Assembly: GCA_038747755.1 (NCBI GenBank) | Contig: JBCDJM010000029.1 | Coordinates: 1 to 42,220, forward strand | Origin: Cyanobacteria bacterium P01_H01_bin.35 | GTDB taxonomy: Bacteria; Cyanobacteriota; Cyanobacteriia; Cyanobacteriales; Microcoleaceae | DNA: 42,220 nt | Reading direction: 5' to 3' | Shown: positions 1 to 42,220 of the stretch, in pieces | Position numbering within the stretch: position 1 is the first letter of the stretch | Layout of the letters: the number at the start of each line of letters is the position of its first letter | Translations under genes and position numbers: made by a program | Notes under the pieces: generated by a model | What the model was told of the DNA's origin: nothing | The model's input: only the letters and a program-made list of their open reading frames with translations | The model's database searches: none

Positions 1-132
1 ATATCAATACTAGGTTTAAACCAAAAAGCAGAATCTTATTTAGCTCAGGGAAAATTAGATGAAGCAGATACAATTTGTAACGAAGCCTTGGTAAAACTAG
101 AAGATATAGCGTTAATTTACAATACCAAATAA
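1..132 (+). pseudogene. Truncated duplicate of the 5' end of the TPR-sulfotransferase gene that starts at 231
   Basis: nt 1-128 align without gaps to nt 243-370 (offset 242), with only a few mismatches near the end. Frame 1 reads ISILGLNQKAESYLAQGKLDEADTICNEALVKLEDIALIYNTK then TAA (130-132), i.e. residues 5-47 of the 614-aa ORF. The left edge is cut by the window. Confidence 0.6.
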
Positions 133-230
133 TGCCTGGTAATTGGTATAAGAATTCAGCCCAAAGCTTGCCTCCTATAATAGGAGTTACGTTATGAGGT
201 TTTGTCAAAGTTTTATGGAGTGAAAAAACA

Positions 231-2075
231 TTGGATCAAGAAATATCAATACTAGGTTTAAACCAAAAAGCAGAATCTTATTTAGCTCAGGGAAAATTAG
301 ATGAAGCAGATACAATTTGTAACGAAGCCTTGGTAAAACTAGAAGATATAGCGTTAATTTATAACACCAAAGGTAAAGTAGTTGCAGCAATGGGTAATGG
401 GAAATTGGCTCAGGAATATTATCAAAAAGCAATCTTAATTAATCCTAATTTTAGTCAAGCTCATTTCAACTTAGCTAATCTATATTTTCAACAAAAACAG
501 TGGGATTTAGCAACTGTTAGTTATCAAAATGCCATCAAAATTAATCCAAATGTTTCCTGGTATTACCAAAAATTAGGAACAGCATTGATGGAACTAAAAC
601 AGTGGGATGAGGCTGTCAATACTTACCATGTTGCTATTAAGATTGACCCTAATATATCAAATTATCACAATAATTTAGGGCAAGCTTTAACCAAACTCAA
701 AAGATGGAAAGAAGCAGCCATAGCTTATCAAAAAGCTATAGATATAAACCCCGATCGTTATTCCTACTACCATAATTTATGGGAAGTATTATTTAAGACA
801 AAAGAGTGGCATGAAACTACAGTTACTTATAAACAAACTTTAGAAAAAAATCCCAATGCTTATTGGTATTATTATCAACTAGGTTATGTATTGCACAAAC
901 AAGGATTAATAGATGAAGCCATCGCTTATTACCAAAAAGCTAAAGATTTAAAATCAGATTTAGCTTGGGTTAATAAAGATTTAGGGGATGCTCTTCTAGA
1001 AAAGAGAAATTCAGATGAAGCGATCGCTTGTTATATCAAAGCTATTCAATTACAGCCGGATCTATTTAGTGTTTATAATAAACTTAGGGCTATCTATAGG
1101 TATCAGTTAGTTAAACTAAATCAAAATCAATTAGATAAATTGATTAATTGTTACCAAGAAGCTATTAAGATTAAGCCAGAATTTACAGAACATTATCTGA
1201 ACTTAGCTAATATCTTGACTCAACAAGGTAAAGTTCAGGAAGCTAGCAGTTATTATCAAAAAGTCTTATCCATAAAGCTCAGAAAAACTCATCCAGAATT
1301 TGTCAAAAAATATGGAGATTTAATAGGTTCAGGTCAGCCAAATTTTATGATTATTGGCACAGTTAAAGGTGGCACATCATCTCTTTATTCTTATCTAACT
1401 AAACATCCCTCAATTTTGCCTGCTGTCAACAAAGAGCTACACTTTTTTAATGTTAATTTTCACAAGGGAATTGATTGGTATTTATCTCAGTTTCCTATAA
1501 TTCCAGAACAGGATAATTTTTTTACGGGAGAAGCAACACCTAACTATATTTATTCTGGAGAAACAGTAAGTAAATTGTTTAATTATTTTCCTAAAATTAA
1601 GTTAATCGCTATATTGAGGAATCCTATAGATAGGGCGGTTTCTCATTACTATATGATTCAACAACAAGGAACAGAAAAAAGAAGTCTTGAAAAAGTAATA
1701 AATATGGAAATGAATAAATTGCAAAAAATGAAAAATTCATCTGAGTTTAATGCTGATTTTTTACGAGACATCAAACCAAAATATCTAACTTTTGGTTTAT
1801 ACTTATATTTTATTCAAGAATGGATGAATGTTTTTCCTAAAGAACAGTTTTTAATCCTGAAAAGTGAAGATATGTATGAAAATCCGGCCGCGATAACAAA
1901 AAAAGTTTTTGATTTTTTAGGTCTACCAAATTATCAACTCTTAGAGTATAAACACTATTTTCCTGGTTCTTATCCTCCTATTAATGTCGATCTGCGTTGT
2001 CAACTGAATGAATTTTTTCAACCTTACAACCAAAAATTAGAAAAGTATCTAGGTACAAAATTTAATTGGAAATAA
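231..2075 (+). CDS. TPR-repeat protein fused to a C-terminal sulfotransferase domain
   Basis: 614-aa ORF. The N-terminal ~340 aa are degenerate 34-aa TPR units (recurring A..YQKAI.INPN... pattern). The C-terminal ~250 aa have a PAPS-binding 5'-PSB loop (IIGTVKGGTSSL) and a 3'-PB-like ILRNPIDRAVSHY. The TTG start at 231 is uncertain; GGAG lies at 216-219. Confidence 0.8.
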   Translation: MDQEISILGLNQKAESYLAQGKLDEADTICNEALVKLEDIALIYNTKGKVVAAMGNGKLAQEYYQKAILINPNFSQAHFNLANLYFQQKQWDLATVSYQNAIKINPNVSWYYQKLGTALMELKQWDEAVNTYHVAIKIDPNISNYHNNLGQALTKLKRWKEAAIAYQKAIDINPDRYSYYHNLWEVLFKTKEWHETTVTYKQTLEKNPNAYWYYYQLGYVLHKQGLIDEAIAYYQKAKDLKSDLAWVNKDLGDALLEKRNSDEAIACYIKAIQLQPDLFSVYNKLRAIYRYQLVKLNQNQLDKLINCYQEAIKIKPEFTEHYLNLANILTQQGKVQEASSYYQKVLSIKLRKTHPEFVKKYGDLIGSGQPNFMIIGTVKGGTSSLYSYLTKHPSILPAVNKELHFFNVNFHKGIDWYLSQFPIIPEQDNFFTGEATPNYIYSGETVSKLFNYFPKIKLIAILRNPIDRAVSHYYMIQQQGTEKRSLEKVINMEMNKLQKMKNSSEFNADFLRDIKPKYLTFGLYLYFIQEWMNVFPKEQFLILKSEDMYENPAAITKKVFDFLGLPNYQLLEYKHYFPGSYPPINVDLRCQLNEFFQPYNQKLEKYLGTKFNWK

Positions 2076-2076
2076 G

Positions 2077-2226
2077 TTCAATAATTAATAATGAACAATT
2101 AATAATTAATAATTACCTCTTCTTAAAAATAAGAGGATTGGTTAAAAGGATTTTTTTCTCCTTGCAAGGAGAGGCTTTAAACCTTTATTTTTCGGTAAGG
2201 ATTCAGCTATTAGCAGTCAGCTCTCA
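2077..2226 (+). repeat. Dispersed ~125-150 bp repeat (family B), copy 1, directly after a stop codon
   Basis: ttcaataattaataat...tacctcttcttaaaaataagagg...aaggagaggctttaaacctttatttttcggtaag is near-identical to the reverse complement of 23354-23477. It contains the hairpin cctctt-N9-aagagg. Confidence 0.8.
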
Positions 2227-2581
2227 GTTCTTTAATTAGGGTTTGCTGAAAAAGTATTATGAGTGAGGGAAGGAGTCAGGAGGAATGGGGAATTATAGAG
2301 GAGATAGTCGGCAAAATTGAGGGATAATTTTCTGCCATAATCATCCCCAAATACTAGCTTTTTAGCGGAAAAAGCTCAAAAATCTGGTACTTTTTAAGGA
2401 CTAAAAAATGCTACAATCTTTGCCTGTCAATGCTTTCATATTTAATCAGCAAGTCCTAATTAATCAAGCAATTATTGACTTTAACTTATAGAACATTTTC
2501 AAGCCATAAATTGAAGTACAAAAACGATAGTTTGAGTAGTCAACCCATACAATTAATTGTGTAGTGGTAAATGTAGATGTG

Positions 2582-2715
2582 CAGGGCTATTTCGTTCTAA
2601 TTTATGACTTTTTGTGCATTAACGAAAATATACCTTTTCAAGAATTTAAGTTTATATCAACCAATCTCTAAAAGCTAGTAAAATTGTCACTTTATTCTAG
2701 AATTAAATAGCCCTG
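2582..2715. repeat. Inverted repeat (~18-20 bp arms, ~92 bp spacer) upstream of the second TPR-sulfotransferase gene
   Basis: Left arm is cagggctatttcgttctaat (2582-2601). The reverse complement of the right arm 2694-2715 is cagggctatttaattctagaat, giving 16 of 18 matches. Confidence 0.5.
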
Positions 2716-2833
2716 GTAGATATATCTCAGAAACTAATAGCTGATACGCGATGTGCTGAATGCTTACTTAATTATTAATTATTTGGTAATGATATAATTA
2801 TCAGTAAGGCGATCGGGAGTAACAGTAAAATTA

Positions 2834-5332
2834 ATGGAAAATCCAGAAACAGCAGCATTAAAATTAAATCAAGAAGCAGAATCTTATTTAACTAAAGGAG
2901 ATTTTGATAAAGCTTATGCCACTTGTTTACAAGCTTTAGAATTAGTTCCTGATTTTCCAGCAGTTAGCAATACTATAGGGAAAATCATGGAAAAAATAGA
3001 TGCCTTAGATTCGGCTATTACTTGGTACAAAAAAGCTATCGAAAAACAACCGAATTTAGCTGAAGCTCATGCTAATTTAGGAAGTGTTTATGTCAAACAA
3101 CAGCAGTGGGATAAAGCCGTTGCCTCCTACCAAACAACCACTAAACTACAACCAAATTTTCCTAATGCCTACCGTGCTTTAGCAGAAATATATAATCAAA
3201 TAGATCAGCCAGAATTAGCAGTTTCTTGTCAGTATAAAGCATTTACTTTAAAACCAGAATTGGCAACAGATTTAGAATATTTGAAATTTGGAAAGGCACT
3301 ATTAAAATATAACCAAAAAGAAGAAGCGATCGCCTGTTACGAACAATCCCTTAAATTAAATCCAAATCTTTCTCAAGCACATCATAATTTAGGAGAAATT
3401 TATAGTCGAGAAGAAAAATGGCAAGCAGCTATATCAAGTTATCAAAAAGCCATTAAACTTAACCCAAAATTTTCCTGGTCTCATCACAGTTTAGGTAAAG
3501 CTTTTGCCAATACTCAGCAGTGGAAAAAAGCAATTTCTTCTTATCAAGAAGCACTTGAATTAAATCCTCAAGCTGCTGTTACTTATCATTGTCTGGGAGA
3601 TGCTTTAGTCAATCAAAAAGAATTAGATGCGGCAATTATTGCTTATCAAAAATCTCTAGAATTACAATCAGAAACTTGGGTAGTTCATCATAAATTAGCT
3701 AATCTTTTCCAAGAAAAAGGAGAGTTAGATACAGCTATTCTTGCCTACTATGAAGCTATTAAACTCAATCCTAATTTTCTCTGGTCTTACTACAGTTTAG
3801 GAGAAACATTAATCAAACTTCAAAGATGGAATGAAGCAGTAGTAGCTTATTTTTATGCCTTTAAAATTAATCAACATTTACCAAGTATCCACGAACAACT
3901 TGGATATGCTCTGGAAAAACAATCTCAATCAAATCTCAAAGAAACTATTGATTATTATTCTGAGATTATTCAAAATCCTCAACAACAGAAATCTAGCTCC
4001 ATCAAAGAATTATCAATTCAGTCAGAAGCTCCAGAATTTTACTTAAAACTTGGAAATTTATTAGGGCAAAAAAATCTATTTAATCCAGCAATAATAATTT
4101 ATAATATAGGTTTGCAGGTGCAGGAAAATCATCCAGAAATTACCAAGCAACTTGCCAAATTAGAAAACCAGAAAAATCAATTAGATCAGGAATTAAATGA
4201 TTGCCAAAATAAAGTCAATAAAAATCCCAATGTATTCATCTTTCATTATCAACTAGGGAATGTATTATTAAAACTTCAGATATTTCAAAAAGCTGCTACA
4301 GCCTACATCAATGCTATTCAAATTAAACCAGAACATCCCTGGTTTTTCTTCTATTCTGATTTATTAAATTTTCTGATTAAACAAGGAAAAATACAGCAAA
4401 TTTTAAAATTATTTCAACAAGCTACTCAAGAAAATCCGGACAGTATTTACTGTCACCTTAACCTTGGAGAAATTTTCACAGTAATAGGAGATTTAGAGTC
4501 AGCAATTAAAAATTATCAGACTGCCTGCTATAACAAAACTCGCCAATCTCATCCTACTTTTGTTACCCAACATTGGGATTTAAAAAATCCTAGAAATCCT
4601 CATTTTATTATTATTGGGGCACAAAAAAGTGGTACAACTTCCCTAGAAAATTATATTGCTCAACATCCCCAAGTAATAGCAGCAATTAAAAAAGAAACTC
4701 ATTTTTGGTATCGAGACTTCAAGAAAGGAATTAATTGGTATCTGGCACATTTTCCTCCTATTCCTAGATCGGAGAATTATATTACTGGAGAAGCAACTCC
4801 TAACTATCTAGAAAATTATCAAGCTGCGGAACGAATATATAATGTATTTCCTGAAGTTAAACTATTAGTAATCTTAAGAAATCCTGTAGATCGAACCTTC
4901 TCTCAATACCATCATTGGATTAAATTTAATTGGGACTATCGTTCGTTTGAAACAGCTATAAATTACGAGTTAGAAATACTCAGAAAAAATCCTGAAAAAC
5001 CTCAAGGAGACAAAACATATTGGCAGCAAGCAAGCAATTATATAGGACGTGGTGTTTATGTAGAATTTCTCAAAAAATGGTTAGCAGTATTTCCTAGAGA
5101 ACAAATACTAATTTTAAAAGGAGAAGACCTTTATGATAAACCTGTAGAGACTATGAAACAAGTCTTTAAATTTTTAGGATTACCAGAACATCAACTGCCT
5201 GAATATAGAAAGTTAAATCCTGGGCATTATTCACCAATAAATGATGAGATGCGCCAGAAATTGAGTGAATATTTTCAACCTCATAATCAAAGATTAGAGG
5301 AATATTTAGGAATGCAGTTTGATTGGGAATAA
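2834..5332 (+). CDS. TPR-repeat protein fused to a C-terminal sulfotransferase domain (paralog of 231..2075)
   Basis: 832-aa ORF with a long TPR array followed by a sulfotransferase domain (IIGAQKSGTTSL; ILRNPVDRTFSQY). The last ~260 aa are colinear with the C-terminus of the 614-aa ORF (e.g. GEATPNY, FLGLP, FQPxNQxLExYLG..F.W). Confidence 0.85.
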   Translation: MENPETAALKLNQEAESYLTKGDFDKAYATCLQALELVPDFPAVSNTIGKIMEKIDALDSAITWYKKAIEKQPNLAEAHANLGSVYVKQQQWDKAVASYQTTTKLQPNFPNAYRALAEIYNQIDQPELAVSCQYKAFTLKPELATDLEYLKFGKALLKYNQKEEAIACYEQSLKLNPNLSQAHHNLGEIYSREEKWQAAISSYQKAIKLNPKFSWSHHSLGKAFANTQQWKKAISSYQEALELNPQAAVTYHCLGDALVNQKELDAAIIAYQKSLELQSETWVVHHKLANLFQEKGELDTAILAYYEAIKLNPNFLWSYYSLGETLIKLQRWNEAVVAYFYAFKINQHLPSIHEQLGYALEKQSQSNLKETIDYYSEIIQNPQQQKSSSIKELSIQSEAPEFYLKLGNLLGQKNLFNPAIIIYNIGLQVQENHPEITKQLAKLENQKNQLDQELNDCQNKVNKNPNVFIFHYQLGNVLLKLQIFQKAATAYINAIQIKPEHPWFFFYSDLLNFLIKQGKIQQILKLFQQATQENPDSIYCHLNLGEIFTVIGDLESAIKNYQTACYNKTRQSHPTFVTQHWDLKNPRNPHFIIIGAQKSGTTSLENYIAQHPQVIAAIKKETHFWYRDFKKGINWYLAHFPPIPRSENYITGEATPNYLENYQAAERIYNVFPEVKLLVILRNPVDRTFSQYHHWIKFNWDYRSFETAINYELEILRKNPEKPQGDKTYWQQASNYIGRGVYVEFLKKWLAVFPREQILILKGEDLYDKPVETMKQVFKFLGLPEHQLPEYRKLNPGHYSPINDEMRQKLSEYFQPHNQRLEEYLGMQFDWE

Positions 5333-5419
5333 TACTGAAGCAAGTTCAGTATTTGGGAATAGTTACAATAAAATATAGGTAAAATTAAACAATCTCGTGA
5401 TTTTTATTTTAAGGAGTAG

Positions 5420-5668
5420 TTGATGGCAAGAAAAATTTTAAAAGGGAAAGATGCAAAAATGTTGACTAAAAGTCTAAAAAAAGATATTAAGTGGACTCCT
5501 AAAAAATTAACTCTTGCTGGAATTGGTTTATTAGTTCCCTATACAGCAATATTAGTCTATGTAATTTCCTTTGAACCCCCTTTAGGTTTAATAATTGTAA
5601 TGATAGCAGTTCCTGTGGTATTTTTCGGAGGTTTTTCTATGTTATACTTTTTAACAAAAAATCTGTGA
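5420..5668 (+). CDS. Small hypothetical membrane protein (2 predicted TM helices)
   Basis: 82-aa ORF. AAGGAG at 5411-5416 precedes ATG 5423 (one codon inside the TTG at 5420). Hydrophobic stretches are LAGIGLLVPYTAILVYVI and LGLIIVMIAVPVVFFGGFSMLYFL. No recognisable family. Confidence 0.4.
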   Translation: MMARKILKGKDAKMLTKSLKKDIKWTPKKLTLAGIGLLVPYTAILVYVISFEPPLGLIIVMIAVPVVFFGGFSMLYFLTKNL

Positions 5669-5767
5669 AAATGTGGCAAAAAATAGGTGCTTTGCTAATT
5701 GCTAATAGCTAATAGTTAATTGTAACAATTTAATCAACAACGGCCTCTTAGCAATTACTACATTTCA

Positions 5768-6766
5768 CTAAACTCCACTATTACGAATTACCCAACCCAT
5801 TAAATTTCGCCATTCAGAAGTTTTCGCCAATTTATCAGCATCCAAATCATCCCCCATATTCTCAGAAAATCCTGTAAAACTCTCAATCCAATTAATCACC
5901 GTTCCCACAGGTAAAAAAGGAGTATATTGCCAAGACTTTTGTAAATATTCCACCATCTCAGAATAAAAACCCGTATAGTACAAATACCATGAACTCCAGA
6001 CCAAAGTATTGTAACGCACCTGTTTTTCCAATAATCTAGCCCCCAAGGGTAGAGACTCCGAGGCAAAAAACTTATCCAAAACCCGATTAATAGATCGCGC
6101 CTGAGACACCCCATCCCGCATAGTATTCCGGTCATGCTGACGATAACAAACAGTAGACTGTCGCAACCAGTCAGCCTCACAATCCCGCAAAGCTAAACGC
6201 AAAACCAAGTCTACATCCTCCGCCTGACCTAATCCTGCTTCAAAACTCCCCACCTGTTTTAACCAATCCCGCCGAAACATCAAAGTACCCATTGTGCCAA
6301 TTGGTTTCCACCGCAACCACCCCTCCAAATCCAACTTAGGCACATAATTCCAAGGCGTCTCATCCTTAATAGTTTCACCCTGCTGATTAACTCTACGCCA
6401 CCCACTGTGAACAATGCCTAAATTTGGTTGCGCGTCAAAGACTCCCACCTGGGCGGTTAGTTTATCCGGTAAGAAAAAATCATCCGCATCCAAAAAAGCG
6501 ATTAATTCCCCCCGTGCCAAATCAATACCATGATTCCGGGCAGCCGAAACCCCTTGATTTTCTTGATATACATAACGAATCTTCTCAATATAAGGTTGCA
6601 GCGCCAAATGGGTATTGTCTGTGGAACCATCATCAATCACAATAATTTCATAAGATTGATAGGTTTGAGCTAAAATGCTTTCTATAGCTTGACTAATATA
6701 TCGATCGCAATTATATACAGGTATAATTACACTTACCCGTGGAGTTTTAGCAGTAGTTGACATCAA
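5768..6766 (-). CDS. Family 2 (GT-A fold) glycosyltransferase
   Basis: The N-terminus VSVIIPVYNCDRYISQAIESILAQTYQSYEIIVIDDGSTDNT and AFLDADDFF (DxD) are typical of GT2. The more likely start is ATG at 6763. Confidence 0.85.
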   Translation of the reverse strand: MMSTTAKTPRVSVIIPVYNCDRYISQAIESILAQTYQSYEIIVIDDGSTDNTHLALQPYIEKIRYVYQENQGVSAARNHGIDLARGELIAFLDADDFFLPDKLTAQVGVFDAQPNLGIVHSGWRRVNQQGETIKDETPWNYVPKLDLEGWLRWKPIGTMGTLMFRRDWLKQVGSFEAGLGQAEDVDLVLRLALRDCEADWLRQSTVCYRQHDRNTMRDGVSQARSINRVLDKFFASESLPLGARLLEKQVRYNTLVWSSWYLYYTGFYSEMVEYLQKSWQYTPFLPVGTVINWIESFTGFSENMGDDLDADKLAKTSEWRNLMGWVIRNSGV

Positions 6767-6998
6767 AATTATTCCTAAATATGTTTATAGGTATTTTACT
6801 TATATTCTACTTAGTAAGCTCTTATTCAGAATAATAATCTATAAATATGTACCGCTACAGGGAAGGTGTTCATACAAAAGTTGATCGCAAAATGTTTTTA
6901 ACTTGTACAAATTTCCTAACGTATTTACCTAGTGCTATACCTATTTTTTTGTAGGACTACCAAATTAATTGTAGAGACTAGCAAGAATAAAATAGATA

Positions 6999-7135
6999 AT
7001 ATCGTTTAGGGATAATTAGTGAGAAAAAACTTTCTCCTCTTTGTACGATTAAATTCTCTATTCTTCCCTCCTGACTCCTGACTCTTGACTCCTCCATCGT
7101 TATTTATAACTATTCAACCGGACATTATATAATAC
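6999..7135 (-). repeat. MITE-like repeat family A, degenerate copy
   Basis: ...gataattagtgagaaaaaactttctcct...ctcctgactcctgactcttgactcctcc...tatttataactattcaaccggacattatat is colinear with 40436-40586 and with the reverse complement of 15143-15286. It has an internal CTCCTGA heptamer tract. Confidence 0.7.
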
Positions 7136-7326
7136 CGAATTATCAGCAAAAGTTAAAAACCCTGCTAAAAAACAGGGAGTTTAGTAATTTATTCTCAATT
7201 ATTCAAACTTTAACAAAAGAGGAAAATATAAGTTGAATAGGGTAGGTTTAAACAAAAGGATCGACAATTAAACCCCAATATTAATTTTTCCTACCCATCC
7301 TAATTATTTCAGAATTAATATGACTA

Positions 7327-8787
7327 TTAACTCTGAGTTACAGGTTCCTTTTCTTTCGCTAAAAACTTCTCTAATTCTGTCAAAGCATCAGCATCAACTT
7401 TAGTTTGCATCGGACAGAATTTAGGTCCGCACATAGAACAAAATTCAGCAGTTTTATAGATATCCGCAGGCAAAGTTTCATCGTGATATTCCTTTGCTCT
7501 TTCTGGATCTAAAGATAATTCAAATTGACGCTGCCAATCAAAATTATAACGAGCAGCAGAAAGTTCATCATCCCGATCTCTCGCTCCCAGACGATGACGA
7601 CCAATATCTGCAGCATGGGCAGCAATTTTATAAGCAATTAACCCATTTCGCACATCCTCAGCATCCGGTAAACCTAAATGTTCTTTAGGAGTAACATAAC
7701 ATAACATTGCTGTACCATACCAACCTGCCATTGCAGCGCCAATAGCAGAAGTAATATGGTCATAACCAGGAGCAATATCTGTGACTAATGGACCTAAAAC
7801 ATAGAAAGGAGCAGGACCGACAACATTAAACTCTTCCATTTTTTCCTTGGCGTTAGATGCCAAAGGATCTAGCTCCAAAACATCCAAAGGAGGACTCGAA
7901 CACTCCTCCATTTGTTTTTTGACATTAAACTGAATTTGATCCATTGGTACATGACCAGGACCTTCTACCATAACTTGGAGATCGTGTTCCCAAGCACGAC
8001 GAGTTAACTGACCTAATGTTTTTAATTCTGCTAACTGCGCTTCATCAGAAGCGTCGTGAGTACAACCGGGTCGCAAAGAATCTCCTAAACTGAAAGAAAC
8101 ATCATATTTTTTGAAGATTTCAATGATATCGTCAAAATGGGTATATAATGGATTCTGCTTATGGTGGTGTAACATCCACCGAGCAATAATTCCACCGCCA
8201 CGGGAAACTATACCAGTAATACGACTTCTGACCAGAGGTAGATGTTCAATTAAAATTCCTGCGTGGATAGTTTGATAATCTACCCCTTGTTGAGCGTGCT
8301 TGTCTATAATATGAAGAAAGTCATCAGCAGTCAGATTTTCGATTCTGGTGTTAACGCTTTCTACTGCCTGGTAAACTGGTACTGTGCCTATCGGAACTGG
8401 TGAAGCGTTAATAATGGCAGTCCGAATTTTATCCAAGTTACCGCCACCTGTGGATAAGTCCATAACGGTATCTGCACCGTATTTAATAGACAATTTCAGT
8501 TTATCAACTTCCTGATTAATATCAGAAGAGTTAGGAGAGGCACCAATATTAGCATTAACCTTGCACCGAGAAGCAATGCCAATACACATCGGTTCGAGGT
8601 TGATGTGGTTAATATTAGCAGGGATAATCATCCGTCCCCTTGCTACTTCTTCGCGGATTAACTCAGCAGGGAGATTTTCTCGTTTGGCCACAAAGTCCAT
8701 TTCTTCAGTGATGATTCCCTGACGAGCATAGTGCATTTGAGAGACATTTTTATGTCCACTACGCTTAGCGATCCATTCTGTCCGCAT
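7327..8787 (-). CDS. thiC: Phosphomethylpyrimidine synthase ThiC (thiamine pyrimidine moiety)
   Basis: 486-aa ORF with hallmark ThiC blocks: [58 protein letters not shown], and the C-terminal Fe-S motif [15 protein letters not shown] riboswitch lies directly upstream. Confidence 0.95.
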
Positions 8788-8807
8788 ATTTTTTCCCTTT
8801 AATAAAC

Positions 8808-8886
8808 AGCTTCCCTCCGCTGGTATTAACCAGTCTCAGGTTCTAAGGGTATTTCTCAGCCTGAATATTTAGGCACCCCTAGCTTA
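8808..8886 (-). promoter_or_regulatory. TPP (THI-box) riboswitch in the thiC leader
   Basis: The minus strand reads gctaggggtgcctaaatattcaggCTGAGAaatACCCTTagAACCTGAgactggtTAATACCagcggAGGGAA. This matches the conserved CUGAGA / ACCCUU.GAACCUGA / UAAUACC.GCG.AGGGA core of the TPP aptamer. It ends ~24 nt before the thiC ATG. Confidence 0.9.
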
Positions 8887-9136
8887 ACTTTTAAGTATAG
8901 CATTTTTTCGGGATCGATCGGAATTAAGTCAAAATTCAAAAATTTAAAGTCAAAAGTTAACAAAGAAATTGATGATTTTAATGTTACAAATTGACGTGCG
9001 GAATGTGGGTTGGAAGTAAACACTTTTTTCTCTCCAGTTTTATTGGATGTGAACTTTGACTATTCCAACTTACTGCCTTTATCTGTGGGGCAGATTGAAA
9101 CTGTTTCTGTTTTTAAGTTTTGTTAAAATATCTTGA

Positions 9137-9988
9137 CTATTTTCCATTTTTAAGTGTTACTCCGCCAAATTTATCAAAGGGAACTTTTTTTCCATCTATC
9201 CAGGTGAATCCTTTAAGTTTACGACTAGCCTTAGCTGATAACTTGAAAACCTCTATCGTTGATTTATTAACTACAATTAATTTTGTTCTCACAGAAGAAT
9301 CCACAATTGCTGCAAAGTGACAGATAAAGAGAATCATTCCCCACCAAGAAAAACTGATTCTATGCCAACCAATATTTTTTTTCACCTTTTCTTGTTGAAT
9401 AGAATTAAGTTTAGGATAAACCCCTGTACAATTGTCTGCGTTCTGAATCATGTCAATTAATTGTCTAACACCATTTTTAATTCTTTTAATATTAATACTA
9501 TGATGTTTTTCTAAGCAAATTGAAAAAGAACCTTCTATCTCTTCTTTTAAAACTGCTACAAATAAATCATAAGCAGAATTAAATGGATATGGTTTCAGAA
9601 AAATACTATTTGGGAAAAACTTATGAACTTGAGAACTTATTTTTTTGTTAGATAAAAAGTTACCAAATACAGAATGTAATTGCTTAAGATATTTTTCCAC
9701 TAATTGAATAAGTTCCCATTGAGCTTTGTATAACTCTACATTCAACACAATTAAATCATATTTGTGTTTACTAACATCTGGTTTTTTAAAAGCTTCAGGC
9801 ACAGGATATACTTGATTATATATAAACTTGTAACGCCAACATTCAACTAAATAAACTTGAATAGTTCTTGCTTTTTGCCATTCCTCTTTTTGCTCTTCAG
9901 TCCAACATTTTACCAACAAACTTTCACTAGGCAAACTTTCCATAACTTGAGCAATTTTTTCCAACACTTCTCTTTCTGATTGACTCAT
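9137..9988 (-). CDS. Hypothetical protein, AT-rich orphan with one C-proximal hydrophobic helix
   Basis: 283-aa uninterrupted ORF in very AT-rich DNA between thiC and hemC. It has one hydrophobic segment (ISFSWWGMILFICHFAAIV). I recognise no catalytic or family motif. Confidence 0.45.
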   Translation of the reverse strand: MSQSEREVLEKIAQVMESLPSESLLVKCWTEEQKEEWQKARTIQVYLVECWRYKFIYNQVYPVPEAFKKPDVSKHKYDLIVLNVELYKAQWELIQLVEKYLKQLHSVFGNFLSNKKISSQVHKFFPNSIFLKPYPFNSAYDLFVAVLKEEIEGSFSICLEKHHSINIKRIKNGVRQLIDMIQNADNCTGVYPKLNSIQQEKVKKNIGWHRISFSWWGMILFICHFAAIVDSSVRTKLIVVNKSTIEVFKLSAKASRKLKGFTWIDGKKVPFDKFGGVTLKNGK

Positions 9989-10298
9989 TTTCTAATACCA
10001 ATTCACTGTAAATATCTGACAAATAATTCCACACTTAATTGTATGAAAGAATCTTCTAAAATTCCGAGCTGTTTTTTTTACTAATGAGTATAGGGTGAGT
10101 TTAGTAGACTAAATTGTGCTTATATCAAGTCTTTCGATTAAACTCGCCCCTAAAATTTTTTCAACATTTAATTAGATCTACTATCTTTTGACTGTGAAAT
10201 TTCGACTTCTGACTTATGACTTCTAACTTCAAAAATTTAGGCCCCAATTTACGGTAGTCTAGAAAGAATGACCAAATTTATTAATTTCAATAGAAAAA

Positions 10299-11261
10299 AT
10301 GACAGTATCTGCCTCTACTCGTACCGTTCGGATCGGTTCCCGCAAAAGCCAACTCGCCTTAGTTCAAACCTATTGGGTGCAAGAAGAACTCCAGAAAAAT
10401 TTCCCAGACATTACATTTGAAGTCGAAACTATGTCTACCCAAGGGGACAAAATTCTAGATGTGCCCCTAGCAAAAATTGGGGATAAAGGACTTTTCACGA
10501 AAGAACTAGAAGTGGGAATGCTTGAAAAGAAAACTGACTTGGCAGTTCATTCTCTCAAAGACTTACCAACTAACTTACCAGAAGGTTTGATGTTGGGTTG
10601 CGTCACCGAACGGGAAAACCCGGCAGATGCTTTGGTAGTCCATGAAAAGTTCAAGGATAAAAAACTTGAGACTTTGCCAGAAGGTACTGTTATTGGTACG
10701 TCTTCCCTGAGACGTTTGGCACAACTCCGCCACCACTTCCCCCATTTGGAATTTAAAGATGTTCGTGGTAATCTAAATACTAGACTGGCAAAATTGGATG
10801 CTGGAGAGTATGATGCGATTATTTTAGCTTTTGCTGGTTTGCATAGATTAGGAATGGGCGATCGCATTCATCAAGTTATACCACCAGAAATTTCTCTTCA
10901 TGCAGTCGGACAAGGTGCTTTAGGAATAGAATGTCGTGACGGAGATAGTGATATTCTAGATTTATTGAAGAGTCTAGAACATACTGCTACTGCTCAGAGA
11001 TGTTATGCGGAACGTGCTTTTTTGAGAGAATTAGAAGGGGGTTGTCAAGTTCCCATTGGTGTTAATACACAAATAGAAGGGGAACGACTGACTTTAACTG
11101 GTTTAGTTGCTAGTTTAGATGGGAAAAAATTAGTTAAGGATGTTGTCACTGGTACTCTTGCTTATGCAGAAAATATAGGTATTGAACTAGCAATAAAATT
11201 GAGACAACAGGGTGCCCAAGAAATTTTAGATGCAATTTTGGCAGAAATTGACCGTAGTTAA
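10299..11261 (+). CDS. hemC: Hydroxymethylbilane synthase (porphobilinogen deaminase)
   Basis: [14 protein letters not shown]..., [33 protein letters not shown] and the cofactor-Cys block [10 protein letters not shown] are all HemC hallmarks. Length is 320 aa. Confidence 0.95.
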
Positions 11262-11297
11262 TTTTTCAGTGATCGGTTAACAGTTATTAGTTATTAA

Positions 11298-11414
11298 GCG
11301 TAGGGTGGGTTTCGGCTGTCGCCGACATGTTTGCGGAGCATTCCGTCAGGAAAAAGGAGACAATAATTATGAATTGAAACCAAAATCTTAACTTTCCGCC
11401 GTAACCCACCGAAC
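11298..11414. repeat. MITE-like hairpin element between hemC and the ATPase gene
   Basis: The termini gcgtagggtgggtttcggc (11298-11316) and gccgtaacccaccgaac (11398-11414) are imperfect inverted repeats. The internal gtttgcggagcattccgtcagga recurs at 22649-22672. Confidence 0.55.
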
Positions 11415-11481
11415 ATTTTTTGTACTAGGTCTAAAAGTTAGAATAAAGAAGTAAAGCCGATGTCTTTAGGACTCAGTTAAT

Positions 11482-12648
11482 ATGAGAATTAAACAAATTT
11501 CTGTTAATGGCTTATTTGGAATTTTTGACCATGTAATTCCCTTGAAAAGGGATGAGAGAATTACTGTTATTCATAGTCTAAATGGTTTTGGAAAAACAGC
11601 AATCTTGAGAATTTTGAATGGCTTTTTTAATTCTGAATACTCACAGTTTAAAAAGATCCCATTTAAAAACTTTAAAGTTGAATTAGATAATGATCAAATT
11701 ATAGATTTTAAATACTCACAAAAGGCAGGAAATATTGACATATCATATAATATCTTAACATCAGACAAACTTTTCTCTATCACAATCCCAATGGTTGTTT
11801 CAAACCAAGAACCTGAATGGTTGAAAAAGTTGCAAAATTCTATTCGTATTCGTTTAATTGAATCACAACGCTTAAATTTTTTTCCTAATCTTTCTTCTAC
11901 AGGATACCCTAGAAATGCTTCAATGCAGTCTACTGTTTCAGCCTACTCTAATGCACTTGCTAAACTTATGCAGGATAAAATTAAGGAATATGGGACAACA
12001 TCTCAATCTCTTGATAGAACATTTCCATTAAGAGTCGTCAAACGGCAGCCATTAGCAGATGTAACAAATGAACAACTACGTCAACAATTAGATAAGGTTG
12101 AATCAACTCGTTCTAGCCTTATAGAAATAGGGTTTTTAGATAAAGATGAAGGCTCAGAATCTCAAATTCAGCCCCAAGATATAGATGAAAGTGATGAAAG
12201 CACGAAAAAAGCTTTATCACTATATATTAAGGATGTAGAGCAAAAGCTAAATGTATTTGCCAAAACCGCAAAAAGAATCCATCTGCTCAGGAAAATTATA
12301 AATAAAAAATTTGCTTCTTCTTACAAGGAAATAAATTTTAGTAAAGAAAAGGGATTTGTATTCACAACACTCCATAAACAAAAAATTTCGCCTAGGGATC
12401 TTTCATCCGGCGAACAGCATGAATTAGTTCTCTTATTTGGATTGCTATTTAAAGCTAAACCTAACTCATTAGTTTTAATTGATGAGCCTGAACTTTCTCT
12501 TCATGTAGCATGGCAGGTTGAATTTTTAAAAGATTTAAAGGAAATAACAGAACTTGCAGATTTAGATATTTTGATGGCTACTCACTCGCCCGATATTATT
12601 CAGGAACGTTGGGATTTAACAGTTGAATTGAAGGGACTAGATAAGTGA
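11482..12648 (+). CDS. ABC/SMC-type ATPase (AAA_15/AAA_21-like), PARIS AriA-like
   Basis: Walker A is SLNGFGKTAIL and a Q-loop-like ESQR is present. A ~200-aa helical insert follows. The ABC signature is LSSGEQHEL, Walker B is LVLIDEPELSLH, and the H-loop is MATHSPD. The stop overlaps the next gene start (GTGA at 12645-12648). Confidence 0.7.
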   Translation: MRIKQISVNGLFGIFDHVIPLKRDERITVIHSLNGFGKTAILRILNGFFNSEYSQFKKIPFKNFKVELDNDQIIDFKYSQKAGNIDISYNILTSDKLFSITIPMVVSNQEPEWLKKLQNSIRIRLIESQRLNFFPNLSSTGYPRNASMQSTVSAYSNALAKLMQDKIKEYGTTSQSLDRTFPLRVVKRQPLADVTNEQLRQQLDKVESTRSSLIEIGFLDKDEGSESQIQPQDIDESDESTKKALSLYIKDVEQKLNVFAKTAKRIHLLRKIINKKFASSYKEINFSKEKGFVFTTLHKQKISPRDLSSGEQHELVLLFGLLFKAKPNSLVLIDEPELSLHVAWQVEFLKDLKEITELADLDILMATHSPDIIQERWDLTVELKGLDK

Positions 12649-13538
12649 AAAACTTCAGAGATTTGCGTTCACTTGATGCTGATGCTATTAAAGTTCGTTT
12701 ACTGCGAGATGTCTACAAAAGTCAAACACTTTTATTAGTAGAAGGTAGTTCAGACAAAACTTTTTATCAACGTTTTGTGGAAGAATCAAAATGCGAGTTA
12801 GTTATTATTTCAGGAAATCCTTCTAGTAAAGAACGTGTTATTTCTGTTCTCAAAATATTAGAAAAATCAAACTTTCAGGGTATTGTGGCAATTGTTGATG
12901 CTGACTTCGATCGCCTCACTCCTCCAACAGATCAAAAAAGTGCCAACTTACTTTACACTGACAGCCACGATCTGGAGACAATGCTCATTAATTCTCCTGC
13001 TTTCGATAAGGTAATTTCTGAGTTTGGTTCCGAAGAGAAAATATCTCAATTTAAGAAAGATATAAAGCCAGATATCAGGTTAGTAATACTTGAAAGTGCT
13101 GTGCCCATAGGTTACTTGCGTTGGATATCTCTTGACGATAGACTAGATTTAACTTTCGAGAACATTACATTTAGCAAATTTATTGATGAAAAGACTTTGA
13201 GGATAAATAAGCTCAAATTTATTGGTGAAGTCAAGAAAAAATCTCAAGCTTTTTCATTAAAAGAGGAAGATTTGCAACAGCAATTTATCGACAAAAAAAA
13301 TGGCGATCGCGATCCTTGGCAAATTTGTTGTGGCCACGATCTAGTAGAAATTTTATCCCTTGGTTTACGAAAAACTATTGGCTCTAACAAAGCTACTGAT
13401 GTTGAAGCTATTAGTCTTGAGCGTAACTTGCGTCTTGCCTATGAAGCAGTTTACTTTCAGGGAACACAACTCTACTCCCATATTCGCACATGGGAAAACA
13501 ATAATAAACCGTTCAAACTTTTGCCGAGTGAGACTTGA
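12645..13538 (+). CDS. DUF4435/TOPRIM-like protein, PARIS AriB-like effector
   Basis: LLLVEGSSDKTFYQRF (TOPRIM Glu) and IVAIVDADFDRL (DxD) form the pattern I recall for DUF4435. The GTG start overlaps the ATPase stop, indicating translational coupling. Confidence 0.65.
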   Translation: MKNFRDLRSLDADAIKVRLLRDVYKSQTLLLVEGSSDKTFYQRFVEESKCELVIISGNPSSKERVISVLKILEKSNFQGIVAIVDADFDRLTPPTDQKSANLLYTDSHDLETMLINSPAFDKVISEFGSEEKISQFKKDIKPDIRLVILESAVPIGYLRWISLDDRLDLTFENITFSKFIDEKTLRINKLKFIGEVKKKSQAFSLKEEDLQQQFIDKKNGDRDPWQICCGHDLVEILSLGLRKTIGSNKATDVEAISLERNLRLAYEAVYFQGTQLYSHIRTWENNNKPFKLLPSET

Positions 13539-13659
13539 TATAGCGTGATGCAGATAGGAAAGCTGTCAGATTAGCAACGTACAGAATTTTTTGAATTTTG
13601 ATTTTTGACTTTTGGATATTAACATAGTATTGACAAAACTAAAAAATTCAATATTATAA

Positions 13660-13679
13660 TAGAATGAATATTCAATCTA
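13660..13679. promoter_or_regulatory. Candidate TetR operator (near-palindrome) overlapping the tetR start codon
   Basis: tagaatgaatattcaatcta is the same 20-mer as 14254-14273 with one mismatch. The ATG of the TetR ORF (13664) lies inside it. Confidence 0.6.
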
Positions 13680-14239
13680 AAGACAAAAAGCAGCGCATTT
13701 TGGATGCCACGATGGAGCTGATCGCTGAGAACGGCCTCCATGCTACTCCTATGTCTCAGATTAGCAAACGTTCTCAAGTGTCTGCTGGGGCTATATACAA
13801 TTACTTTTCCAGCAAAGAAGCCCTGATTAATCATCTGTATCTCAATGTAAAAAAAGAGATATTTGATTTGGCTTTTCGTGGTTATGACATCCAGAATCCC
13901 TATAAAGAGAGGTTTCTCCTAATATGGCGAAATGTCTTTAACTACCTCATATTAAAACCAATGCAGCTATCATTCTTTGAGCAATGTTCTACTTCTCCCC
14001 TTATATCTGACGAGGCTAGAGAGATAGGCAACAAATACTTGGCTCCTTTAGCTGGATTTGTTACAGAAGGGATTGAGTCTGGTTATCTCAAGAAAATGGA
14101 TATTCAGCTTATTCTTTCTCTTATATATGGGACAGTAGTTAGTGTAGCCAAGCTCCAGTTGTCAGGAAGACTAGAAATTACTGACGAACAAAGGGAGATA
14201 GCAGCCCAATTTTGTTGGGATGGATTGAAAGCTGAATAA
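13664..14239 (+). CDS. TetR/AcrR family transcriptional regulator
   Basis: The N-terminal HTH KKQRILDATMELIAENGLHATPMSQISKRSQVSAGAIYNYFSSKEALI is canonical for TetR_N. Length is 191 aa. Confidence 0.9.
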   Translation: MNIQSKDKKQRILDATMELIAENGLHATPMSQISKRSQVSAGAIYNYFSSKEALINHLYLNVKKEIFDLAFRGYDIQNPYKERFLLIWRNVFNYLILKPMQLSFFEQCSTSPLISDEAREIGNKYLAPLAGFVTEGIESGYLKKMDIQLILSLIYGTVVSVAKLQLSGRLEITDEQREIAAQFCWDGLKAE

Positions 14240-14253
14240 TTTTTTTTTTCTGC

Positions 14254-14273
14254 TAGAATGAATATTCATTCTA
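14254..14273. promoter_or_regulatory. Candidate TetR operator, perfect 20-bp palindrome upstream of the SDR gene
   Basis: tagaatgaat|attcattcta is perfectly self-complementary. It lies 26 nt upstream of ATG 14299. Confidence 0.6.
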
Positions 14274-14298
14274 AAAATTTTATTTTGAGGAAACAAAA

Positions 14299-15123
14299 AT
14301 GGGCCAGAAAACAGTTCTCATCACTGGAGCATCATCAGGAATTGGTAAAGAAACTGCCAAAAAGTTAATTGCAGAAGGCTACACCGTTTATACAGCAGCT
14401 AGACGTGTCGAAAAAATGGAAGATATCAGGACATTGGGGGGTATTCCCATCAAGATGGATATCACGAAAGACAATGAAGTAGTCGCGACAGTTGAGCAAA
14501 TTGAGCAGAGCCATGGTGGCGTCGATATTCTCATTAATAATGCTGGTTTTGGCAATTACGGCTCTGTAGAAGAGACTACCATAAATGATGCGCGTTATCA
14601 GTTTGAGGTCAATTTATTCGGATTAGCTCGTCTAACTCAGTTGGTGCTGCCTTATATGCGCGAGCAGAAAGCAGGCAAGATCGTTAATATTTCTTCCATA
14701 GCAGGCCAACTATATGTCCCATTGGGTGCATGGTATATAGGGAGTAAACACGCCCTCGAAGGTTGGAGTGATTGTTTACGCTTTGAAACGAAGGCTTTCA
14801 ATATTGATATCATTATTATTGAGCCGGGAATTATTGCAACGGAGTTTGGTGATGTCTATGTCGAACCAATGCTCAAGCGCTCTGGTGATGGGCCATACAG
14901 GGAGCTAGCTAATTTGCTCGCCAAATTCTCCAGCAATTCAAAGACAAATCCTAATGATATGTCACCTCCCTCAGTAATAGCAAATACAATTTCTAAAGCA
15001 ATTAAGGCTCGTCATCCCAAAACGCGCTATGTGGCTGGAAAGTTAGCAAAACCTCTACTTTTAGTTCGGAAATGGGGAGGCGATCGCTTTTATGATTGGG
15101 TCTTGGGAAAAATAATTAGTTAA
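14299..15123 (+). CDS. Short-chain dehydrogenase/reductase (classical SDR)
   Basis: TGASSGIGKETAKKL (TGxxxGxG), NNAG, and the catalytic S...YIGSKHAL (YxxxK). Length is 274 aa. Confidence 0.9.
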   Translation: MGQKTVLITGASSGIGKETAKKLIAEGYTVYTAARRVEKMEDIRTLGGIPIKMDITKDNEVVATVEQIEQSHGGVDILINNAGFGNYGSVEETTINDARYQFEVNLFGLARLTQLVLPYMREQKAGKIVNISSIAGQLYVPLGAWYIGSKHALEGWSDCLRFETKAFNIDIIIIEPGIIATEFGDVYVEPMLKRSGDGPYRELANLLAKFSSNSKTNPNDMSPPSVIANTISKAIKARHPKTRYVAGKLAKPLLLVRKWGGDRFYDWVLGKIIS

Positions 15124-15142
15124 TTATGACAAATATAGGACT

Positions 15143-15286
15143 TATATCATGTCCGGATGAACAGTTATAAATAAATTAAGGAGGAGACAGGAGACAGGAG
15201 ACAGGAGTCAGCAGGAAGAGAAGAAATAAGCAGTATATCAGGAGTAGAAGGTTTTTTTATCACTAATTAAACGGACATGATATTAC
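15143..15286 (+). repeat. MITE-like repeat family A, full copy with terminal inverted repeats
   Basis: The left end is tatatcatgtccggatgaacag and the right end is aaacggacatgatatta. Internally there is GGAGACA x3 plus ggagtcag. It is the reverse complement of 40436-40586. Confidence 0.8.
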
Positions 15287-15395
15287 ACAGTATAAAAAAA
15301 TGTTCCATCTTCAGCTATTACCAAATCTTTCTAGATATCCCCATCTCCCCACACTCTTTATCTAATTACACCAATACTAGCGGATTTGATATTAC

Positions 15396-16863
15396 TCCTT
15401 TCCCTTATCAAAAAATTAAAGTTACTAAATCCCTGGTTTTATGAACAAGGTTTGGAACTTTGTCTTGTCACGTGCAAGATGTGAGTATACCGTTCTACTA
15501 AACTTACCCAAACTTACCCATGAATGATTGCACGAGCTTTGGAGTTAGCTTCCTGTTTCACAGAAGATCACTGACCGCAGTCTGTAACTTATCTTCTCCA
15601 CAGGCTTCAAATCGCTTGGAACTCAAGCTACTTATTCACATAGTTTTCTAAGTTGACAGCAGCATTAAAATCTCTGTCAGCAGTGAAACCACATTCACTA
15701 CATTTATAAGTTCTCACATTCAACGGCATTTTCTGTTGATGCCCACAGTTTGAACATATTTGAGAACTTGGATAAAATCTATCAGCTATGACTAATTCAC
15801 TGCCGTACCACTCACACTTGTATGTCAGTTGACGCTTAAATTCATAAAAACCACAATCTGCTATAGCACTTGCCAATTTATGGTTTTTGAGCATTCCACT
15901 TACGTTCAAATCTTCTATAACTATGGTGCTGTGGTTTTTAGCTAACCATGTTGTGAGTTGATGAAGTGTGTCTGCTCTGATATCTGCTACTTTTTTATGA
16001 AGTATGGCCAGTCTTTTTACGGCTTTAGCTCTGTTTTTTGAGCCTGGCTCTTTTTTGTTGACACGGCGTTGATAGCTCCTTAGTCGTTTTTTAGCTTGCT
16101 GATAGGCTTTACGGTTGGCAAAGGGTGTGCCATCGCTACAAGTTGCCAGAGTATTTATGCCTACATCTACACCGATAACATCTCGTTTGCTTGGTGCGCT
16201 ACCAAGTGCGACTGTCGTCGTCGCGGGGTCGCATCCGCGTTTGGCAGTATGGGTTGGTTCATCATCATATTTAAAGCTAATGTACCAATTATTTGCACGT
16301 TTAGATATTCTCACATTTTTGACTGGTACAGATGGTAATATTTCATAAGTTTTTACTATTCCTATTCTGGGTAATTTGATATAATTTCCTTGCATAATCT
16401 TAATACTGCCTTCTAAATAGAAACTATCTTTTCTACCCTTTTTCTTAAACTTAGGAAAACCACGTCCCCGAATAGTTAAAAAGTTTTTAAACGCCCTTTC
16501 TAAATCTCTTAATGCTTGTTGTGGGGCACACTTTGATACTTCATAGTACCAAGGATTAATTGTTTTAACTTCAGCTACTAAACGTTTATGCAAAGTAATT
16601 GCACTAGGGCGTTTTTTTGTTGATTCATATTCACAAATACAAGTAGCTAATCCCCAGTTATAAGCATGACGGGCTACACCTGCGTGCTTGGCAAGTAATG
16701 TTTTTTGTTTGTTGTTAAGTTTTAACTTAGTCTTTATTGATTGCACAATGGGTACTATACCTCCAATAAATCTATGACATTGATTCTATTATATGACAGA
16801 TGCTGTCTAGTTATGTACAATCTTGTCCAATTATTTGACTTCAGTAGTTAGCCCCATATTAAA
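15396..16863 (-). mobile_element. TnpB-only IS200/IS605-family (IS1341-like) element, approximate boundaries
   Basis: It contains tnpB only, with no tnpA. It is bracketed by an identical direct 15-mer cggatttgatattac (15381-15395 and 16864-16878). There are ~117 nt upstream and ~232 nt downstream of tnpB, sizes compatible with LE and with an RE/omega-RNA region. Confidence 0.55.
15628..16746 (-). CDS. tnpB: TnpB (OrfB) RNA-guided endonuclease-type transposase accessory protein
   Basis: 372 aa with a GTG start. RuvC-I is IGVDVGINTLA, RuvC-II is IVIEDLNVSGM, the zinc ribbon is CSNCGH...YKCSECG, and RuvC-III is ADRDFNAAVNL. Confidence 0.9.
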   Translation of the reverse strand: MQSIKTKLKLNNKQKTLLAKHAGVARHAYNWGLATCICEYESTKKRPSAITLHKRLVAEVKTINPWYYEVSKCAPQQALRDLERAFKNFLTIRGRGFPKFKKKGRKDSFYLEGSIKIMQGNYIKLPRIGIVKTYEILPSVPVKNVRISKRANNWYISFKYDDEPTHTAKRGCDPATTTVALGSAPSKRDVIGVDVGINTLATCSDGTPFANRKAYQQAKKRLRSYQRRVNKKEPGSKNRAKAVKRLAILHKKVADIRADTLHQLTTWLAKNHSTIVIEDLNVSGMLKNHKLASAIADCGFYEFKRQLTYKCEWYGSELVIADRFYPSSQICSNCGHQQKMPLNVRTYKCSECGFTADRDFNAAVNLENYVNK

Positions 16864-16874
16864 CGGATTTGATA

Positions 16875-19800
16875 TTACCCCGTGATACTTTTACGGAGCA
16901 AAGTTGAGAGTTTACTGAGTTTTTGCTCATCTAACTTAGCTAAAGGAAAATCATCAGGAGTATAATCCTCGGCCTCAGAGGAAAGGCAATGTTCAATGAG
17001 CGATCGCAAGTTTCCTAGAAAATCCTTCGCCATCTGTTGTATAGTAGTTTCTTGATGTAAATTCCGACTATAACGCCAATCAATTCTCAGTTGTTCCTGG
17101 ATAACGAAAGCATTGATTTCTAGGATGTACTGTCGTTGCTCCCTGGGGCTACGAGACAAGGTAAGTTCGCGGGTAAAGACAAAGGGGGAATCTTCTGGTA
17201 GCAGTTGCTCCATGCGCCCTAAATAATTGAATAGAATCTCCGATCGTGGTATTGATTCAAGTCTTTGGATAAGAGCTGCATCTGGACTGAGGTAGCGTAA
17301 CATCCCGTAGCCAATTCCTCGATTGGGAATATTACGCAGTTGCTCTTTGACAGACTTGAGGGCAGATTCTATATCGGAGACATCTTCTACTGTTAAGGTG
17401 ACGGGAAAAACAGAGGTAAACCAGCCGACAGTACGAGTTAAATTAGCCTCATTGACCATATTTTCCTCTCGCCCATGGCCTTCTAAGTCTACCTGAAGCG
17501 ATCGCTGTTGGGTATTTTGAGGAAAGGAGAGAATTAGGGCAGTTAATAATATCTCATTAATTTGAGTATGATAGGCGGTGGGAACTTCTTGTAAAAGTGC
17601 TTGGGTTTCTTTCTTACTCAGAGAGACAGAAAAATTATTAGCAGATGCTTCTGTATTTTCGCCATGGCGATCGTCTAAAGGAATCTGAGAATGGCTCAAA
17701 GAAGACTGCTTTAGCCAATAATCGACTTCCGATTGCAAGTTCCCTGACTGTACAGATTCAACTAGCTTTTCTGACCAACGTTTAAATGAAGTTGTCTTCA
17801 GGGGAAGTTGGATGGTCTTACCATCCATGAGTTGTTGACAAAGAGTTTGTAAATCTTGCAATAAAATTACCCAGGATACTCCATCAACAGCAAGATGGTG
17901 GATAATAATTAGTAAACGGTTGGATCGATTAACTCCTAGATTAAAAAAGGCAATCCTAATTAATTCTCCCTGAGAGAGGTTAAGACTTGTCTGCAACTCC
18001 TCTTCTATTGCGGTCATGGCAATATCTTGTTCTGATGCTTTTTTTTCTGATAGATCGACCAACTTCACCTCTACAGGAGACACAGAAGCAGAGTTAAACT
18101 GTTGCCAAGCAGATGACTCTTGAATAAAACGCAACCGCAGAGCATCATGGTGGATGAGTAGCTGTTGTATTGCTTTTTCCAACAAAGCAGAATCTAAATT
18201 TTCTGATATCTCTAGCAGCAGAGTTTGGTTATAGTGATGAGGGTCTCGAAGATTTTGTGTGAAGAAGGAATGTTGGATAGGAGTCAGGGGAATAGACCCT
18301 GTAACAATTCCTTGTTCTGATAGTATATTTGATGAAGTATTAACCTGATGGCTCAATCTCGCAATAGTGGGATGTTGAAACAGTTGATTTGGACTCAAAT
18401 ACAATCCCGCCTCGTTAGCTTTAGCTGCGATCTGAATAGCCATAATTGAATCGCCACCCAGGTCGAAGAAATTATCGTGGATACCTACTCGATCCACTTT
18501 TAGCACTGCTATCCACAATTGAGCTAAGGTCTTTTCAACTGGGGTACTCGGTGCAATAAAAGCTGTTTTTAGTTCTGGTCGAATATTTTCTGGATGAGGT
18601 AAAGCTTGGCGATCGAGTTTGCCATTACTGGTAAGGGGAATTTTGTCAAGCGGCACAAAGTAAGCAGGAATAGTATTCTGGGGAAGTTTTTGTGCGAGAT
18701 AAATTCTTAAATCTGAGGGAGTAAAATTGGTTGTACTAACATAATAAGCAACCAGACGATTTTCCATTTCTTCAGTATCAGTATACCCAATTTCCCCCAG
18801 AATTTGCTGTACATTCTCAACATTTATTTCATCATTAAGTTCTTCTAAAGCTGCATCTCTTTCTTTATGACCTAAACGCACATCCCAACTGTAGGGCAAA
18901 GCATAATTATGATAACCTTGCTTTTGAGTATGGATATGAATGCCGACGTTATTAATTAAACAGTTGGTGGAACGCCCTGTATCTGAAGGTCTAATCCAGG
19001 GGGCTTTTTCTTTGAGGAAGGTTAACATTTCATCAAGTTCCACATCACAGTAGCGATAGAAATCAATAATCTGAACTTTATCAAAGATGCTATCATCCTG
19101 AAATGCAGCAACATCTAATTCTCTAAATATAGCGTCGTCTACCTGATGATAAGCTTTTCTGGCTGCTAAAACCATTTCGTCAATTTGGTCAATATCAATG
19201 TTAGATTTTGTAAATAATTCTTCAGTTAGTCGCGTCTCAAAAAATTGCCCTCTAGATAACCCGGTAACAATTATCGGAATCCCTTTTTCATCGGCAAGTT
19301 TCATGCTGAGAGTATAGATAGTTTTAAAACAACCGTTACAAACATTGCAATGACGTTTGAGACTATCGACAAAAATAGCATTCATAGCTGGAGTAGTACC
19401 AAAAATATGTTCCACACCTAAAGAGTCAACCACTCGCCGAATATTACCTTTTGCTTGTTCAGAAATGTAGCCATTGTCTAGAGTAAAGGCTAATACCTTC
19501 AATCCCATTTCGACCAATTGATAGAGAACGTATGTACTATCTTTCCCCCCGCTGAGTAACATTAAGCAGTCATATTCTCCTTGTTTTTTAGTCTTTGCTT
19601 GCTCAAATATAGCTTGTAAATCTTGACGAGTTTTAAAATATTTCTGAGCTTTCTGCTTATAGGTTTCATAGCTGCGACAAATGTTACAAACTCCTGCTGA
19701 ATCAAAGGTAATACCGGGATAATTAGATGATATACCGCATTTTGTACAATAATGTAAGGGTGCTTGAATTTCTAATTGGGGATTTTTGCGACTCACATCT

Positions 19801-22517
19801 ACCACACAATCAGATATCATGGGATGAGAAGATAAAGCTGTTTCCACTTCCCCTAATTCAATTCTAGTACCGCGAATTTTTACCTGGCGATCGCCCCTAC
19901 CTAAATATTGCAATTGACCATTCTCTTGCCAACGACCTAAATCTCCTGTCTTGTAAATTCGTTCTCCAGGATGGAAGGGATTGGGAATAAAACGTTCTTG
20001 AGTCAGCTCCTGTCGGTTGAGATAACCTCTAGCTAAACCAGGACTAGCAATATAAATTTCTCCCACAACTCCTTGAGGAACGAGATTGAGATAATTATCC
20101 AACAAATAAATGCGAGATTGAGCTGTGGGTTTGCCAATGGGAACTGAAGTTTCTTTGTCTTCTTGCGGGTCGAAGCGATAAATCATGCAACCAACCGTTG
20201 CCTCAGTTGGACCGTATTCATTGTAAATTTCAATCTCTCCGTTAAAAGCATCTGTGACTGTTTTTGCCAAAGATGTCTTTAAGTCTTCTCCTCCCAGGAT
20301 CATTTTTTTGATGCGAGACTTACTCAAATCCATATCTTTAATAATAGACAAATGGGAAGGAGTAAGTTTAATAATATCCACAGCATTCTCTTCAACAATG
20401 CGTTGAATAGATAGATCGATTTCTCCTACATTTTCTCCATAAATTACTACTCTTCCCCCACTTAAAAGTGGCACAAAAATAGAAGTCACTGTTAAATCAA
20501 AAGAAAGAGGAGAAAAAAGAGGAAATGCTATTTCAGAGTTTTTATTATTCTGGTTTGGTAAATATTGTTGCTGTGCCCAAGATACATAATTAATTAATCC
20601 CTGATGTTCGATCATTACCCCTTTTGGTTGACCCGTGGAACCGGAAGTATAGATGATATAAGCTAAATGTTCTGGTTTGACATTACTCTCAAGATTTTCT
20701 GAGGATTGATCGCTAATTTTTTCCCAATCCCGATCCAGTTGCACAATCTCAAAACTCCTGTCAGAGGGCAACTCTTTCACTAAAGCTTCCTCTGTAAACA
20801 ATATGGGAACTTGGGTATCTTCTAGAATAAAAGCAATTCTCTCAGAAGGATAATTTGGTTCAATTGGCACATACGCACCTCCAGCTTTCAGAATACCCCA
20901 AATAGCAATTAACGTTTGGAGCGATCGCCTCATCAAAATTCCCACGGGAACTTCTGCGCCTACCCCTTGCTTTTTCAGATAGTGCGCTAGTTTATTAACT
21001 TGTTCATTAAAATTCCGATAAGTAACCTGCTTTTCTTCACCAATAATTGTTGATGTCTGTAAGGCTATCGCTTCAGGATTACTTTCAACCTGCGCTTCAA
21101 ATTTCTGAACAACAGTTTGCTTAAAGTCATCGCTCAAAATGGGAGGAGATATTTGTTCCTCTAAAAGATATTTTCTCTCTGCTTCTCCCACAATATTTAC
21201 CCGATCTATTGCTTGATTTCTATCTTCAATAAATCCTTTGAGCAGACTGATAAAATGGGCGATCGCTCGATGTTGTAACTTTTCGTCAAACAGGTCAGTA
21301 TTAAAATCAAAATGTAATAAAAAGTCACCAGAAGCATCAAAATCATGTACTTGCAGTCGCAGATGATGCTGACTGTCCACATATCCTGAATGAACCCACT
21401 CCGACTGCATTGGTAGTCCGTTGAAATCTGGTAAGGAAGCATTAATATAGTTAAGCACAACATTAATCCCACGATTAATCGCAGTACCACTAGCACCTGG
21501 TTGAGCATACCGTAGGAATGCACCAGACTCTTTTTGAACTTTCTTTAATAAGGATAAAAAAGTTTCTCCCGCCTCAATTTTAATTTGGAAAGGAAAGAGT
21601 TCGATAAAAACCCCGATGGTTTCCTTAAAATTAGTAGTAGGGCGATTATGGACTGGCGTGCTAATGGCCAATGTTTCTTGACCGCCAATGCGATAAAGAT
21701 AGGCAAAAAGAACAGTTGCAAAGATATTGAAGAGGGACAGATGTAGGCTCAGGGAACGAATATCTTTCTCCGTTGCCATTGCCCTTAATTTTTGGGATAG
21801 TTTGTCTGAGCCTAAATTGTAAGATACTCTTTGAGTTCTAGAAGAGGGTTGACTGATAGATTGGCCGTAAAAAACAACAGGTTCAAGGGATTTATTTTGA
21901 TGCTGTTGCCAATAATCTATAGCTTTTTTGTAGAGAGGAGAGTTTTGAGAGTCTTTTTCATAGGCAATATATTCGGCATAAGTTGGCAGTTTGGGTGATA
22001 CTAGAGTTCCCTGAATATATTGTCCATAAAACTCACTCATATAACGATAAACCAGCATCACTGACCAAGCATCTGTCATTAAATGATGCTGGTTAAGATA
22101 CCAGACAAACTGCTTTGAGCTGACTTTAATTAAGGCTGAATCAAACAGAATCGTTTCTAGATTAAAGGGTTGTTTGCATTGCTCTTGAATCCAGTTTTGT
22201 AAAGCGACTTTAGTATCAGCTTGGGCAGTAAAATCTAGTAAAGGTAAACTGTAGGGGAGTGTGGTTAGCACTCTTTGTTGAGGAATGTCATCAACTTCCT
22301 CAATAACAGTACGCAAAGCATCACTATTATTAACTAGGGTTTGAAAAGCTTGCTGAAAAAATACCGGTTCGATTTCACCATCAATGGTAAAAACCCAAAC
22401 CATGTTATACAATGGCGTCTCTGGATTCAACTTTTGCCCTAACCATAGTAACAGTTGACTGGATGTTAGGTTCGAGCGTTGGGCAAGATCATTAATTCGT
22501 TTTGTTGGAAGTGCCAT
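16875..22517 (-). CDS. NRPS, one module: C - A (interrupted by PP-loop domain) - T - E
   Basis: C domain: SSQLLLWLGQKLNPETPLYN, HHLMTDAWS. A domain: LAYIIYTSGSTGQPKG, NEYGPTE, YKTGDLGR, GRGDRQVKIRGTRIELGEVE, then a ~338-aa insert, then LPQNTIPAYFVPL and NGKLDRQALP. T domain: FFDLGGDSIMAIQI. E domain: LTPIQHSFF, HHLAVDGVSW, EGHGRE. The C-terminal tail is COM-donor-like: YTPDDFPLAKLDEQKLSKL. Confidence 0.95.
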   Translation of the reverse strand: MALPTKRINDLAQRSNLTSSQLLLWLGQKLNPETPLYNMVWVFTIDGEIEPVFFQQAFQTLVNNSDALRTVIEEVDDIPQQRVLTTLPYSLPLLDFTAQADTKVALQNWIQEQCKQPFNLETILFDSALIKVSSKQFVWYLNQHHLMTDAWSVMLVYRYMSEFYGQYIQGTLVSPKLPTYAEYIAYEKDSQNSPLYKKAIDYWQQHQNKSLEPVVFYGQSISQPSSRTQRVSYNLGSDKLSQKLRAMATEKDIRSLSLHLSLFNIFATVLFAYLYRIGGQETLAISTPVHNRPTTNFKETIGVFIELFPFQIKIEAGETFLSLLKKVQKESGAFLRYAQPGASGTAINRGINVVLNYINASLPDFNGLPMQSEWVHSGYVDSQHHLRLQVHDFDASGDFLLHFDFNTDLFDEKLQHRAIAHFISLLKGFIEDRNQAIDRVNIVGEAERKYLLEEQISPPILSDDFKQTVVQKFEAQVESNPEAIALQTSTIIGEEKQVTYRNFNEQVNKLAHYLKKQGVGAEVPVGILMRRSLQTLIAIWGILKAGGAYVPIEPNYPSERIAFILEDTQVPILFTEEALVKELPSDRSFEIVQLDRDWEKISDQSSENLESNVKPEHLAYIIYTSGSTGQPKGVMIEHQGLINYVSWAQQQYLPNQNNKNSEIAFPLFSPLSFDLTVTSIFVPLLSGGRVVIYGENVGEIDLSIQRIVEENAVDIIKLTPSHLSIIKDMDLSKSRIKKMILGGEDLKTSLAKTVTDAFNGEIEIYNEYGPTEATVGCMIYRFDPQEDKETSVPIGKPTAQSRIYLLDNYLNLVPQGVVGEIYIASPGLARGYLNRQELTQERFIPNPFHPGERIYKTGDLGRWQENGQLQYLGRGDRQVKIRGTRIELGEVETALSSHPMISDCVVDVSRKNPQLEIQAPLHYCTKCGISSNYPGITFDSAGVCNICRSYETYKQKAQKYFKTRQDLQAIFEQAKTKKQGEYDCLMLLSGGKDSTYVLYQLVEMGLKVLAFTLDNGYISEQAKGNIRRVVDSLGVEHIFGTTPAMNAIFVDSLKRHCNVCNGCFKTIYTLSMKLADEKGIPIIVTGLSRGQFFETRLTEELFTKSNIDIDQIDEMVLAARKAYHQVDDAIFRELDVAAFQDDSIFDKVQIIDFYRYCDVELDEMLTFLKEKAPWIRPSDTGRSTNCLINNVGIHIHTQKQGYHNYALPYSWDVRLGHKERDAALEELNDEINVENVQQILGEIGYTDTEEMENRLVAYYVSTTNFTPSDLRIYLAQKLPQNTIPAYFVPLDKIPLTSNGKLDRQALPHPENIRPELKTAFIAPSTPVEKTLAQLWIAVLKVDRVGIHDNFFDLGGDSIMAIQIAAKANEAGLYLSPNQLFQHPTIARLSHQVNTSSNILSEQGIVTGSIPLTPIQHSFFTQNLRDPHHYNQTLLLEISENLDSALLEKAIQQLLIHHDALRLRFIQESSAWQQFNSASVSPVEVKLVDLSEKKASEQDIAMTAIEEELQTSLNLSQGELIRIAFFNLGVNRSNRLLIIIHHLAVDGVSWVILLQDLQTLCQQLMDGKTIQLPLKTTSFKRWSEKLVESVQSGNLQSEVDYWLKQSSLSHSQIPLDDRHGENTEASANNFSVSLSKKETQALLQEVPTAYHTQINEILLTALILSFPQNTQQRSLQVDLEGHGREENMVNEANLTRTVGWFTSVFPVTLTVEDVSDIESALKSVKEQLRNIPNRGIGYGMLRYLSPDAALIQRLESIPRSEILFNYLGRMEQLLPEDSPFVFTRELTLSRSPREQRQYILEINAFVIQEQLRIDWRYSRNLHQETTIQQMAKDFLGNLRSLIEHCLSSEAEDYTPDDFPLAKLDEQKLSKLSTLLRKSITG
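18762..19775 (-). other. PP-loop ATP-pyrophosphatase / amidotransferase-like domain embedded in the A domain (aa ~915-1252)
   Basis: YCTKCGISSNYPGITFDSAGVCNIC ... EYDCLMLLSGGKDSTYVLYQ ... HCNVCNGC. The SGGKDS codons were checked at 19536-19553 (agc ggg ggg aaa gat agt on the minus strand). Confidence 0.75.
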
Positions 22518-22520
22518 TTC

Positions 22521-22555
22521 AGTTATCAGTTATCAGTTATCAGTTATCAGTTATC
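22521..22555. repeat. Tandem heptamer tract (AGTTATC x5; GATAACT on the coding strand) in the 5' leader of the NRPS gene
   Basis: Five perfect tandem copies start 4 nt from the ATG (22517-22515, minus strand). This is STRR-like. Confidence 0.9.
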
Positions 22556-22590
22556 AGTATCTCTACTAGCTCAAGTAAGAGGCTTGAAAT

Positions 22591-22887
22591 ATTGTAGTGG
22601 ACTGTTTCAGCTAAAACTGTGCATTAGATTTGTCATTGCGAACGACAGTGTTTGCGGAGCAGTCCGTCAGGATAGCAATCTCAGACCAATTTGCTATTGC
22701 ACCATTTAAGATGAAACAATCTACTACTGGAGTGACACAGCTAATTTTGTGCAATTGTAGTGGACTGTTTCAGCTAAAACTGTGCAATAGATTTTTGTTT
22801 CTAGGTGTCTTTTTCTCCCCACCCTTCCCGCACTTCCCACCCTCCCCACACTCCCGATCTAAGGCACCATTTAAGATCAAACAATCC
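22591..22887. repeat. Two ~165-bp-spaced direct repeat modules in the ACP-NRPS intergenic region
   Basis: The 41-mer attgtagtggactgtttcagctaaaactgtgcaWtagattt occurs at 22591-22631 and 22754-22794. The 23-mer gcaccatttaagatSaaacaatc occurs at 22699-22721 and 22865-22887. Confidence 0.75.
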
Positions 22888-23077
22888 AGTAGGGTGTGTT
22901 AGATGGCTTAAATTTAAACTATGAAAGAGATTTAGCAATCCATCGTAACGCACCATTTTAGATATATCGGTCTATTACTGGAGTATTTATAAGCATTTGG
23001 AATAATGGTGGATTTTACTGTCACGCATGGGGTTAGGTGGGATGATGCGTTAGTGTCACGTAACGCACCCTATTTGA

Positions 23078-23308
23078 CTATTTATTTAGATAAGTATCAA
23101 TTGTTTTAACTGTCCGAAAATTCTCAATTGTCACATCTTCCAAAGGTACAGTAATCTCAAACTTTTCCTCAATGAAGGCAATAAGTCGCATAATACCCAT
23201 AGAATCAACCCAATCATTTCCTAGCAAATCATCCTCTGCTCCTACCTCAAACCGACTGTTGAGTAAATTTTCACTGATATATCTTTTAAGTATTTCTTGA
23301 GTTTCCAC
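23078..23308 (-). CDS. Stand-alone acyl/peptidyl carrier protein
   Basis: The phosphopantetheine site context is NDWVDSMGIMRLIAFIEEKF. I place the start at GTG 23308 (in frame, preceded by GGAGGA at 23313-23318), giving 76 aa. The longer ORF to 23416 runs into repeat family B. Confidence 0.75.
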   Translation of the reverse strand: METQEILKRYISENLLNSRFEVGAEDDLLGNDWVDSMGIMRLIAFIEEKFEITVPLEDVTIENFRTVKTIDTYLNK

Positions 23309-23321
23309 CGATCCTCCTGAT

Positions 23322-23477
23322 TGCTGAATGCTGATTACTGACTGCTTTTTTAACTTACCGAAAAATAAAGGTTTAAAGCCTCTCCTTTCAAGGAAAAAAA
23401 AATTCCTTTTAACCAATTATCTTCTTTTTAAGAAGAGGTAATTATTAATTATTAATTGTTAATTATTAATTATTGAA
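23322..23477 (-). repeat. Dispersed repeat family B, copy 2 (inverted relative to copy 1)
   Basis: The reverse complement of 23354-23477 matches 2077-2199 almost base for base. It overlaps the last codons and stop of the adenylating-enzyme gene. Confidence 0.8.
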
Positions 23478-25034
23478 AGCTTCTTTTTGTAAAGCTCGGC
23501 GGTCTATTTTTCCCGTTGTTGTTCTTGGTAATTGTTCCCTGATAGAAATTTTCAAGGGAACTCCATACTTGGGAAGATACTTCGCTGCGTAGCGAATTAA
23601 CTCATCTGCACTTACCTCCTTTTCCTCTTTTAAAGTCACAGCAGCTTCTATATGATTACCTTCATTATCGGGTACAGAAAAAGCTCCTGCTTCTTCTACC
23701 TGGGGATGGGACACAAGAACAGCCTCTATTTCATCAAGTTCTACCCGATACCCTCGTGTTTTAATTTGTCGGTCTTTGCGTCCGAGAAAACTGTAATTAC
23801 CATCTGGTTGTAATTGTACTAAATCTCCTGTTCTGAAAAACACTTCTTTGTGGTTTCCAAATACAGGACGAGAAAAAAAAGCACATTCGTTCAGATCGGG
23901 GCGTTGCCAATACCCTTGCATCATAGTCGGTGTACGAACTAGCAATTCTCCCACCTCTCCAGAAGGTACAGGTCGATCTTGCTCGTCCACTACCAATTCT
24001 TCCGCATTCTCCCAAATACAACCAATGGGAACTGACTGTTCCGGAATAGTTTCTAACTTAGGAACATGGTAATATGTACATTGATTAATCTCTGCCGGAC
24101 CATATACATTACAAAAACGTGCTTGGGGAAGTTGCTCCATTAACTCGTATAAATATTTTGGTGGAAAGGGTTCTCCTCCAAATAATACCCAACGTAAGGA
24201 AGTCAAGTCGCGAGTTGGCAGCAGACCGCGTTGGAGCAACTGGATCAGAGCAAACGGAACAGAATACCAAATGGTGAGCTTTTCTTTTTCAATGAGTTGG
24301 GAAAGACTCGCGGGTAATTTGGTATAAGCTTCCGGAATAATAACGGTTGTCGCTCCTGCCAAAGGACCAGAAAAATAGTCAAGGGTAGACATATCAAAGT
24401 GTAATGGCGAATGGTTTCCCAAGCGATCGCCATGATGAAGTCCATAGGTATGAGCAGACATTTTGGCATAGCTCAAACCACTATGGTGAGTGTGCATGAT
24501 ACCTTTTGGTTCTCCTGTAGACCCAGAAGTATACATAATATAAGCCAGGTCTTGCTCCAGTATTCTGATATTGGGAGGAGACTCTCCAGAAATTTCCCAT
24601 ACTGTTTCCCAGGCAAAAGTTCGCACAGATAATTCTGTTGAAGCGACTCCGATAATATATTCTAGCGGAGTGGGTTCAGCTAAAATTTCTGAGATGTATG
24701 AGAGTTTTTGAGGTTGGGTAATTAGACCTCGAATACCGCAATTTTGCAGAATAAATCTAATCCGGGAGGCAGGTGCTGTAGGGTCTAAGGGAACATAAGC
24801 TGCTCCTGCTTTCATAATCCCATAGATAGCAACTGCTGATTCAAGGCTTTTATTGAGATAAATCCCAATTCGGTCTCCTCGCTCTACTCCCTGAGTCCTC
24901 ACAAAATTAGCTAGACTGTTAGACTGACTTACAAGGTTGGCATAGGTCAAGCTTTTAGATTCAAACCGGAAGGCTTCCTGTTCGGGAAATTGTTCTGCTG
25001 ACCGATCTATGGCATGGGGAATAAGATAAATCAT
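23466..25034 (-). CDS. Stand-alone adenylate-forming enzyme (amino-acid adenylation / DltA-like)
   Basis: 522 aa. Motifs: YIMYTSGSTGEPKG (A3), NVYGPAE (A5), FFRTGDL (A7), GRKDRQIKTRGYRVELDEIE (A8), TTTGKIDRRAL (A10). There is no fused carrier domain; a carrier protein gene follows. Confidence 0.85.
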   Translation of the reverse strand: MIYLIPHAIDRSAEQFPEQEAFRFESKSLTYANLVSQSNSLANFVRTQGVERGDRIGIYLNKSLESAVAIYGIMKAGAAYVPLDPTAPASRIRFILQNCGIRGLITQPQKLSYISEILAEPTPLEYIIGVASTELSVRTFAWETVWEISGESPPNIRILEQDLAYIMYTSGSTGEPKGIMHTHHSGLSYAKMSAHTYGLHHGDRLGNHSPLHFDMSTLDYFSGPLAGATTVIIPEAYTKLPASLSQLIEKEKLTIWYSVPFALIQLLQRGLLPTRDLTSLRWVLFGGEPFPPKYLYELMEQLPQARFCNVYGPAEINQCTYYHVPKLETIPEQSVPIGCIWENAEELVVDEQDRPVPSGEVGELLVRTPTMMQGYWQRPDLNECAFFSRPVFGNHKEVFFRTGDLVQLQPDGNYSFLGRKDRQIKTRGYRVELDEIEAVLVSHPQVEEAGAFSVPDNEGNHIEAAVTLKEEKEVSADELIRYAAKYLPKYGVPLKISIREQLPRTTTGKIDRRALQKEAFNN

Positions 25035-25057
25035 ACTAAAAGTCTCAAGAGTTTGTT

Positions 25058-25167
25058 ATTAGACCTCTCCGGAAAAGAGGGAGTAGGGAGTAAGGAGTAG
25101 AGGGAAATAATTAATAATTTCTGCACAATAATTGATTTGATTTTTAATTATCGGAGATGTCTATTAG
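25058..25167 (-). repeat. Dispersed repeat family C, copy 1 (24 nt upstream of the adenylating-enzyme start)
   Basis: Its reverse complement ctaatagacatctccgataattaaaaatcaaatcaatt...ccctactccctcttttccggagaggtctaat matches 29535-29672. Confidence 0.8.
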
Positions 25168-25177
25168 TCGTAAATTT

Positions 25178-26326
25178 TTACAGTCCTAATAAACGAGAAA
25201 TTATATTGCGTTGAATATCGGAAGTACCTGCATAAATTATACCACCAATAGCATCTCGCAACTCGCGTTCAACACCAAAATCAGTCAGATAGCCGTTACC
25301 TCCATGGATACGGACTGAATCTAAACCTGAAGCGACAAAACATTCACTCAAATAGAGCTTCAACAAAGCCGCTTCTAACATCGCAGGTTTTCCTCTATCT
25401 TTTAGCCAAGCTACTTTATAAAGAAGTAACCTCGCTGTTTCCAGTCGCAATTTCATATCAGCAACTCGGTTCGAGACTGATTGAAATTTTCCGATAGGTT
25501 GGCCATACTGTTCTCTAGATTTAGCATAAGCAATTGCTTTTTCCAACTGTTGTTCCATTGCTCCCAGTTCGCTGGCAAGATTAAAACAGCGATCGTATTC
25601 CAGGGAGTTATGGGAGAAACTAAAGCCAGCTCCTTCAGGGCCTAGTCTATTTTCTTCTGGAACAAAACAGTTTTCAAAGAAAATTTCGCCAAAAGGAGCA
25701 GTACGCAAACCCATTTTTTCTTTAACAGCACTGGTAGAAAAACCAGGGGATGACCGCTCTACAAGAAAAGTAGTTATACCCCACTTACCTAAACTAGGAT
25801 CGAGTGTGGCAAAAACGATCGCTAGATTACAAATTGGCGCACAGGTGACAAACTTTTTTCGACCATTGAGAATGTAACCCCCTTCGCACTTTTGAGCTGT
25901 TGTCTTCAGACTGTAAACATCTGAGCCTGACTGAGGTTCAGATAGAGCATGAACTCCAATCCACTCACCCTTACATAGAGGAGGAAGGTAACGCTGTTTT
26001 TGAGCGTCTGTACCAAACTGCAATAGTAAAATCTGCACTGTCCACATTTGAGCATTGAGTGCTAATGTCAGTCCATTATCTTCACAACCGTAACCTAATC
26101 CCTCCATTGCCAGAACAGCAGTCATAATATCTAATGGGGGAGAGCCACTGTAGGCTTCAGGCATACACATTCCCTGAATGCCGAATTCAGCACACTTTCG
26201 CCAATTATCTTCAGAAAACTTACCCTGGCGATCGCGTTCAATTATATCACCATTCAAGTTTTCTTGGGCAAACTGAATTACCCGTTGCTTAAAAGCTAAT
26301 TGTTCGTCTGACCAAGAAAAGTCCAT
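25178..26326 (-). CDS. Acyl-CoA dehydrogenase family flavoprotein (probable acyl/aminoacyl-carrier-protein dehydrogenase)
   Basis: 382 aa with the ACAD fold pattern (LSEPQSGSD, YGQPIGKFQ, C-terminal IYAGTSDIQRNIISR). The position of the MCAD-type catalytic Glu (YEG) is Ala here. Confidence 0.8.
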   Translation of the reverse strand: MDFSWSDEQLAFKQRVIQFAQENLNGDIIERDRQGKFSEDNWRKCAEFGIQGMCMPEAYSGSPPLDIMTAVLAMEGLGYGCEDNGLTLALNAQMWTVQILLLQFGTDAQKQRYLPPLCKGEWIGVHALSEPQSGSDVYSLKTTAQKCEGGYILNGRKKFVTCAPICNLAIVFATLDPSLGKWGITTFLVERSSPGFSTSAVKEKMGLRTAPFGEIFFENCFVPEENRLGPEGAGFSFSHNSLEYDRCFNLASELGAMEQQLEKAIAYAKSREQYGQPIGKFQSVSNRVADMKLRLETARLLLYKVAWLKDRGKPAMLEAALLKLYLSECFVASGLDSVRIHGGNGYLTDFGVERELRDAIGGIIYAGTSDIQRNIISRLLGL

Positions 26327-26374
26327 AGGAAATTATAGATGAAGTTAGTTAAAAGCTTTTCTTTGATTTTTGCT

Positions 26375-27466
26375 TTATCGCGAAACTGGAAACAATTGAG
26401 TTTGCTCTCTTTTACTTTCCACTGAAATAGAAAAATCGTAAGGATTTCTAAAATCAGCAGAAATACTTTCGAGTTGTACTAAAGTTCCTACATCTAGCTC
26501 TTGAGCATAGTCTAGAAATATATTCATTGCTACCCGATCTTCTAATGCCCATCCAGTCGAATCAAAAACTGTTTGCCGATCTTGAATATCTCTATACTGC
26601 TCTTGTTTTTGTATCAATTGATATAGTTCAAGTTTAATATCTTCAGGATTTAGTTGCTGGCATTCTCCTTCCTTTAAGGCTTGAGTGCGAAAGTCTGGAC
26701 AAACAAAACTTTTCTGAAGGAGAGATTGAGGAAGTTCTGTTTTTCCTGGAAAGTCTGAACCTACGGCGTTTATATGTATCCAAGGTTTGAGGGAATTATC
26801 TTGAAAAACAGGACCTTCTCCAATTTTGACGGAGGTTGCAGTACAGAGAATATCAGCTAAAGTAACAAGTTTCTCTAATGGAGTCACTTTGACTTCTATA
26901 TTTTTCAGGTTGAGACAGGAAACCCTTGTTTCAAAGGAGTTACTGGCTGCTGAATCTATATCATAGATTAGAACCTGCTCGAAATCAAAAATCCGAGAAA
27001 GGGCGTGCAACTGACTAACTGCCTGCGCTCCACAACCTATAAGCCCGATAATTTTGCTATTGGGTATAGCCATCAATTGACTGGCTACGGCTGATGCAGC
27101 ACCTGTTCTGAGAGCAGTAATAAAAGTAGCATCCATCAGTCCTATCAAATGTCCTGAAGTTGTATCATAGGCTGATACAGTAGAAACAATTGTTGGGAGT
27201 TTACGAGTATTTGGGTTTGTAGGATGATAGCCAACTACTTTAATAACTACTCCCTCTTTTTGAGCTAGTGACGGCATCCACTCAATCAACCCTGTATGAG
27301 GATTTTCATAGTTAAAGCCATCACGAGGAGGAATGATAGTTTTGTTGGGATCGAATGTTTGAAATGTTTTGATCAGACGAGCTATCATTTCATCCATCAA
27401 CATATCTAAGCCAACTTTCTGTACAATTTTACGGATATCATTGACTGATAAAATTAAGGTTTCCAC
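26375..27466 (-). CDS. Ornithine cyclodeaminase / mu-crystallin family protein
   Basis: 363 aa. Features are the N-terminal LSVNDIRKIV, TALRTGAASAVAS, and the Rossmann motif GLIGCGAQAVSQLHAL typical of the OCD_Mu_crystall family. Confidence 0.8.
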   Translation of the reverse strand: METLILSVNDIRKIVQKVGLDMLMDEMIARLIKTFQTFDPNKTIIPPRDGFNYENPHTGLIEWMPSLAQKEGVVIKVVGYHPTNPNTRKLPTIVSTVSAYDTTSGHLIGLMDATFITALRTGAASAVASQLMAIPNSKIIGLIGCGAQAVSQLHALSRIFDFEQVLIYDIDSAASNSFETRVSCLNLKNIEVKVTPLEKLVTLADILCTATSVKIGEGPVFQDNSLKPWIHINAVGSDFPGKTELPQSLLQKSFVCPDFRTQALKEGECQQLNPEDIKLELYQLIQKQEQYRDIQDRQTVFDSTGWALEDRVAMNIFLDYAQELDVGTLVQLESISADFRNPYDFSISVESKREQTQLFPVSR

Positions 27467-27554
27467 TATTTTTCTCCATATTAACTTAGACTTGATAGTT
27501 TCTTATTTATTGCTGATTGCTGAACGCTAATAGCTGAATGCTTACTGATATTTT

Positions 27555-28880
27555 TCAAATAAATGGTAAAATTTGTTCAATAAAACCCCTAGCATTAAGA
27601 TTAATTTGAAAGGCACGTTCTACAAACCAATAAACAGCAACAATAAACAGAAAAACAGATCCTATTTTTAGTAAAAACTTTGCATATAATTTTTGTTGTC
27701 GCAGTAAATAAAGAATCGGAAAAATAACAGCAATAATCGCAATTTGCCCTAGCTCTACTCCTAAATTAAATCCAAATAAAGAGAGAAATGCACGTTCTTG
27801 AACAATACCTAATTCTGCTAATACATTCGCAAAACCAAATCCATGAAATAGTCCAAATACAAAGATTATTATCCAAATTCTTTTCCCAAAAATAGGATAA
27901 ATAATATCAACGGCAGCAACTGCAATTGAAAGGGCAATTATAGATTCAACTATGTGAGAGGGTATTTCCACAATTTTCAGCGTTGCCAAAGCTAATGTAA
28001 TACTATGGGCAACGGTAAAAGCAGTGGCAATTTTTATTACATGAAAAAAAGCAGGACGGAAATTTTTAACTGGTTGCCAACGTAAATCTTCTCTTTGCAA
28101 AACAGATGGCAAAATTAAAGCAACTAAGAATAGAATATGATCGATGCCTTCCCAAATATGAAGAACCCCAAGTTTGACTACAGCAATAAATCCTTTGAAG
28201 ACAGACACAGAGGATAAATCTAAAGTTTGTGGTTTGCTATTTTCAGTAAAAATTAAGGAAACCGAAGATTCATTAGCGAATGTACCAGCTTTCCAATTAT
28301 GCTCAATCACAACTAAGTTTTTATGTTGTGGTTTAATATCTAATAGTACCCTATAGTCAACATCAAGACTTTCAGGAACTTCTGACAAGTTATAAATTTG
28401 ATAATCAAAATCCAAAAATCTAGCAAATCCTGTTCTCCAAGATCTATATCCTGTATATTTTAAAACATATTCTTGTTGATTATTGCTAATTGTGAGATTT
28501 TTATCTATATAATCCTTAATTTTTTCGAGGTGAGGTTCTATTTCTTCCGATTTAGGCTTTCGGTTAGTTGGTAAATCTAAGTTTAAAGCTGTGTTGATAT
28601 CATCAACAGTCATTTCGACACGAGCTTCAATAGATTGGTCATAAATCTTAAAATAAAGATAACTTTGTTCGGGAGCATGAGCAATGGCGTTAGATATTGA
28701 TAAAAAGCAAAATGAAATTGCAATAGCAATATAGACAACTATAGAGCGCAGTGTCTTATTTTTAGTGATATTAGTCCAAATATTATAGTTTCTGAGACTA
28801 TTATTAATTGGTATAACTGGCAAGCAGAAGTTACTATTTTTTGCCTGTTTATGTTGTGAGAATAATTGCCTAAAGAACAT
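27555..28880 (-). CDS. HupE/UreJ-family membrane protein with N-terminal extracytoplasmic domain
   Basis: The C-terminal half carries HIWEGIDHILFLVALIL, FTVAHSITLALATL, GLFHGFGFA and GFNLGVELGQ (HupE/UreJ_2-type motifs). A signal/anchor helix lies near aa 45-65. The exact start is uncertain. Confidence 0.7.
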   Translation of the reverse strand: MFFRQLFSQHKQAKNSNFCLPVIPINNSLRNYNIWTNITKNKTLRSIVVYIAIAISFCFLSISNAIAHAPEQSYLYFKIYDQSIEARVEMTVDDINTALNLDLPTNRKPKSEEIEPHLEKIKDYIDKNLTISNNQQEYVLKYTGYRSWRTGFARFLDFDYQIYNLSEVPESLDVDYRVLLDIKPQHKNLVVIEHNWKAGTFANESSVSLIFTENSKPQTLDLSSVSVFKGFIAVVKLGVLHIWEGIDHILFLVALILPSVLQREDLRWQPVKNFRPAFFHVIKIATAFTVAHSITLALATLKIVEIPSHIVESIIALSIAVAAVDIIYPIFGKRIWIIIFVFGLFHGFGFANVLAELGIVQERAFLSLFGFNLGVELGQIAIIAVIFPILYLLRQQKLYAKFLLKIGSVFLFIVAVYWFVERAFQINLNARGFIEQILPFI

Positions 28881-29188
28881 TTTTATATCAAAATATTTAC
28901 TTGGTTGAAAAAGAAGAGAAAATTTGGTAATCTTTATGATAGGAGATTCATAATCGGAAAATTCCTTGACTAAAGTTTGGCACAGCTATTGAAATAACCT
29001 ACCTACTTAATTACCCAGAAATTGATTTCGATCAAGAATAAAGATCAGAATAGTTTGAGATAAGTATAGCACAGAAAAAGATTATGTCAAACAATGATAT
29101 ACTTCTACAAATAATGATTAAAATAGTTAAATAGGGAACAAAGAAAGTTTGTAGGAGTCTATTTATAGAAGTCTATATAATATGACTA

Positions 29189-29320
29189 ATATCATCTCCG
29201 ATTGAATAATTATAAATACGGAGTCATAATTCCTGCTGGAAGGAAGAGGCAAGAAAAAGGAAAAAGTAAAGTATCAAGGAGGAGAAAGTTTTTTCAATCG
29301 CTAATTATCTGGACAAGATA
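29189..29320 (+). repeat. MITE-like repeat family A, diverged copy in the divergent promoter region
   Basis: aatatcatctccgattgaataattataaata...aggaagaggcaag...aggaggagaaagttttttcaatcgctaattatctggacaagata is colinear with 15143-15286. Confidence 0.6.
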
Positions 29321-29534
29321 AGAGTTTGGAAATCAGATGTGATAATTAAGCTATTCCTTAAAAGGATAGAATATAGCAGTTATCTTATGAAGAAGATACA
29401 TTTTTTTCTTCCTAGTTAAGTGTTCACTAAAAGTCTCCAATATCTCACAATTTAAATCATATTGCTATATAAATTTTATTATAAAACAAGCAATTAGTCT
29501 TGATGAGATTGGCTCTTAGAAATAAACATCAACC

Positions 29535-29672
29535 CTAATAGACATCTGCGATAATTAAAAATCAAATCAATTCCATAGGCAGAAATCATTAATTCTTTTC
29601 CTCTACTTTGTACGGACGTTGCATGCAACCTCCCTACTACTCCCTATTCCCTCTTTTCCAGATAGGTCTAAT
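29535..29672 (+). repeat. Dispersed repeat family C, copy 2 (83 nt upstream of the NRPS start), with a ~28-bp internal insertion
   Basis: ctaatagacatctgcgataattaaaaatcaaatcaatt...ccctactactccctattccctcttttccagataggtctaat. There is an extra tttgtacggacgttgcatgcaacctccc relative to copy 1. Confidence 0.8.
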
Positions 29673-29754
29673 TTTTATTTTCTGTTGATTAATGGGTAAT
29701 CCATAAACGATTATCCTGATAATTTAACTTATTCAGAGTGCACAGTTTTTTCTT

Positions 29755-32550
29755 ATGAAGTTAGAAAATGTTGCGGATATCTATCCCCTTTCTCATATTC
29801 AAGCAGGTATGTTATTCCATACCCTAGCTTCTCCAAGCTCAGGAGTTTACATAGATCAATATACCTGCAAGCTTCGAGGCGAACTTCAAATACAGGCTTT
29901 TAAATCAGCTTGGGAAAAAGTTATAGAACGTTATGACACCCTAAGAACTGCTTTTGTCTGGGAAGGTTTAGATGAGCCTTTACAAATTGTCCGTCAAAAA
30001 GTAGAACTATCATGGACATTCTCAGACTGGTGTAGCTTAACTTCAAAAGAGCAAGAAACTACATTAGCTGAGTTTTTAGACAAAGATCGGGCTTCGGGGT
30101 TTCAATTAGAAAAAGCCCCCTTAATGCGTATAAAAATAATTCGTCTCCAAGATGACACTTATCAACTAATCTGGACATTTCATCACCTACTCTGCGACGG
30201 TTGGTCAACTCGGATTATATTGAAAGAAGTATTTGCCTTGTATGCTTCATTCTGTCAAGGAAAAAATATTAGTCTTCCATCCCCTCGCCCCTATAAAAAC
30301 TATATTGCTTGGCTACAGCAACAGAATCTCGACAAGGCTAAAGTCTTTTGGCAAGAGATTCTCAAGGGATTTGCACAACCAACGGCACTGCCCATTGCTA
30401 ACTCACTTACATCTACTTCCAATTACTGCCAAAAGGAAATTTTATTAAATCCTGAACTCTCAGAATCTCTAAATTCTTGGGCAAAGCAACACCGACTTAC
30501 TCTAAATACCGTAATTAATGGTGCTTGGGGTTTGCTTCTGAGTAGATATAGTGGTGAGACAGATGTTATCTATGGAACTACCGTTTCTGGTCGCCCAACA
30601 ACTTTAGCTGGAGTCGAAGAAATAGTTGGGCTTTTTATCAATACTCTACCTGTAAGGGTGGAAATTTCTCCTGAAAAAGAACTTATCCCTTGGTTGCAAG
30701 AAATACAGTCTCAACTCCTGAATATTCGTACTTTTGAGTACACACCTTTAGTCAAAATTCAAGGATGGAGTGAAGTACCTCAAGGACGTTCTTTATTTGA
30801 AAGCCTAATTGTCTTGGAAAACTATCCAACACAAACTCAAATAGAAAATAGCAACTTAAAAATTGAAGATATCCATTATTTTGAACAAAGTAATTATCCC
30901 CTAGCCTTGCTGGTAGTTCCGAAAACATCGTTAGAATTAATCCTAATTTACGATGCTGCTCGCTTTGACTCTGGAACAATTACCAGGATTTTAGGTTCTC
31001 TAGAAACTATATTGCAAGGATTTATTGAAAATTCCCATAGCACTCTCGCCAGTTTACCTTTATTGGCTCAGGCAGAACAACATCAACTCCTTGTCGAGTG
31101 GAATAAATCTCAAACTGCTTATCGGCAAGATGTTTGTATCCACGATTTATTTCAGGAGCAAGTGGAAAAGAATCCCGATGCTATTGCTGTTGCTTTCGAG
31201 AGTCAATATCTGACTTACCGAGAACTCAATCAAAAGGCTAATTGTTTGGCCCGCCATTTACAGTCTCTCGGTATTGGGCCTGATGTTTGTGTGGGCATTT
31301 TGTTAGAGCGTTCTTTAGAAATGGTAGTAGGAATTCTGGGCATTCTGATGGCAGGTGGTGCTTATGTTCCTCTAGATCCAAACTATCCTCAAGAAAGATT
31401 GACTTATATTTTGCAAGATACCGAAGCTACTATACTTCTAACTCAGCAAAAGTTAGTCAATTTATTACCTAACAATTCTCTACCAACTATTTGCCTAGAT
31501 ACAGATTGGCAAAAGCTAGAAGAAAATGATACTTTAAAATCCTCACTAACCAATCTAGAGTCAAATGAGCATCTTGCTTATGTCATTTATACATCAGGTT
31601 CCACAGGTAAGCCTAAAGGAGTATTAGTTACTCATCGTAACCTTGTCCATTCCACAACAGCTCGAATAAAGTATTACAGCCAACCTGTCGATCGCTTTTT
31701 GTTACTCTCTTCTTTTGCTTTCGATAGCTCCGTTGCTGGAATTTTTTGGACTCTATGTCAGGGTGGCACTTTAGTTTTACCAAAACAAAAGTTGGAGCAA
31801 GATATACAGGAGTTAGCAAATCTAATTTCTGGCGAGCAAGTAACTCATACTTTATGCTTACCTTCTCTCTACAGTTTACTATTAACTTATGCCACCACTG
31901 TACAACTTCAATCTCTCAAAGTAGTTATTGTTGCAGGAGAAGCTAGTGGGCGCGCCCTGGCTCAACAGCACCATGAAAAACTCCCAAATACTTATCTATA
32001 TAACGAATATGGTCCAACTGAAGCTACTGTTTGGAGTAGTGTTTATCAAGTCCCAGTAAATCTAGAAAGTTCGACTATTCCTATTGGAAAACCCATTCCC
32101 AATACACAAATTTACTTGCTAAATTCTCGTCAACAGCTAGTTCCTATTGGCGCTCAAGGAGAAATCTTTATTGGAGGCGCGGGAGTAGTTCGGGGTTACT
32201 TAAATCAACCAGAAAAAACGACCGAGCAGTTTATTCCTCATCCATTTAGTCAGGTTAAAGGAGATCGCCTTTACCGAACTGGAGACCTTGCTCGTTATCT
32301 TCCTGATGGAAACATCGAATTCCTTGGGCGAGTAGATCGTCAAGTCAAAATTCGTGGCTATCGAATTGAACTAAGCGAAATTGAAGATGTTTTAAAACAG
32401 CATGAAATTGTTCAGGAGGTAGTAGTGGTAGCTCAGTCAATTCAACAATCTTCTGCCTCTGATAGTGTTGATAGTTTGATCGAAGAATTGCTGGCACTAA
32501 ATCCCGATCAAGCCAACGAATTGCTGGTATCTGTTGAGGAGGATAGCTAA
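29755..32550 (+). CDS. NRPS fragment: C domain + N-terminal part of an A domain (through A8), no A9/A10, no carrier domain
   Basis: C domain: IYPLSHIQAGMLFH, HHLLCDGWS. A domain: LAYVIYTSGSTGKPKG, NEYGPTE, YRTGDLARY, GRVDRQVKIRGYRIELSEIE, ...EVVVVAQ, then a 36-aa acidic tail and TAA. Confidence 0.9.
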   Translation: MKLENVADIYPLSHIQAGMLFHTLASPSSGVYIDQYTCKLRGELQIQAFKSAWEKVIERYDTLRTAFVWEGLDEPLQIVRQKVELSWTFSDWCSLTSKEQETTLAEFLDKDRASGFQLEKAPLMRIKIIRLQDDTYQLIWTFHHLLCDGWSTRIILKEVFALYASFCQGKNISLPSPRPYKNYIAWLQQQNLDKAKVFWQEILKGFAQPTALPIANSLTSTSNYCQKEILLNPELSESLNSWAKQHRLTLNTVINGAWGLLLSRYSGETDVIYGTTVSGRPTTLAGVEEIVGLFINTLPVRVEISPEKELIPWLQEIQSQLLNIRTFEYTPLVKIQGWSEVPQGRSLFESLIVLENYPTQTQIENSNLKIEDIHYFEQSNYPLALLVVPKTSLELILIYDAARFDSGTITRILGSLETILQGFIENSHSTLASLPLLAQAEQHQLLVEWNKSQTAYRQDVCIHDLFQEQVEKNPDAIAVAFESQYLTYRELNQKANCLARHLQSLGIGPDVCVGILLERSLEMVVGILGILMAGGAYVPLDPNYPQERLTYILQDTEATILLTQQKLVNLLPNNSLPTICLDTDWQKLEENDTLKSSLTNLESNEHLAYVIYTSGSTGKPKGVLVTHRNLVHSTTARIKYYSQPVDRFLLLSSFAFDSSVAGIFWTLCQGGTLVLPKQKLEQDIQELANLISGEQVTHTLCLPSLYSLLLTYATTVQLQSLKVVIVAGEASGRALAQQHHEKLPNTYLYNEYGPTEATVWSSVYQVPVNLESSTIPIGKPIPNTQIYLLNSRQQLVPIGAQGEIFIGGAGVVRGYLNQPEKTTEQFIPHPFSQVKGDRLYRTGDLARYLPDGNIEFLGRVDRQVKIRGYRIELSEIEDVLKQHEIVQEVVVVAQSIQQSSASDSVDSLIEELLALNPDQANELLVSVEEDS

Positions 32551-32552
32551 AA

Positions 32553-33890
32553 ATGGCTCATATTGTTTGTATTACTGGTGGACTTACGGGTATATTTAAC
32601 GCGAGTATATCATTGGTCAAACAGTTGGAAAAAGCTGGTCATCGCATCACCTACGCTAGTCCAAAAGACTGGTCTGATTTAACTAATCAATATAATATTC
32701 CCTTTGTTCAACTCGATCCTTGGATATTCGAGTGGAAAGAACAACCTCTCAGTCGGTGGCAACAATTTCGTCAACTAGGAGAAAGAAGAAACCAAGCCAT
32801 AAAAGCATTGGGTGTAGAGAATTTTGCAGAAACGATGAAGGAATTAAACCCCGACTTGCTCCTCATCGATATGGAAATGCACCCACATATTATGACGGCG
32901 GTGGTTAACGATCTACCAGTGGCACTTTTATGCCAGTTTTTGTCTATTTGGAAACGAGGCAATTTACCCCCAATTCACACTGATATTATTCCAGGTGAAG
33001 GGTGGCGTGGAAAATGGTTCGGCATCGAATGGACTTGGCTACGTTACGGTTGGACAAAATGGCGGGAATATCAGCATGAGCGATGGCAAAAGATGGGAGT
33101 CGATCGCATTTCAGTTTTGCGTTGCTATGCTAAAAAAATAGGCTACCCTTTTCGAGAAAGATTTGGATTTAAACAGTCAGTTGTACCTTATCCCCATAAG
33201 GGACTTCCTATTCTCTGTTTCAATGGTTTAGAGTTAGATTTTCACCACGATCCACCTTCCTCAATGTACTACATAGGGCCGATGGTATGGGAAAATCGTC
33301 AAGAATCAAAGATTGAACAAAACACTTATCAAACCTTAGAGCGAATCTTTGAAAAACGTCGTCTGACTGGAAATTCATTAATTTATTGTGGTTGTAGTAG
33401 CTTTAATAGGATTAATACAAAATTTTTGCGACAAATTATAGATGCAGTGTCAAGTTGTCCACAATGGGATTTAGTAGTAGGTCTTGGCAGTCAGTTAGAT
33501 TTTGATAAATTAGGCTCTCTTCCTTCTAACGTATATGTTTTGAGTTGGGCACCTCAAACACAAATACTCAAGCACGCTGACTGCGCTATCATTAACGCAG
33601 GTATTAATACCATCAATGAGTGTATTTACTTTGGCGTCCCTATGCTAGTCTATTCCCTTAAGCGTTACGATCAAAATGGAAATGCAGCACGAATAATTTA
33701 TCATCAGCTTGGCATTGTGGGGGATATGAAGCAAGATAATGTACCTCAGATTCGTAATTATATTCAAACTCTGTTAACAGATAAGTCTTACCAAATACAA
33801 GTGAATAGTATACGCGCTCGCTTTCGTCGCTATTCTGATGAGAATGTAGCTGCTAAAGTTGTTGAAGCTTTGTTAAATGTACAGAATTAG
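32553..33890 (+). CDS. GT1-family (MGT/UDP-glycosyltransferase-like) glycosyltransferase
   Basis: 445 aa. The C-terminal nucleotide-sugar motif is WAPQTQILKHADCAIINAGINTINECIYFGVPMLVYSLKRYDQNGNA (W.PQ..L.H...... N...E....G.P....P...DQ..NA pattern). The ATG lies 2 nt after the NRPS stop and has a GAGGAGGA Shine-Dalgarno. Confidence 0.8.
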   Translation: MAHIVCITGGLTGIFNASISLVKQLEKAGHRITYASPKDWSDLTNQYNIPFVQLDPWIFEWKEQPLSRWQQFRQLGERRNQAIKALGVENFAETMKELNPDLLLIDMEMHPHIMTAVVNDLPVALLCQFLSIWKRGNLPPIHTDIIPGEGWRGKWFGIEWTWLRYGWTKWREYQHERWQKMGVDRISVLRCYAKKIGYPFRERFGFKQSVVPYPHKGLPILCFNGLELDFHHDPPSSMYYIGPMVWENRQESKIEQNTYQTLERIFEKRRLTGNSLIYCGCSSFNRINTKFLRQIIDAVSSCPQWDLVVGLGSQLDFDKLGSLPSNVYVLSWAPQTQILKHADCAIINAGINTINECIYFGVPMLVYSLKRYDQNGNAARIIYHQLGIVGDMKQDNVPQIRNYIQTLLTDKSYQIQVNSIRARFRRYSDENVAAKVVEALLNVQN

Positions 33891-33917
33891 AAAAAAGTAA
33901 TTGATTAACTTTTTATT

Positions 33918-34673
33918 ATGAATAATCAAACAACAGAAAAAGAAATTATTCTAGAAGAATTCAATAAACTTACTAAGTTTGTGAAACCTCCGATGACAAG
34001 TTTGGAGAATATCAAGAGTATTTTTAAACTATGGCTAAGTTTTAATTTCACCAGATTAATGCAAAGAATAGGATTTAATCGCAAAAAAATAAAAACATTT
34101 TCCGAAAAATCGCAGATAATTCTTAATATTGGTTGTGCAGGAGATGAAAAAGAAGAGTATATTAATGCTGACGTATTTCGTGTTTTCGGTGATTGGGGAT
34201 TCGCTAGTATTAGGAGATTTCTTCTTGGCAATAGGGATAAAACTAGGTACGATTTATTTCTTAATTTAACTGAACTAGACCAAGATTTATTAGGAATTGC
34301 TGATTTTATTATTCTTTCTCATGTGTTAGAACATATTCATCCTCAATATGCTTTAGTAGCTTTGAAAAATTGTTTTGATTATCTAAAAATAGGAGGATAT
34401 ATTCGTCTTGCTGTTCCTTTTTTAGATGCTTATAATACTTCTAATTTACCCGAATGTCAAAAACTAACTTATCCAATATTAGCAAAAAATAGACTTATAT
34501 ATGGATGGGGGCATTGTTTTATGTATGATGCAGTTTTGCTAAAATTTTTATTAGAAGAAGCAGGTTTTTCTGAAGTAGAGCAAGTTAATTTCGGCTCTGG
34601 TATTTTAGGAGAAACTGATGTAGCAGAATACCGACAAGAATCTATATATCTCAAGGGAAAAAAATTAAATTAG
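33918..34673 (+). CDS. Class I SAM-dependent methyltransferase (Methyltransf_11-like)
   Basis: Motif I-like ILNIGCAGD is present, followed by FIILSHVLEHIHPQYALVALKNCFDYLKIGGYIRLAVP (post-II/III region). Length is 251 aa. Confidence 0.65.
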   Translation: MNNQTTEKEIILEEFNKLTKFVKPPMTSLENIKSIFKLWLSFNFTRLMQRIGFNRKKIKTFSEKSQIILNIGCAGDEKEEYINADVFRVFGDWGFASIRRFLLGNRDKTRYDLFLNLTELDQDLLGIADFIILSHVLEHIHPQYALVALKNCFDYLKIGGYIRLAVPFLDAYNTSNLPECQKLTYPILAKNRLIYGWGHCFMYDAVLLKFLLEEAGFSEVEQVNFGSGILGETDVAEYRQESIYLKGKKLN

Positions 34674-34688
34674 TTTATTACATTTTTT

Positions 34689-35627
34689 ATGAACAAATCT
34701 TATGAACAACAAAATCCCATTTTTATTGTAGGAATGCCGAGATCTGGCACGACTTTAATACGTACTTTGTTATCGGCACATCCTCATATTACTATTTCAC
34801 CAGAAACTCACTTTATCAAAAATTGGTTCAAACCATATCGACATTTAGATTTGAATCAACCAGAGCAATGGGAAAATTTTTGGCAAGCTCTCAGCTATAG
34901 CGAGATATTTAAATCTTTGGGATTGGATACCGGAAAAACCCAGGCAAATCTTTTAGCCCTGGATAATATTAACCATAAAAATGTATTTACTGTGCTTCTC
35001 CAATCTTATGCTAGGAAAATGCAAAAACAAAGATGGGGAGAAAAAACACCAGATCATTACCAATATTTAGATATTTTATTCAGATGGTATCCTGATGCAA
35101 AAGTCATTTGGATGTTGCGAGATCCTCGTGCAGTAAGTGCTTCTTTAATAACTAAAAAATGGGCTAGCTCTTATATAGATGTTCATGCTCGTAAATGGTT
35201 TTATAGTATGGAAAAATTTACACAAATATGGTCTAAAGATAGGCGTATTCTGTTGGTTAAATATGAATCATTGGTACGAAAGCCTGAACTGGAAATGTCT
35301 CGTATTTGTAATTTTTTACAAGAAGATTATAGCTCTCTAATAATTTCAGAAAATCAAAAATCTCCCAGCATCTTGGGATTAAAAAGTATTATTGATGAAT
35401 CTGTTCAAGAAGTTTTAAATCCAGTTCATCAAACAGCATTAGAAAAGTGGAAGACAAATTTATCTGCTTATCAAATTGGTGTTGTAGAACATTTTACTAG
35501 AAATGAAATGTTAGAACAGGGATATAAACCTATTACTAATAAATTAAGTAGGTTACAATCTCTGCAACTTTTTCTAATTTTGAATTTACGGAAACTCAAA
35601 AATAACATGAAAAATATGAGGATTTAA
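34689..35627 (+). CDS. Sulfotransferase (PAPS-dependent)
   Basis: The 5'-PSB loop is IFIVGMPRSGTTLIRTLL and the 3'-PB region is VIWMLRDPRAVSASL. Length is 312 aa. Confidence 0.8.
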   Translation: MNKSYEQQNPIFIVGMPRSGTTLIRTLLSAHPHITISPETHFIKNWFKPYRHLDLNQPEQWENFWQALSYSEIFKSLGLDTGKTQANLLALDNINHKNVFTVLLQSYARKMQKQRWGEKTPDHYQYLDILFRWYPDAKVIWMLRDPRAVSASLITKKWASSYIDVHARKWFYSMEKFTQIWSKDRRILLVKYESLVRKPELEMSRICNFLQEDYSSLIISENQKSPSILGLKSIIDESVQEVLNPVHQTALEKWKTNLSAYQIGVVEHFTRNEMLEQGYKPITNKLSRLQSLQLFLILNLRKLKNNMKNMRI

Positions 35628-35722
35628 ACTGAGGGTATTTTCGCGATAATAAACTTATATTTTTCTACTTTTATTAGCCTTAAATAATACCTTAAAATAG
35701 CTCGAAAAATTAACATAGTTGT

Positions 35723-37729
35723 ATGATGAATCAAAAAACAGAATTATATCAAAGAGTTGCAGAACTCTCCCCTAGTCAGCGAGCAAAACTATTAAGGAAA
35801 ATTCAGCAATTCAAATCAGATAAATTTCCTCAAGATCGTCAAAGATTAGTAGCTTATATTGTCCCCCAATCTTCTGCTAATAATCTAGAATCTTCTGTAT
35901 TACGAGACTATCTTAAAGTTAAACTACCCAACTATATGATTCCGGCAGGAATTATGTTCCTAGAAGAATTGCCTCGTACTGCTAATGGGAAAATTGACAT
36001 TAAAGCACTACCTGAATTGCAATTAGCAAGCATCAACGCCGATCGCGCAAGCGGAACGGAGTTCTATCGCTCAAGTTTGCCGCAAACTTCAACAGAAAAG
36101 ACGCTGGCTGAAATTTGGAGTCAAGTTTTAGGAATTGACACAATAGGTATTAATGATAATTTCTTTGAGCTAGGAGGAGATTCTATCCTGAGTATTCAGA
36201 TTACGTCTAAAGCACGGGAGGCTGGACTAAGGTTATCTCCCAACCAACTTTTTGAAAAACCTACTATTGCTGAATTAGCTAATGTTGTTAATATTGCCCC
36301 TGAAGCGATCGCGACTCAAAAACCTGTTACCGGAGCAGTGCCACTTACTCCCATTCAGCACTGGTTTTTTGAGCAGGAGATGATTGCCCCACACCACTGG
36401 CATCAAGCAATGTTACTAGAAATGCCTGTTGAGGTAAGCGCGTCTAAGATTCAAGAAGCGATCGCCACTTTATGGACTCACCATGATGCTTTAAGGTTAA
36501 GTTACAACTTTGATTCAACTGGTTGGCAGCAAATCAATAAAAATGAGTCAGAGCGACCATCCCTAGTTCAAATAGACATCTCTGGTTTGAGTGAAGCGGA
36601 ACAAACGGAAGCAGTTGCTAAATACGGTACAGATATTCACAGTGGTATGAATTTTGCTGCTGGTAAACTAATGGAAGTTGCTCATTTTGCCCGTGGTGAA
36701 AATCTATCTAGTTGGCTTCTAATTAGTCTCCATCATTTAGTTGTAGATACAGTTTCTTGGCAAATTTTACATAATGATTTAGAAAGGTTGCTCTTTACAC
36801 AAGTCGGGCAGTTACCAGCAAAAACAACCTCTTTCAAAACTTGGGCAGAGATACTTACTGCTCAAGCACCACAACGAGAGTCTGAAGCAGATTTTTGGTT
36901 GAAGCAAGTTGAGTCGGTATTTATCCGCCTACCGCGAGATTTCTCAGATACTCCAAAATTGACTGAAGCTACTGCACAAACCGTAAATGTGCAACTTGAT
37001 GTTGATGATACTCAAGCTTTACTACGATCTGTGCCAGCTACTTACAATACACAAATTAATGATGTACTACTGACAGCTCTAGCAAAAACATTACTTCAAT
37101 GGAGCGGGGTAAAGGCAGGAAATATTCGGCTCGATCTAGAAGTACACGGTCGCGAGCAAATTGTACCTGAAATAGATTTATCAAAAACAATAGGTTGGTT
37201 TACGATGGTTTATCCATTGAAGTTAGAGTTAAGAGAAAGAGATGAAAATGACGCGCTAGTCAAATCTGTGAAAGAACAAATTCGGGAAATTCCAGACCGT
37301 GGTATTGGTTACGGAATTTTACGTTACTTGGGGGATGAAACTACTCGTCGCCGACTAACTCAGGCACAAAGCTCTGAAATATTATTCAATTATTTAGGTC
37401 AGTCAGATCGTACTACTGGCAAAGAAAGGATCGAGATGATTCCAGATATTTCTGTTGGTCAACTCAGAGATTTGCGTAATAGCCGTAGCTACTTGCTAGA
37501 GATAAATGCTTGGGTTGCTAATGGAAAATTGCAACTTAATTGGATATACGATCACCAAGTATATCAATTAGAGACTATTAGCACAATAGCAAAAAATTAT
37601 ATTAGTACGCTCAAATCTATCATTCTAAAGTGCATAGAATCTGATAACATTAGCTTTACCCCCTCTGACTTTCCTGATGCGGAGCTAAGTCAGACAGAAT
37701 TAGATGAATTTCTTGATAATATTACATAA
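35723..37729 (+). CDS. NRPS fragment: C-terminal part of an A domain (A9-A10) - T - E
   Basis: A 40-aa head is followed by RLVAYIVPQ, LPNYMIPAGIMFLEELP (A9) and NGKIDIKALP (A10). T domain: FFELGGDSILSIQI. E domain: LTPIQHWFFE, HHLVVDTVSW, EVHGRE. The COM-donor-like tail is FTPSDFPDAELSQTELDEFL. Confidence 0.9.
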   Translation: MMNQKTELYQRVAELSPSQRAKLLRKIQQFKSDKFPQDRQRLVAYIVPQSSANNLESSVLRDYLKVKLPNYMIPAGIMFLEELPRTANGKIDIKALPELQLASINADRASGTEFYRSSLPQTSTEKTLAEIWSQVLGIDTIGINDNFFELGGDSILSIQITSKAREAGLRLSPNQLFEKPTIAELANVVNIAPEAIATQKPVTGAVPLTPIQHWFFEQEMIAPHHWHQAMLLEMPVEVSASKIQEAIATLWTHHDALRLSYNFDSTGWQQINKNESERPSLVQIDISGLSEAEQTEAVAKYGTDIHSGMNFAAGKLMEVAHFARGENLSSWLLISLHHLVVDTVSWQILHNDLERLLFTQVGQLPAKTTSFKTWAEILTAQAPQRESEADFWLKQVESVFIRLPRDFSDTPKLTEATAQTVNVQLDVDDTQALLRSVPATYNTQINDVLLTALAKTLLQWSGVKAGNIRLDLEVHGREQIVPEIDLSKTIGWFTMVYPLKLELRERDENDALVKSVKEQIREIPDRGIGYGILRYLGDETTRRRLTQAQSSEILFNYLGQSDRTTGKERIEMIPDISVGQLRDLRNSRSYLLEINAWVANGKLQLNWIYDHQVYQLETISTIAKNYISTLKSIILKCIESDNISFTPSDFPDAELSQTELDEFLDNIT

Positions 37730-37747
37730 TTACATAAAAAACTTGAT

Positions 37748-40255
37748 ATGGAAAAACAAAATATAGAAGCTATATACCCTCTCACCTCTTTGCAACAAGC
37801 ATTTTTATGGCATAGTTTGCAAACTTCTTCCCAAGCAGGGTTACTACATATAAGTTGCGAGCTACACGGAGAAGTAAACCAAGTTATATTAAAGGAAGCT
37901 TGGGAGTTTGTCTTCAGTCTTCATCCAACATTACGCACGTCAGTTCATTGGGAGTCAGTCAAACAACCTCTACAAGTTGTTGGTAAGCAGGTGAAACTGC
38001 CTTGGGTTACACTCGACTGGCAAGGAAAAGAAGATCGAGATTCAGTGTTAGCTGACTTTCTGATTGAAGACCGCAATGAAGGATTCGACCTTACCCAAGC
38101 TCCAATTAGTCGTATAGCTCTAATTCAACTGACCGATCTAGACTATAAATTAATCTGGAGTTGTCACCATCTGATGTTAGATGGTTGGTCAGGAGCAGTA
38201 GCTCTCAATCAAGTATTTGATAGCTATGAAATGTTGCTTCAGGGAGAGTCTCCATCAATAGCAAGACCCCAAACTTATCAAAATTATATCCGTTGGTTAA
38301 AGCAACAAGATGAATCTGCTGCTAGTGACTTCTGGCAAAAAATGTTAGATGGGTTTACCACTCCTACCCCTCTACCAATTTCTCAACCAAGAGAGAAAAA
38401 TTATTCTCAAACAGAAAGTTTATCCATCGCTATTTCAGAAGAAACCACTACTGAAATAGGTAGTTTCTTGCGTTCCCATAGACTAACATTAAACACATTA
38501 ATACAGAGTATATGGGGTTTGTTACTATATGCCTACAGTGGAAAAACAGATGTTCTATTTGGGGCAACAGTATCAGGGCGTCAAGGTTACTTGGCAGGAG
38601 TTGAAACCATTGTTGGTTTGCTGAATAATGTATTACCAATACGACTACAGATTTCTCCAGAAGAAAATATACTTTCTTGGCTAGAAAATTTACAAACTCA
38701 GCAAGCAAAAGCTAGTAAATTTGCATATGCTTCATTAGTTCAGATTCAAACTTGGAGTCAATTATCGAAACCTTTATTTGATAGTCTATTGGTAATTGAA
38801 AATTATCCAATGAAAATAGCTGAATCATGCAAAAGTTTACAAGTAGATAATGTTGAATCAGGTATTATTAGCACTTATGATTTAACCATAATTGTCATAG
38901 CTAGAAATACCTTAACAGTGAAATTATGTTATAAAAATAAGCATTTTGAACCTCAAATCATACAAACTTTACTTGAGCAGTTTGAACAAATTTTAAATAA
39001 TATTATCCAAAACCCATTACAGGCGATCGCCGAAATTGTACCCTTGACTGACTCGGTAATTAGTCAAAATCAGTCTCCGAAAACCATATCCCATACAAAT
39101 TCTTCCCTTAAGCTTAATAGAGAAGAACTAGAAGGCAGTTTTTTTAGTCCACAAAATCCTATGGAACTTAAACTCACTCAAATATGGGAATCTGTTTTGG
39201 GAGTTAGTCCGCTCAATGTTGAAGCAAGTTTCTTTGACTTAGGTGGAAATTCGCTCATGGCAGTACAATTATTTAATCAAATGCAGCAGCAACTTAACTG
39301 TACATTGCCCCTAGCAAGTTTGTTTCAAGCACCTAATGTCCGGAAGTTTGCTCGACTACTTAGTCAGGATCGACCCGTTTCACAATGGTCAAGTCTTGTA
39401 CCAATTCAGTCAAATGGCTCTAAATTACCATTTTTCTTTCATGGAGGTTCAGCAGATGCACTAACATGGGCTAGGTTTTCTCATTTTTTAGGTTCAGACC
39501 AGCCTTTTTATGCTCTACAACGTCCCGAACTCAATGGTGGAGAAATTTCTCAGAATACAGCTGAATCTCTAGCTGAAGCTTGTGTTAAAGAAATACGCAT
39601 GGTACAACCACAGGGACCTTACCTGATCGGAGGACACTGCTTTGGTGGCGCAGTTGCTTTTGAGATCGCCCAGCAACTCCAAGCTCAAGGGGAAGATATT
39701 GCTAGCATTATTTTGATTGACGCTTATTGCCCAAATTCTGTATCTATAAATGCTATTAGTGAATTGCAAACAAAACTTCAACTCGGAGTATTTTGGTTAA
39801 GGAAAAACTATTATTATCATGGCGACTGGAATAAGGTAAAACTTCTACCTCAGAAAGTATGGCAGAAATTAGGAAAAAAGAAAAAACATCACCCAAAAAC
39901 TATAAATACTACAGATACGGATGTCGTTTCTGAAATAGCCAAAAATACTTCTAAACTTGCCAAAACTACTAAACCAAAAATGTCATACGAATATCTATAT
40001 GCTCGTGCTCAACAAGCTAATGAGATTGCCGCAAATAACTATTTACCTCAACCCTATTCAGGAAAAATTAAATTGTTTCGAGCGGAAGTTCAAATGTTAG
40101 ACTGGCAATTTGGTTTCCCACTTGGTTGGCAGAAGGTTAGTAAAGAAGAAATTGAAGTGACAAATATCCCTGGTTTTTTCGGTAACTTATTTAATCAAAA
40201 ATCTGGATTATTGCTCGCCGAACAAGTAAAAAATTATTTGTTGAACCTTTCATAA
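37748..40255 (+). CDS. NRPS termination module without A domain: C - T - TE
   Basis: C domain: IYPLTSLQQAFLWH, HHLMLDGWS. A ~40-aa linker follows. T domain: FFDLGGNSLMAVQL. TE domain: PFFFHGGSADA..., with nucleophile elbow LIGGHCFGGAVA (Cys631, TGC 39638-39640). No A-domain core motifs are present. Confidence 0.9.
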   Translation: MEKQNIEAIYPLTSLQQAFLWHSLQTSSQAGLLHISCELHGEVNQVILKEAWEFVFSLHPTLRTSVHWESVKQPLQVVGKQVKLPWVTLDWQGKEDRDSVLADFLIEDRNEGFDLTQAPISRIALIQLTDLDYKLIWSCHHLMLDGWSGAVALNQVFDSYEMLLQGESPSIARPQTYQNYIRWLKQQDESAASDFWQKMLDGFTTPTPLPISQPREKNYSQTESLSIAISEETTTEIGSFLRSHRLTLNTLIQSIWGLLLYAYSGKTDVLFGATVSGRQGYLAGVETIVGLLNNVLPIRLQISPEENILSWLENLQTQQAKASKFAYASLVQIQTWSQLSKPLFDSLLVIENYPMKIAESCKSLQVDNVESGIISTYDLTIIVIARNTLTVKLCYKNKHFEPQIIQTLLEQFEQILNNIIQNPLQAIAEIVPLTDSVISQNQSPKTISHTNSSLKLNREELEGSFFSPQNPMELKLTQIWESVLGVSPLNVEASFFDLGGNSLMAVQLFNQMQQQLNCTLPLASLFQAPNVRKFARLLSQDRPVSQWSSLVPIQSNGSKLPFFFHGGSADALTWARFSHFLGSDQPFYALQRPELNGGEISQNTAESLAEACVKEIRMVQPQGPYLIGGHCFGGAVAFEIAQQLQAQGEDIASIILIDAYCPNSVSINAISELQTKLQLGVFWLRKNYYYHGDWNKVKLLPQKVWQKLGKKKKHHPKTINTTDTDVVSEIAKNTSKLAKTTKPKMSYEYLYARAQQANEIAANNYLPQPYSGKIKLFRAEVQMLDWQFGFPLGWQKVSKEEIEVTNIPGFFGNLFNQKSGLLLAEQVKNYLLNLS

Positions 40256-40276
40256 ATTCAACAGATAAATTCATAA

Positions 40277-40395
40277 TTTCAAGCCTCTTGCTTCAGCTAG
40301 AGTTACTGATAACTGATAACTGTTAACGCAGTTCCTCCGACAGGAGGCTAACTGTTAACGAAGTTCCTCCGTAGGAGGCTAACTGAAATGACACA
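40277..40395 (+). repeat. Inverted duplicate of the 5' leader plus ATG of the minus-strand NRPS gene, carrying a 2 x 31-32 bp tandem hairpin repeat
   Basis: atttcaagcctcttgcttcagctag..actgataactgataact...aactgaaATGacac matches the reverse complement of 22511-22590 (atttcaagcctcttacttgagctag..actgataact x5 gaaATGgcac). The tandem units are at 40318-40349 and 40350-40380 (aactgttaacgMagttcctccg..aggaggct). Confidence 0.8.
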
Positions 40396-40435
40396 TATCA
40401 CCTAATAACTTTATTATTACTAATTAAGCGAACAT

Positions 40436-40586
40436 CATATTATACCATGTCCGGTTATACCATGTCCGGATAATTAGTGATAAAAAAACTTCTTTCTCCT
40501 GATACATTTTTTTCTCCTGTCTCCTGACTCCTGTCTCCTGACTCCTCCCGAATTATTTATAACTGTTCATCCGGACATGATATTAC
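40436..40586 (-). repeat. MITE-like repeat family A, full copy (left terminus duplicated)
   Basis: tataccatgtccggttataccatgtccggataattagtgataaaaaaa...ctcctgtctcctgactcctgtctcctgactcctcc...tatttataactgttcatccggacatgatatta. Confidence 0.8.
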
Positions 40587-40741
40587 TTAATAACTAAAGT
40601 TTTCAAGAAGTATAGCATTATTTTGATGGGTTGGTATAATCCTGTTCCCAATTGTTAGGCAAGCTGTTGCCTTTCATTACCAATAAATCTCTCCTATAGA
40701 GAAGATTTAGTATTATTTATAAATATTTAACCAAACATAAT

Positions 40742-41827
40742 ATGACTAAAAAAATTATCCAAATTATACCTAGATTACCTTTATATGGAGATGGAGTTGC
40801 TGATTACTCTGTTAAATTATCTGAAACATTACTACAACAATTTGGTATATCAACCGAGTTTATGATTTTTGAACCAGAAGGAGAAATTCGTGAGTTAAAT
40901 AATTTTCATATTCAAAGATTACCTGCTCACAATCCTGATACTTTGATTTCATTATTACCTCAAAGAACTAAAACTGTCATATTACAATATAGTAATTATC
41001 CTTATCTTAAAAGCAAGTTAAAAGCTCCCTTTTGGTTGCTTAAAGCCTTACAATTAGCGATGAATTCTTACCAGATAAAATTAATAGTTATGTTTCACGA
41101 ACTACCAATATTGAAATATAATAGTATCAATGTTTTGAATCCTATACAAAGTATATTATCTTATCAACTAGCAAAATTAGCTGATGTCACAATCACCAAT
41201 AATGCTAAAATTCAATCAACTTTATCACAATGGTTAAATAAACCAGTTACCTCAATTCCTAACTTTTCAACTATCGGTGAACCTAATTGTATTCGACCCT
41301 TAAAAGAACGAAAATATCGAATAGTTGTATTTGGTACTACTCATAACCGTTCAAGAATTTATGGAAAATATTTCAATCTTCTCTTATTAACTTGTAAAAA
41401 ATTAGGCATTAGAGAAATTTACGATATAGGTCAGACAATCAATATTAATCGGGATAGATTATCAGGAATACATTTAGTTCAGATGGGAAAACAACCCCCA
41501 GAAGTAGTAAGTGATATTCTTTTATCTTCAACACTAGGATTTTTAGATTATAGTTGGTATCCTGGCTGTCTGGGAAAATCAACTGTCTTTGCTGCTTTTT
41601 CTGCTCATGGTTTAGTAACTATCTTAACTAAATATAATCCATCTGAAAGAGATGGAATTTACCTTAATAAGCATTATTTACTTGCCGAAGATTCCTTAAA
41701 TATAATGAATTTGGAAGAATTACAACTTATTGCTAACAACGCTCGTCAATGGTATTCAGGCCATAATTTAATCTCCAATGCTAGAATATTTGCTTCATAT
41801 CTGGACTTTAGGAAAAAAATCAACTAG
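40742..41827 (+). CDS. Putative GT-B fold glycosyltransferase (GT4/GT1-like), weakly supported
   Basis: 361-aa AT-rich ORF. The N-terminus IIQIIPRLPLYGDGVADYSVKLSETL resembles the GT4 N-terminal G-G-x motif region. The C-terminal half GKSTVFAAFSAHGLVTI resembles the acceptor/donor helix, but no clear E-x7-E is present. Confidence 0.4.
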   Translation: MTKKIIQIIPRLPLYGDGVADYSVKLSETLLQQFGISTEFMIFEPEGEIRELNNFHIQRLPAHNPDTLISLLPQRTKTVILQYSNYPYLKSKLKAPFWLLKALQLAMNSYQIKLIVMFHELPILKYNSINVLNPIQSILSYQLAKLADVTITNNAKIQSTLSQWLNKPVTSIPNFSTIGEPNCIRPLKERKYRIVVFGTTHNRSRIYGKYFNLLLLTCKKLGIREIYDIGQTININRDRLSGIHLVQMGKQPPEVVSDILLSSTLGFLDYSWYPGCLGKSTVFAAFSAHGLVTILTKYNPSERDGIYLNKHYLLAEDSLNIMNLEELQLIANNARQWYSGHNLISNARIFASYLDFRKKIN

Positions 41828-41872
41828 AATCAGCTCAATCTTTCATCATAATCTGATCGGGGTTAGAGTTAG

Positions 41873-42220
41873 TTATATCATGTCCGGATGAACAGTAACC
41901 CATCTTGTACCTGTATTTAGAGCATGGTAAACCCATTCTTTGAATTGAACTCGCTTATAATCACTTCTTGAAAAATTAAAAATTATGCCTACATCAATAT
42001 CATGGTCATCTCCTCGAAGGGGTTCTACTCCTGTTGCCAAATCATAACTTCCTTGGTTGAAGAATCGAAATGTAGGCGTAAATCTGGGAAACAACCTTTC
42101 TAAACCACTTTTTAAATTATTAACAATTAAGTCTCTCTTATCGCGTAATGGTTGGCTGTCATCAAAATCTATTTTGATAGTGTCGTGAAATTTATTAAAT
42201 TGAGTTTGTAGATTTGCCAT
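41873..42220 (-). pseudogene. N-terminal fragment of a SMODS/CD-NTase-like nucleotidyltransferase, truncated at a family-A repeat terminus
   Basis: FNQGSYDLATGVEPLRGDDHDIDVGIIF fits the G-S ... D-x-D Pol-beta-type NTase pattern with the helical N-terminus seen in SMODS proteins. The ORF stops after 115 aa. Its last codons (VHPDMI*) are encoded by ttatatcatgtccggatgaacagt (41873-41896), the terminus of repeat family A. The ATG sits at the window edge. Confidence 0.55.

Follow-up and report, generated by a model that had tools for sequence, protein, structure and literature searches.

The adenylation (A) domain of a cyanobacterial non-ribosomal peptide synthetase (NRPS) is interrupted by an insert that, judged by homology and by analogy with characterised enzymes, is very probably an AMDH ('aminomutase/amide dehydratase') domain of the CysH and AlbIV type, giving β-cyanoalanine or isoasparagine from asparagine bound to the thiolation (T) domain. 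The gene lies in a 42,220-nt contig of Cyanobacteria bacterium P01_H01_bin.35, the whole of which is called the window here. The insert is a known kind of domain; what differs is its setting, an in-line module whose conserved cluster also has a prolyl/pyrrolyl starter and a HupE/UreJ gene. The proposal of a new class of interrupted A domain, made in a preliminary description of this DNA, does not stand and is thus not to be pursued as the discovery of a principle.

The interrupted adenylation domain

The NRPS is encoded on the minus strand and has the following parts:

16875..22517 (-), NRPS gene, C-A(AMDH-interrupted)-T-E, 1880 aa, from the ORF and domain matches
21138..22517 (-), N-terminal condensation domain, about aa 1-460, HHLMTDA motif, Pfam Condensation in two stretches
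19776..21101 (-), A-domain core and start of Asub, motifs A1-A8, aa 473-914, code DLTKIGEVGK (predicted Asn)
18762..19775 (-), putative AMDH insert between A8 and A9, NASAT-like PP-loop domain, aa 915-1252
18588..18761 (-), remaining A domain with A9 and A10 (Lys517 equivalent), aa 1253-1310, Pfam AMP-binding_C
18348..18530 (-), thiolation (PCP) domain, PF00550 at aa 1330-1390
16908..18299 (-), epimerisation-type domain, HHLAVDG, Condensation at aa 1407-1856 and TIGR01720

The split of the A domain in the A8-A9 loop by 338 aa (aa 915-1252, positions 18762-19775) is as first described. Pfam AMP-binding covers aa 473-833 and the NCBIfam AA-adenyl-dom model aa 499-906; after the insert, AMP-binding_C picks up at aa 1247-1300, followed by PP-binding at aa 1330-1390. 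The stretch before the insert ends with CVVDVSRKNPQ at aa 914, as had been reported, and the A8 motif GRGDRQVKIRG is present, although it begins at aa 873 and not at aa 874, a slip of one residue. Beyond the insert, the A-domain motifs resume with RLVAYYV (aa 1254), LPQNTIPAYFVPL (aa 1278) and NGKLDRQALP (aa 1298). The epimerisation domain scores 142.6 bits with TIGR01720 against a cutoff of 74.2. The interruption is real and not a chance arrangement, since the insert matches TIGR03573 over nearly the whole profile and has close homologues in more than 540 species genomes.

Family, fold and conserved motifs of the insert

The nearest named family and the nearest solved fold are both those of the N-acetyl-sugar amidotransferases (NASATs), as had been expected of a profile search. 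The TIGR03573 model (WbuX, N-acetyl-sugar amidotransferases) matches the insert with an E-value of 3.9e-41 over profile positions 2-323 of 344, and a Foldseek search with an AF2 model of the domain (pLDDT 84.7) has NASAT 8wex as its top match (E 4e-12, TM 0.58). The Pfam matches are to the PP-loop families QueC and ThiI only, that to QueC reaching 27 bits (cutoff 22) over the N-terminal ~70 profile positions alone. The insert thus has the PP-loop ATP-pyrophosphatase fold proposed at the outset and, with no Pfam match to a methyltransferase, ketoreductase, oxidase or monooxygenase family, lies outside these four classical insert classes. Neither Pfam (2025) nor NCBIfam (2026) holds a model for an AMDH-type insert, which is why annotation pipelines leave the domain unnamed. 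Four motifs are of interest:

19677..19748 (-), tetracysteine CTKC...CNIC, aa 924, 927, 944 and 947, predicted structural Zn site
19536..19553 (-), PP-loop SGGKDS, aa 989-994, ATP-binding motif
19329..19340 (-), CxxC (CNGC), aa 1060 and 1063, candidate second metal site, invariant among homologues
18960..18962 (-), invariant Cys 1186 in GRSTNC, candidate third ligand of the second metal site

The tetracysteine is invariant both in an alignment of homologues and in one that includes NASATs, and it corresponds to the Zn-binding tetracysteine of LpNASAT 8wex (PMC10607449). SGGKDS is encoded at exactly the positions first given for the SGGxDS codons, 19536-19553, and SGGKD has been named 'core region 1' of the AMDH domain (PMC7966384). 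In the alignment of homologues, which spans several phyla and was built on fragments of less than 600 aa (one example coming from a frameshift-fragmented NRPS), the mean column identity is 64% and ~80 positions are invariant. Every cysteine and the PP-loop motif are intact in 78 of the 79 complete homologues, CNGC among them. In the insert itself the PP-loop residues are not degenerate. The second cysteine cluster of the preliminary description, HCNVCNGC, is borne out in its last two cysteines only; at its first position homologues have S, C, A, H, Q or K. A third invariant cysteine, aa 1186, had been missed there.

The CxxC and the distant cysteine suggest a second metal site. This triad is absent from three canonical NASATs in the joint alignment. 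The CxxC aligns with that of the [4Fe-4S] enzyme mmLarE (8cnz), the best profile-to-PDB sequence match of the insert (E 3e-9), and other Foldseek fold neighbours include TtuA, LarE, NcsA and YcfA. With the domain tied to a solved fold (NASAT, 8wex), the extra triad offers targets for mutagenesis and spectroscopy directed at the mechanism.

Probable membership in the AMDH family

When compared by BLASTP with the published AMDH domain of CysH (CysH sequence from the Source Data of PMC7966384), the insert shows 51% identity over 329 aligned aa (E 5e-134); direct homology of the insert was tested against CysH only, AlbIV being compared over its first ~400 aa. The CysH domain converts T-bound L-Asn to β-cyano-L-alanine by dehydration or to isoasparagine by isomerisation (PMC7966384). 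With CysH, loading of Asn is followed by a shift of -18 Da that is gone when the AMDH domain is deleted, and deletion of the domain within the cystobactamid cluster removes the isoasparagine and cyanoalanine products (PMC7966384). Confluentibacter sp. 3B, Arenibacter certesii and Zobellia uliginosa, which are among the 25 closest published AMDH homologues (PMC7966384), are also among the loci recovered here.

These matches settle the question of novelty. The preliminary description had let its claim depend on the architecture not mapping to a characterised pathway, and the same architecture is found in AlbIV of albicidin biosynthesis (Cociancich et al., 2015, via PMC8949500 and PMC12283262) and in CysH (2021; PMC7966384). 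Reviews of interrupted A domains list M, KR, Ox and MOx inserts, the PP-loop/AMDH class not being among them (PMC8341866; PMC11355689), which is probably why the AMDH domain was not considered at first.

The closeness of the insert to NASATs had led to the proposal of an in-cis amidation or amidine-forming step, in which a NASAT-type amidotransferase, supplied with ATP and with either ammonia or glutamine, would make an amide or an amidine of the loaded residue, the latter for example from the Asn carboxamide. NASATs are indeed both the closest named family and the best structural neighbour, the Zn tetracysteine and the PP-loop are common to both groups, and the Asn carboxamide is the functional group that NASATs turn into an amidine. 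However, the insert scores 141.6 bits with TIGR03573, below the curated cutoff of 203.2, as does the CysH AMDH domain (151.8 bits), and its identity to four NASATs is only 17-24%. True NASAT genes are flanked by ammonia-delivering partners of the HisH/HisF/WbuZ type, forming a glutamine-amidotransferase/cyclase pair (WbuY/WbuZ, HisH/HisF-like), and by sugar-nucleotide genes, whereas a tblastn search of the window and of 81 AMDH loci found no match to such partners. The ammonia supply that amidation would call for, a glutaminase partner included, is missing here. Finally, the 51%-identical CysH domain carries out a -18 Da dehydration as an amide dehydratase/aminomutase on T-bound L-Asn, and no amidine has been reported in cystobactamids or albicidins (PMC7966384). 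An amidotransferase is therefore very unlikely, and the AMDH assignment is preferred.

The candidate second metal site bears on another reading, namely an iron-sulfur PP-loop sulfur-insertase of the TtuA, LarE, NcsA, YcfA and CtaC type that would turn an amide into a thioamide on a carrier-bound residue. Three invariant cysteines beyond the Zn tetracysteine, the CxxC aligned with that of mmLarE and the sulfur-insertases among the fold neighbours all speak for it, as does the dark brown colour of purified CysH, which points to a metal cofactor (PMC7966384). Conversely, the dehydration by CysH needs no sulfur donor and proceeds with nothing but Asn and ATP, and the known products of the family are the nitrile and isoasparagine, with no thioamide in albicidins or cystobactamids (PMC7966384). 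A cysteine desulfurase, a ThiS/TtuB-like carrier and a rhodanese were sought among the window ORFs and none was found; moreover, an Fe-S cluster could equally act as a Lewis acid for dehydration or isomerisation. A literature search on the thioamide lead returned only TfuA/YcaO RiPP work, irrelevant here. Sulfur insertion is thus highly improbable, and amide dehydration or isomerisation by an AMDH domain is retained.

Substrate of the host A domain

The host A domain is predicted to be specific for L-Asn. Its code, with positions set by the motif positions and by a GrsA fragment as a guide, is DLTKIGEVGK, identical to that of AlbIV and assigned to the Asn/cyanoalanine module AlbIV in the literature (PMC12283262). 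Among 72 A domains that carry the insert, drawn from many phyla, 61 have the same code and seven more have DLTKVGEVGK. The AlbIV and CysH sequences carry SFDLTVTS, KLTP(S/A)H, GGEDL and NEYGPTETVVGC. According to Gross et al., all AMDH homologues sit in Asn-specific A domains (PMC7966384).

A further reading takes the insert for a relic without catalytic activity that serves only as a spacer, so that the module would incorporate plain Asn. Cystobactamids with unmodified Asn linkers also exist, so the domain does skip some substrate molecules (PMC7966384). Against this, the NRPS ORF is uninterrupted and all motifs are intact, with the ~80 invariant positions and the conservation in 78 of 79 complete homologues given above, and a pseudogene or a dead spacer has hardly any probability.

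Proposed course of the reaction

An AMDH domain acting on Asn would fit the following course. L-Asn would be adenylated by the A domain, as the code DLTKIGEVGK indicates, and loaded on the T domain; Asn loading by CysH and AlbIV has been demonstrated experimentally. Because the AMDH domain lies in the A8-A9 loop, it would travel with the mobile Asub. It would bind ATP at SGGKDS and activate the side-chain carboxamide oxygen of T-bound Asn, either by adenylation, as the PP-loop chemistry of QueC and NASATs suggests, or by phosphorylation, as proposed for albicidin. Elimination would then give β-cyano-L-alanyl-S-T, which fits the -18 Da shift of CysH; alternatively, Asn may be isomerised to isoasparagine, the second documented AMDH activity. 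The upstream C domain may acylate the α-amine with a proline-derived starter, pyrrolyl-2-carboxyl or dehydroprolyl, made by the ornithine cyclodeaminase (OCD), A, PCP and PigA-like dehydrogenase genes. The E domain would epimerise the residue, and the chain would pass to the NRPS genes of the plus strand. We infer the order of amide activation, elimination or isomerisation and starter acylation.

No CysJ-type β-hydroxylase is encoded in the window, so the precedent of CysH favours the nitrile as the product of the module, with isoasparagine as a co-product or an alternative. At 51% identity to CysH, the module may divide its output between nitrile and isoasparagine in either direction or give a third outcome. 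The cyanobacterial cluster likely makes a peptide with a rare β-cyanoalanine or isoasparagine residue.

A wider proposal, tentative and on the whole rather doubtful as a combination, joins two parts. The CxxC...C triad may be the site of an Fe-S cluster or of a second metal, by which the amide would be dehydrated or isomerised, and this would make AMDH a metal-dependent sub-clade of the NASAT fold; and the very widespread in-line C-A(AMDH)-T clusters, with their pyrrolyl/prolyl starter and HupE/UreJ gene, may make an undescribed family of small peptides with nitrile or isoasparagine residues, possibly metallophores, in cyanobacteria with a trans-split A domain bracketing its tailoring genes.

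Comparison with known systems

In CysH of Cystobacter velatus Cbv34 (Gross et al., Nat Commun 2021; PMC7966384), as in the window, the insert lies in an Asn A domain before A9/A10 and the T domain, and it has SGGKD and all the family-invariant cysteines (in CysH, YCTKCG...GVCNHC, NVCNGCFK and GRSTNC). CysH is, however, a stand-alone A(AMDH)-T protein whose partners are CysJ (a hydroxylase), CysQ (an O-methyltransferase) and CysB (a shuttling enzyme), whereas the window NRPS is an in-line C-A(AMDH)-T-E protein with an epimerase after the T domain and no CysJ-like gene nearby. The cluster around it is unrelated to that of cystobactamid and is without p-aminobenzoate. AlbIV/Alb04, the albicidin NRPS-2* of Xanthomonas albilineans, shares the Asn code DLTKIGEVGK with the window NRPS (Cociancich et al., 2015, via PMC8949500 and PMC12283262). 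It has a ~342-aa extension of the adenine-nucleotide-α-hydrolase type with SGGKD, and its residue ends as β-cyano-L-alanine; unlike the window module, it stands alone as an A-T protein and makes up for an in-line A domain that is inactive. Its insert is a dehydratase only, whereas that of CysH has both activities. The characterised AMDH members are thus stand-alone A-T modules with a shuttling enzyme, whereas the in-line module of the window is known from sequence.

NASATs (WbuX, WbpG, LfnA; 8wex) share with the insert the fold, a Zn tetracysteine followed by SGGKDS, and the use of a carboxamide carbonyl and ATP, but they act as free-standing proteins in sugar pathways, have HisH/HisF-like partners and add NH3 to form an amidine. 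QueC and the nitrile synthetases (carboxylate to amide to nitrile) resemble AMDH as PP-loop enzymes in which nitrile formation from an amide depends on ATP; the substrate of QueC, however, is a free deazapurine and not a carrier-bound amino acid. Classical interrupted A domains (A8-M-A9, KR, Ox and MOx; PMC8341866, PMC11355689) have the A8-A9 site and the in-cis tailoring of a T-bound substrate in common with the window NRPS, whereas their inserts differ from AMDH in fold and chemistry.

Gene cluster and distribution

Close homologues of the insert occur across more than 540 species genomes, and most of them lie in a single type of conserved cluster. Besides the NRPS, the window encodes the following:

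23078..23416 (-), stand-alone carrier protein of the starter unit, PF00550, syntenic in 44 loci
23466..25034 (-), stand-alone A domain of the starter unit, presumably Pro-type, from synteny
25178..26326 (-), prolyl-carrier-protein dehydrogenase, PigA/RedW-like
26375..27466 (-), ornithine cyclodeaminase family protein, presumably for proline supply
27555..28880 (-), HupE/UreJ_2 and DUF6702 membrane protein, first gene of the conserved cluster
29755..40255 (+), remaining assembly line, C-Acore / GT / MT / sulfotransferase / Asub-T-C / C-T-TE

The dehydrogenase scores 401.7 bits with the NCBIfam PigA model and 344.6 bits with RedW, both under the equivalog cutoffs. The HupE/UreJ gene adjoins the AMDH NRPS in 47 of 81 loci. 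In related loci the plus-strand half (29755..40255) has the opposite orientation, and the NRPS is followed directly downstream by a TnpB gene in the window, so that the pathway may not be expressed as a whole. Some in-line C-A(AMDH)-T clusters also have a TonB receptor. The closest relative of the cluster is found in Dapis sp. BLCC M126.

Identification of the insert as an AMDH domain

The unusual adenylation (A) domain lies in a nonribosomal peptide synthetase (NRPS) with the following layout:

16875–22517, minus strand: NRPS ORF of 1880 aa (ORF call)
N-terminus of the NRPS, minus strand: condensation (C) domain (Pfam/NCBIfam)
aa 473–833, minus strand: AMP-binding (Pfam)
aa 499–906, minus strand: amino-acid adenylation model (NCBIfam)
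aa 1247–1300, minus strand: AMP-binding_C, after a gap in the A domain (Pfam)
aa 1330–1390, minus strand: PP-binding (Pfam)
aa 1407–1856, minus strand: second condensation-family domain, epimerase-type (TIGR01720 match and HHLAVDG motif)

In the NRPS sequence, motif A8 (GRGDRQVKIRG) begins at aa 873, and aa 914 is the last residue of CVVDVSRKNPQ; 338 unrelated residues then precede RLVAYYV (aa 1254), and A9 and A10 (NGKLDR) follow at aa 1278 and aa 1298. The PP-loop motif SGGKDS occupies aa 989–994 (nt 19536–19553). The preliminary description of A8, the insert, the resuming A domain and the position of SGGKDS agrees with the ORF, with A8 running from aa 873, and its coordinates for the insert (18762–19775) are exact.

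By itself, the insert matches TIGR03573 (WbuX, N-acetyl sugar amidotransferase or NASAT) nearly end to end (NCBIfam, E 3.9e-41), with a score of 141.6 bits that falls below the curated cutoff of 203.2; Pfam matches are confined to the PP-loop start of the QueC and ThiI families. An AlphaFold2 model made from 20 homologues was confident (pLDDT 84.7, pTM 0.87), and among solved structures the Legionella NASAT 8wex is by far its closest neighbor (Foldseek E 4e-12, TM 0.58/0.53), followed by YcfA, asparagine synthetase, TtuA and the [4Fe-4S] enzyme LarE. In 8wex, a Zn-binding tetracysteine is followed by SGGKDS (PMC10607449). When the insert was aligned with four annotated NASATs from plasmids, C924, C927, C944, C947 and SGGKD were invariant, and thus the structural comparison behind the original assignment was right. 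The NASAT-like PP-loop fold and the A8–A9 insertion site were both assigned correctly.

The closest characterized relative is found in CysH of cystobactamid biosynthesis, where a homologous insert was characterized and named the aminomutase/amide dehydratase (AMDH) domain (Gross et al., Nat Commun 2021; PMC7966384). The insert is 51% identical to this domain over 329 residues (E 5e-134), and the CysH domain gives the same sub-threshold match to WbuX. Once loaded on CysH, L-Asn undergoes an 18-Da loss that gives beta-cyano-Ala; without the AMDH domain, CysH goes no further than loading Asn, and when the domain is deleted within the cluster no isoasparagine or cyanoalanine congener is made (PMC7966384). 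The source data of that study contain the CysH AMDH sequence and its 25 closest homologues (PMC7966384), among them those of Confluentibacter sp. 3B, Arenibacter certesii and Zobellia uliginosa, which we recovered independently. Ten specificity positions were taken from 72 insert-bearing A domains: the code is DLTKIGEVGK in 61 and DLTKVGEVGK in seven. A 2025 survey assigns DLTKIGEVGK to Asn and to the AlbIV beta-cyanoalanine module of albicidin (PMC12283262). On these sequence comparisons, the assignment of the insert as an AMDH domain of the CysH type is secure.

The feature was thus read correctly at the level of sequence and belongs to an already characterized domain type, so that neither the novelty nor the chemistry first proposed for it holds. 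Formation of an amide or amidine by addition of ammonia had been suggested, whereas the characterized activity dehydrates or rearranges the Asn carboxamide and adds no ammonia. Beside the genes of true NASATs lie genes for ammonia-delivering partners of the HisH/HisF/WbuZ type; none of these were detectable in the window or in the 81 AMDH loci compared. The insert looked new because the PP-loop/AMDH class is absent from two reviews of interrupted A domains (PMC8341866, PMC11355689) and has no model in Pfam or NCBIfam.

Distribution of the domain

More than 540 species-representative genomes encode the domain, at 59–96% identity, in Cyanobacteria, Bacteroidota, Acidobacteriota, Actinomycetota, Planctomycetota, Chloroflexota, Alpha- and Gammaproteobacteria, Verrucomicrobiota and others. 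The top match (96%) is from the marine filamentous cyanobacterium Dapis sp. BLCC M126. Nearly all loci place the domain ~970–1000 residues from the start of a C-A-T or C-A-T-E protein; Microvirga and Mesorhizobium have it within an A-T protein.

Conserved cysteines and a possible metal site

Beyond the Zn tetracysteine, three more cysteines, C1060 and C1063 (NVCNGCFK) and C1186 (GRSTNC), are invariant: the alignment of 20 homologues shows all three, as do 78 of 79 complete domains. Of the second cluster singled out earlier, HCNVCNGC, the last two cysteines are conserved and the first is not. The triad is absent from three canonical NASATs and present in one NASAT-annotated protein. This protein (L085 1459–2664, on Rhodobacteraceae plasmid CP049031.1) has the CxxC and the distant Cys, and may mark a NASAT sub-clade ancestral to the NRPS insert. 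The AMDH CxxC aligns with that of [4Fe-4S] LarE, the top profile-to-PDB sequence match. CysH was dark brown, and an Fe–S cluster was dismissed solely for want of the CxxxCxxC radical-SAM motif (PMC7966384). Given the invariant triad, the LarE alignment and the brown color of CysH, it is a reasonable, testable hypothesis that the AMDH domain holds a three-Cys cluster in the style of TtuA/LarE or else a second metal site.

Predicted action in this module

As shown for homologues, the module would load Asn, which then undergoes AMDH-dependent dehydration or isomerization on the carrier. ATP bound at the PP-loop of the insert would activate the side-chain amide oxygen of Asn, and elimination would then yield a nitrile. 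Adenylation would be typical of PP-loop enzymes, QueC and NASAT among them, and the albicidin authors proposed phosphorylation; for AMDH, both are at the level of proposals. In the cystobactamid system without CysJ, output moves toward cyanoalanine, with isoAsn and Asn as co-products (PMC7966384). Because of this precedent, and because no TauD/SyrP-type hydroxylase was found in the window, beta-cyano-Ala is rated the likeliest residue made here and isoAsn the second. Given the E domain, the residue is predicted to have the D configuration. Encoded upstream are an ornithine cyclodeaminase, a stand-alone A domain, a carrier protein and a prolyl-carrier dehydrogenase resembling PigA/RedW, so the first C domain probably takes a pyrrolyl-2-carboxyl or dehydroprolyl donor. 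The module in the window is in-line, unlike CysH and AlbIV, which supply an assembly line in trans as stand-alone A-T modules.

Conserved gene cluster

Cyanobacterial loci repeatedly show the gene order HupE/UreJ – ornithine cyclodeaminase – dehydrogenase – A – PCP – C-A(AMDH)-T(-E), which other phyla have in less complete form. In the window, the head of the cluster and the gene directly downstream of its AMDH NRPS are:

27555–28880, minus strand: HupE/UreJ_2 (+DUF6702) membrane protein, head of the cluster
15628–16746, minus strand: IS200/IS605-type TnpB (OrfB_IS605 and Cas12f1-like TNB), directly downstream of the AMDH NRPS

All cluster ORFs are intact. The near-identical Dapis contig (L002) stops ~370 nt past the NRPS. 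Across phyla, 47 of 81 loci have the HupE gene together with the AMDH NRPS, and the minimal cluster of Zobellia uliginosa (L042; intervals 3856–5115 and 12023–14308) consists of HupE, A, PCP, C-A(AMDH)-T, a 163-aa unknown protein and a TonB-dependent receptor. Together, HupE and this receptor hint at metal-related products, and a metal-related small peptide can be offered as speculation. The interest of the system lies in what a very widespread family of clusters makes and in clues to the AMDH mechanism, rather than in the architecture.

The downstream NRPS genes, on the same strand in related cyanobacterial loci, are inverted in the window (29755–40255), beyond the HupE gene. Within these genes, the cluster's second A domain is divided between two proteins at the A8–A9 site (29755–37729, plus strand):

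29755–32550, plus strand: C-Acore ORF, ending shortly past A8 and the first Asub strand (...EVVVVAQ) with a 37-aa tail
32553–33890, plus strand: glycosyltransferase, in the gap, with its start codon 3 nt past the C-Acore stop
33918–34673, plus strand: methyltransferase, in the gap
34689–35627, plus strand: sulfotransferase, in the gap
35723–37729, plus strand: Asub-PCP-C ORF, a 40-aa tail followed by RLVAYIV..., A9, A10, PCP and C

The arrangement resembles an "interrupted A domain in trans." Six other loci (L003, L005, L006, L009, L012 and L046) have the A domain split into separate ORFs with a glycosyltransferase between them, a Chloroflexota locus (L019) has a similar split, and a gammaproteobacterial relative (L035) has the same module unsplit.

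Other genes in the window

Two paired genes (11482–13538, plus strand) encode AAA_15/AAA_21 ATPase and DUF4435 domains; PADLOC matches to AriA (E 1.9e-26) and AriB (E 1.5e-25) identify them as a PARIS-type anti-phage system. A 115-aa ORF that begins at the last base of the window (41873–42220, minus strand) covers just positions 1–108 of the 340-position profile of the CBASS oligonucleotide cyclase (E 1.8e-33) and is probably a truncated or frameshifted CD-NTase. Two neighboring large proteins (614 and 832 aa; 231–5332, plus strand) carry many TPR repeats and a C-terminal sulfotransferase domain.

Follow-up and report, generated by a model that had tools for sequence, protein, structure and literature searches.

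Analysis of the window (the whole stretch of 42,220 nucleotides, from a marine cyanobacterium) showed two divergent operons between positions 16875 and 40255. The minus operon, from 28880 to 16875, encodes a HupE-like membrane protein, an ornithine cyclodeaminase (OCD) family protein, an ACAD flavoprotein, a free-standing A enzyme, a carrier protein and NRPS1, while the plus operon, from 29755 to 40255, encodes C-Acore, GT1, MT, ST, Asub-T-E and C-T-TE proteins. The ORFs were intact throughout. The gene and domain map of a preliminary description was confirmed for all ORFs and domains, and every string quoted in it (YTPDDFPLAKLDEQKL, FTPSDFPDAELSQTEL, MKLENVADIYPLS, MEKQNIEAIYPLT, SSQLLLWLGQKLNPETPLYN and HHLMTDAWS) was present. 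NCBI annotation of the MAG 'Cyanobacteria bacterium P01_H01_bin.35' includes the proteins, and Dapis sp. BLCC M126 has homologues with over 90% identity, so an assembly artefact was ruled out. The features, with the basis of each assignment, are as follows.

27555..28880, minus strand: HupE/UreJ_2 membrane protein with N-terminal DUF6702 (Pfam HupE_UreJ_2, 154.6 bits; DUF6702, 35.5 bits)
26375..27466, minus strand: OCD family protein (Pfam OCD_Mu_crystall, 207.9 bits)
25178..26326, minus strand: prolyl-carrier-protein dehydrogenase, AnaB/PigA-type ACAD flavoprotein (PDB and NCBIfam)
23466..25034, minus strand: free-standing adenylation enzyme, predicted L-Pro (PltF similarity and code)
23078..23308, minus strand: stand-alone carrier protein, 76 aa (PP-binding, 21.8 bits; serine motif DWVDSMG)
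16875-22517, minus strand: NRPS1, C-A(interrupted)-T-E (ORF and Pfam domains)
21168..22478, minus strand: NRPS1 N-terminal C domain, EntF/MxcG type (alignment to MxcG and EntF models starting at residue 13-14)
19800..21101, minus strand: NRPS1 A-domain core, Asn (code DLTKIGEVGK, extracted against GrsA)
18777..19760, minus strand: AMDH domain (PP-loop ATP pyrophosphatase) between A8 and A9 (CysH AMDH similarity)
18348..18776, minus strand: rest of the NRPS1 A subdomain (A9-A10) and T domain (AMP-binding_C aa 1247-1300, PP-binding aa 1330-1390)
16875..18299, minus strand: NRPS1 E domain with basic COM-donor-like tail DFPLAKLDEQKLSKLSTLLRK (Condensation model aa 1407-1856)
28881..29754, no strand: divergent promoter region (promoter scan and alignment with Dapis, L006 and L007)
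29755..32550, plus strand: NRPS2 N-fragment, C domain (following E type) and A core, His (Pfam Condensation and AMP-binding only)
32553..33890, plus strand: GT1-family glycosyltransferase, OleD/YjiC/CalG type (Pfam UDPGT, EryCIII-like_C)
33918..34673, plus strand: SAM-dependent methyltransferase (Methyltransf_23, 38.9 bits)
34689..35627, plus strand: PAPS-type sulfotransferase (Sulfotransfer_3, 136 bits)
35723..37729, plus strand: NRPS2 C-fragment, A9-A10 subdomain, T and E (Pfam AMP-binding_C, PP-binding, Condensation)
37748..40255, plus strand: NRPS3, C-T-TE without an A domain (Pfam)

The order starter, NRPS1, split module and C-T-TE, proposed in the preliminary description, was found again in three relatives (L054, L011 and L012). 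Since these relatives hold all the genes of both operons as a single co-directional array, the two divergent operons form one biosynthetic cluster. In the promoter region between them, the 285 bp closest to the HupE-like gene, the first of the minus operon, were conserved between the window, Dapis, L006 and L007, including TTGACA-16-TATACT at 29090-29063. Asn modules with an AMDH were present in at least 542 species genomes, spread over about ten phyla, and in the 80 best AMDH loci, many of them non-cyanobacterial, the proline cassette, the His module and a HupE/UreJ-type protein are often adjacent. The cluster had been called orphan and divergent. It is orphan in that literature searches found no described product for it, but with so many related modules and shared neighbours it does not stand by itself. 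The neighbour-gene counts given below as a fraction of 80 refer to the 80 best AMDH loci, with an orthologue threshold of at least 35% identity for the HupE-like protein and GT1.

The OCD protein, free A enzyme, carrier protein and flavoprotein form a putative proline-oxidation cassette with AnaB (anatoxin) and PltF (pyoluteorin) as nearest relatives. The OCD protein scored 199.5 bits with the NCBIfam ornithine cyclodeaminase model, under the 350-bit cutoff, and its orthologues were present in 26/80 loci. The best PDB match of the flavoprotein was 4IRN (AnaB prolyl-ACP dehydrogenase) with 453.7 bits, the next match reaching no more than 298, while NCBIfam gave PigA (401.7 bits) and RedW (344.6 bits). 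The preliminary description had set the cluster apart from anatoxin, yet AnaB is the nearest solved relative of the flavoprotein, and the PKS part is all that is lacking. AnaB-type enzymes halt at the pyrroline, while PigA/PltE-type enzymes continue to the pyrrole. For the free A enzyme, PltF (6O6E) was the best single-domain PDB match, its specificity region scored 122.9 bits with PltF, whereas no enzyme other than proline ligases exceeded 78, and its code was DMLYLGVQ(C)K. The carrier protein was listed as ORF 23078-23416; AGGAGG precedes a GTG at 23308, which is likely the true start, and the resulting 76-aa translation matches a 76-aa gene of Dapis. In the order of chemistry that we infer, the cyclodeaminase would first make L-Pro from L-Orn, the free A enzyme would charge the carrier protein with it, and the AnaB-like flavoprotein would oxidise the carrier-bound Pro to a pyrroline-5-carboxyl or pyrrole-2-carboxyl thioester. 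A free Pro-A, a carrier protein and an ACAD flavoprotein are common to AnaB/AnaC/AnaD (anatoxin-a), PltE/PltF/PltL, PigA/PigI/PigG and ChmH (chalkophomycin), a logic set out in PMC10849742. In anatoxin, pyoluteorin and prodigiosin, the oxidised prolyl group goes to a PKS, whereas here it would go to an NRPS C domain, and the window cluster adds a dedicated ornithine cyclodeaminase to what is found in the known thiotemplated proline oxidation cassettes.

The codes of the three A domains, whose extraction the preliminary description had proposed, predicted Pro, Asn and His. The C domain of NRPS1, with an intact HHLMTDAWS motif, is of the EntF/MxcG type that is the sole C domain of minimal relatives (L039), and it is predicted to take its acyl donor from the free carrier protein. 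DLTKIGEVGK, given as a code for Asn and cyanoalanine (PMC12283262), or a one-residue variant of it, was found in all AMDH-bearing A domains (73/73). The AMDH domain, with an SGGKDS motif and three invariant Cys, was 51% identical to the CysH AMDH over the full length (E=3e-133), and for the latter both dehydration of Asn to beta-cyanoalanine and isomerisation to isoasparagine have been demonstrated (PMC7966384). The product had been described as amidated, and this found no support, the insertion being an AMDH with dehydration/isomerisation chemistry.

The PP-loop domain was also considered as an N-acetyl sugar amidotransferase that turns the Asn carboxamide into an amidine or performs an amidation. 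WbuX (TIGR03573, 136 bits) was its best Pfam/NCBIfam family, and the top fold match of its AF2 model (pLDDT 91) was 8WEX, a Legionella N-acetyl sugar amidotransferase (E=2.7e-12). However, identity to 8WEX was only 16% compared with the full-length 51% to CysH, which acts on Asn as stated above, and the window held no WbuY/WbuZ-like glutamine amidotransferase partner, so that this reading was considered improbable. The AMDH of NRPS1 is instead predicted to turn carrier-bound Asn into beta-cyanoalanine or isoasparagine. In this second step, the EntF-type C domain would couple the Pro-derived cap to T1-bound Asn. The AMDH, at the cost of ATP, would either remove water from the side-chain amide, giving a nitrile, or isomerise the residue, and the E domain would afterwards epimerise the modified residue. 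Both E domains named in the preliminary description carry the epimerase-specific tail TIGR01720 (142.6 bits in NRPS1 and 148.9 bits in NRPS2; cutoff 74).

CysH (cystobactamid) and AlbIV (albicidin) likewise have, between A8 and A9 of an Asn A domain, a PP-loop insertion of roughly 330 aa with an SGGKD motif. CysH is a stand-alone A-AMDH-T protein that feeds a pABA line via a shuttle enzyme, works alongside a hydroxylase and an O-methyltransferase, and performs both reactions depending on the hydroxylase. The window module, in contrast, is C-A(AMDH)-T-E in a Pro/Asn/His line, with an E domain and without that hydroxylase or homologues of CysJ, CysQ and CysB. It belongs among the many unassigned AMDH homologues, including those of Leptolyngbya and Confluentibacter, remarked by Gross et al. 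(PMC7966384).

The second module is divided over two genes. The NRPS2 N-fragment stops after the A8 motif, and its code DSALIAEVW, completed by the Lys of the second fragment (the Lys517 equivalent), gives DSALIAEVWK, the exact published His code. A C-terminal acidic helix of the N-fragment (SLIEELLALNPDQANELLVSVEE) is conserved in all split homologues, and the C-fragment begins with a basic helix (ELYQRVAELSPSQRAKLLRK). In an unsplit protein (L074), a junction comparison showed both helices joined in frame. Split His A domains with matching terminal helices were found in three phyla, namely Cyanobacteria, Chloroflexota (L035) and Bacteroidota (L077). In about 40 loci, the module after the AMDH one is a His module. 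Decay of this module, with only the Pro and modified Asn part still made and the plus operon inactive or serving something else, is very improbable. It would fit the minimal relatives L039 and L029, which end after the C domain, modified A domain and T domain, the Adonisia locus L010 with its truncated second NRPS, and a literature search that gave no natural split A domain. Against it, no ORF is disrupted, the His code with the second-fragment Lys is conserved, the same split recurs in three phyla, and dN/dS was 0.16-0.34 across both halves (0.17-0.23 for the N-fragment and 0.34 for the C-fragment) and the nested genes (0.16-0.18 for GT1). By these measures the split of the His A domain over two proteins is genuine, with both halves under purifying selection, and the halves probably dock via the conserved terminal helices. 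In the third step, module 2 would add His, likewise epimerised, using an A domain whose core and subdomain are separate polypeptides. A 2015 review by Labby et al. is said to name A8-A9 as the usual site of M, KR and Ox insertions, and both interrupted A domains of the NRPS line are broken in this loop. Module 2 differs from such interrupted A domains in being physically split into two genes with one to three free-standing tailoring genes in between, instead of an in-frame domain, and in the conserved helices, presumably docking elements, that flank the split.

The nested genes are the glycosyltransferase, methyltransferase and sulfotransferase predicted earlier as a tailoring set, and all three were present. 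GT1 matched OleD in the PDB (E=1e-18), and its orthologues were found in 12/80 loci. The methyltransferase is variable: L006, L007 and L008 have it, Dapis does not. The sulfotransferase scored 67 bits as NoeE-like, below the cutoff, with TPST and the CurM sulfotransferase as PDB matches, while Dapis and L015 have a Stf0-type enzyme in its place. Both types resemble carbohydrate sulfotransferases (NoeE-like, Stf0), and the three genes make up a variable cassette between the His A domain halves. In a fifth step, the glycosyltransferase would attach a sugar, which the methyltransferase and sulfotransferase would probably modify further. An obvious hydroxyl to accept the sugar is missing from the predicted peptide, which counts against this explanation.

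NRPS3 would act before this, as the fourth step. No A domain for T3 was found in the cluster, and its T domain, necessarily loaded in trans, would complete the chain before release by the cysteine thioesterase, whose nucleophile is Cys (GGHCFGG, residue 631). L031, L068, L071, L073, L079 and L040 likewise have a Cys nucleophile motif. Pfam showed the A-less layout again in one relative (L031), proteins of similar length in other phyla align along the whole of NRPS3, and its C domain lacks the TIGR01720 tail. The COM-like donor and acceptor pairs of the preliminary description proved to be two distinct types, each conserved in relatives, one with the basic tail of NRPS1 as donor and one with the acidic COM-donor-like tail of the NRPS2 C-fragment. 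As in the docking of tyrocidine and gramicidin S, a donor tail follows E and an acceptor N-terminus precedes an E-following C domain, here in two pairs, the assignment being based on position and motif resemblance. The predicted product, read from the domains, is a small sugar-decorated peptide from oxidised proline, modified asparagine and histidine.

The HupE-like gene, which the preliminary description had listed uninterpreted, is a conserved family member pointing to metal binding. Its orthologues adjoin the AMDH module in 40/80 loci across phyla. The predicted mature N-terminal His and H241, D247, H248 and H346 were invariant in 48 sequences, H292 was 98% conserved, and membrane His/Asp/Glu residues were conserved. 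The protein is a candidate permease for metals or metallophores. In 19 Bacteroidota loci, the neighbours include a TonB-dependent receptor with a Plug domain. A conserved HupE/UreJ-type member together with an N-heterocycle-X-His peptide suggests a product with affinity for a metal, for instance Ni, Co or Cu. By structural analogy with the ATCUN (NH2-X-X-His) Cu/Ni motif, the ring N, two amide N and the imidazole might be in register, although the predicted peptide has D-residues and starts with a cyclic imine or pyrrole in place of a free amine. In the Cu(II) metallophore chalkophomycin, pyrroles derived from proline serve as ligands (PMC10849742).

The cluster held no recognised chelator genes (catechol, hydroxamate, beta-hydroxy-Asp/His, thiazoline Cy domains), which counts against metal binding and in favour of an antibiotic or toxin, with the HupE-like protein as exporter or self-protection and the Bacteroidota TonB receptors incidental. 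Marine filamentous cyanobacteria are toxin-rich. The sole characterised AMDH pathways, cystobactamid and albicidin, yield topoisomerase-targeting antibiotics, not metallophores (PMC7966384). This alternative is possible but the less likely one: the membrane protein is in the HupE/UreJ Ni/Co permease superfamily with metal-ligand-like His/Asp and N-terminal His kept, His is the invariant second residue, the 19 adjoining receptors are of siderophore type, and a spread over about ten phyla is more typical of nutrient-acquisition traits. We lean towards positions 16875-40255 being one cluster of two divergent operons with a three-module NRPS line, a proline-derived starter and a putative metal-binding product. 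The cluster is a member of an uncharacterised family found in many bacterial phyla, and our best guess for its product is a glycosylated peptide with an N-terminal cap and D-residues that would bind metal.

ORF listing and Pfam/NCBIfam scans reproduced exactly the gene and domain map of the preliminary description, and the following features were located in the cluster.

28880 to 16875, minus strand: operon encoding a DUF6702+HupE_UreJ_2 membrane protein, an ornithine cyclodeaminase (OCD), an acyl-CoA dehydrogenase family flavoprotein (ACAD), a stand-alone adenylation enzyme (free A), a small carrier protein and NRPS1
16875-22517, minus strand: NRPS1, 1880 aa, C-A-T-E with an interrupted A domain
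18777-19760, minus strand: PP-loop domain of the CysH/AlbIV type (AMDH), NRPS1 residues 920-1247, between A8 and A9
29755-40255, plus strand: operon encoding C-Acore (ending just past A8), a glycosyltransferase (GT1), a methyltransferase (MT), a sulfotransferase (ST), Asub (A9-A10)-T-E and C-T-TE (NRPS3)

All HHxxxD catalytic motifs and carrier serines were intact across the cluster. The most likely start of the carrier protein was GTG at 23308, preceded by AGGAGG and giving 76 aa, the same length as the Dapis orthologue. The epimerase-specific TIGR01720 tail was present in both E domains and absent from the terminal C domain. The window contained no MbtH-like ORF. The Rfam scan showed no riboswitch or other RNA within or adjoining the cluster, so there was no hint of a metal at the RNA level; a TPP riboswitch (RF00059, 68.9 bits, 8795-8890, minus strand) lay directly upstream of thiC (7327-8787) and was ordinary and unrelated to the cluster.

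An exact-sequence look-up matched the proteins to those of the MAG "Cyanobacteria bacterium P01_H01_bin.35". The nearest relative was found in Dapis sp. BLCC M126, with cluster proteins 95-98% identical, while the housekeeping ThiC had its nearest relative in Okeania; both genera are marine filamentous cyanobacteria. In four relatives (L054, L011, L012 and L018; L-numbers denote loci with AMDH relatives among the 80 best genome loci), the genes formed a single co-directional array in the order HupE, OCD, ACAD, A, PCP, NRPS1, C-Acore, tailoring genes, Asub-T-E and NRPS3. This common distribution bore out the proposal that the two operons belong together, and the divergent layout of the window is therefore read as a lineage-specific rearrangement. 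The divergent promoter region (28881-29754) shared only the 285 bp nearest the HupE-like gene with L006 and L007, the remaining ~590 bp being an insertion common to the window and Dapis. Other cyanobacteria have the carrier-protein gene directly adjoining NRPS1 and lack the 560-bp spacer (22518-23077) that separates them in the window. This spacer was filled with dispersed short repeats (33-41 nt), had an inverted pair at 22694-22790 and ended in a run of (TCAGTTA)n heptamers at the NRPS1 start codon; it looks like MITE-type insertions.

The flanking TetR, SDR, TnpB and orf361 genes were not conserved with the cluster and were thus left out of it. The TnpB/IS605 OrfB gene (15628-16746, minus strand) abutted the NRPS1 3' end and marked the cluster edge, and another TnpB-family gene was seen just upstream of NRPS1 in Crocosphaera L008 (5421-6743). 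Just past the cluster, orf361 (361 aa, 40742-41827, plus strand) had no match in Pfam, NCBIfam or PADLOC and no homologue among the related loci. Elsewhere in the window, two large TPR-repeat proteins (231-2075 and 2834-5332, plus strand) with C-terminal sulfotransferase domains and a nearby GT2 gene (5768-6766) likewise showed no conservation with the cluster. An AAA_15 ATPase and a DUF4435 protein (11482-13538, plus strand), overlapping by 4 nt, matched the PADLOC models AriA (91 bits) and AriB (89 bits), and on these matches look like a PARIS-type anti-phage pair.

The insertion in NRPS1 was in frame, preceded by the A8 motif GRGDRQVKIRG and followed by RLVAYYV...NGKLDR. A protein search with the AMDH returned 688 relatives, in all of which A9-A10 and a T domain came next. 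In their alignment the SGGKDS PP-loop was invariant, as were three Cys besides those of a CxxC...CxxC zinc ribbon. BLASTP against the AMDH of CysH, with the CysH sequence taken from the source data of PMC7966384, demonstrated 51% identity over the full length (327 aa, E=3e-133). The CysH AMDH contains SGGKD, has a homologue in AlbIV of albicidin, and converts T-bound L-Asn to beta-cyano-L-alanine by dehydration or to isoasparagine by isomerisation (PMC7966384). Because of the likeness to this domain and its biochemistry, the amidated product put forward from the first reading was not supported, and the insertion is predicted on this evidence to make a nitrile or isoAsn. The AlphaFold model of the AMDH (pLDDT 91.1) had a PP-loop fold, with the Legionella N-acetyl sugar amidotransferase 8WEX as the best match, followed by the PP-loop ATP pyrophosphatases YcfA, TtuA, LarE, asparagine synthetase and carbapenam synthetase; these modelled likenesses would fit ATP-dependent carboxamide activation.

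The AMDH also matched the whole length of TIGR03573 (WbuX, N-acetyl sugar amidotransferase), with a score under the cutoff. Formation of an amidine in the manner of WbuX, or of a thioamide of the CtaC/TtuA kind as prompted by the three invariant Cys, was dropped as first choice given the 51% match to CysH; the amidine is a rival of low probability. Literature searches returned no report of "interrupted adenylation" with a PP-loop or of an N-acetyl sugar amidotransferase with an NRPS, and those on QueC with NRPS gave false matches only, such as the author name "Quecine". Proteins of ~500 aa taken in the first protein search for stand-alone AMDH-T enzymes were really fragments of longer NRPS genes, either partials at contig ends or, in both long-contig loci examined, multi-ORF broken genes. 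Many short ORFs made up the broken NRPS genes of these two loci (L002 and L003, on ENA contigs of 197 and 502 kb), probably as a result of frameshift errors, so short "stand-alone" AMDH entries in databases need caution.

The specificity codes were extracted by anchoring on GrsA, for which the control gave the expected DAWTIAAIC. The NRPS1 A domain had the code DLTKIGEVG(K), the split A domain DSALIAEVW(K) and the free A DMLYLGVQ(C)K. In PMC12283262, DLTKIGEVGK stands for Asn, with cyanoalanine as another compatible residue, and DSALIAEVWK for His. The A domain hosting the AMDH thus carried an Asn code in the window, and this code or a one-residue variant was found in 73/73 related loci. A His module (DSALIAEVW or a one-substitution variant) came after the AMDH module in ~40 loci.

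The free A and ACAD pointed to oxidation of a carrier-bound proline. PltF, an L-proline-carrier-protein ligase, was closest to the free A over the whole protein, and the pocket region scored 122.9 and 93.6 bits against two solved proline ligases vs 78 or less for all others; as the code agreed with PltF at just 6/10 positions, proline specificity is a prediction. Together with this enzyme, the 76-aa carrier protein with a DS motif completed the cassette of a free proline-type A and a small carrier protein. The best solved relative of the ACAD was AnaB, the anatoxin-a prolyl-ACP dehydrogenase (4IRN, 453.7 bits), well ahead of the pyrrole-forming PigA-type 5ZW0 (295.7 bits) and of ordinary acyl-CoA dehydrogenases in the search of solved structures. 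Its top NCBIfam models were PigA and RedW, both under their equivalog cutoffs, and it was thus most similar to prolyl-carrier-protein dehydrogenases. The usual make-up of a thiotemplated pyrrole cassette is an ACP, a proline-specific A and an ACAD (PMC10849742). The OCD would supply proline from ornithine. In the anatoxin-a cluster the AnaB/C/D starter is followed by the type I PKS genes anaE-G, whereas the window is without them, no KS, AT or KR domain being present in any window ORF.

EntF and MxcG, both of which accept aroyl groups from free carrier proteins, aligned with the first C domain of NRPS1 right from its start. The minimal Neolewinella locus L039 consisted of HupE-OCD-ACAD-A-PCP-[C-A*-T], A* being the AMDH-bearing A domain, with the NRPS1-type C domain as its sole C domain. 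Being the only C domain in such minimal relatives, it must, as far as gene content indicates, take the oxidised prolyl unit.

The A domain of module 2 was not interrupted in frame, as no tailoring domain lay within one polypeptide; a stop codon followed the A core (32550), three separate genes came next, and a new start was found at 35723. The N-terminal fragment ended in "...VVVVAQSIQQSSASDSVDSLIEELLALNPDQANELLVSVEEDS" before the stop, and the C-terminal fragment began with "MMNQKTELYQRVAELSPSQRAKLLRKIQQFK...QRLVAYIV" and had ordinary A9/A10 sequence from there on. Both terminal helices were present in every split homologue (Dapis, L006-L008, L054, L011, L012, L035 and L077), of which L054, L011 and L012 are three further cyanobacteria, L035 is an Anaerolineales MAG and L077 is Algibacter. 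The unsplit flavobacterial L074 had equivalent helix elements fused in frame in the same loop, and the unsplit L031, L055 and L027 were without them. The gene content of the gap varied as listed.

Genes in the gap of the split A domain
GT, MT and ST: window and Crocosphaera L008
GT and Stf0-type ST: Dapis and L015
GT and MT: L006 and L007
MT and GT: L054, L011 and L012
263-aa protein, family not assigned: L035

dN/dS values of 0.16-0.34 for both A-domain halves and the nested genes showed purifying selection. This selection, with the recurrence in split homologues, argues that the split A domain is an evolved and maintained architecture rather than a product of decay. A natural split A domain was not found described in the open-access text of the literature. 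The presence of GT1, MT and ST genes in the plus operon fits the earlier expectation of glycosyl, methyl and sulfo tailoring. The GT would place a hexose on the peptide and the MT and ST would modify that hexose; both sulfotransferase types showed likeness to carbohydrate sulfotransferases.

The protein termini fell into two conserved pairs, a Lys-rich tail after E1 (the epimerisation domain of NRPS1) with "MENVADIYPLS", and an acidic tail after E2 (that of NRPS2) with "MDKQNIEAIYPL". Tentatively assigned as COM-like termini by position and tail type, they were seen in cyanobacterial relatives and were less clear in L031 and L035. These two paired donor/acceptor types, along with the co-directional relatives, back the proposed assembly order of starter, NRPS1, split module and C-T-TE. 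NRPS3 was C-T-TE without an A domain, as in L031 (Pfam), and other phyla have proteins of comparable size that aligned over its entire length. Its TE nucleophile was Cys631 (39638-39640, GGHCFGG) in place of Ser, and the motif GG[HY]C[FV]GG recurred in at least six relatives (L031, L068, L071, L073, L079 and L040), other phyla included. Cys thioesterases elsewhere are linked to strained-ring release. The product is most likely a short N-capped peptide made of pyrroline- or pyrrole-carbonyl, D-(beta-cyano)Ala or an Asn isomer, D-His and a further terminus.

AMDH relatives were detected in at least 542 genomes in a scan of one genome per species. The 80 best loci were 60-96% identical, most of them 60-78%, and came from Cyanobacteria, Bacteroidota, Actinomycetota, Planctomycetota, Chloroflexota, Acidobacteriota, Gemmatimonadota, Verrucomicrobiota, Calditrichota, and Alpha- and Gammaproteobacteria. 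Under stringent identity thresholds, and with many of the 80 loci truncated, orthologues were counted for the HupE-like protein (40), free A (39), AnaB-like ACAD (33), cyclodeaminase (26), carrier protein (25) and GT (12). Single-linkage clustering had merged a different Rhizobiales ACAD (~29% identical) with the AnaB-like one, and the counts were redone by these thresholds. Six loci from Mesorhizobium, Microvirga and others (L061, L066, L052, L060, L078 and L049) had A(Asn)-AMDH-T without a C domain, together with the ~29%-identical ACAD, a TubC_N-docking TE and a PPTase; such Rhizobiales-type loci are probably a separate cluster type. In Adonisia turfae CCMR0081 (L010, 12817-16382), the cluster copy appears truncated, since the second NRPS stops partway through its A domain, with a Tex-like gene coming next. 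Searches for HupE with NRPS and cyclodeaminase, cyanoalanine with metallophore, and nickelophore/ATCUN with NRPS gave no paper describing this cluster family.

The HupE/UreJ-type protein of the operon was kept in 40/80 loci, and a 740-aa TonB-dependent receptor with a Plug domain adjoined the cluster in 19 loci, all from Bacteroidota. The HupE-like proteins had a signal peptide followed immediately by an invariant His in 48/48 sequences, and among their membrane residues H241, D247, H248, E312 and H346 were invariant and H292 was present in 98%. This pattern of an N-terminal His and membrane residues is as expected of HupE/UreJ Ni/Co permeases. The invariant third-position His behind an N-heterocycle, in an ATCUN-like register, together with the conserved HupE-type protein and the TonB receptors, suggests that the product may bind metal. 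Recognised NRP-metallophore clusters carry genes for known chelating groups, whereas this cluster is without any; Pfam and NCBIfam showed no genes for catechol, salicylate, hydroxamate, beta-OH-Asp/His, diazeniumdiolate or Cy-domain heterocycles in the window. Since such genes are absent and both characterised AMDH pathways yield antibiotics, a bioactive peptide that is not a metallophore is a serious rival. A further-reaching reading, rather doubtful as a whole, is put forward tentatively: the window would carry a decorated member of a pan-bacterial, so far unrecognised metallophore family, with an oxidised-proline cap, beta-cyanoalanine or isoasparagine, and His forming an ATCUN-like four-nitrogen Ni/Cu/Co site, with a HupE/UreJ-type permease dedicated to it that is joined in Bacteroidota by a TonB receptor, and with a naturally split His module whose core and subdomain would be rejoined by terminal docking helices around a swappable tailoring cassette.

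The NRPS, AMDH domain, proline-oxidation cassette and GT/MT/ST tailoring are of known kinds; new are their combination in a conserved, multi-phylum family without a known product, and an A domain split around a swappable tailoring cassette nested in the gap. The conserved A8/A9 split with nested tailoring genes would be a natural precedent for NRPS engineering in which A domains are cut at the A8/A9 loop and rejoined through docking helices. Many AMDH-containing clusters are without a known product (Gross et al. 2021), and the window and the 80 related loci give a common context for many of them, in which the AMDH module frequently stands with a proline-oxidation starter, a His module and a HupE-type membrane protein. 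The prediction gained is a small Pro-X-His peptide that contains a nitrile or isoAsn and may chelate Ni, Co or Cu, and it is directly testable because cultured strains, among them Dapis sp. BLCC M126, Neolewinella xylanilytica DSM 29526, and Zobellia and Algibacter species, hold minimal and extended versions of the cluster.

Follow-up and report, generated by a model that had tools for sequence, protein, structure and literature searches.

A naturally split and probably functional adenylation domain with conserved tail and head elements in a cyanobacterial nonribosomal peptide synthetase

The adenylation (A) domain of a nonribosomal peptide synthetase (NRPS) was encoded in two pieces, on the polypeptides NRPS-a and NRPS-b, in the cyanobacterial DNA analyzed here (the window, the whole stretch of 42,220 nucleotides). 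Sequence comparison, structure models and a published analog make it likely that the domain is functional despite its natural split, with an acidic tail on NRPS-a and a basic head on NRPS-b that most likely clamp the two proteins together. The comparative evidence and the analog indicate that the two-piece layout itself is almost certainly functional. The window locus is a member of a large, multi-phylum family whose A sub-domains are all cut at a single hairpin loop. A preliminary description of the locus, made from its sequence, had favored a natural split with reassembly of the A domain in trans; this is supported by the comparative evidence and by the Crz1/Crz2 precedent.

The open reading frame limits and coordinates of the preliminary description were confirmed (Table 1), and the tail length of 36 aa given there was corrected to 37 aa (residues 895–931). 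In the 931-aa NRPS-a, Pfam detected Condensation (aa 7–446) and AMP-binding (aa 466–816), and there was no Pfam match to AMP-binding_C or PP-binding in this protein. The segment from A8 to EVVVVAQ was the N-terminal part of the A sub-domain, which is hinge-linked to the core. In the 668-aa NRPS-b, positions 24–76 of the 76-position AMP-binding_C profile matched aa 37–90, followed by PP-binding and Condensation. The last domain of NRPS-b scored 148.9 bits against TIGR01720 (cutoff 74.2) and was therefore assigned as E. The DltA model PRK04813 was covered by NRPS-a over positions 10–438 and by NRPS-b over 440–500, and the EntF model PRK10252 over 5–897 and 900–1047, respectively. Together, the two proteins spanned these full-length models completely, which indicated an A domain without loss or duplication. 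Thus NRPS-a does consist of C plus A through A8, without A9, A10 or a carrier (Pfam and both models), and NRPS-b of a 40-aa head, A9, A10, T and E (Pfam and TIGR01720), as had been described. The core motifs of NRPS-a and the A10 Lys of NRPS-b were all present.

Table 1. Features of the split A-domain locus and of two further NRPS genes, in positions of the window
Feature	Position	Strand	Details
NRPS-a, 931 aa	29755..32550	+	C domain, A core (A1–A8), N-terminal part of A sub-domain, acidic tail, stop
A8 motif GRVDRQVKIRGYRIELSEIE, helix and strand EVVVVAQ	32326..32436	+	aa 858–894 of NRPS-a
Acidic tail SIQQSSASDSVDSLIEELLALNPDQANELLVSVEEDS and TAA	32437..32550	+	37 aa, residues 895–931 of NRPS-a
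GT1 glycosyltransferase (GT), 445 aa	32553..33890	+	Cargo gene 1; UDPGT/EryCIII_C match (Pfam)
Class I SAM methyltransferase (MT), 251 aa	33918..34673	+	Cargo gene 2; Methyltransf_23
Sulfotransferase (ST), 312 aa	34689..35627	+	Cargo gene 3; Sulfotransfer_3
NRPS-b, 668 aa	35723..37729	+	
Basic head MMNQKTELYQRVAELSPSQRAKLLRKIQQFKSDKFPQDRQ	35723..35842	+	First 40 aa of NRPS-b; predicted helix-(S)P-helix
C-terminal part of A sub-domain: RLVAYIVPQ, helix, A9 (LPNYMIP), A10 (NGKIDIKALP)	35843..36013	+	Includes catalytic Lys
Remainder of NRPS-b	36014..37729	+	T (aa 127–188) and E (aa 204–655)
Terminal module C-T-TE, without A domain	37748..40255	+	TE motif GHCFGG
Stand-alone A enzyme, 522 aa	23466..25034		
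1880-aa NRPS	16875..22517	−	PP-loop insert in A domain

The two halves were 3172 nt apart, and the three cargo genes previously recognized between them were identified by Pfam as intact open reading frames for GT, MT and ST. The GT was of the macrolide type according to TIGR01426 (E = 6.8e-32). The stop codon of NRPS-a (TAA, 32548–32550) was 2 nt ahead of the GT start codon (ATG at 32553), and the Shine-Dalgarno sequence of the GT gene (GAGGAGGA, 32536–32543) was within the codons of NRPS-a; the junction DNA agreed with the earlier account in both respects. From NRPS-a to the terminal module, the intergenic gaps were 2, 27, 15, 95, and 18 nt in order, and no terminator-like site was detected in them. 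The genes from NRPS-a onward are probably co-transcribed as a single transcript, as their tight spacing suggests. In every orthologous locus, NRPS-b was followed by the C-T-TE terminal module. The cluster also contained a stand-alone A enzyme.

The interruption was located between A8 and A9, with A1–A10 otherwise intact, and A9–A10 opened NRPS-b, which carries T. The break fell in a beta-hairpin loop, and the site at which N-methyltransferases are canonically inserted lies one strand further downstream. In unsplit relatives, to which the two proteins were exactly complementary, this loop reads VVVxREDxxGxKRLVAYVV. The first third of the sub-domain was on NRPS-a, and the other two thirds, with A9 and the A10 Lys, were on NRPS-b. 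The dN/dS ratios were 0–0.09 for the part on NRPS-a and 0.15–0.27 for the part on NRPS-b, and judged by these ratios both sub-domain halves are under purifying selection. The binding-pocket code DSALIAEVWK was kept across the split family. The AF2 model of the concatenated halves showed a complete A-domain fold (pLDDT 87.1, pTM 0.85), in which the junction strands had pLDDT values of 76–96 on the EVVVVAQ side (436–445) and 93 on the RLVAYIV side (521–529).

The ends created by the break carried motifs of their own. The tail motif was found in 38/38 short C-Acore proteins vs. 1/76 contiguous controls, and about 38 orthologous clusters (910–1000 aa) shared this type of ending. The head HMM matched 65/120 proteins of the Asub'-T-E set, always inside the first 70 aa, and 0/120 controls. 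Among the best 120 matches of each search, there were 63 head-bearing and 38 tail-bearing clusters. The mean net charge was −6.05 for the tail and +2.6 for the head; the tail was predicted as helix-Pro-helix, and the residues Q, R, S, R, and L were invariant in the head. The idea that tail and head may be duplicates of one element was examined with hhalign, in which they aligned in register but weakly so (E = 0.0024, probability 12%). Owing to this resemblance, MAFFT misaligned a short unpaired alignment of both.

As in docking domains, tail and head are short, complementary terminal elements on consecutive assembly-line proteins, and their conservation, opposite charge and predicted helices led us to propose that they are docking elements. 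No significant match to a known docking-domain family was found for head or tail in profile searches (best PDB profiles, 6TDD with E = 1.9 and 4MYY with E = 3.8, both among the matches of the head) or in single-sequence searches, and Foldseek against the PDB gave no match at E < 1 for either. Therefore, no membership in a docking family is claimed for them.

An AF2 mini-construct of tail and head gave four helices (pLDDT 74–84). In the model of the concatenated halves, four helices were also found across tail and head, but with low confidence (pLDDT 41–65). The dN/dS ratios were 0.18–0.37 for the tail and 0.37–0.77 for the head, and by this measure the constraint on the head, with values up to 0.77, is weaker than elsewhere. 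The low pLDDT in the full model, the ratios of the head and the lack of significant matches to known docking domains would also fit another explanation, namely that the split A domain is functional, that tail and head are leftovers of linkers that once flanked an embedded methyltransferase, and that beta-strand complementation, with the hydrophobic core of the sub-domain, suffices to bring the halves together. Crz2 of the corallorazine pathway contributes just its aa 1–65 to an A domain, and a long head may thus be unnecessary for activity in trans. We consider this explanation unlikely, because both motifs were retained across phyla together with their invariant residues, were specific to split proteins and were consistently opposite in charge. 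Moreover, the largest branch of the family has a guanidinoacetate-MT-like methyltransferase fused behind the tail, which forms the protein end in 95/96 long representatives, and the tail was kept even in these proteins.

When orthologous clusters were compared, more than 15 independent genomes shared the break. They ranged from cyanobacteria to a Rhodothermales MAG and included Leptolyngbya PCC 7375 (an isolate genome), Crocosphaera, Dapis, LEGE 11479, LEGE 11480, and Nostoc-like contigs. The break was conserved over identities from 92% down to 36% and in more than one phylum. The stop after the tail and the start at the head were both conserved among the relatives, in some of which stop and start codons overlapped or abutted. 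The number of genes between the halves was 0, 1, 2, or 3, and their kinds differed. The split therefore predates the three genes of the window. According to this comparison, GT, MT, and ST did not cause the split; the slot between the halves was pre-existing and its content is variable. The preliminary description had presented the domain as split by three genes: three genes do lie between the halves, and the causal part of that statement was not upheld.

The most widespread occupant of the slot was the guanidinoacetate-MT-like methyltransferase, either fused after the tail or free-standing. GT orthologs were found in the same slot at six loci (L002, L004, L007, L011, L032, and L033). The Methyltransf_23 gene was missing from the 92%-identical Dapis locus, and a Stf0-type sulfotransferase was found in the position of the sulfotransferase in Dapis L007 and in L033. 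The window methyltransferase was distantly related to that of PCC 7375 (26% over 108 aa). Its interpretation as an embedded-domain relic related to the PF27704 methyltransferase of other family members was rejected, since the two had no similarity. Among 150 representatives, the only candidate for a fully cis ancestor was the distant, 635-aa P0459, with tail, methyltransferase, head, Asub and T in one chain; it was ambiguous, and the end of its methyltransferase was aberrant.

The preliminary description had also raised the alternative that a tailoring cassette had captured the loop, leaving the module disabled. The A domain would then be dead, and the T domain of NRPS-b would be loaded in trans by another A, such as the stand-alone enzyme. 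The cluster does hold that enzyme together with a terminal module lacking an A domain, which means that trans loading probably occurs somewhere in the pathway, and the GC3 of MT (0.17) and ST (0.23) was below that of the NRPS halves (0.28), which fits later acquisition. However, the split is older than the genes, since the number of intervening genes ranged from 0 to 3 and their families differed; both halves were under strong purifying selection, with the pocket code kept and the A10 Lys present; and no repeats flanked the cargo genes. In addition, the stand-alone A was accompanied by a PCP, an acyl-CoA dehydrogenase and an ornithine cyclodeaminase, and looks from its gene context like a separate proline-type starter unit. 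This alternative was rejected as very improbable. Insertion by a mobile element was likewise rejected: no direct or inverted repeats of more than 22 nt flanked the cargo, and the cargo contained no transposase.

It is extremely improbable that the break is an artifact or a case of unusual decoding (assembly or sequencing error, pseudogene, intein or trans-splicing, intron, read-through to one polypeptide), for which nothing specific spoke and P0459 was the only single-chain example, given that the locus layout was identical in a separate Logan assembly, that independent genomes, one of them an isolate genome, shared the break, that the stop position was conserved, that an in-frame stop lay 3 codons 5′ of the head ATG, that NRPS-a and GT were in different reading frames, and that dN/dS was 0–0.27 on the sub-domain halves; the assembly error or decaying pseudogene considered in the preliminary description is countered by the same data. 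No Rfam match to an intron or other RNA family was found in the region. A split intein was rejected. An N-intein has ~100 aa and begins with Cys or Ser, and a C-intein ends in Asn, followed by Cys, Ser, or Thr; the 37-aa tail and the 40-aa head are far below intein size, and the head ends in QDRQ followed by the Arg of RLVAY.

For the preferred reading, a functional split A domain with a clamp, we propose the following mechanism. The strands EVVVVAQ and RLVAYIV would pair across the protein–protein interface and complete the sheet of the sub-domain, which would place the acidic tail and the basic head at the tip of the hairpin. There, tail and head would most likely pack as a small helical bundle that clamps NRPS-a to NRPS-b. 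The A sub-domain rotates by ~140 degrees between adenylation and thiolation, and the clamp would hold through this rotation. On this reading, the gap between the halves has long been a slot that readily accepts tailoring genes; in the window lineage, it holds GT, MT, and ST. More tentatively, and with considerable doubt, we speculated that tail and head represent a new class of intra-domain docking element, and that their junction also recruits the tailoring enzymes encoded in the slot (PF27704 methyltransferase, GT, MT23, and sulfotransferases) to the T-bound substrate. If so, gene slot and protein interface would have evolved together into a plug-in site at which tailoring takes place on-line.

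For NRPS engineering, the family provides a split site inside the A domain that nature has validated, and possibly a natural connector as well; it may serve as a natural model for cutting and re-joining assembly-line enzymes. It also points to an evolutionary route by which an embedded tailoring domain can turn into a free gene, after which an exchange slot for tailoring genes arises between the domain halves. For annotation, it is a warning that one active domain can be hidden as two halves, a "truncated" A domain and a "condensation domain-containing protein" that has an orphan AMP-binding_C fragment.

An active split A domain has already been published for corallorazine Crz1/Crz2 of Corallococcus coralloides (RSC Chem Biol 2024; PMC11342130). 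Crz A2 was inactive alone and showed almost quantitative activity when Crz1.2 and Crz2 were mixed 1:1; the first half carries a fused type I N-methyltransferase, the genes of the halves lie side by side, and the authors called their split A domain unique (PMC11342130). They aligned it with type I M-interrupted A domains, and the share of Crz2 is aa 1–65 only (PMC11342130), so the cut points to the canonical insertion site, by the description in the paper rather than by the Crz sequence. In both systems, A1–A8 are on one polypeptide and A9–A10 are at the N-terminus of the next, T-carrying one, with the break between A8 and A9. However, the window has a 37-aa tail without a methyltransferase and three free-standing genes between the halves, whereas Crz has its fused methyltransferase and adjacent genes. 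The window is also cut one beta-strand earlier, in the hairpin loop (the Crz site being inferred from the paper's description), and its family, with hundreds of members, has conserved helical motifs at both ends. The order A core, methyltransferase, stop, as in Crz, is found in window relatives (L006, L026, and the 95/96 long methyltransferase-terminated representatives); in L006 and L026 the first half ends in the fused methyltransferase and the halves are adjacent, which is not so in the window.

Families of interrupted A domains are reportedly treated by Labby in 2015 as well as by Lundy in 2020. In such domains, e.g., TioS A4aM4A4b, KtzH, and TioN, a tailoring function is inserted between a8 and a9 (PMC8341866; Lundy 2020). 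Here too, the sub-domain is completed by sequence on either side of the insert. However, the auxiliary domain of interrupted A domains is in cis on a single polypeptide, whereas the window has conserved stops and starts and encodes its auxiliary enzymes as independent proteins; the canonical M insert follows the RLVAYVV strand, whereas the window break precedes it. A keyword search of the Lundy 2020 catalog of interrupted A domains (PMC8341866) gave no mention of a split form, and the literature yielded nothing on the gene cluster or its product, which may be a metallophore. Within the same gene cluster, the 1880-aa NRPS, which is co-conserved with the split NRPS, has a QueC/ThiI-like PP-loop insert in its A domain. 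The equivalence of its insertion point with the break, noted in the preliminary description, was verified: the insert occupies the same hairpin loop, with CVVDVS before it and RLVAYYV after it. Unlike the split, it is in cis, and its borders carry neither the tail nor the head motif.

NRPS/PKS docking domains (class 2 cyanobacterial PKS pairs; CurG/CurH, PDB 4MYY) resemble tail and head as short helical termini of complementary charge. However, known docking domains connect complete domains or modules, whereas tail and head would connect two pieces of a single domain. A split active A domain is thus known already; new in the window family are the different break site, the dedicated tail and head, and the variable gene slot.

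Between 29.7 and 40.3 kb, the window carried six closely packed ORFs on the plus strand. The intergenic gaps measured 2, 27, 15, 95, and 18 nt, and none of them contained a terminator-like site. The short gaps and the absence of such sites suggested that the operon would be read as one transcript. A single A domain was divided between the first and the fifth ORF, NRPS-a and NRPS-b. At the first junction, the DNA showed the NRPS-a stop, the 2-nt spacer, the start of the glycosyltransferase (GT), and the GAGGAGGA Shine-Dalgarno within the last NRPS-a codons, as the preliminary description had stated. A longer NRPS-b was ruled out by an in-frame stop three codons ahead of the ATG of its N-terminal head.

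Positions of the split-module operon and other features in the window
Feature	Coordinates	Strand	Length
NRPS-a	29755..32550	+	931 aa
Glycosyltransferase	32553..33890	+	445 aa
Methyltransferase	33918..34673	+	251 aa
Sulfotransferase	34689..35627	+	312 aa
NRPS-b	35723..37729	+	668 aa
C-T-TE protein (terminal module)	37748..40255	+	835 aa
NRPS with PP-loop insert	16875..22517	-	1880 aa
Stand-alone A (522 aa), small PCP, acyl-CoA dehydrogenase, ornithine cyclodeaminase, HupE/UreJ-type Ni/Co permease with DUF6702	23078..28880	-	
TnpB/Cas12f-like OrfB_IS605 protein (HTH_OrfB, OrfB_IS605, TNB domains)	15628..16746	-	372 aa
TPP riboswitch (RF00059, 68.9 bits, E = 1.2e-11)	8795..8890	-	
ORF downstream of the riboswitch	7327..8787		486 aa

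The two halves complemented each other. The Pfam matches of NRPS-a were Condensation and AMP-binding (aa 466–816) only, and NRPS-b opened with a match to AMP-binding_C that lacked the first third of the profile (positions 24–76 of 76, aa 37–90), then PP-binding and a Condensation-type domain, which was an E domain (TIGR01720, 148.9 bits). NRPS-a covered positions 10–438 of the DltA model (505 positions) and 5–897 of the EntF model, and NRPS-b covered 440–500 and 900–1047, respectively. This indicated that the halves abut exactly. The A10 Lys and every A-domain core motif were present across them. The Stachelhaus-type pocket code DSALIAEVWK, extracted manually via motif anchors, was kept from the window to loci ~40–50% identical; a disabled module would lose its pocket.

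The cut was placed by eye in an alignment of the two halves, an unsplit relative, the PP-loop-interrupted A domain of the window, and a canonical N-methyltransferase-interrupted A domain from a related locus (L006). The unsplit consensus was ...RIELxEIE..HPxVxEAVVVxREDxxGxKRLVAYVV....LRxFLxxKLPxYMVP...NGKxDRxALP. The A-domain sequence stopped at EVVVVAQ in NRPS-a and picked up at RLVAYIVPQ in NRPS-b; thus, the cut replaced the short loop REDxxGxK of the small sub-domain β-hairpin. The canonical M domain was inserted one strand further on, after RLVAYVV, so that the break lay between A8 and A9 yet off the classical insertion point. The split reported in the preliminary description was borne out, with its exact position corrected and the tail of NRPS-a lengthened from 36 to 37 aa. 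The same alignment agreed with its placing of the PP-loop insert of the 1880-aa NRPS in this loop. That insert (~345 aa, at aa ~905–1255) resembled QueC/ThiI PP-loop ATPases, with CxxC...CxxC at its start and SGGKDS inside, and was also found in orthologous NRPSs (L029, L032, and P0413). It had no keyword match in the 2020 interrupted-A-domain catalogue, and its chemistry may be amidation, nitrile or thio-modification. Five unsplit C-A-T-E relatives (P0154, P0155, P0160, P0172, and P0196; ~52% identical) had an enlarged basic hairpin loop of 15–35 aa at the split site (e.g., ..ARRLQEIRPANQTKQLVAFIV) without the tail and head motifs, and may be re-fused or pre-split forms.

All split first halves ended in a tail of roughly [DE]S[LV][DE]SLVxxLxxLxPxxAExLLxx[VI]EE, and all second halves had a head with the consensus xELYQR[VI]xxLSPxQRxxLxxxL, 40 aa long in NRPS-b. 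The tail profile matched 38 of 38 short C-Acore proteins vs. 1 of 76 unsplit controls, and the head profile matched 65/120 vs. 0/120, always in the first 70 residues. Tail-profile matches also immediately preceded the methyltransferase in 36 of 96 distant methyltransferase-terminated proteins. All tails were acidic (mean net charge -6.05, n = 38) and the heads mainly basic (+2.6, n = 63), and a helix-Pro-helix hairpin was predicted for each. AF2 folded the concatenated halves into a complete A domain with confident junction strands (pLDDT 87.1, pTM 0.85), and placed four helices from tail and head at a pLDDT of only 41–65; a single-sequence model of tail plus head gave four helices at pLDDT 74–84 (pTM 0.51). 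The motif previously described as shared by tail and head did align in register between profiles, though weakly (E = 0.0024, probability 12%), which left a common origin unproven. Among solved structures, neither had significant relatives, and the docking-domain entries 6TDD and 4MYY appeared at E = 1.9–3.8. A docking role of tail and head is a well-motivated inference.

The hinge and first hairpin strand stay on NRPS-a, and the partner strand, A9, A10 Lys, and T domain are supplied by NRPS-b. We propose that strand pairing, together with a helical bundle of tail and head at the tip of the hairpin, would keep the sub-domain together while it turns between its adenylation and thiolation positions. 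The usual A10-to-T linker geometry would be retained, because A10 and T are both on NRPS-b.

An identical 11-kb contig was found in a separate Logan assembly. The NRPS-b search yielded ~60 clusters of 640–700 aa at full coverage and 92% to 42% identity, whose sources included Dapis, Crocosphaera, Leptothoe, Adonisia, Leptolyngbya (PCC 7375 and Heron Island J), Xenococcaceae, and Nostoc. The NRPS-a search gave ~40 clusters of 910–1000 aa ending 30–60 aa past A8, and its unsplit C-A-T-E relatives were ≤59% identical. Based on cluster representatives and ~20 inspected genome contexts, the split was kept across orthologous clusters, with both halves in every context examined, including the PCC 7375 isolate and a Rhodothermales MAG. 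Compared with Dapis and two Crocosphaera loci, dN/dS was 0–0.09 for the sub-domain part on NRPS-a, 0.15–0.27 for that on NRPS-b, 0.18–0.37 for the tail, 0.37–0.77 for the head, and 0.13–0.32 for other domains. The second assembly, the recurrent break in relatives, and these ratios ruled out an artefact or recent accident. In a Xenococcaceae MAG (L025, 7147..12073), a tRNA-synt_1c class I tRNA-synthetase-like gene (483 aa) was followed by a PF27704 methyltransferase and head-Asub-T-E, and the matching C-Acore-tail protein (P0128) was apparently on another contig, so the halves may sometimes be encoded outside a common operon.

The three intervening genes did not cause the split, because the gap content varied while the break stayed fixed. 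The gap held GT, Methyltransf_23 (MT23), and Sulfotransfer_3 in the window and Crocosphaera; GT and a Stf0-type sulfotransferase in Dapis (NRPS-b 92% identical) and L033; MT23 and GT in PCC 7375, L012, L020, and LEGE 11480; and a 569-aa membrane protein, MT23, and GT in LEGE 11479. In L019, L027, L028, L029, and L030 it held one guanidinoacetate-MT-like methyltransferase (PF27704, 262–263 aa), often with overlapping stop and start codons. In L006 and L026 there were zero free genes, the PF27704 methyltransferase being fused behind the tail and NRPS-b directly next. Within the window, GC3 was 0.17 for the methyltransferase, 0.23 for the sulfotransferase, 0.28 for the NRPS halves, and 0.33 for GT; the low values of the first two fit a later arrival. 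No repeats were found flanking these genes. When the PF27704 methyltransferase was searched exhaustively, 573 cluster representatives were returned at E ≤ 1e-10. Of the best 150, 96 were long NRPS proteins, 95 of which had their methyltransferase ending ≤20 aa from the C-terminus; this indicated that the polypeptide break ahead of the head is a deep, family-wide feature. Among the same 150, the only single chain running from tail through TE was P0459 (635 aa, a metagenome representative: tail, PF27704 methyltransferase, head, Asub-C, T, TE). The last ~20 residues of its methyltransferase departed from the family consensus just ahead of the internal Met that starts the head, so a frameshift artefact is possible, as is a rare re-fusion.

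The terminal module has no A domain of its own and must therefore be loaded in trans by some A domain. Its TE nucleophile motif was GHCFGG, with Cys in place of Ser, which was kept in cyanobacterial orthologues (L002, L004, L007, and L020); L029 had C-A-T-TE instead. The minus-strand genes from the stand-alone A to the permease were recorded with reference to L025, L030, and L031 as well, and in L030 and L031 a TonB-dependent receptor adjoined the same NRPS set. This gene content suggests that the starter unit derives from proline and that the product resembles a metallophore. A literature search found no publication on this gene cluster. The OrfB_IS605 protein directly adjoined the stop of the 1880-aa NRPS, and the TPP riboswitch lay upstream of the 486-aa ORF.

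An interrupted A domain is still encoded as one polypeptide, and the A domain here as two. Split forms had no keyword mention in the 2020 interrupted-A-domain catalogue or a 2024 A-domain review. The nearest precedent is corallorazine synthetase (Crz1/Crz2), whose authors described their split A domain as unique and, as far as they knew, as the first to be reported experimentally (PMC11342130). Crz A2 showed no activity with only Crz1 present and became almost quantitatively active after 1:1 addition of Crz2 (PMC11342130); by analogy with Crz, where it was shown, trans reconstitution of the split A domain would be workable. In Crz, the first half carries a fused type I N-methyltransferase, the genes of the halves are adjacent, and only aa 1–65 of Crz2 are assigned to the A domain. 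The split locus of the window differs in four respects: free-standing genes lie between its halves, its cut site is probably not the one described for Crz, it has a dedicated tail and head, and it belongs to a large family in which the cargo can be exchanged.
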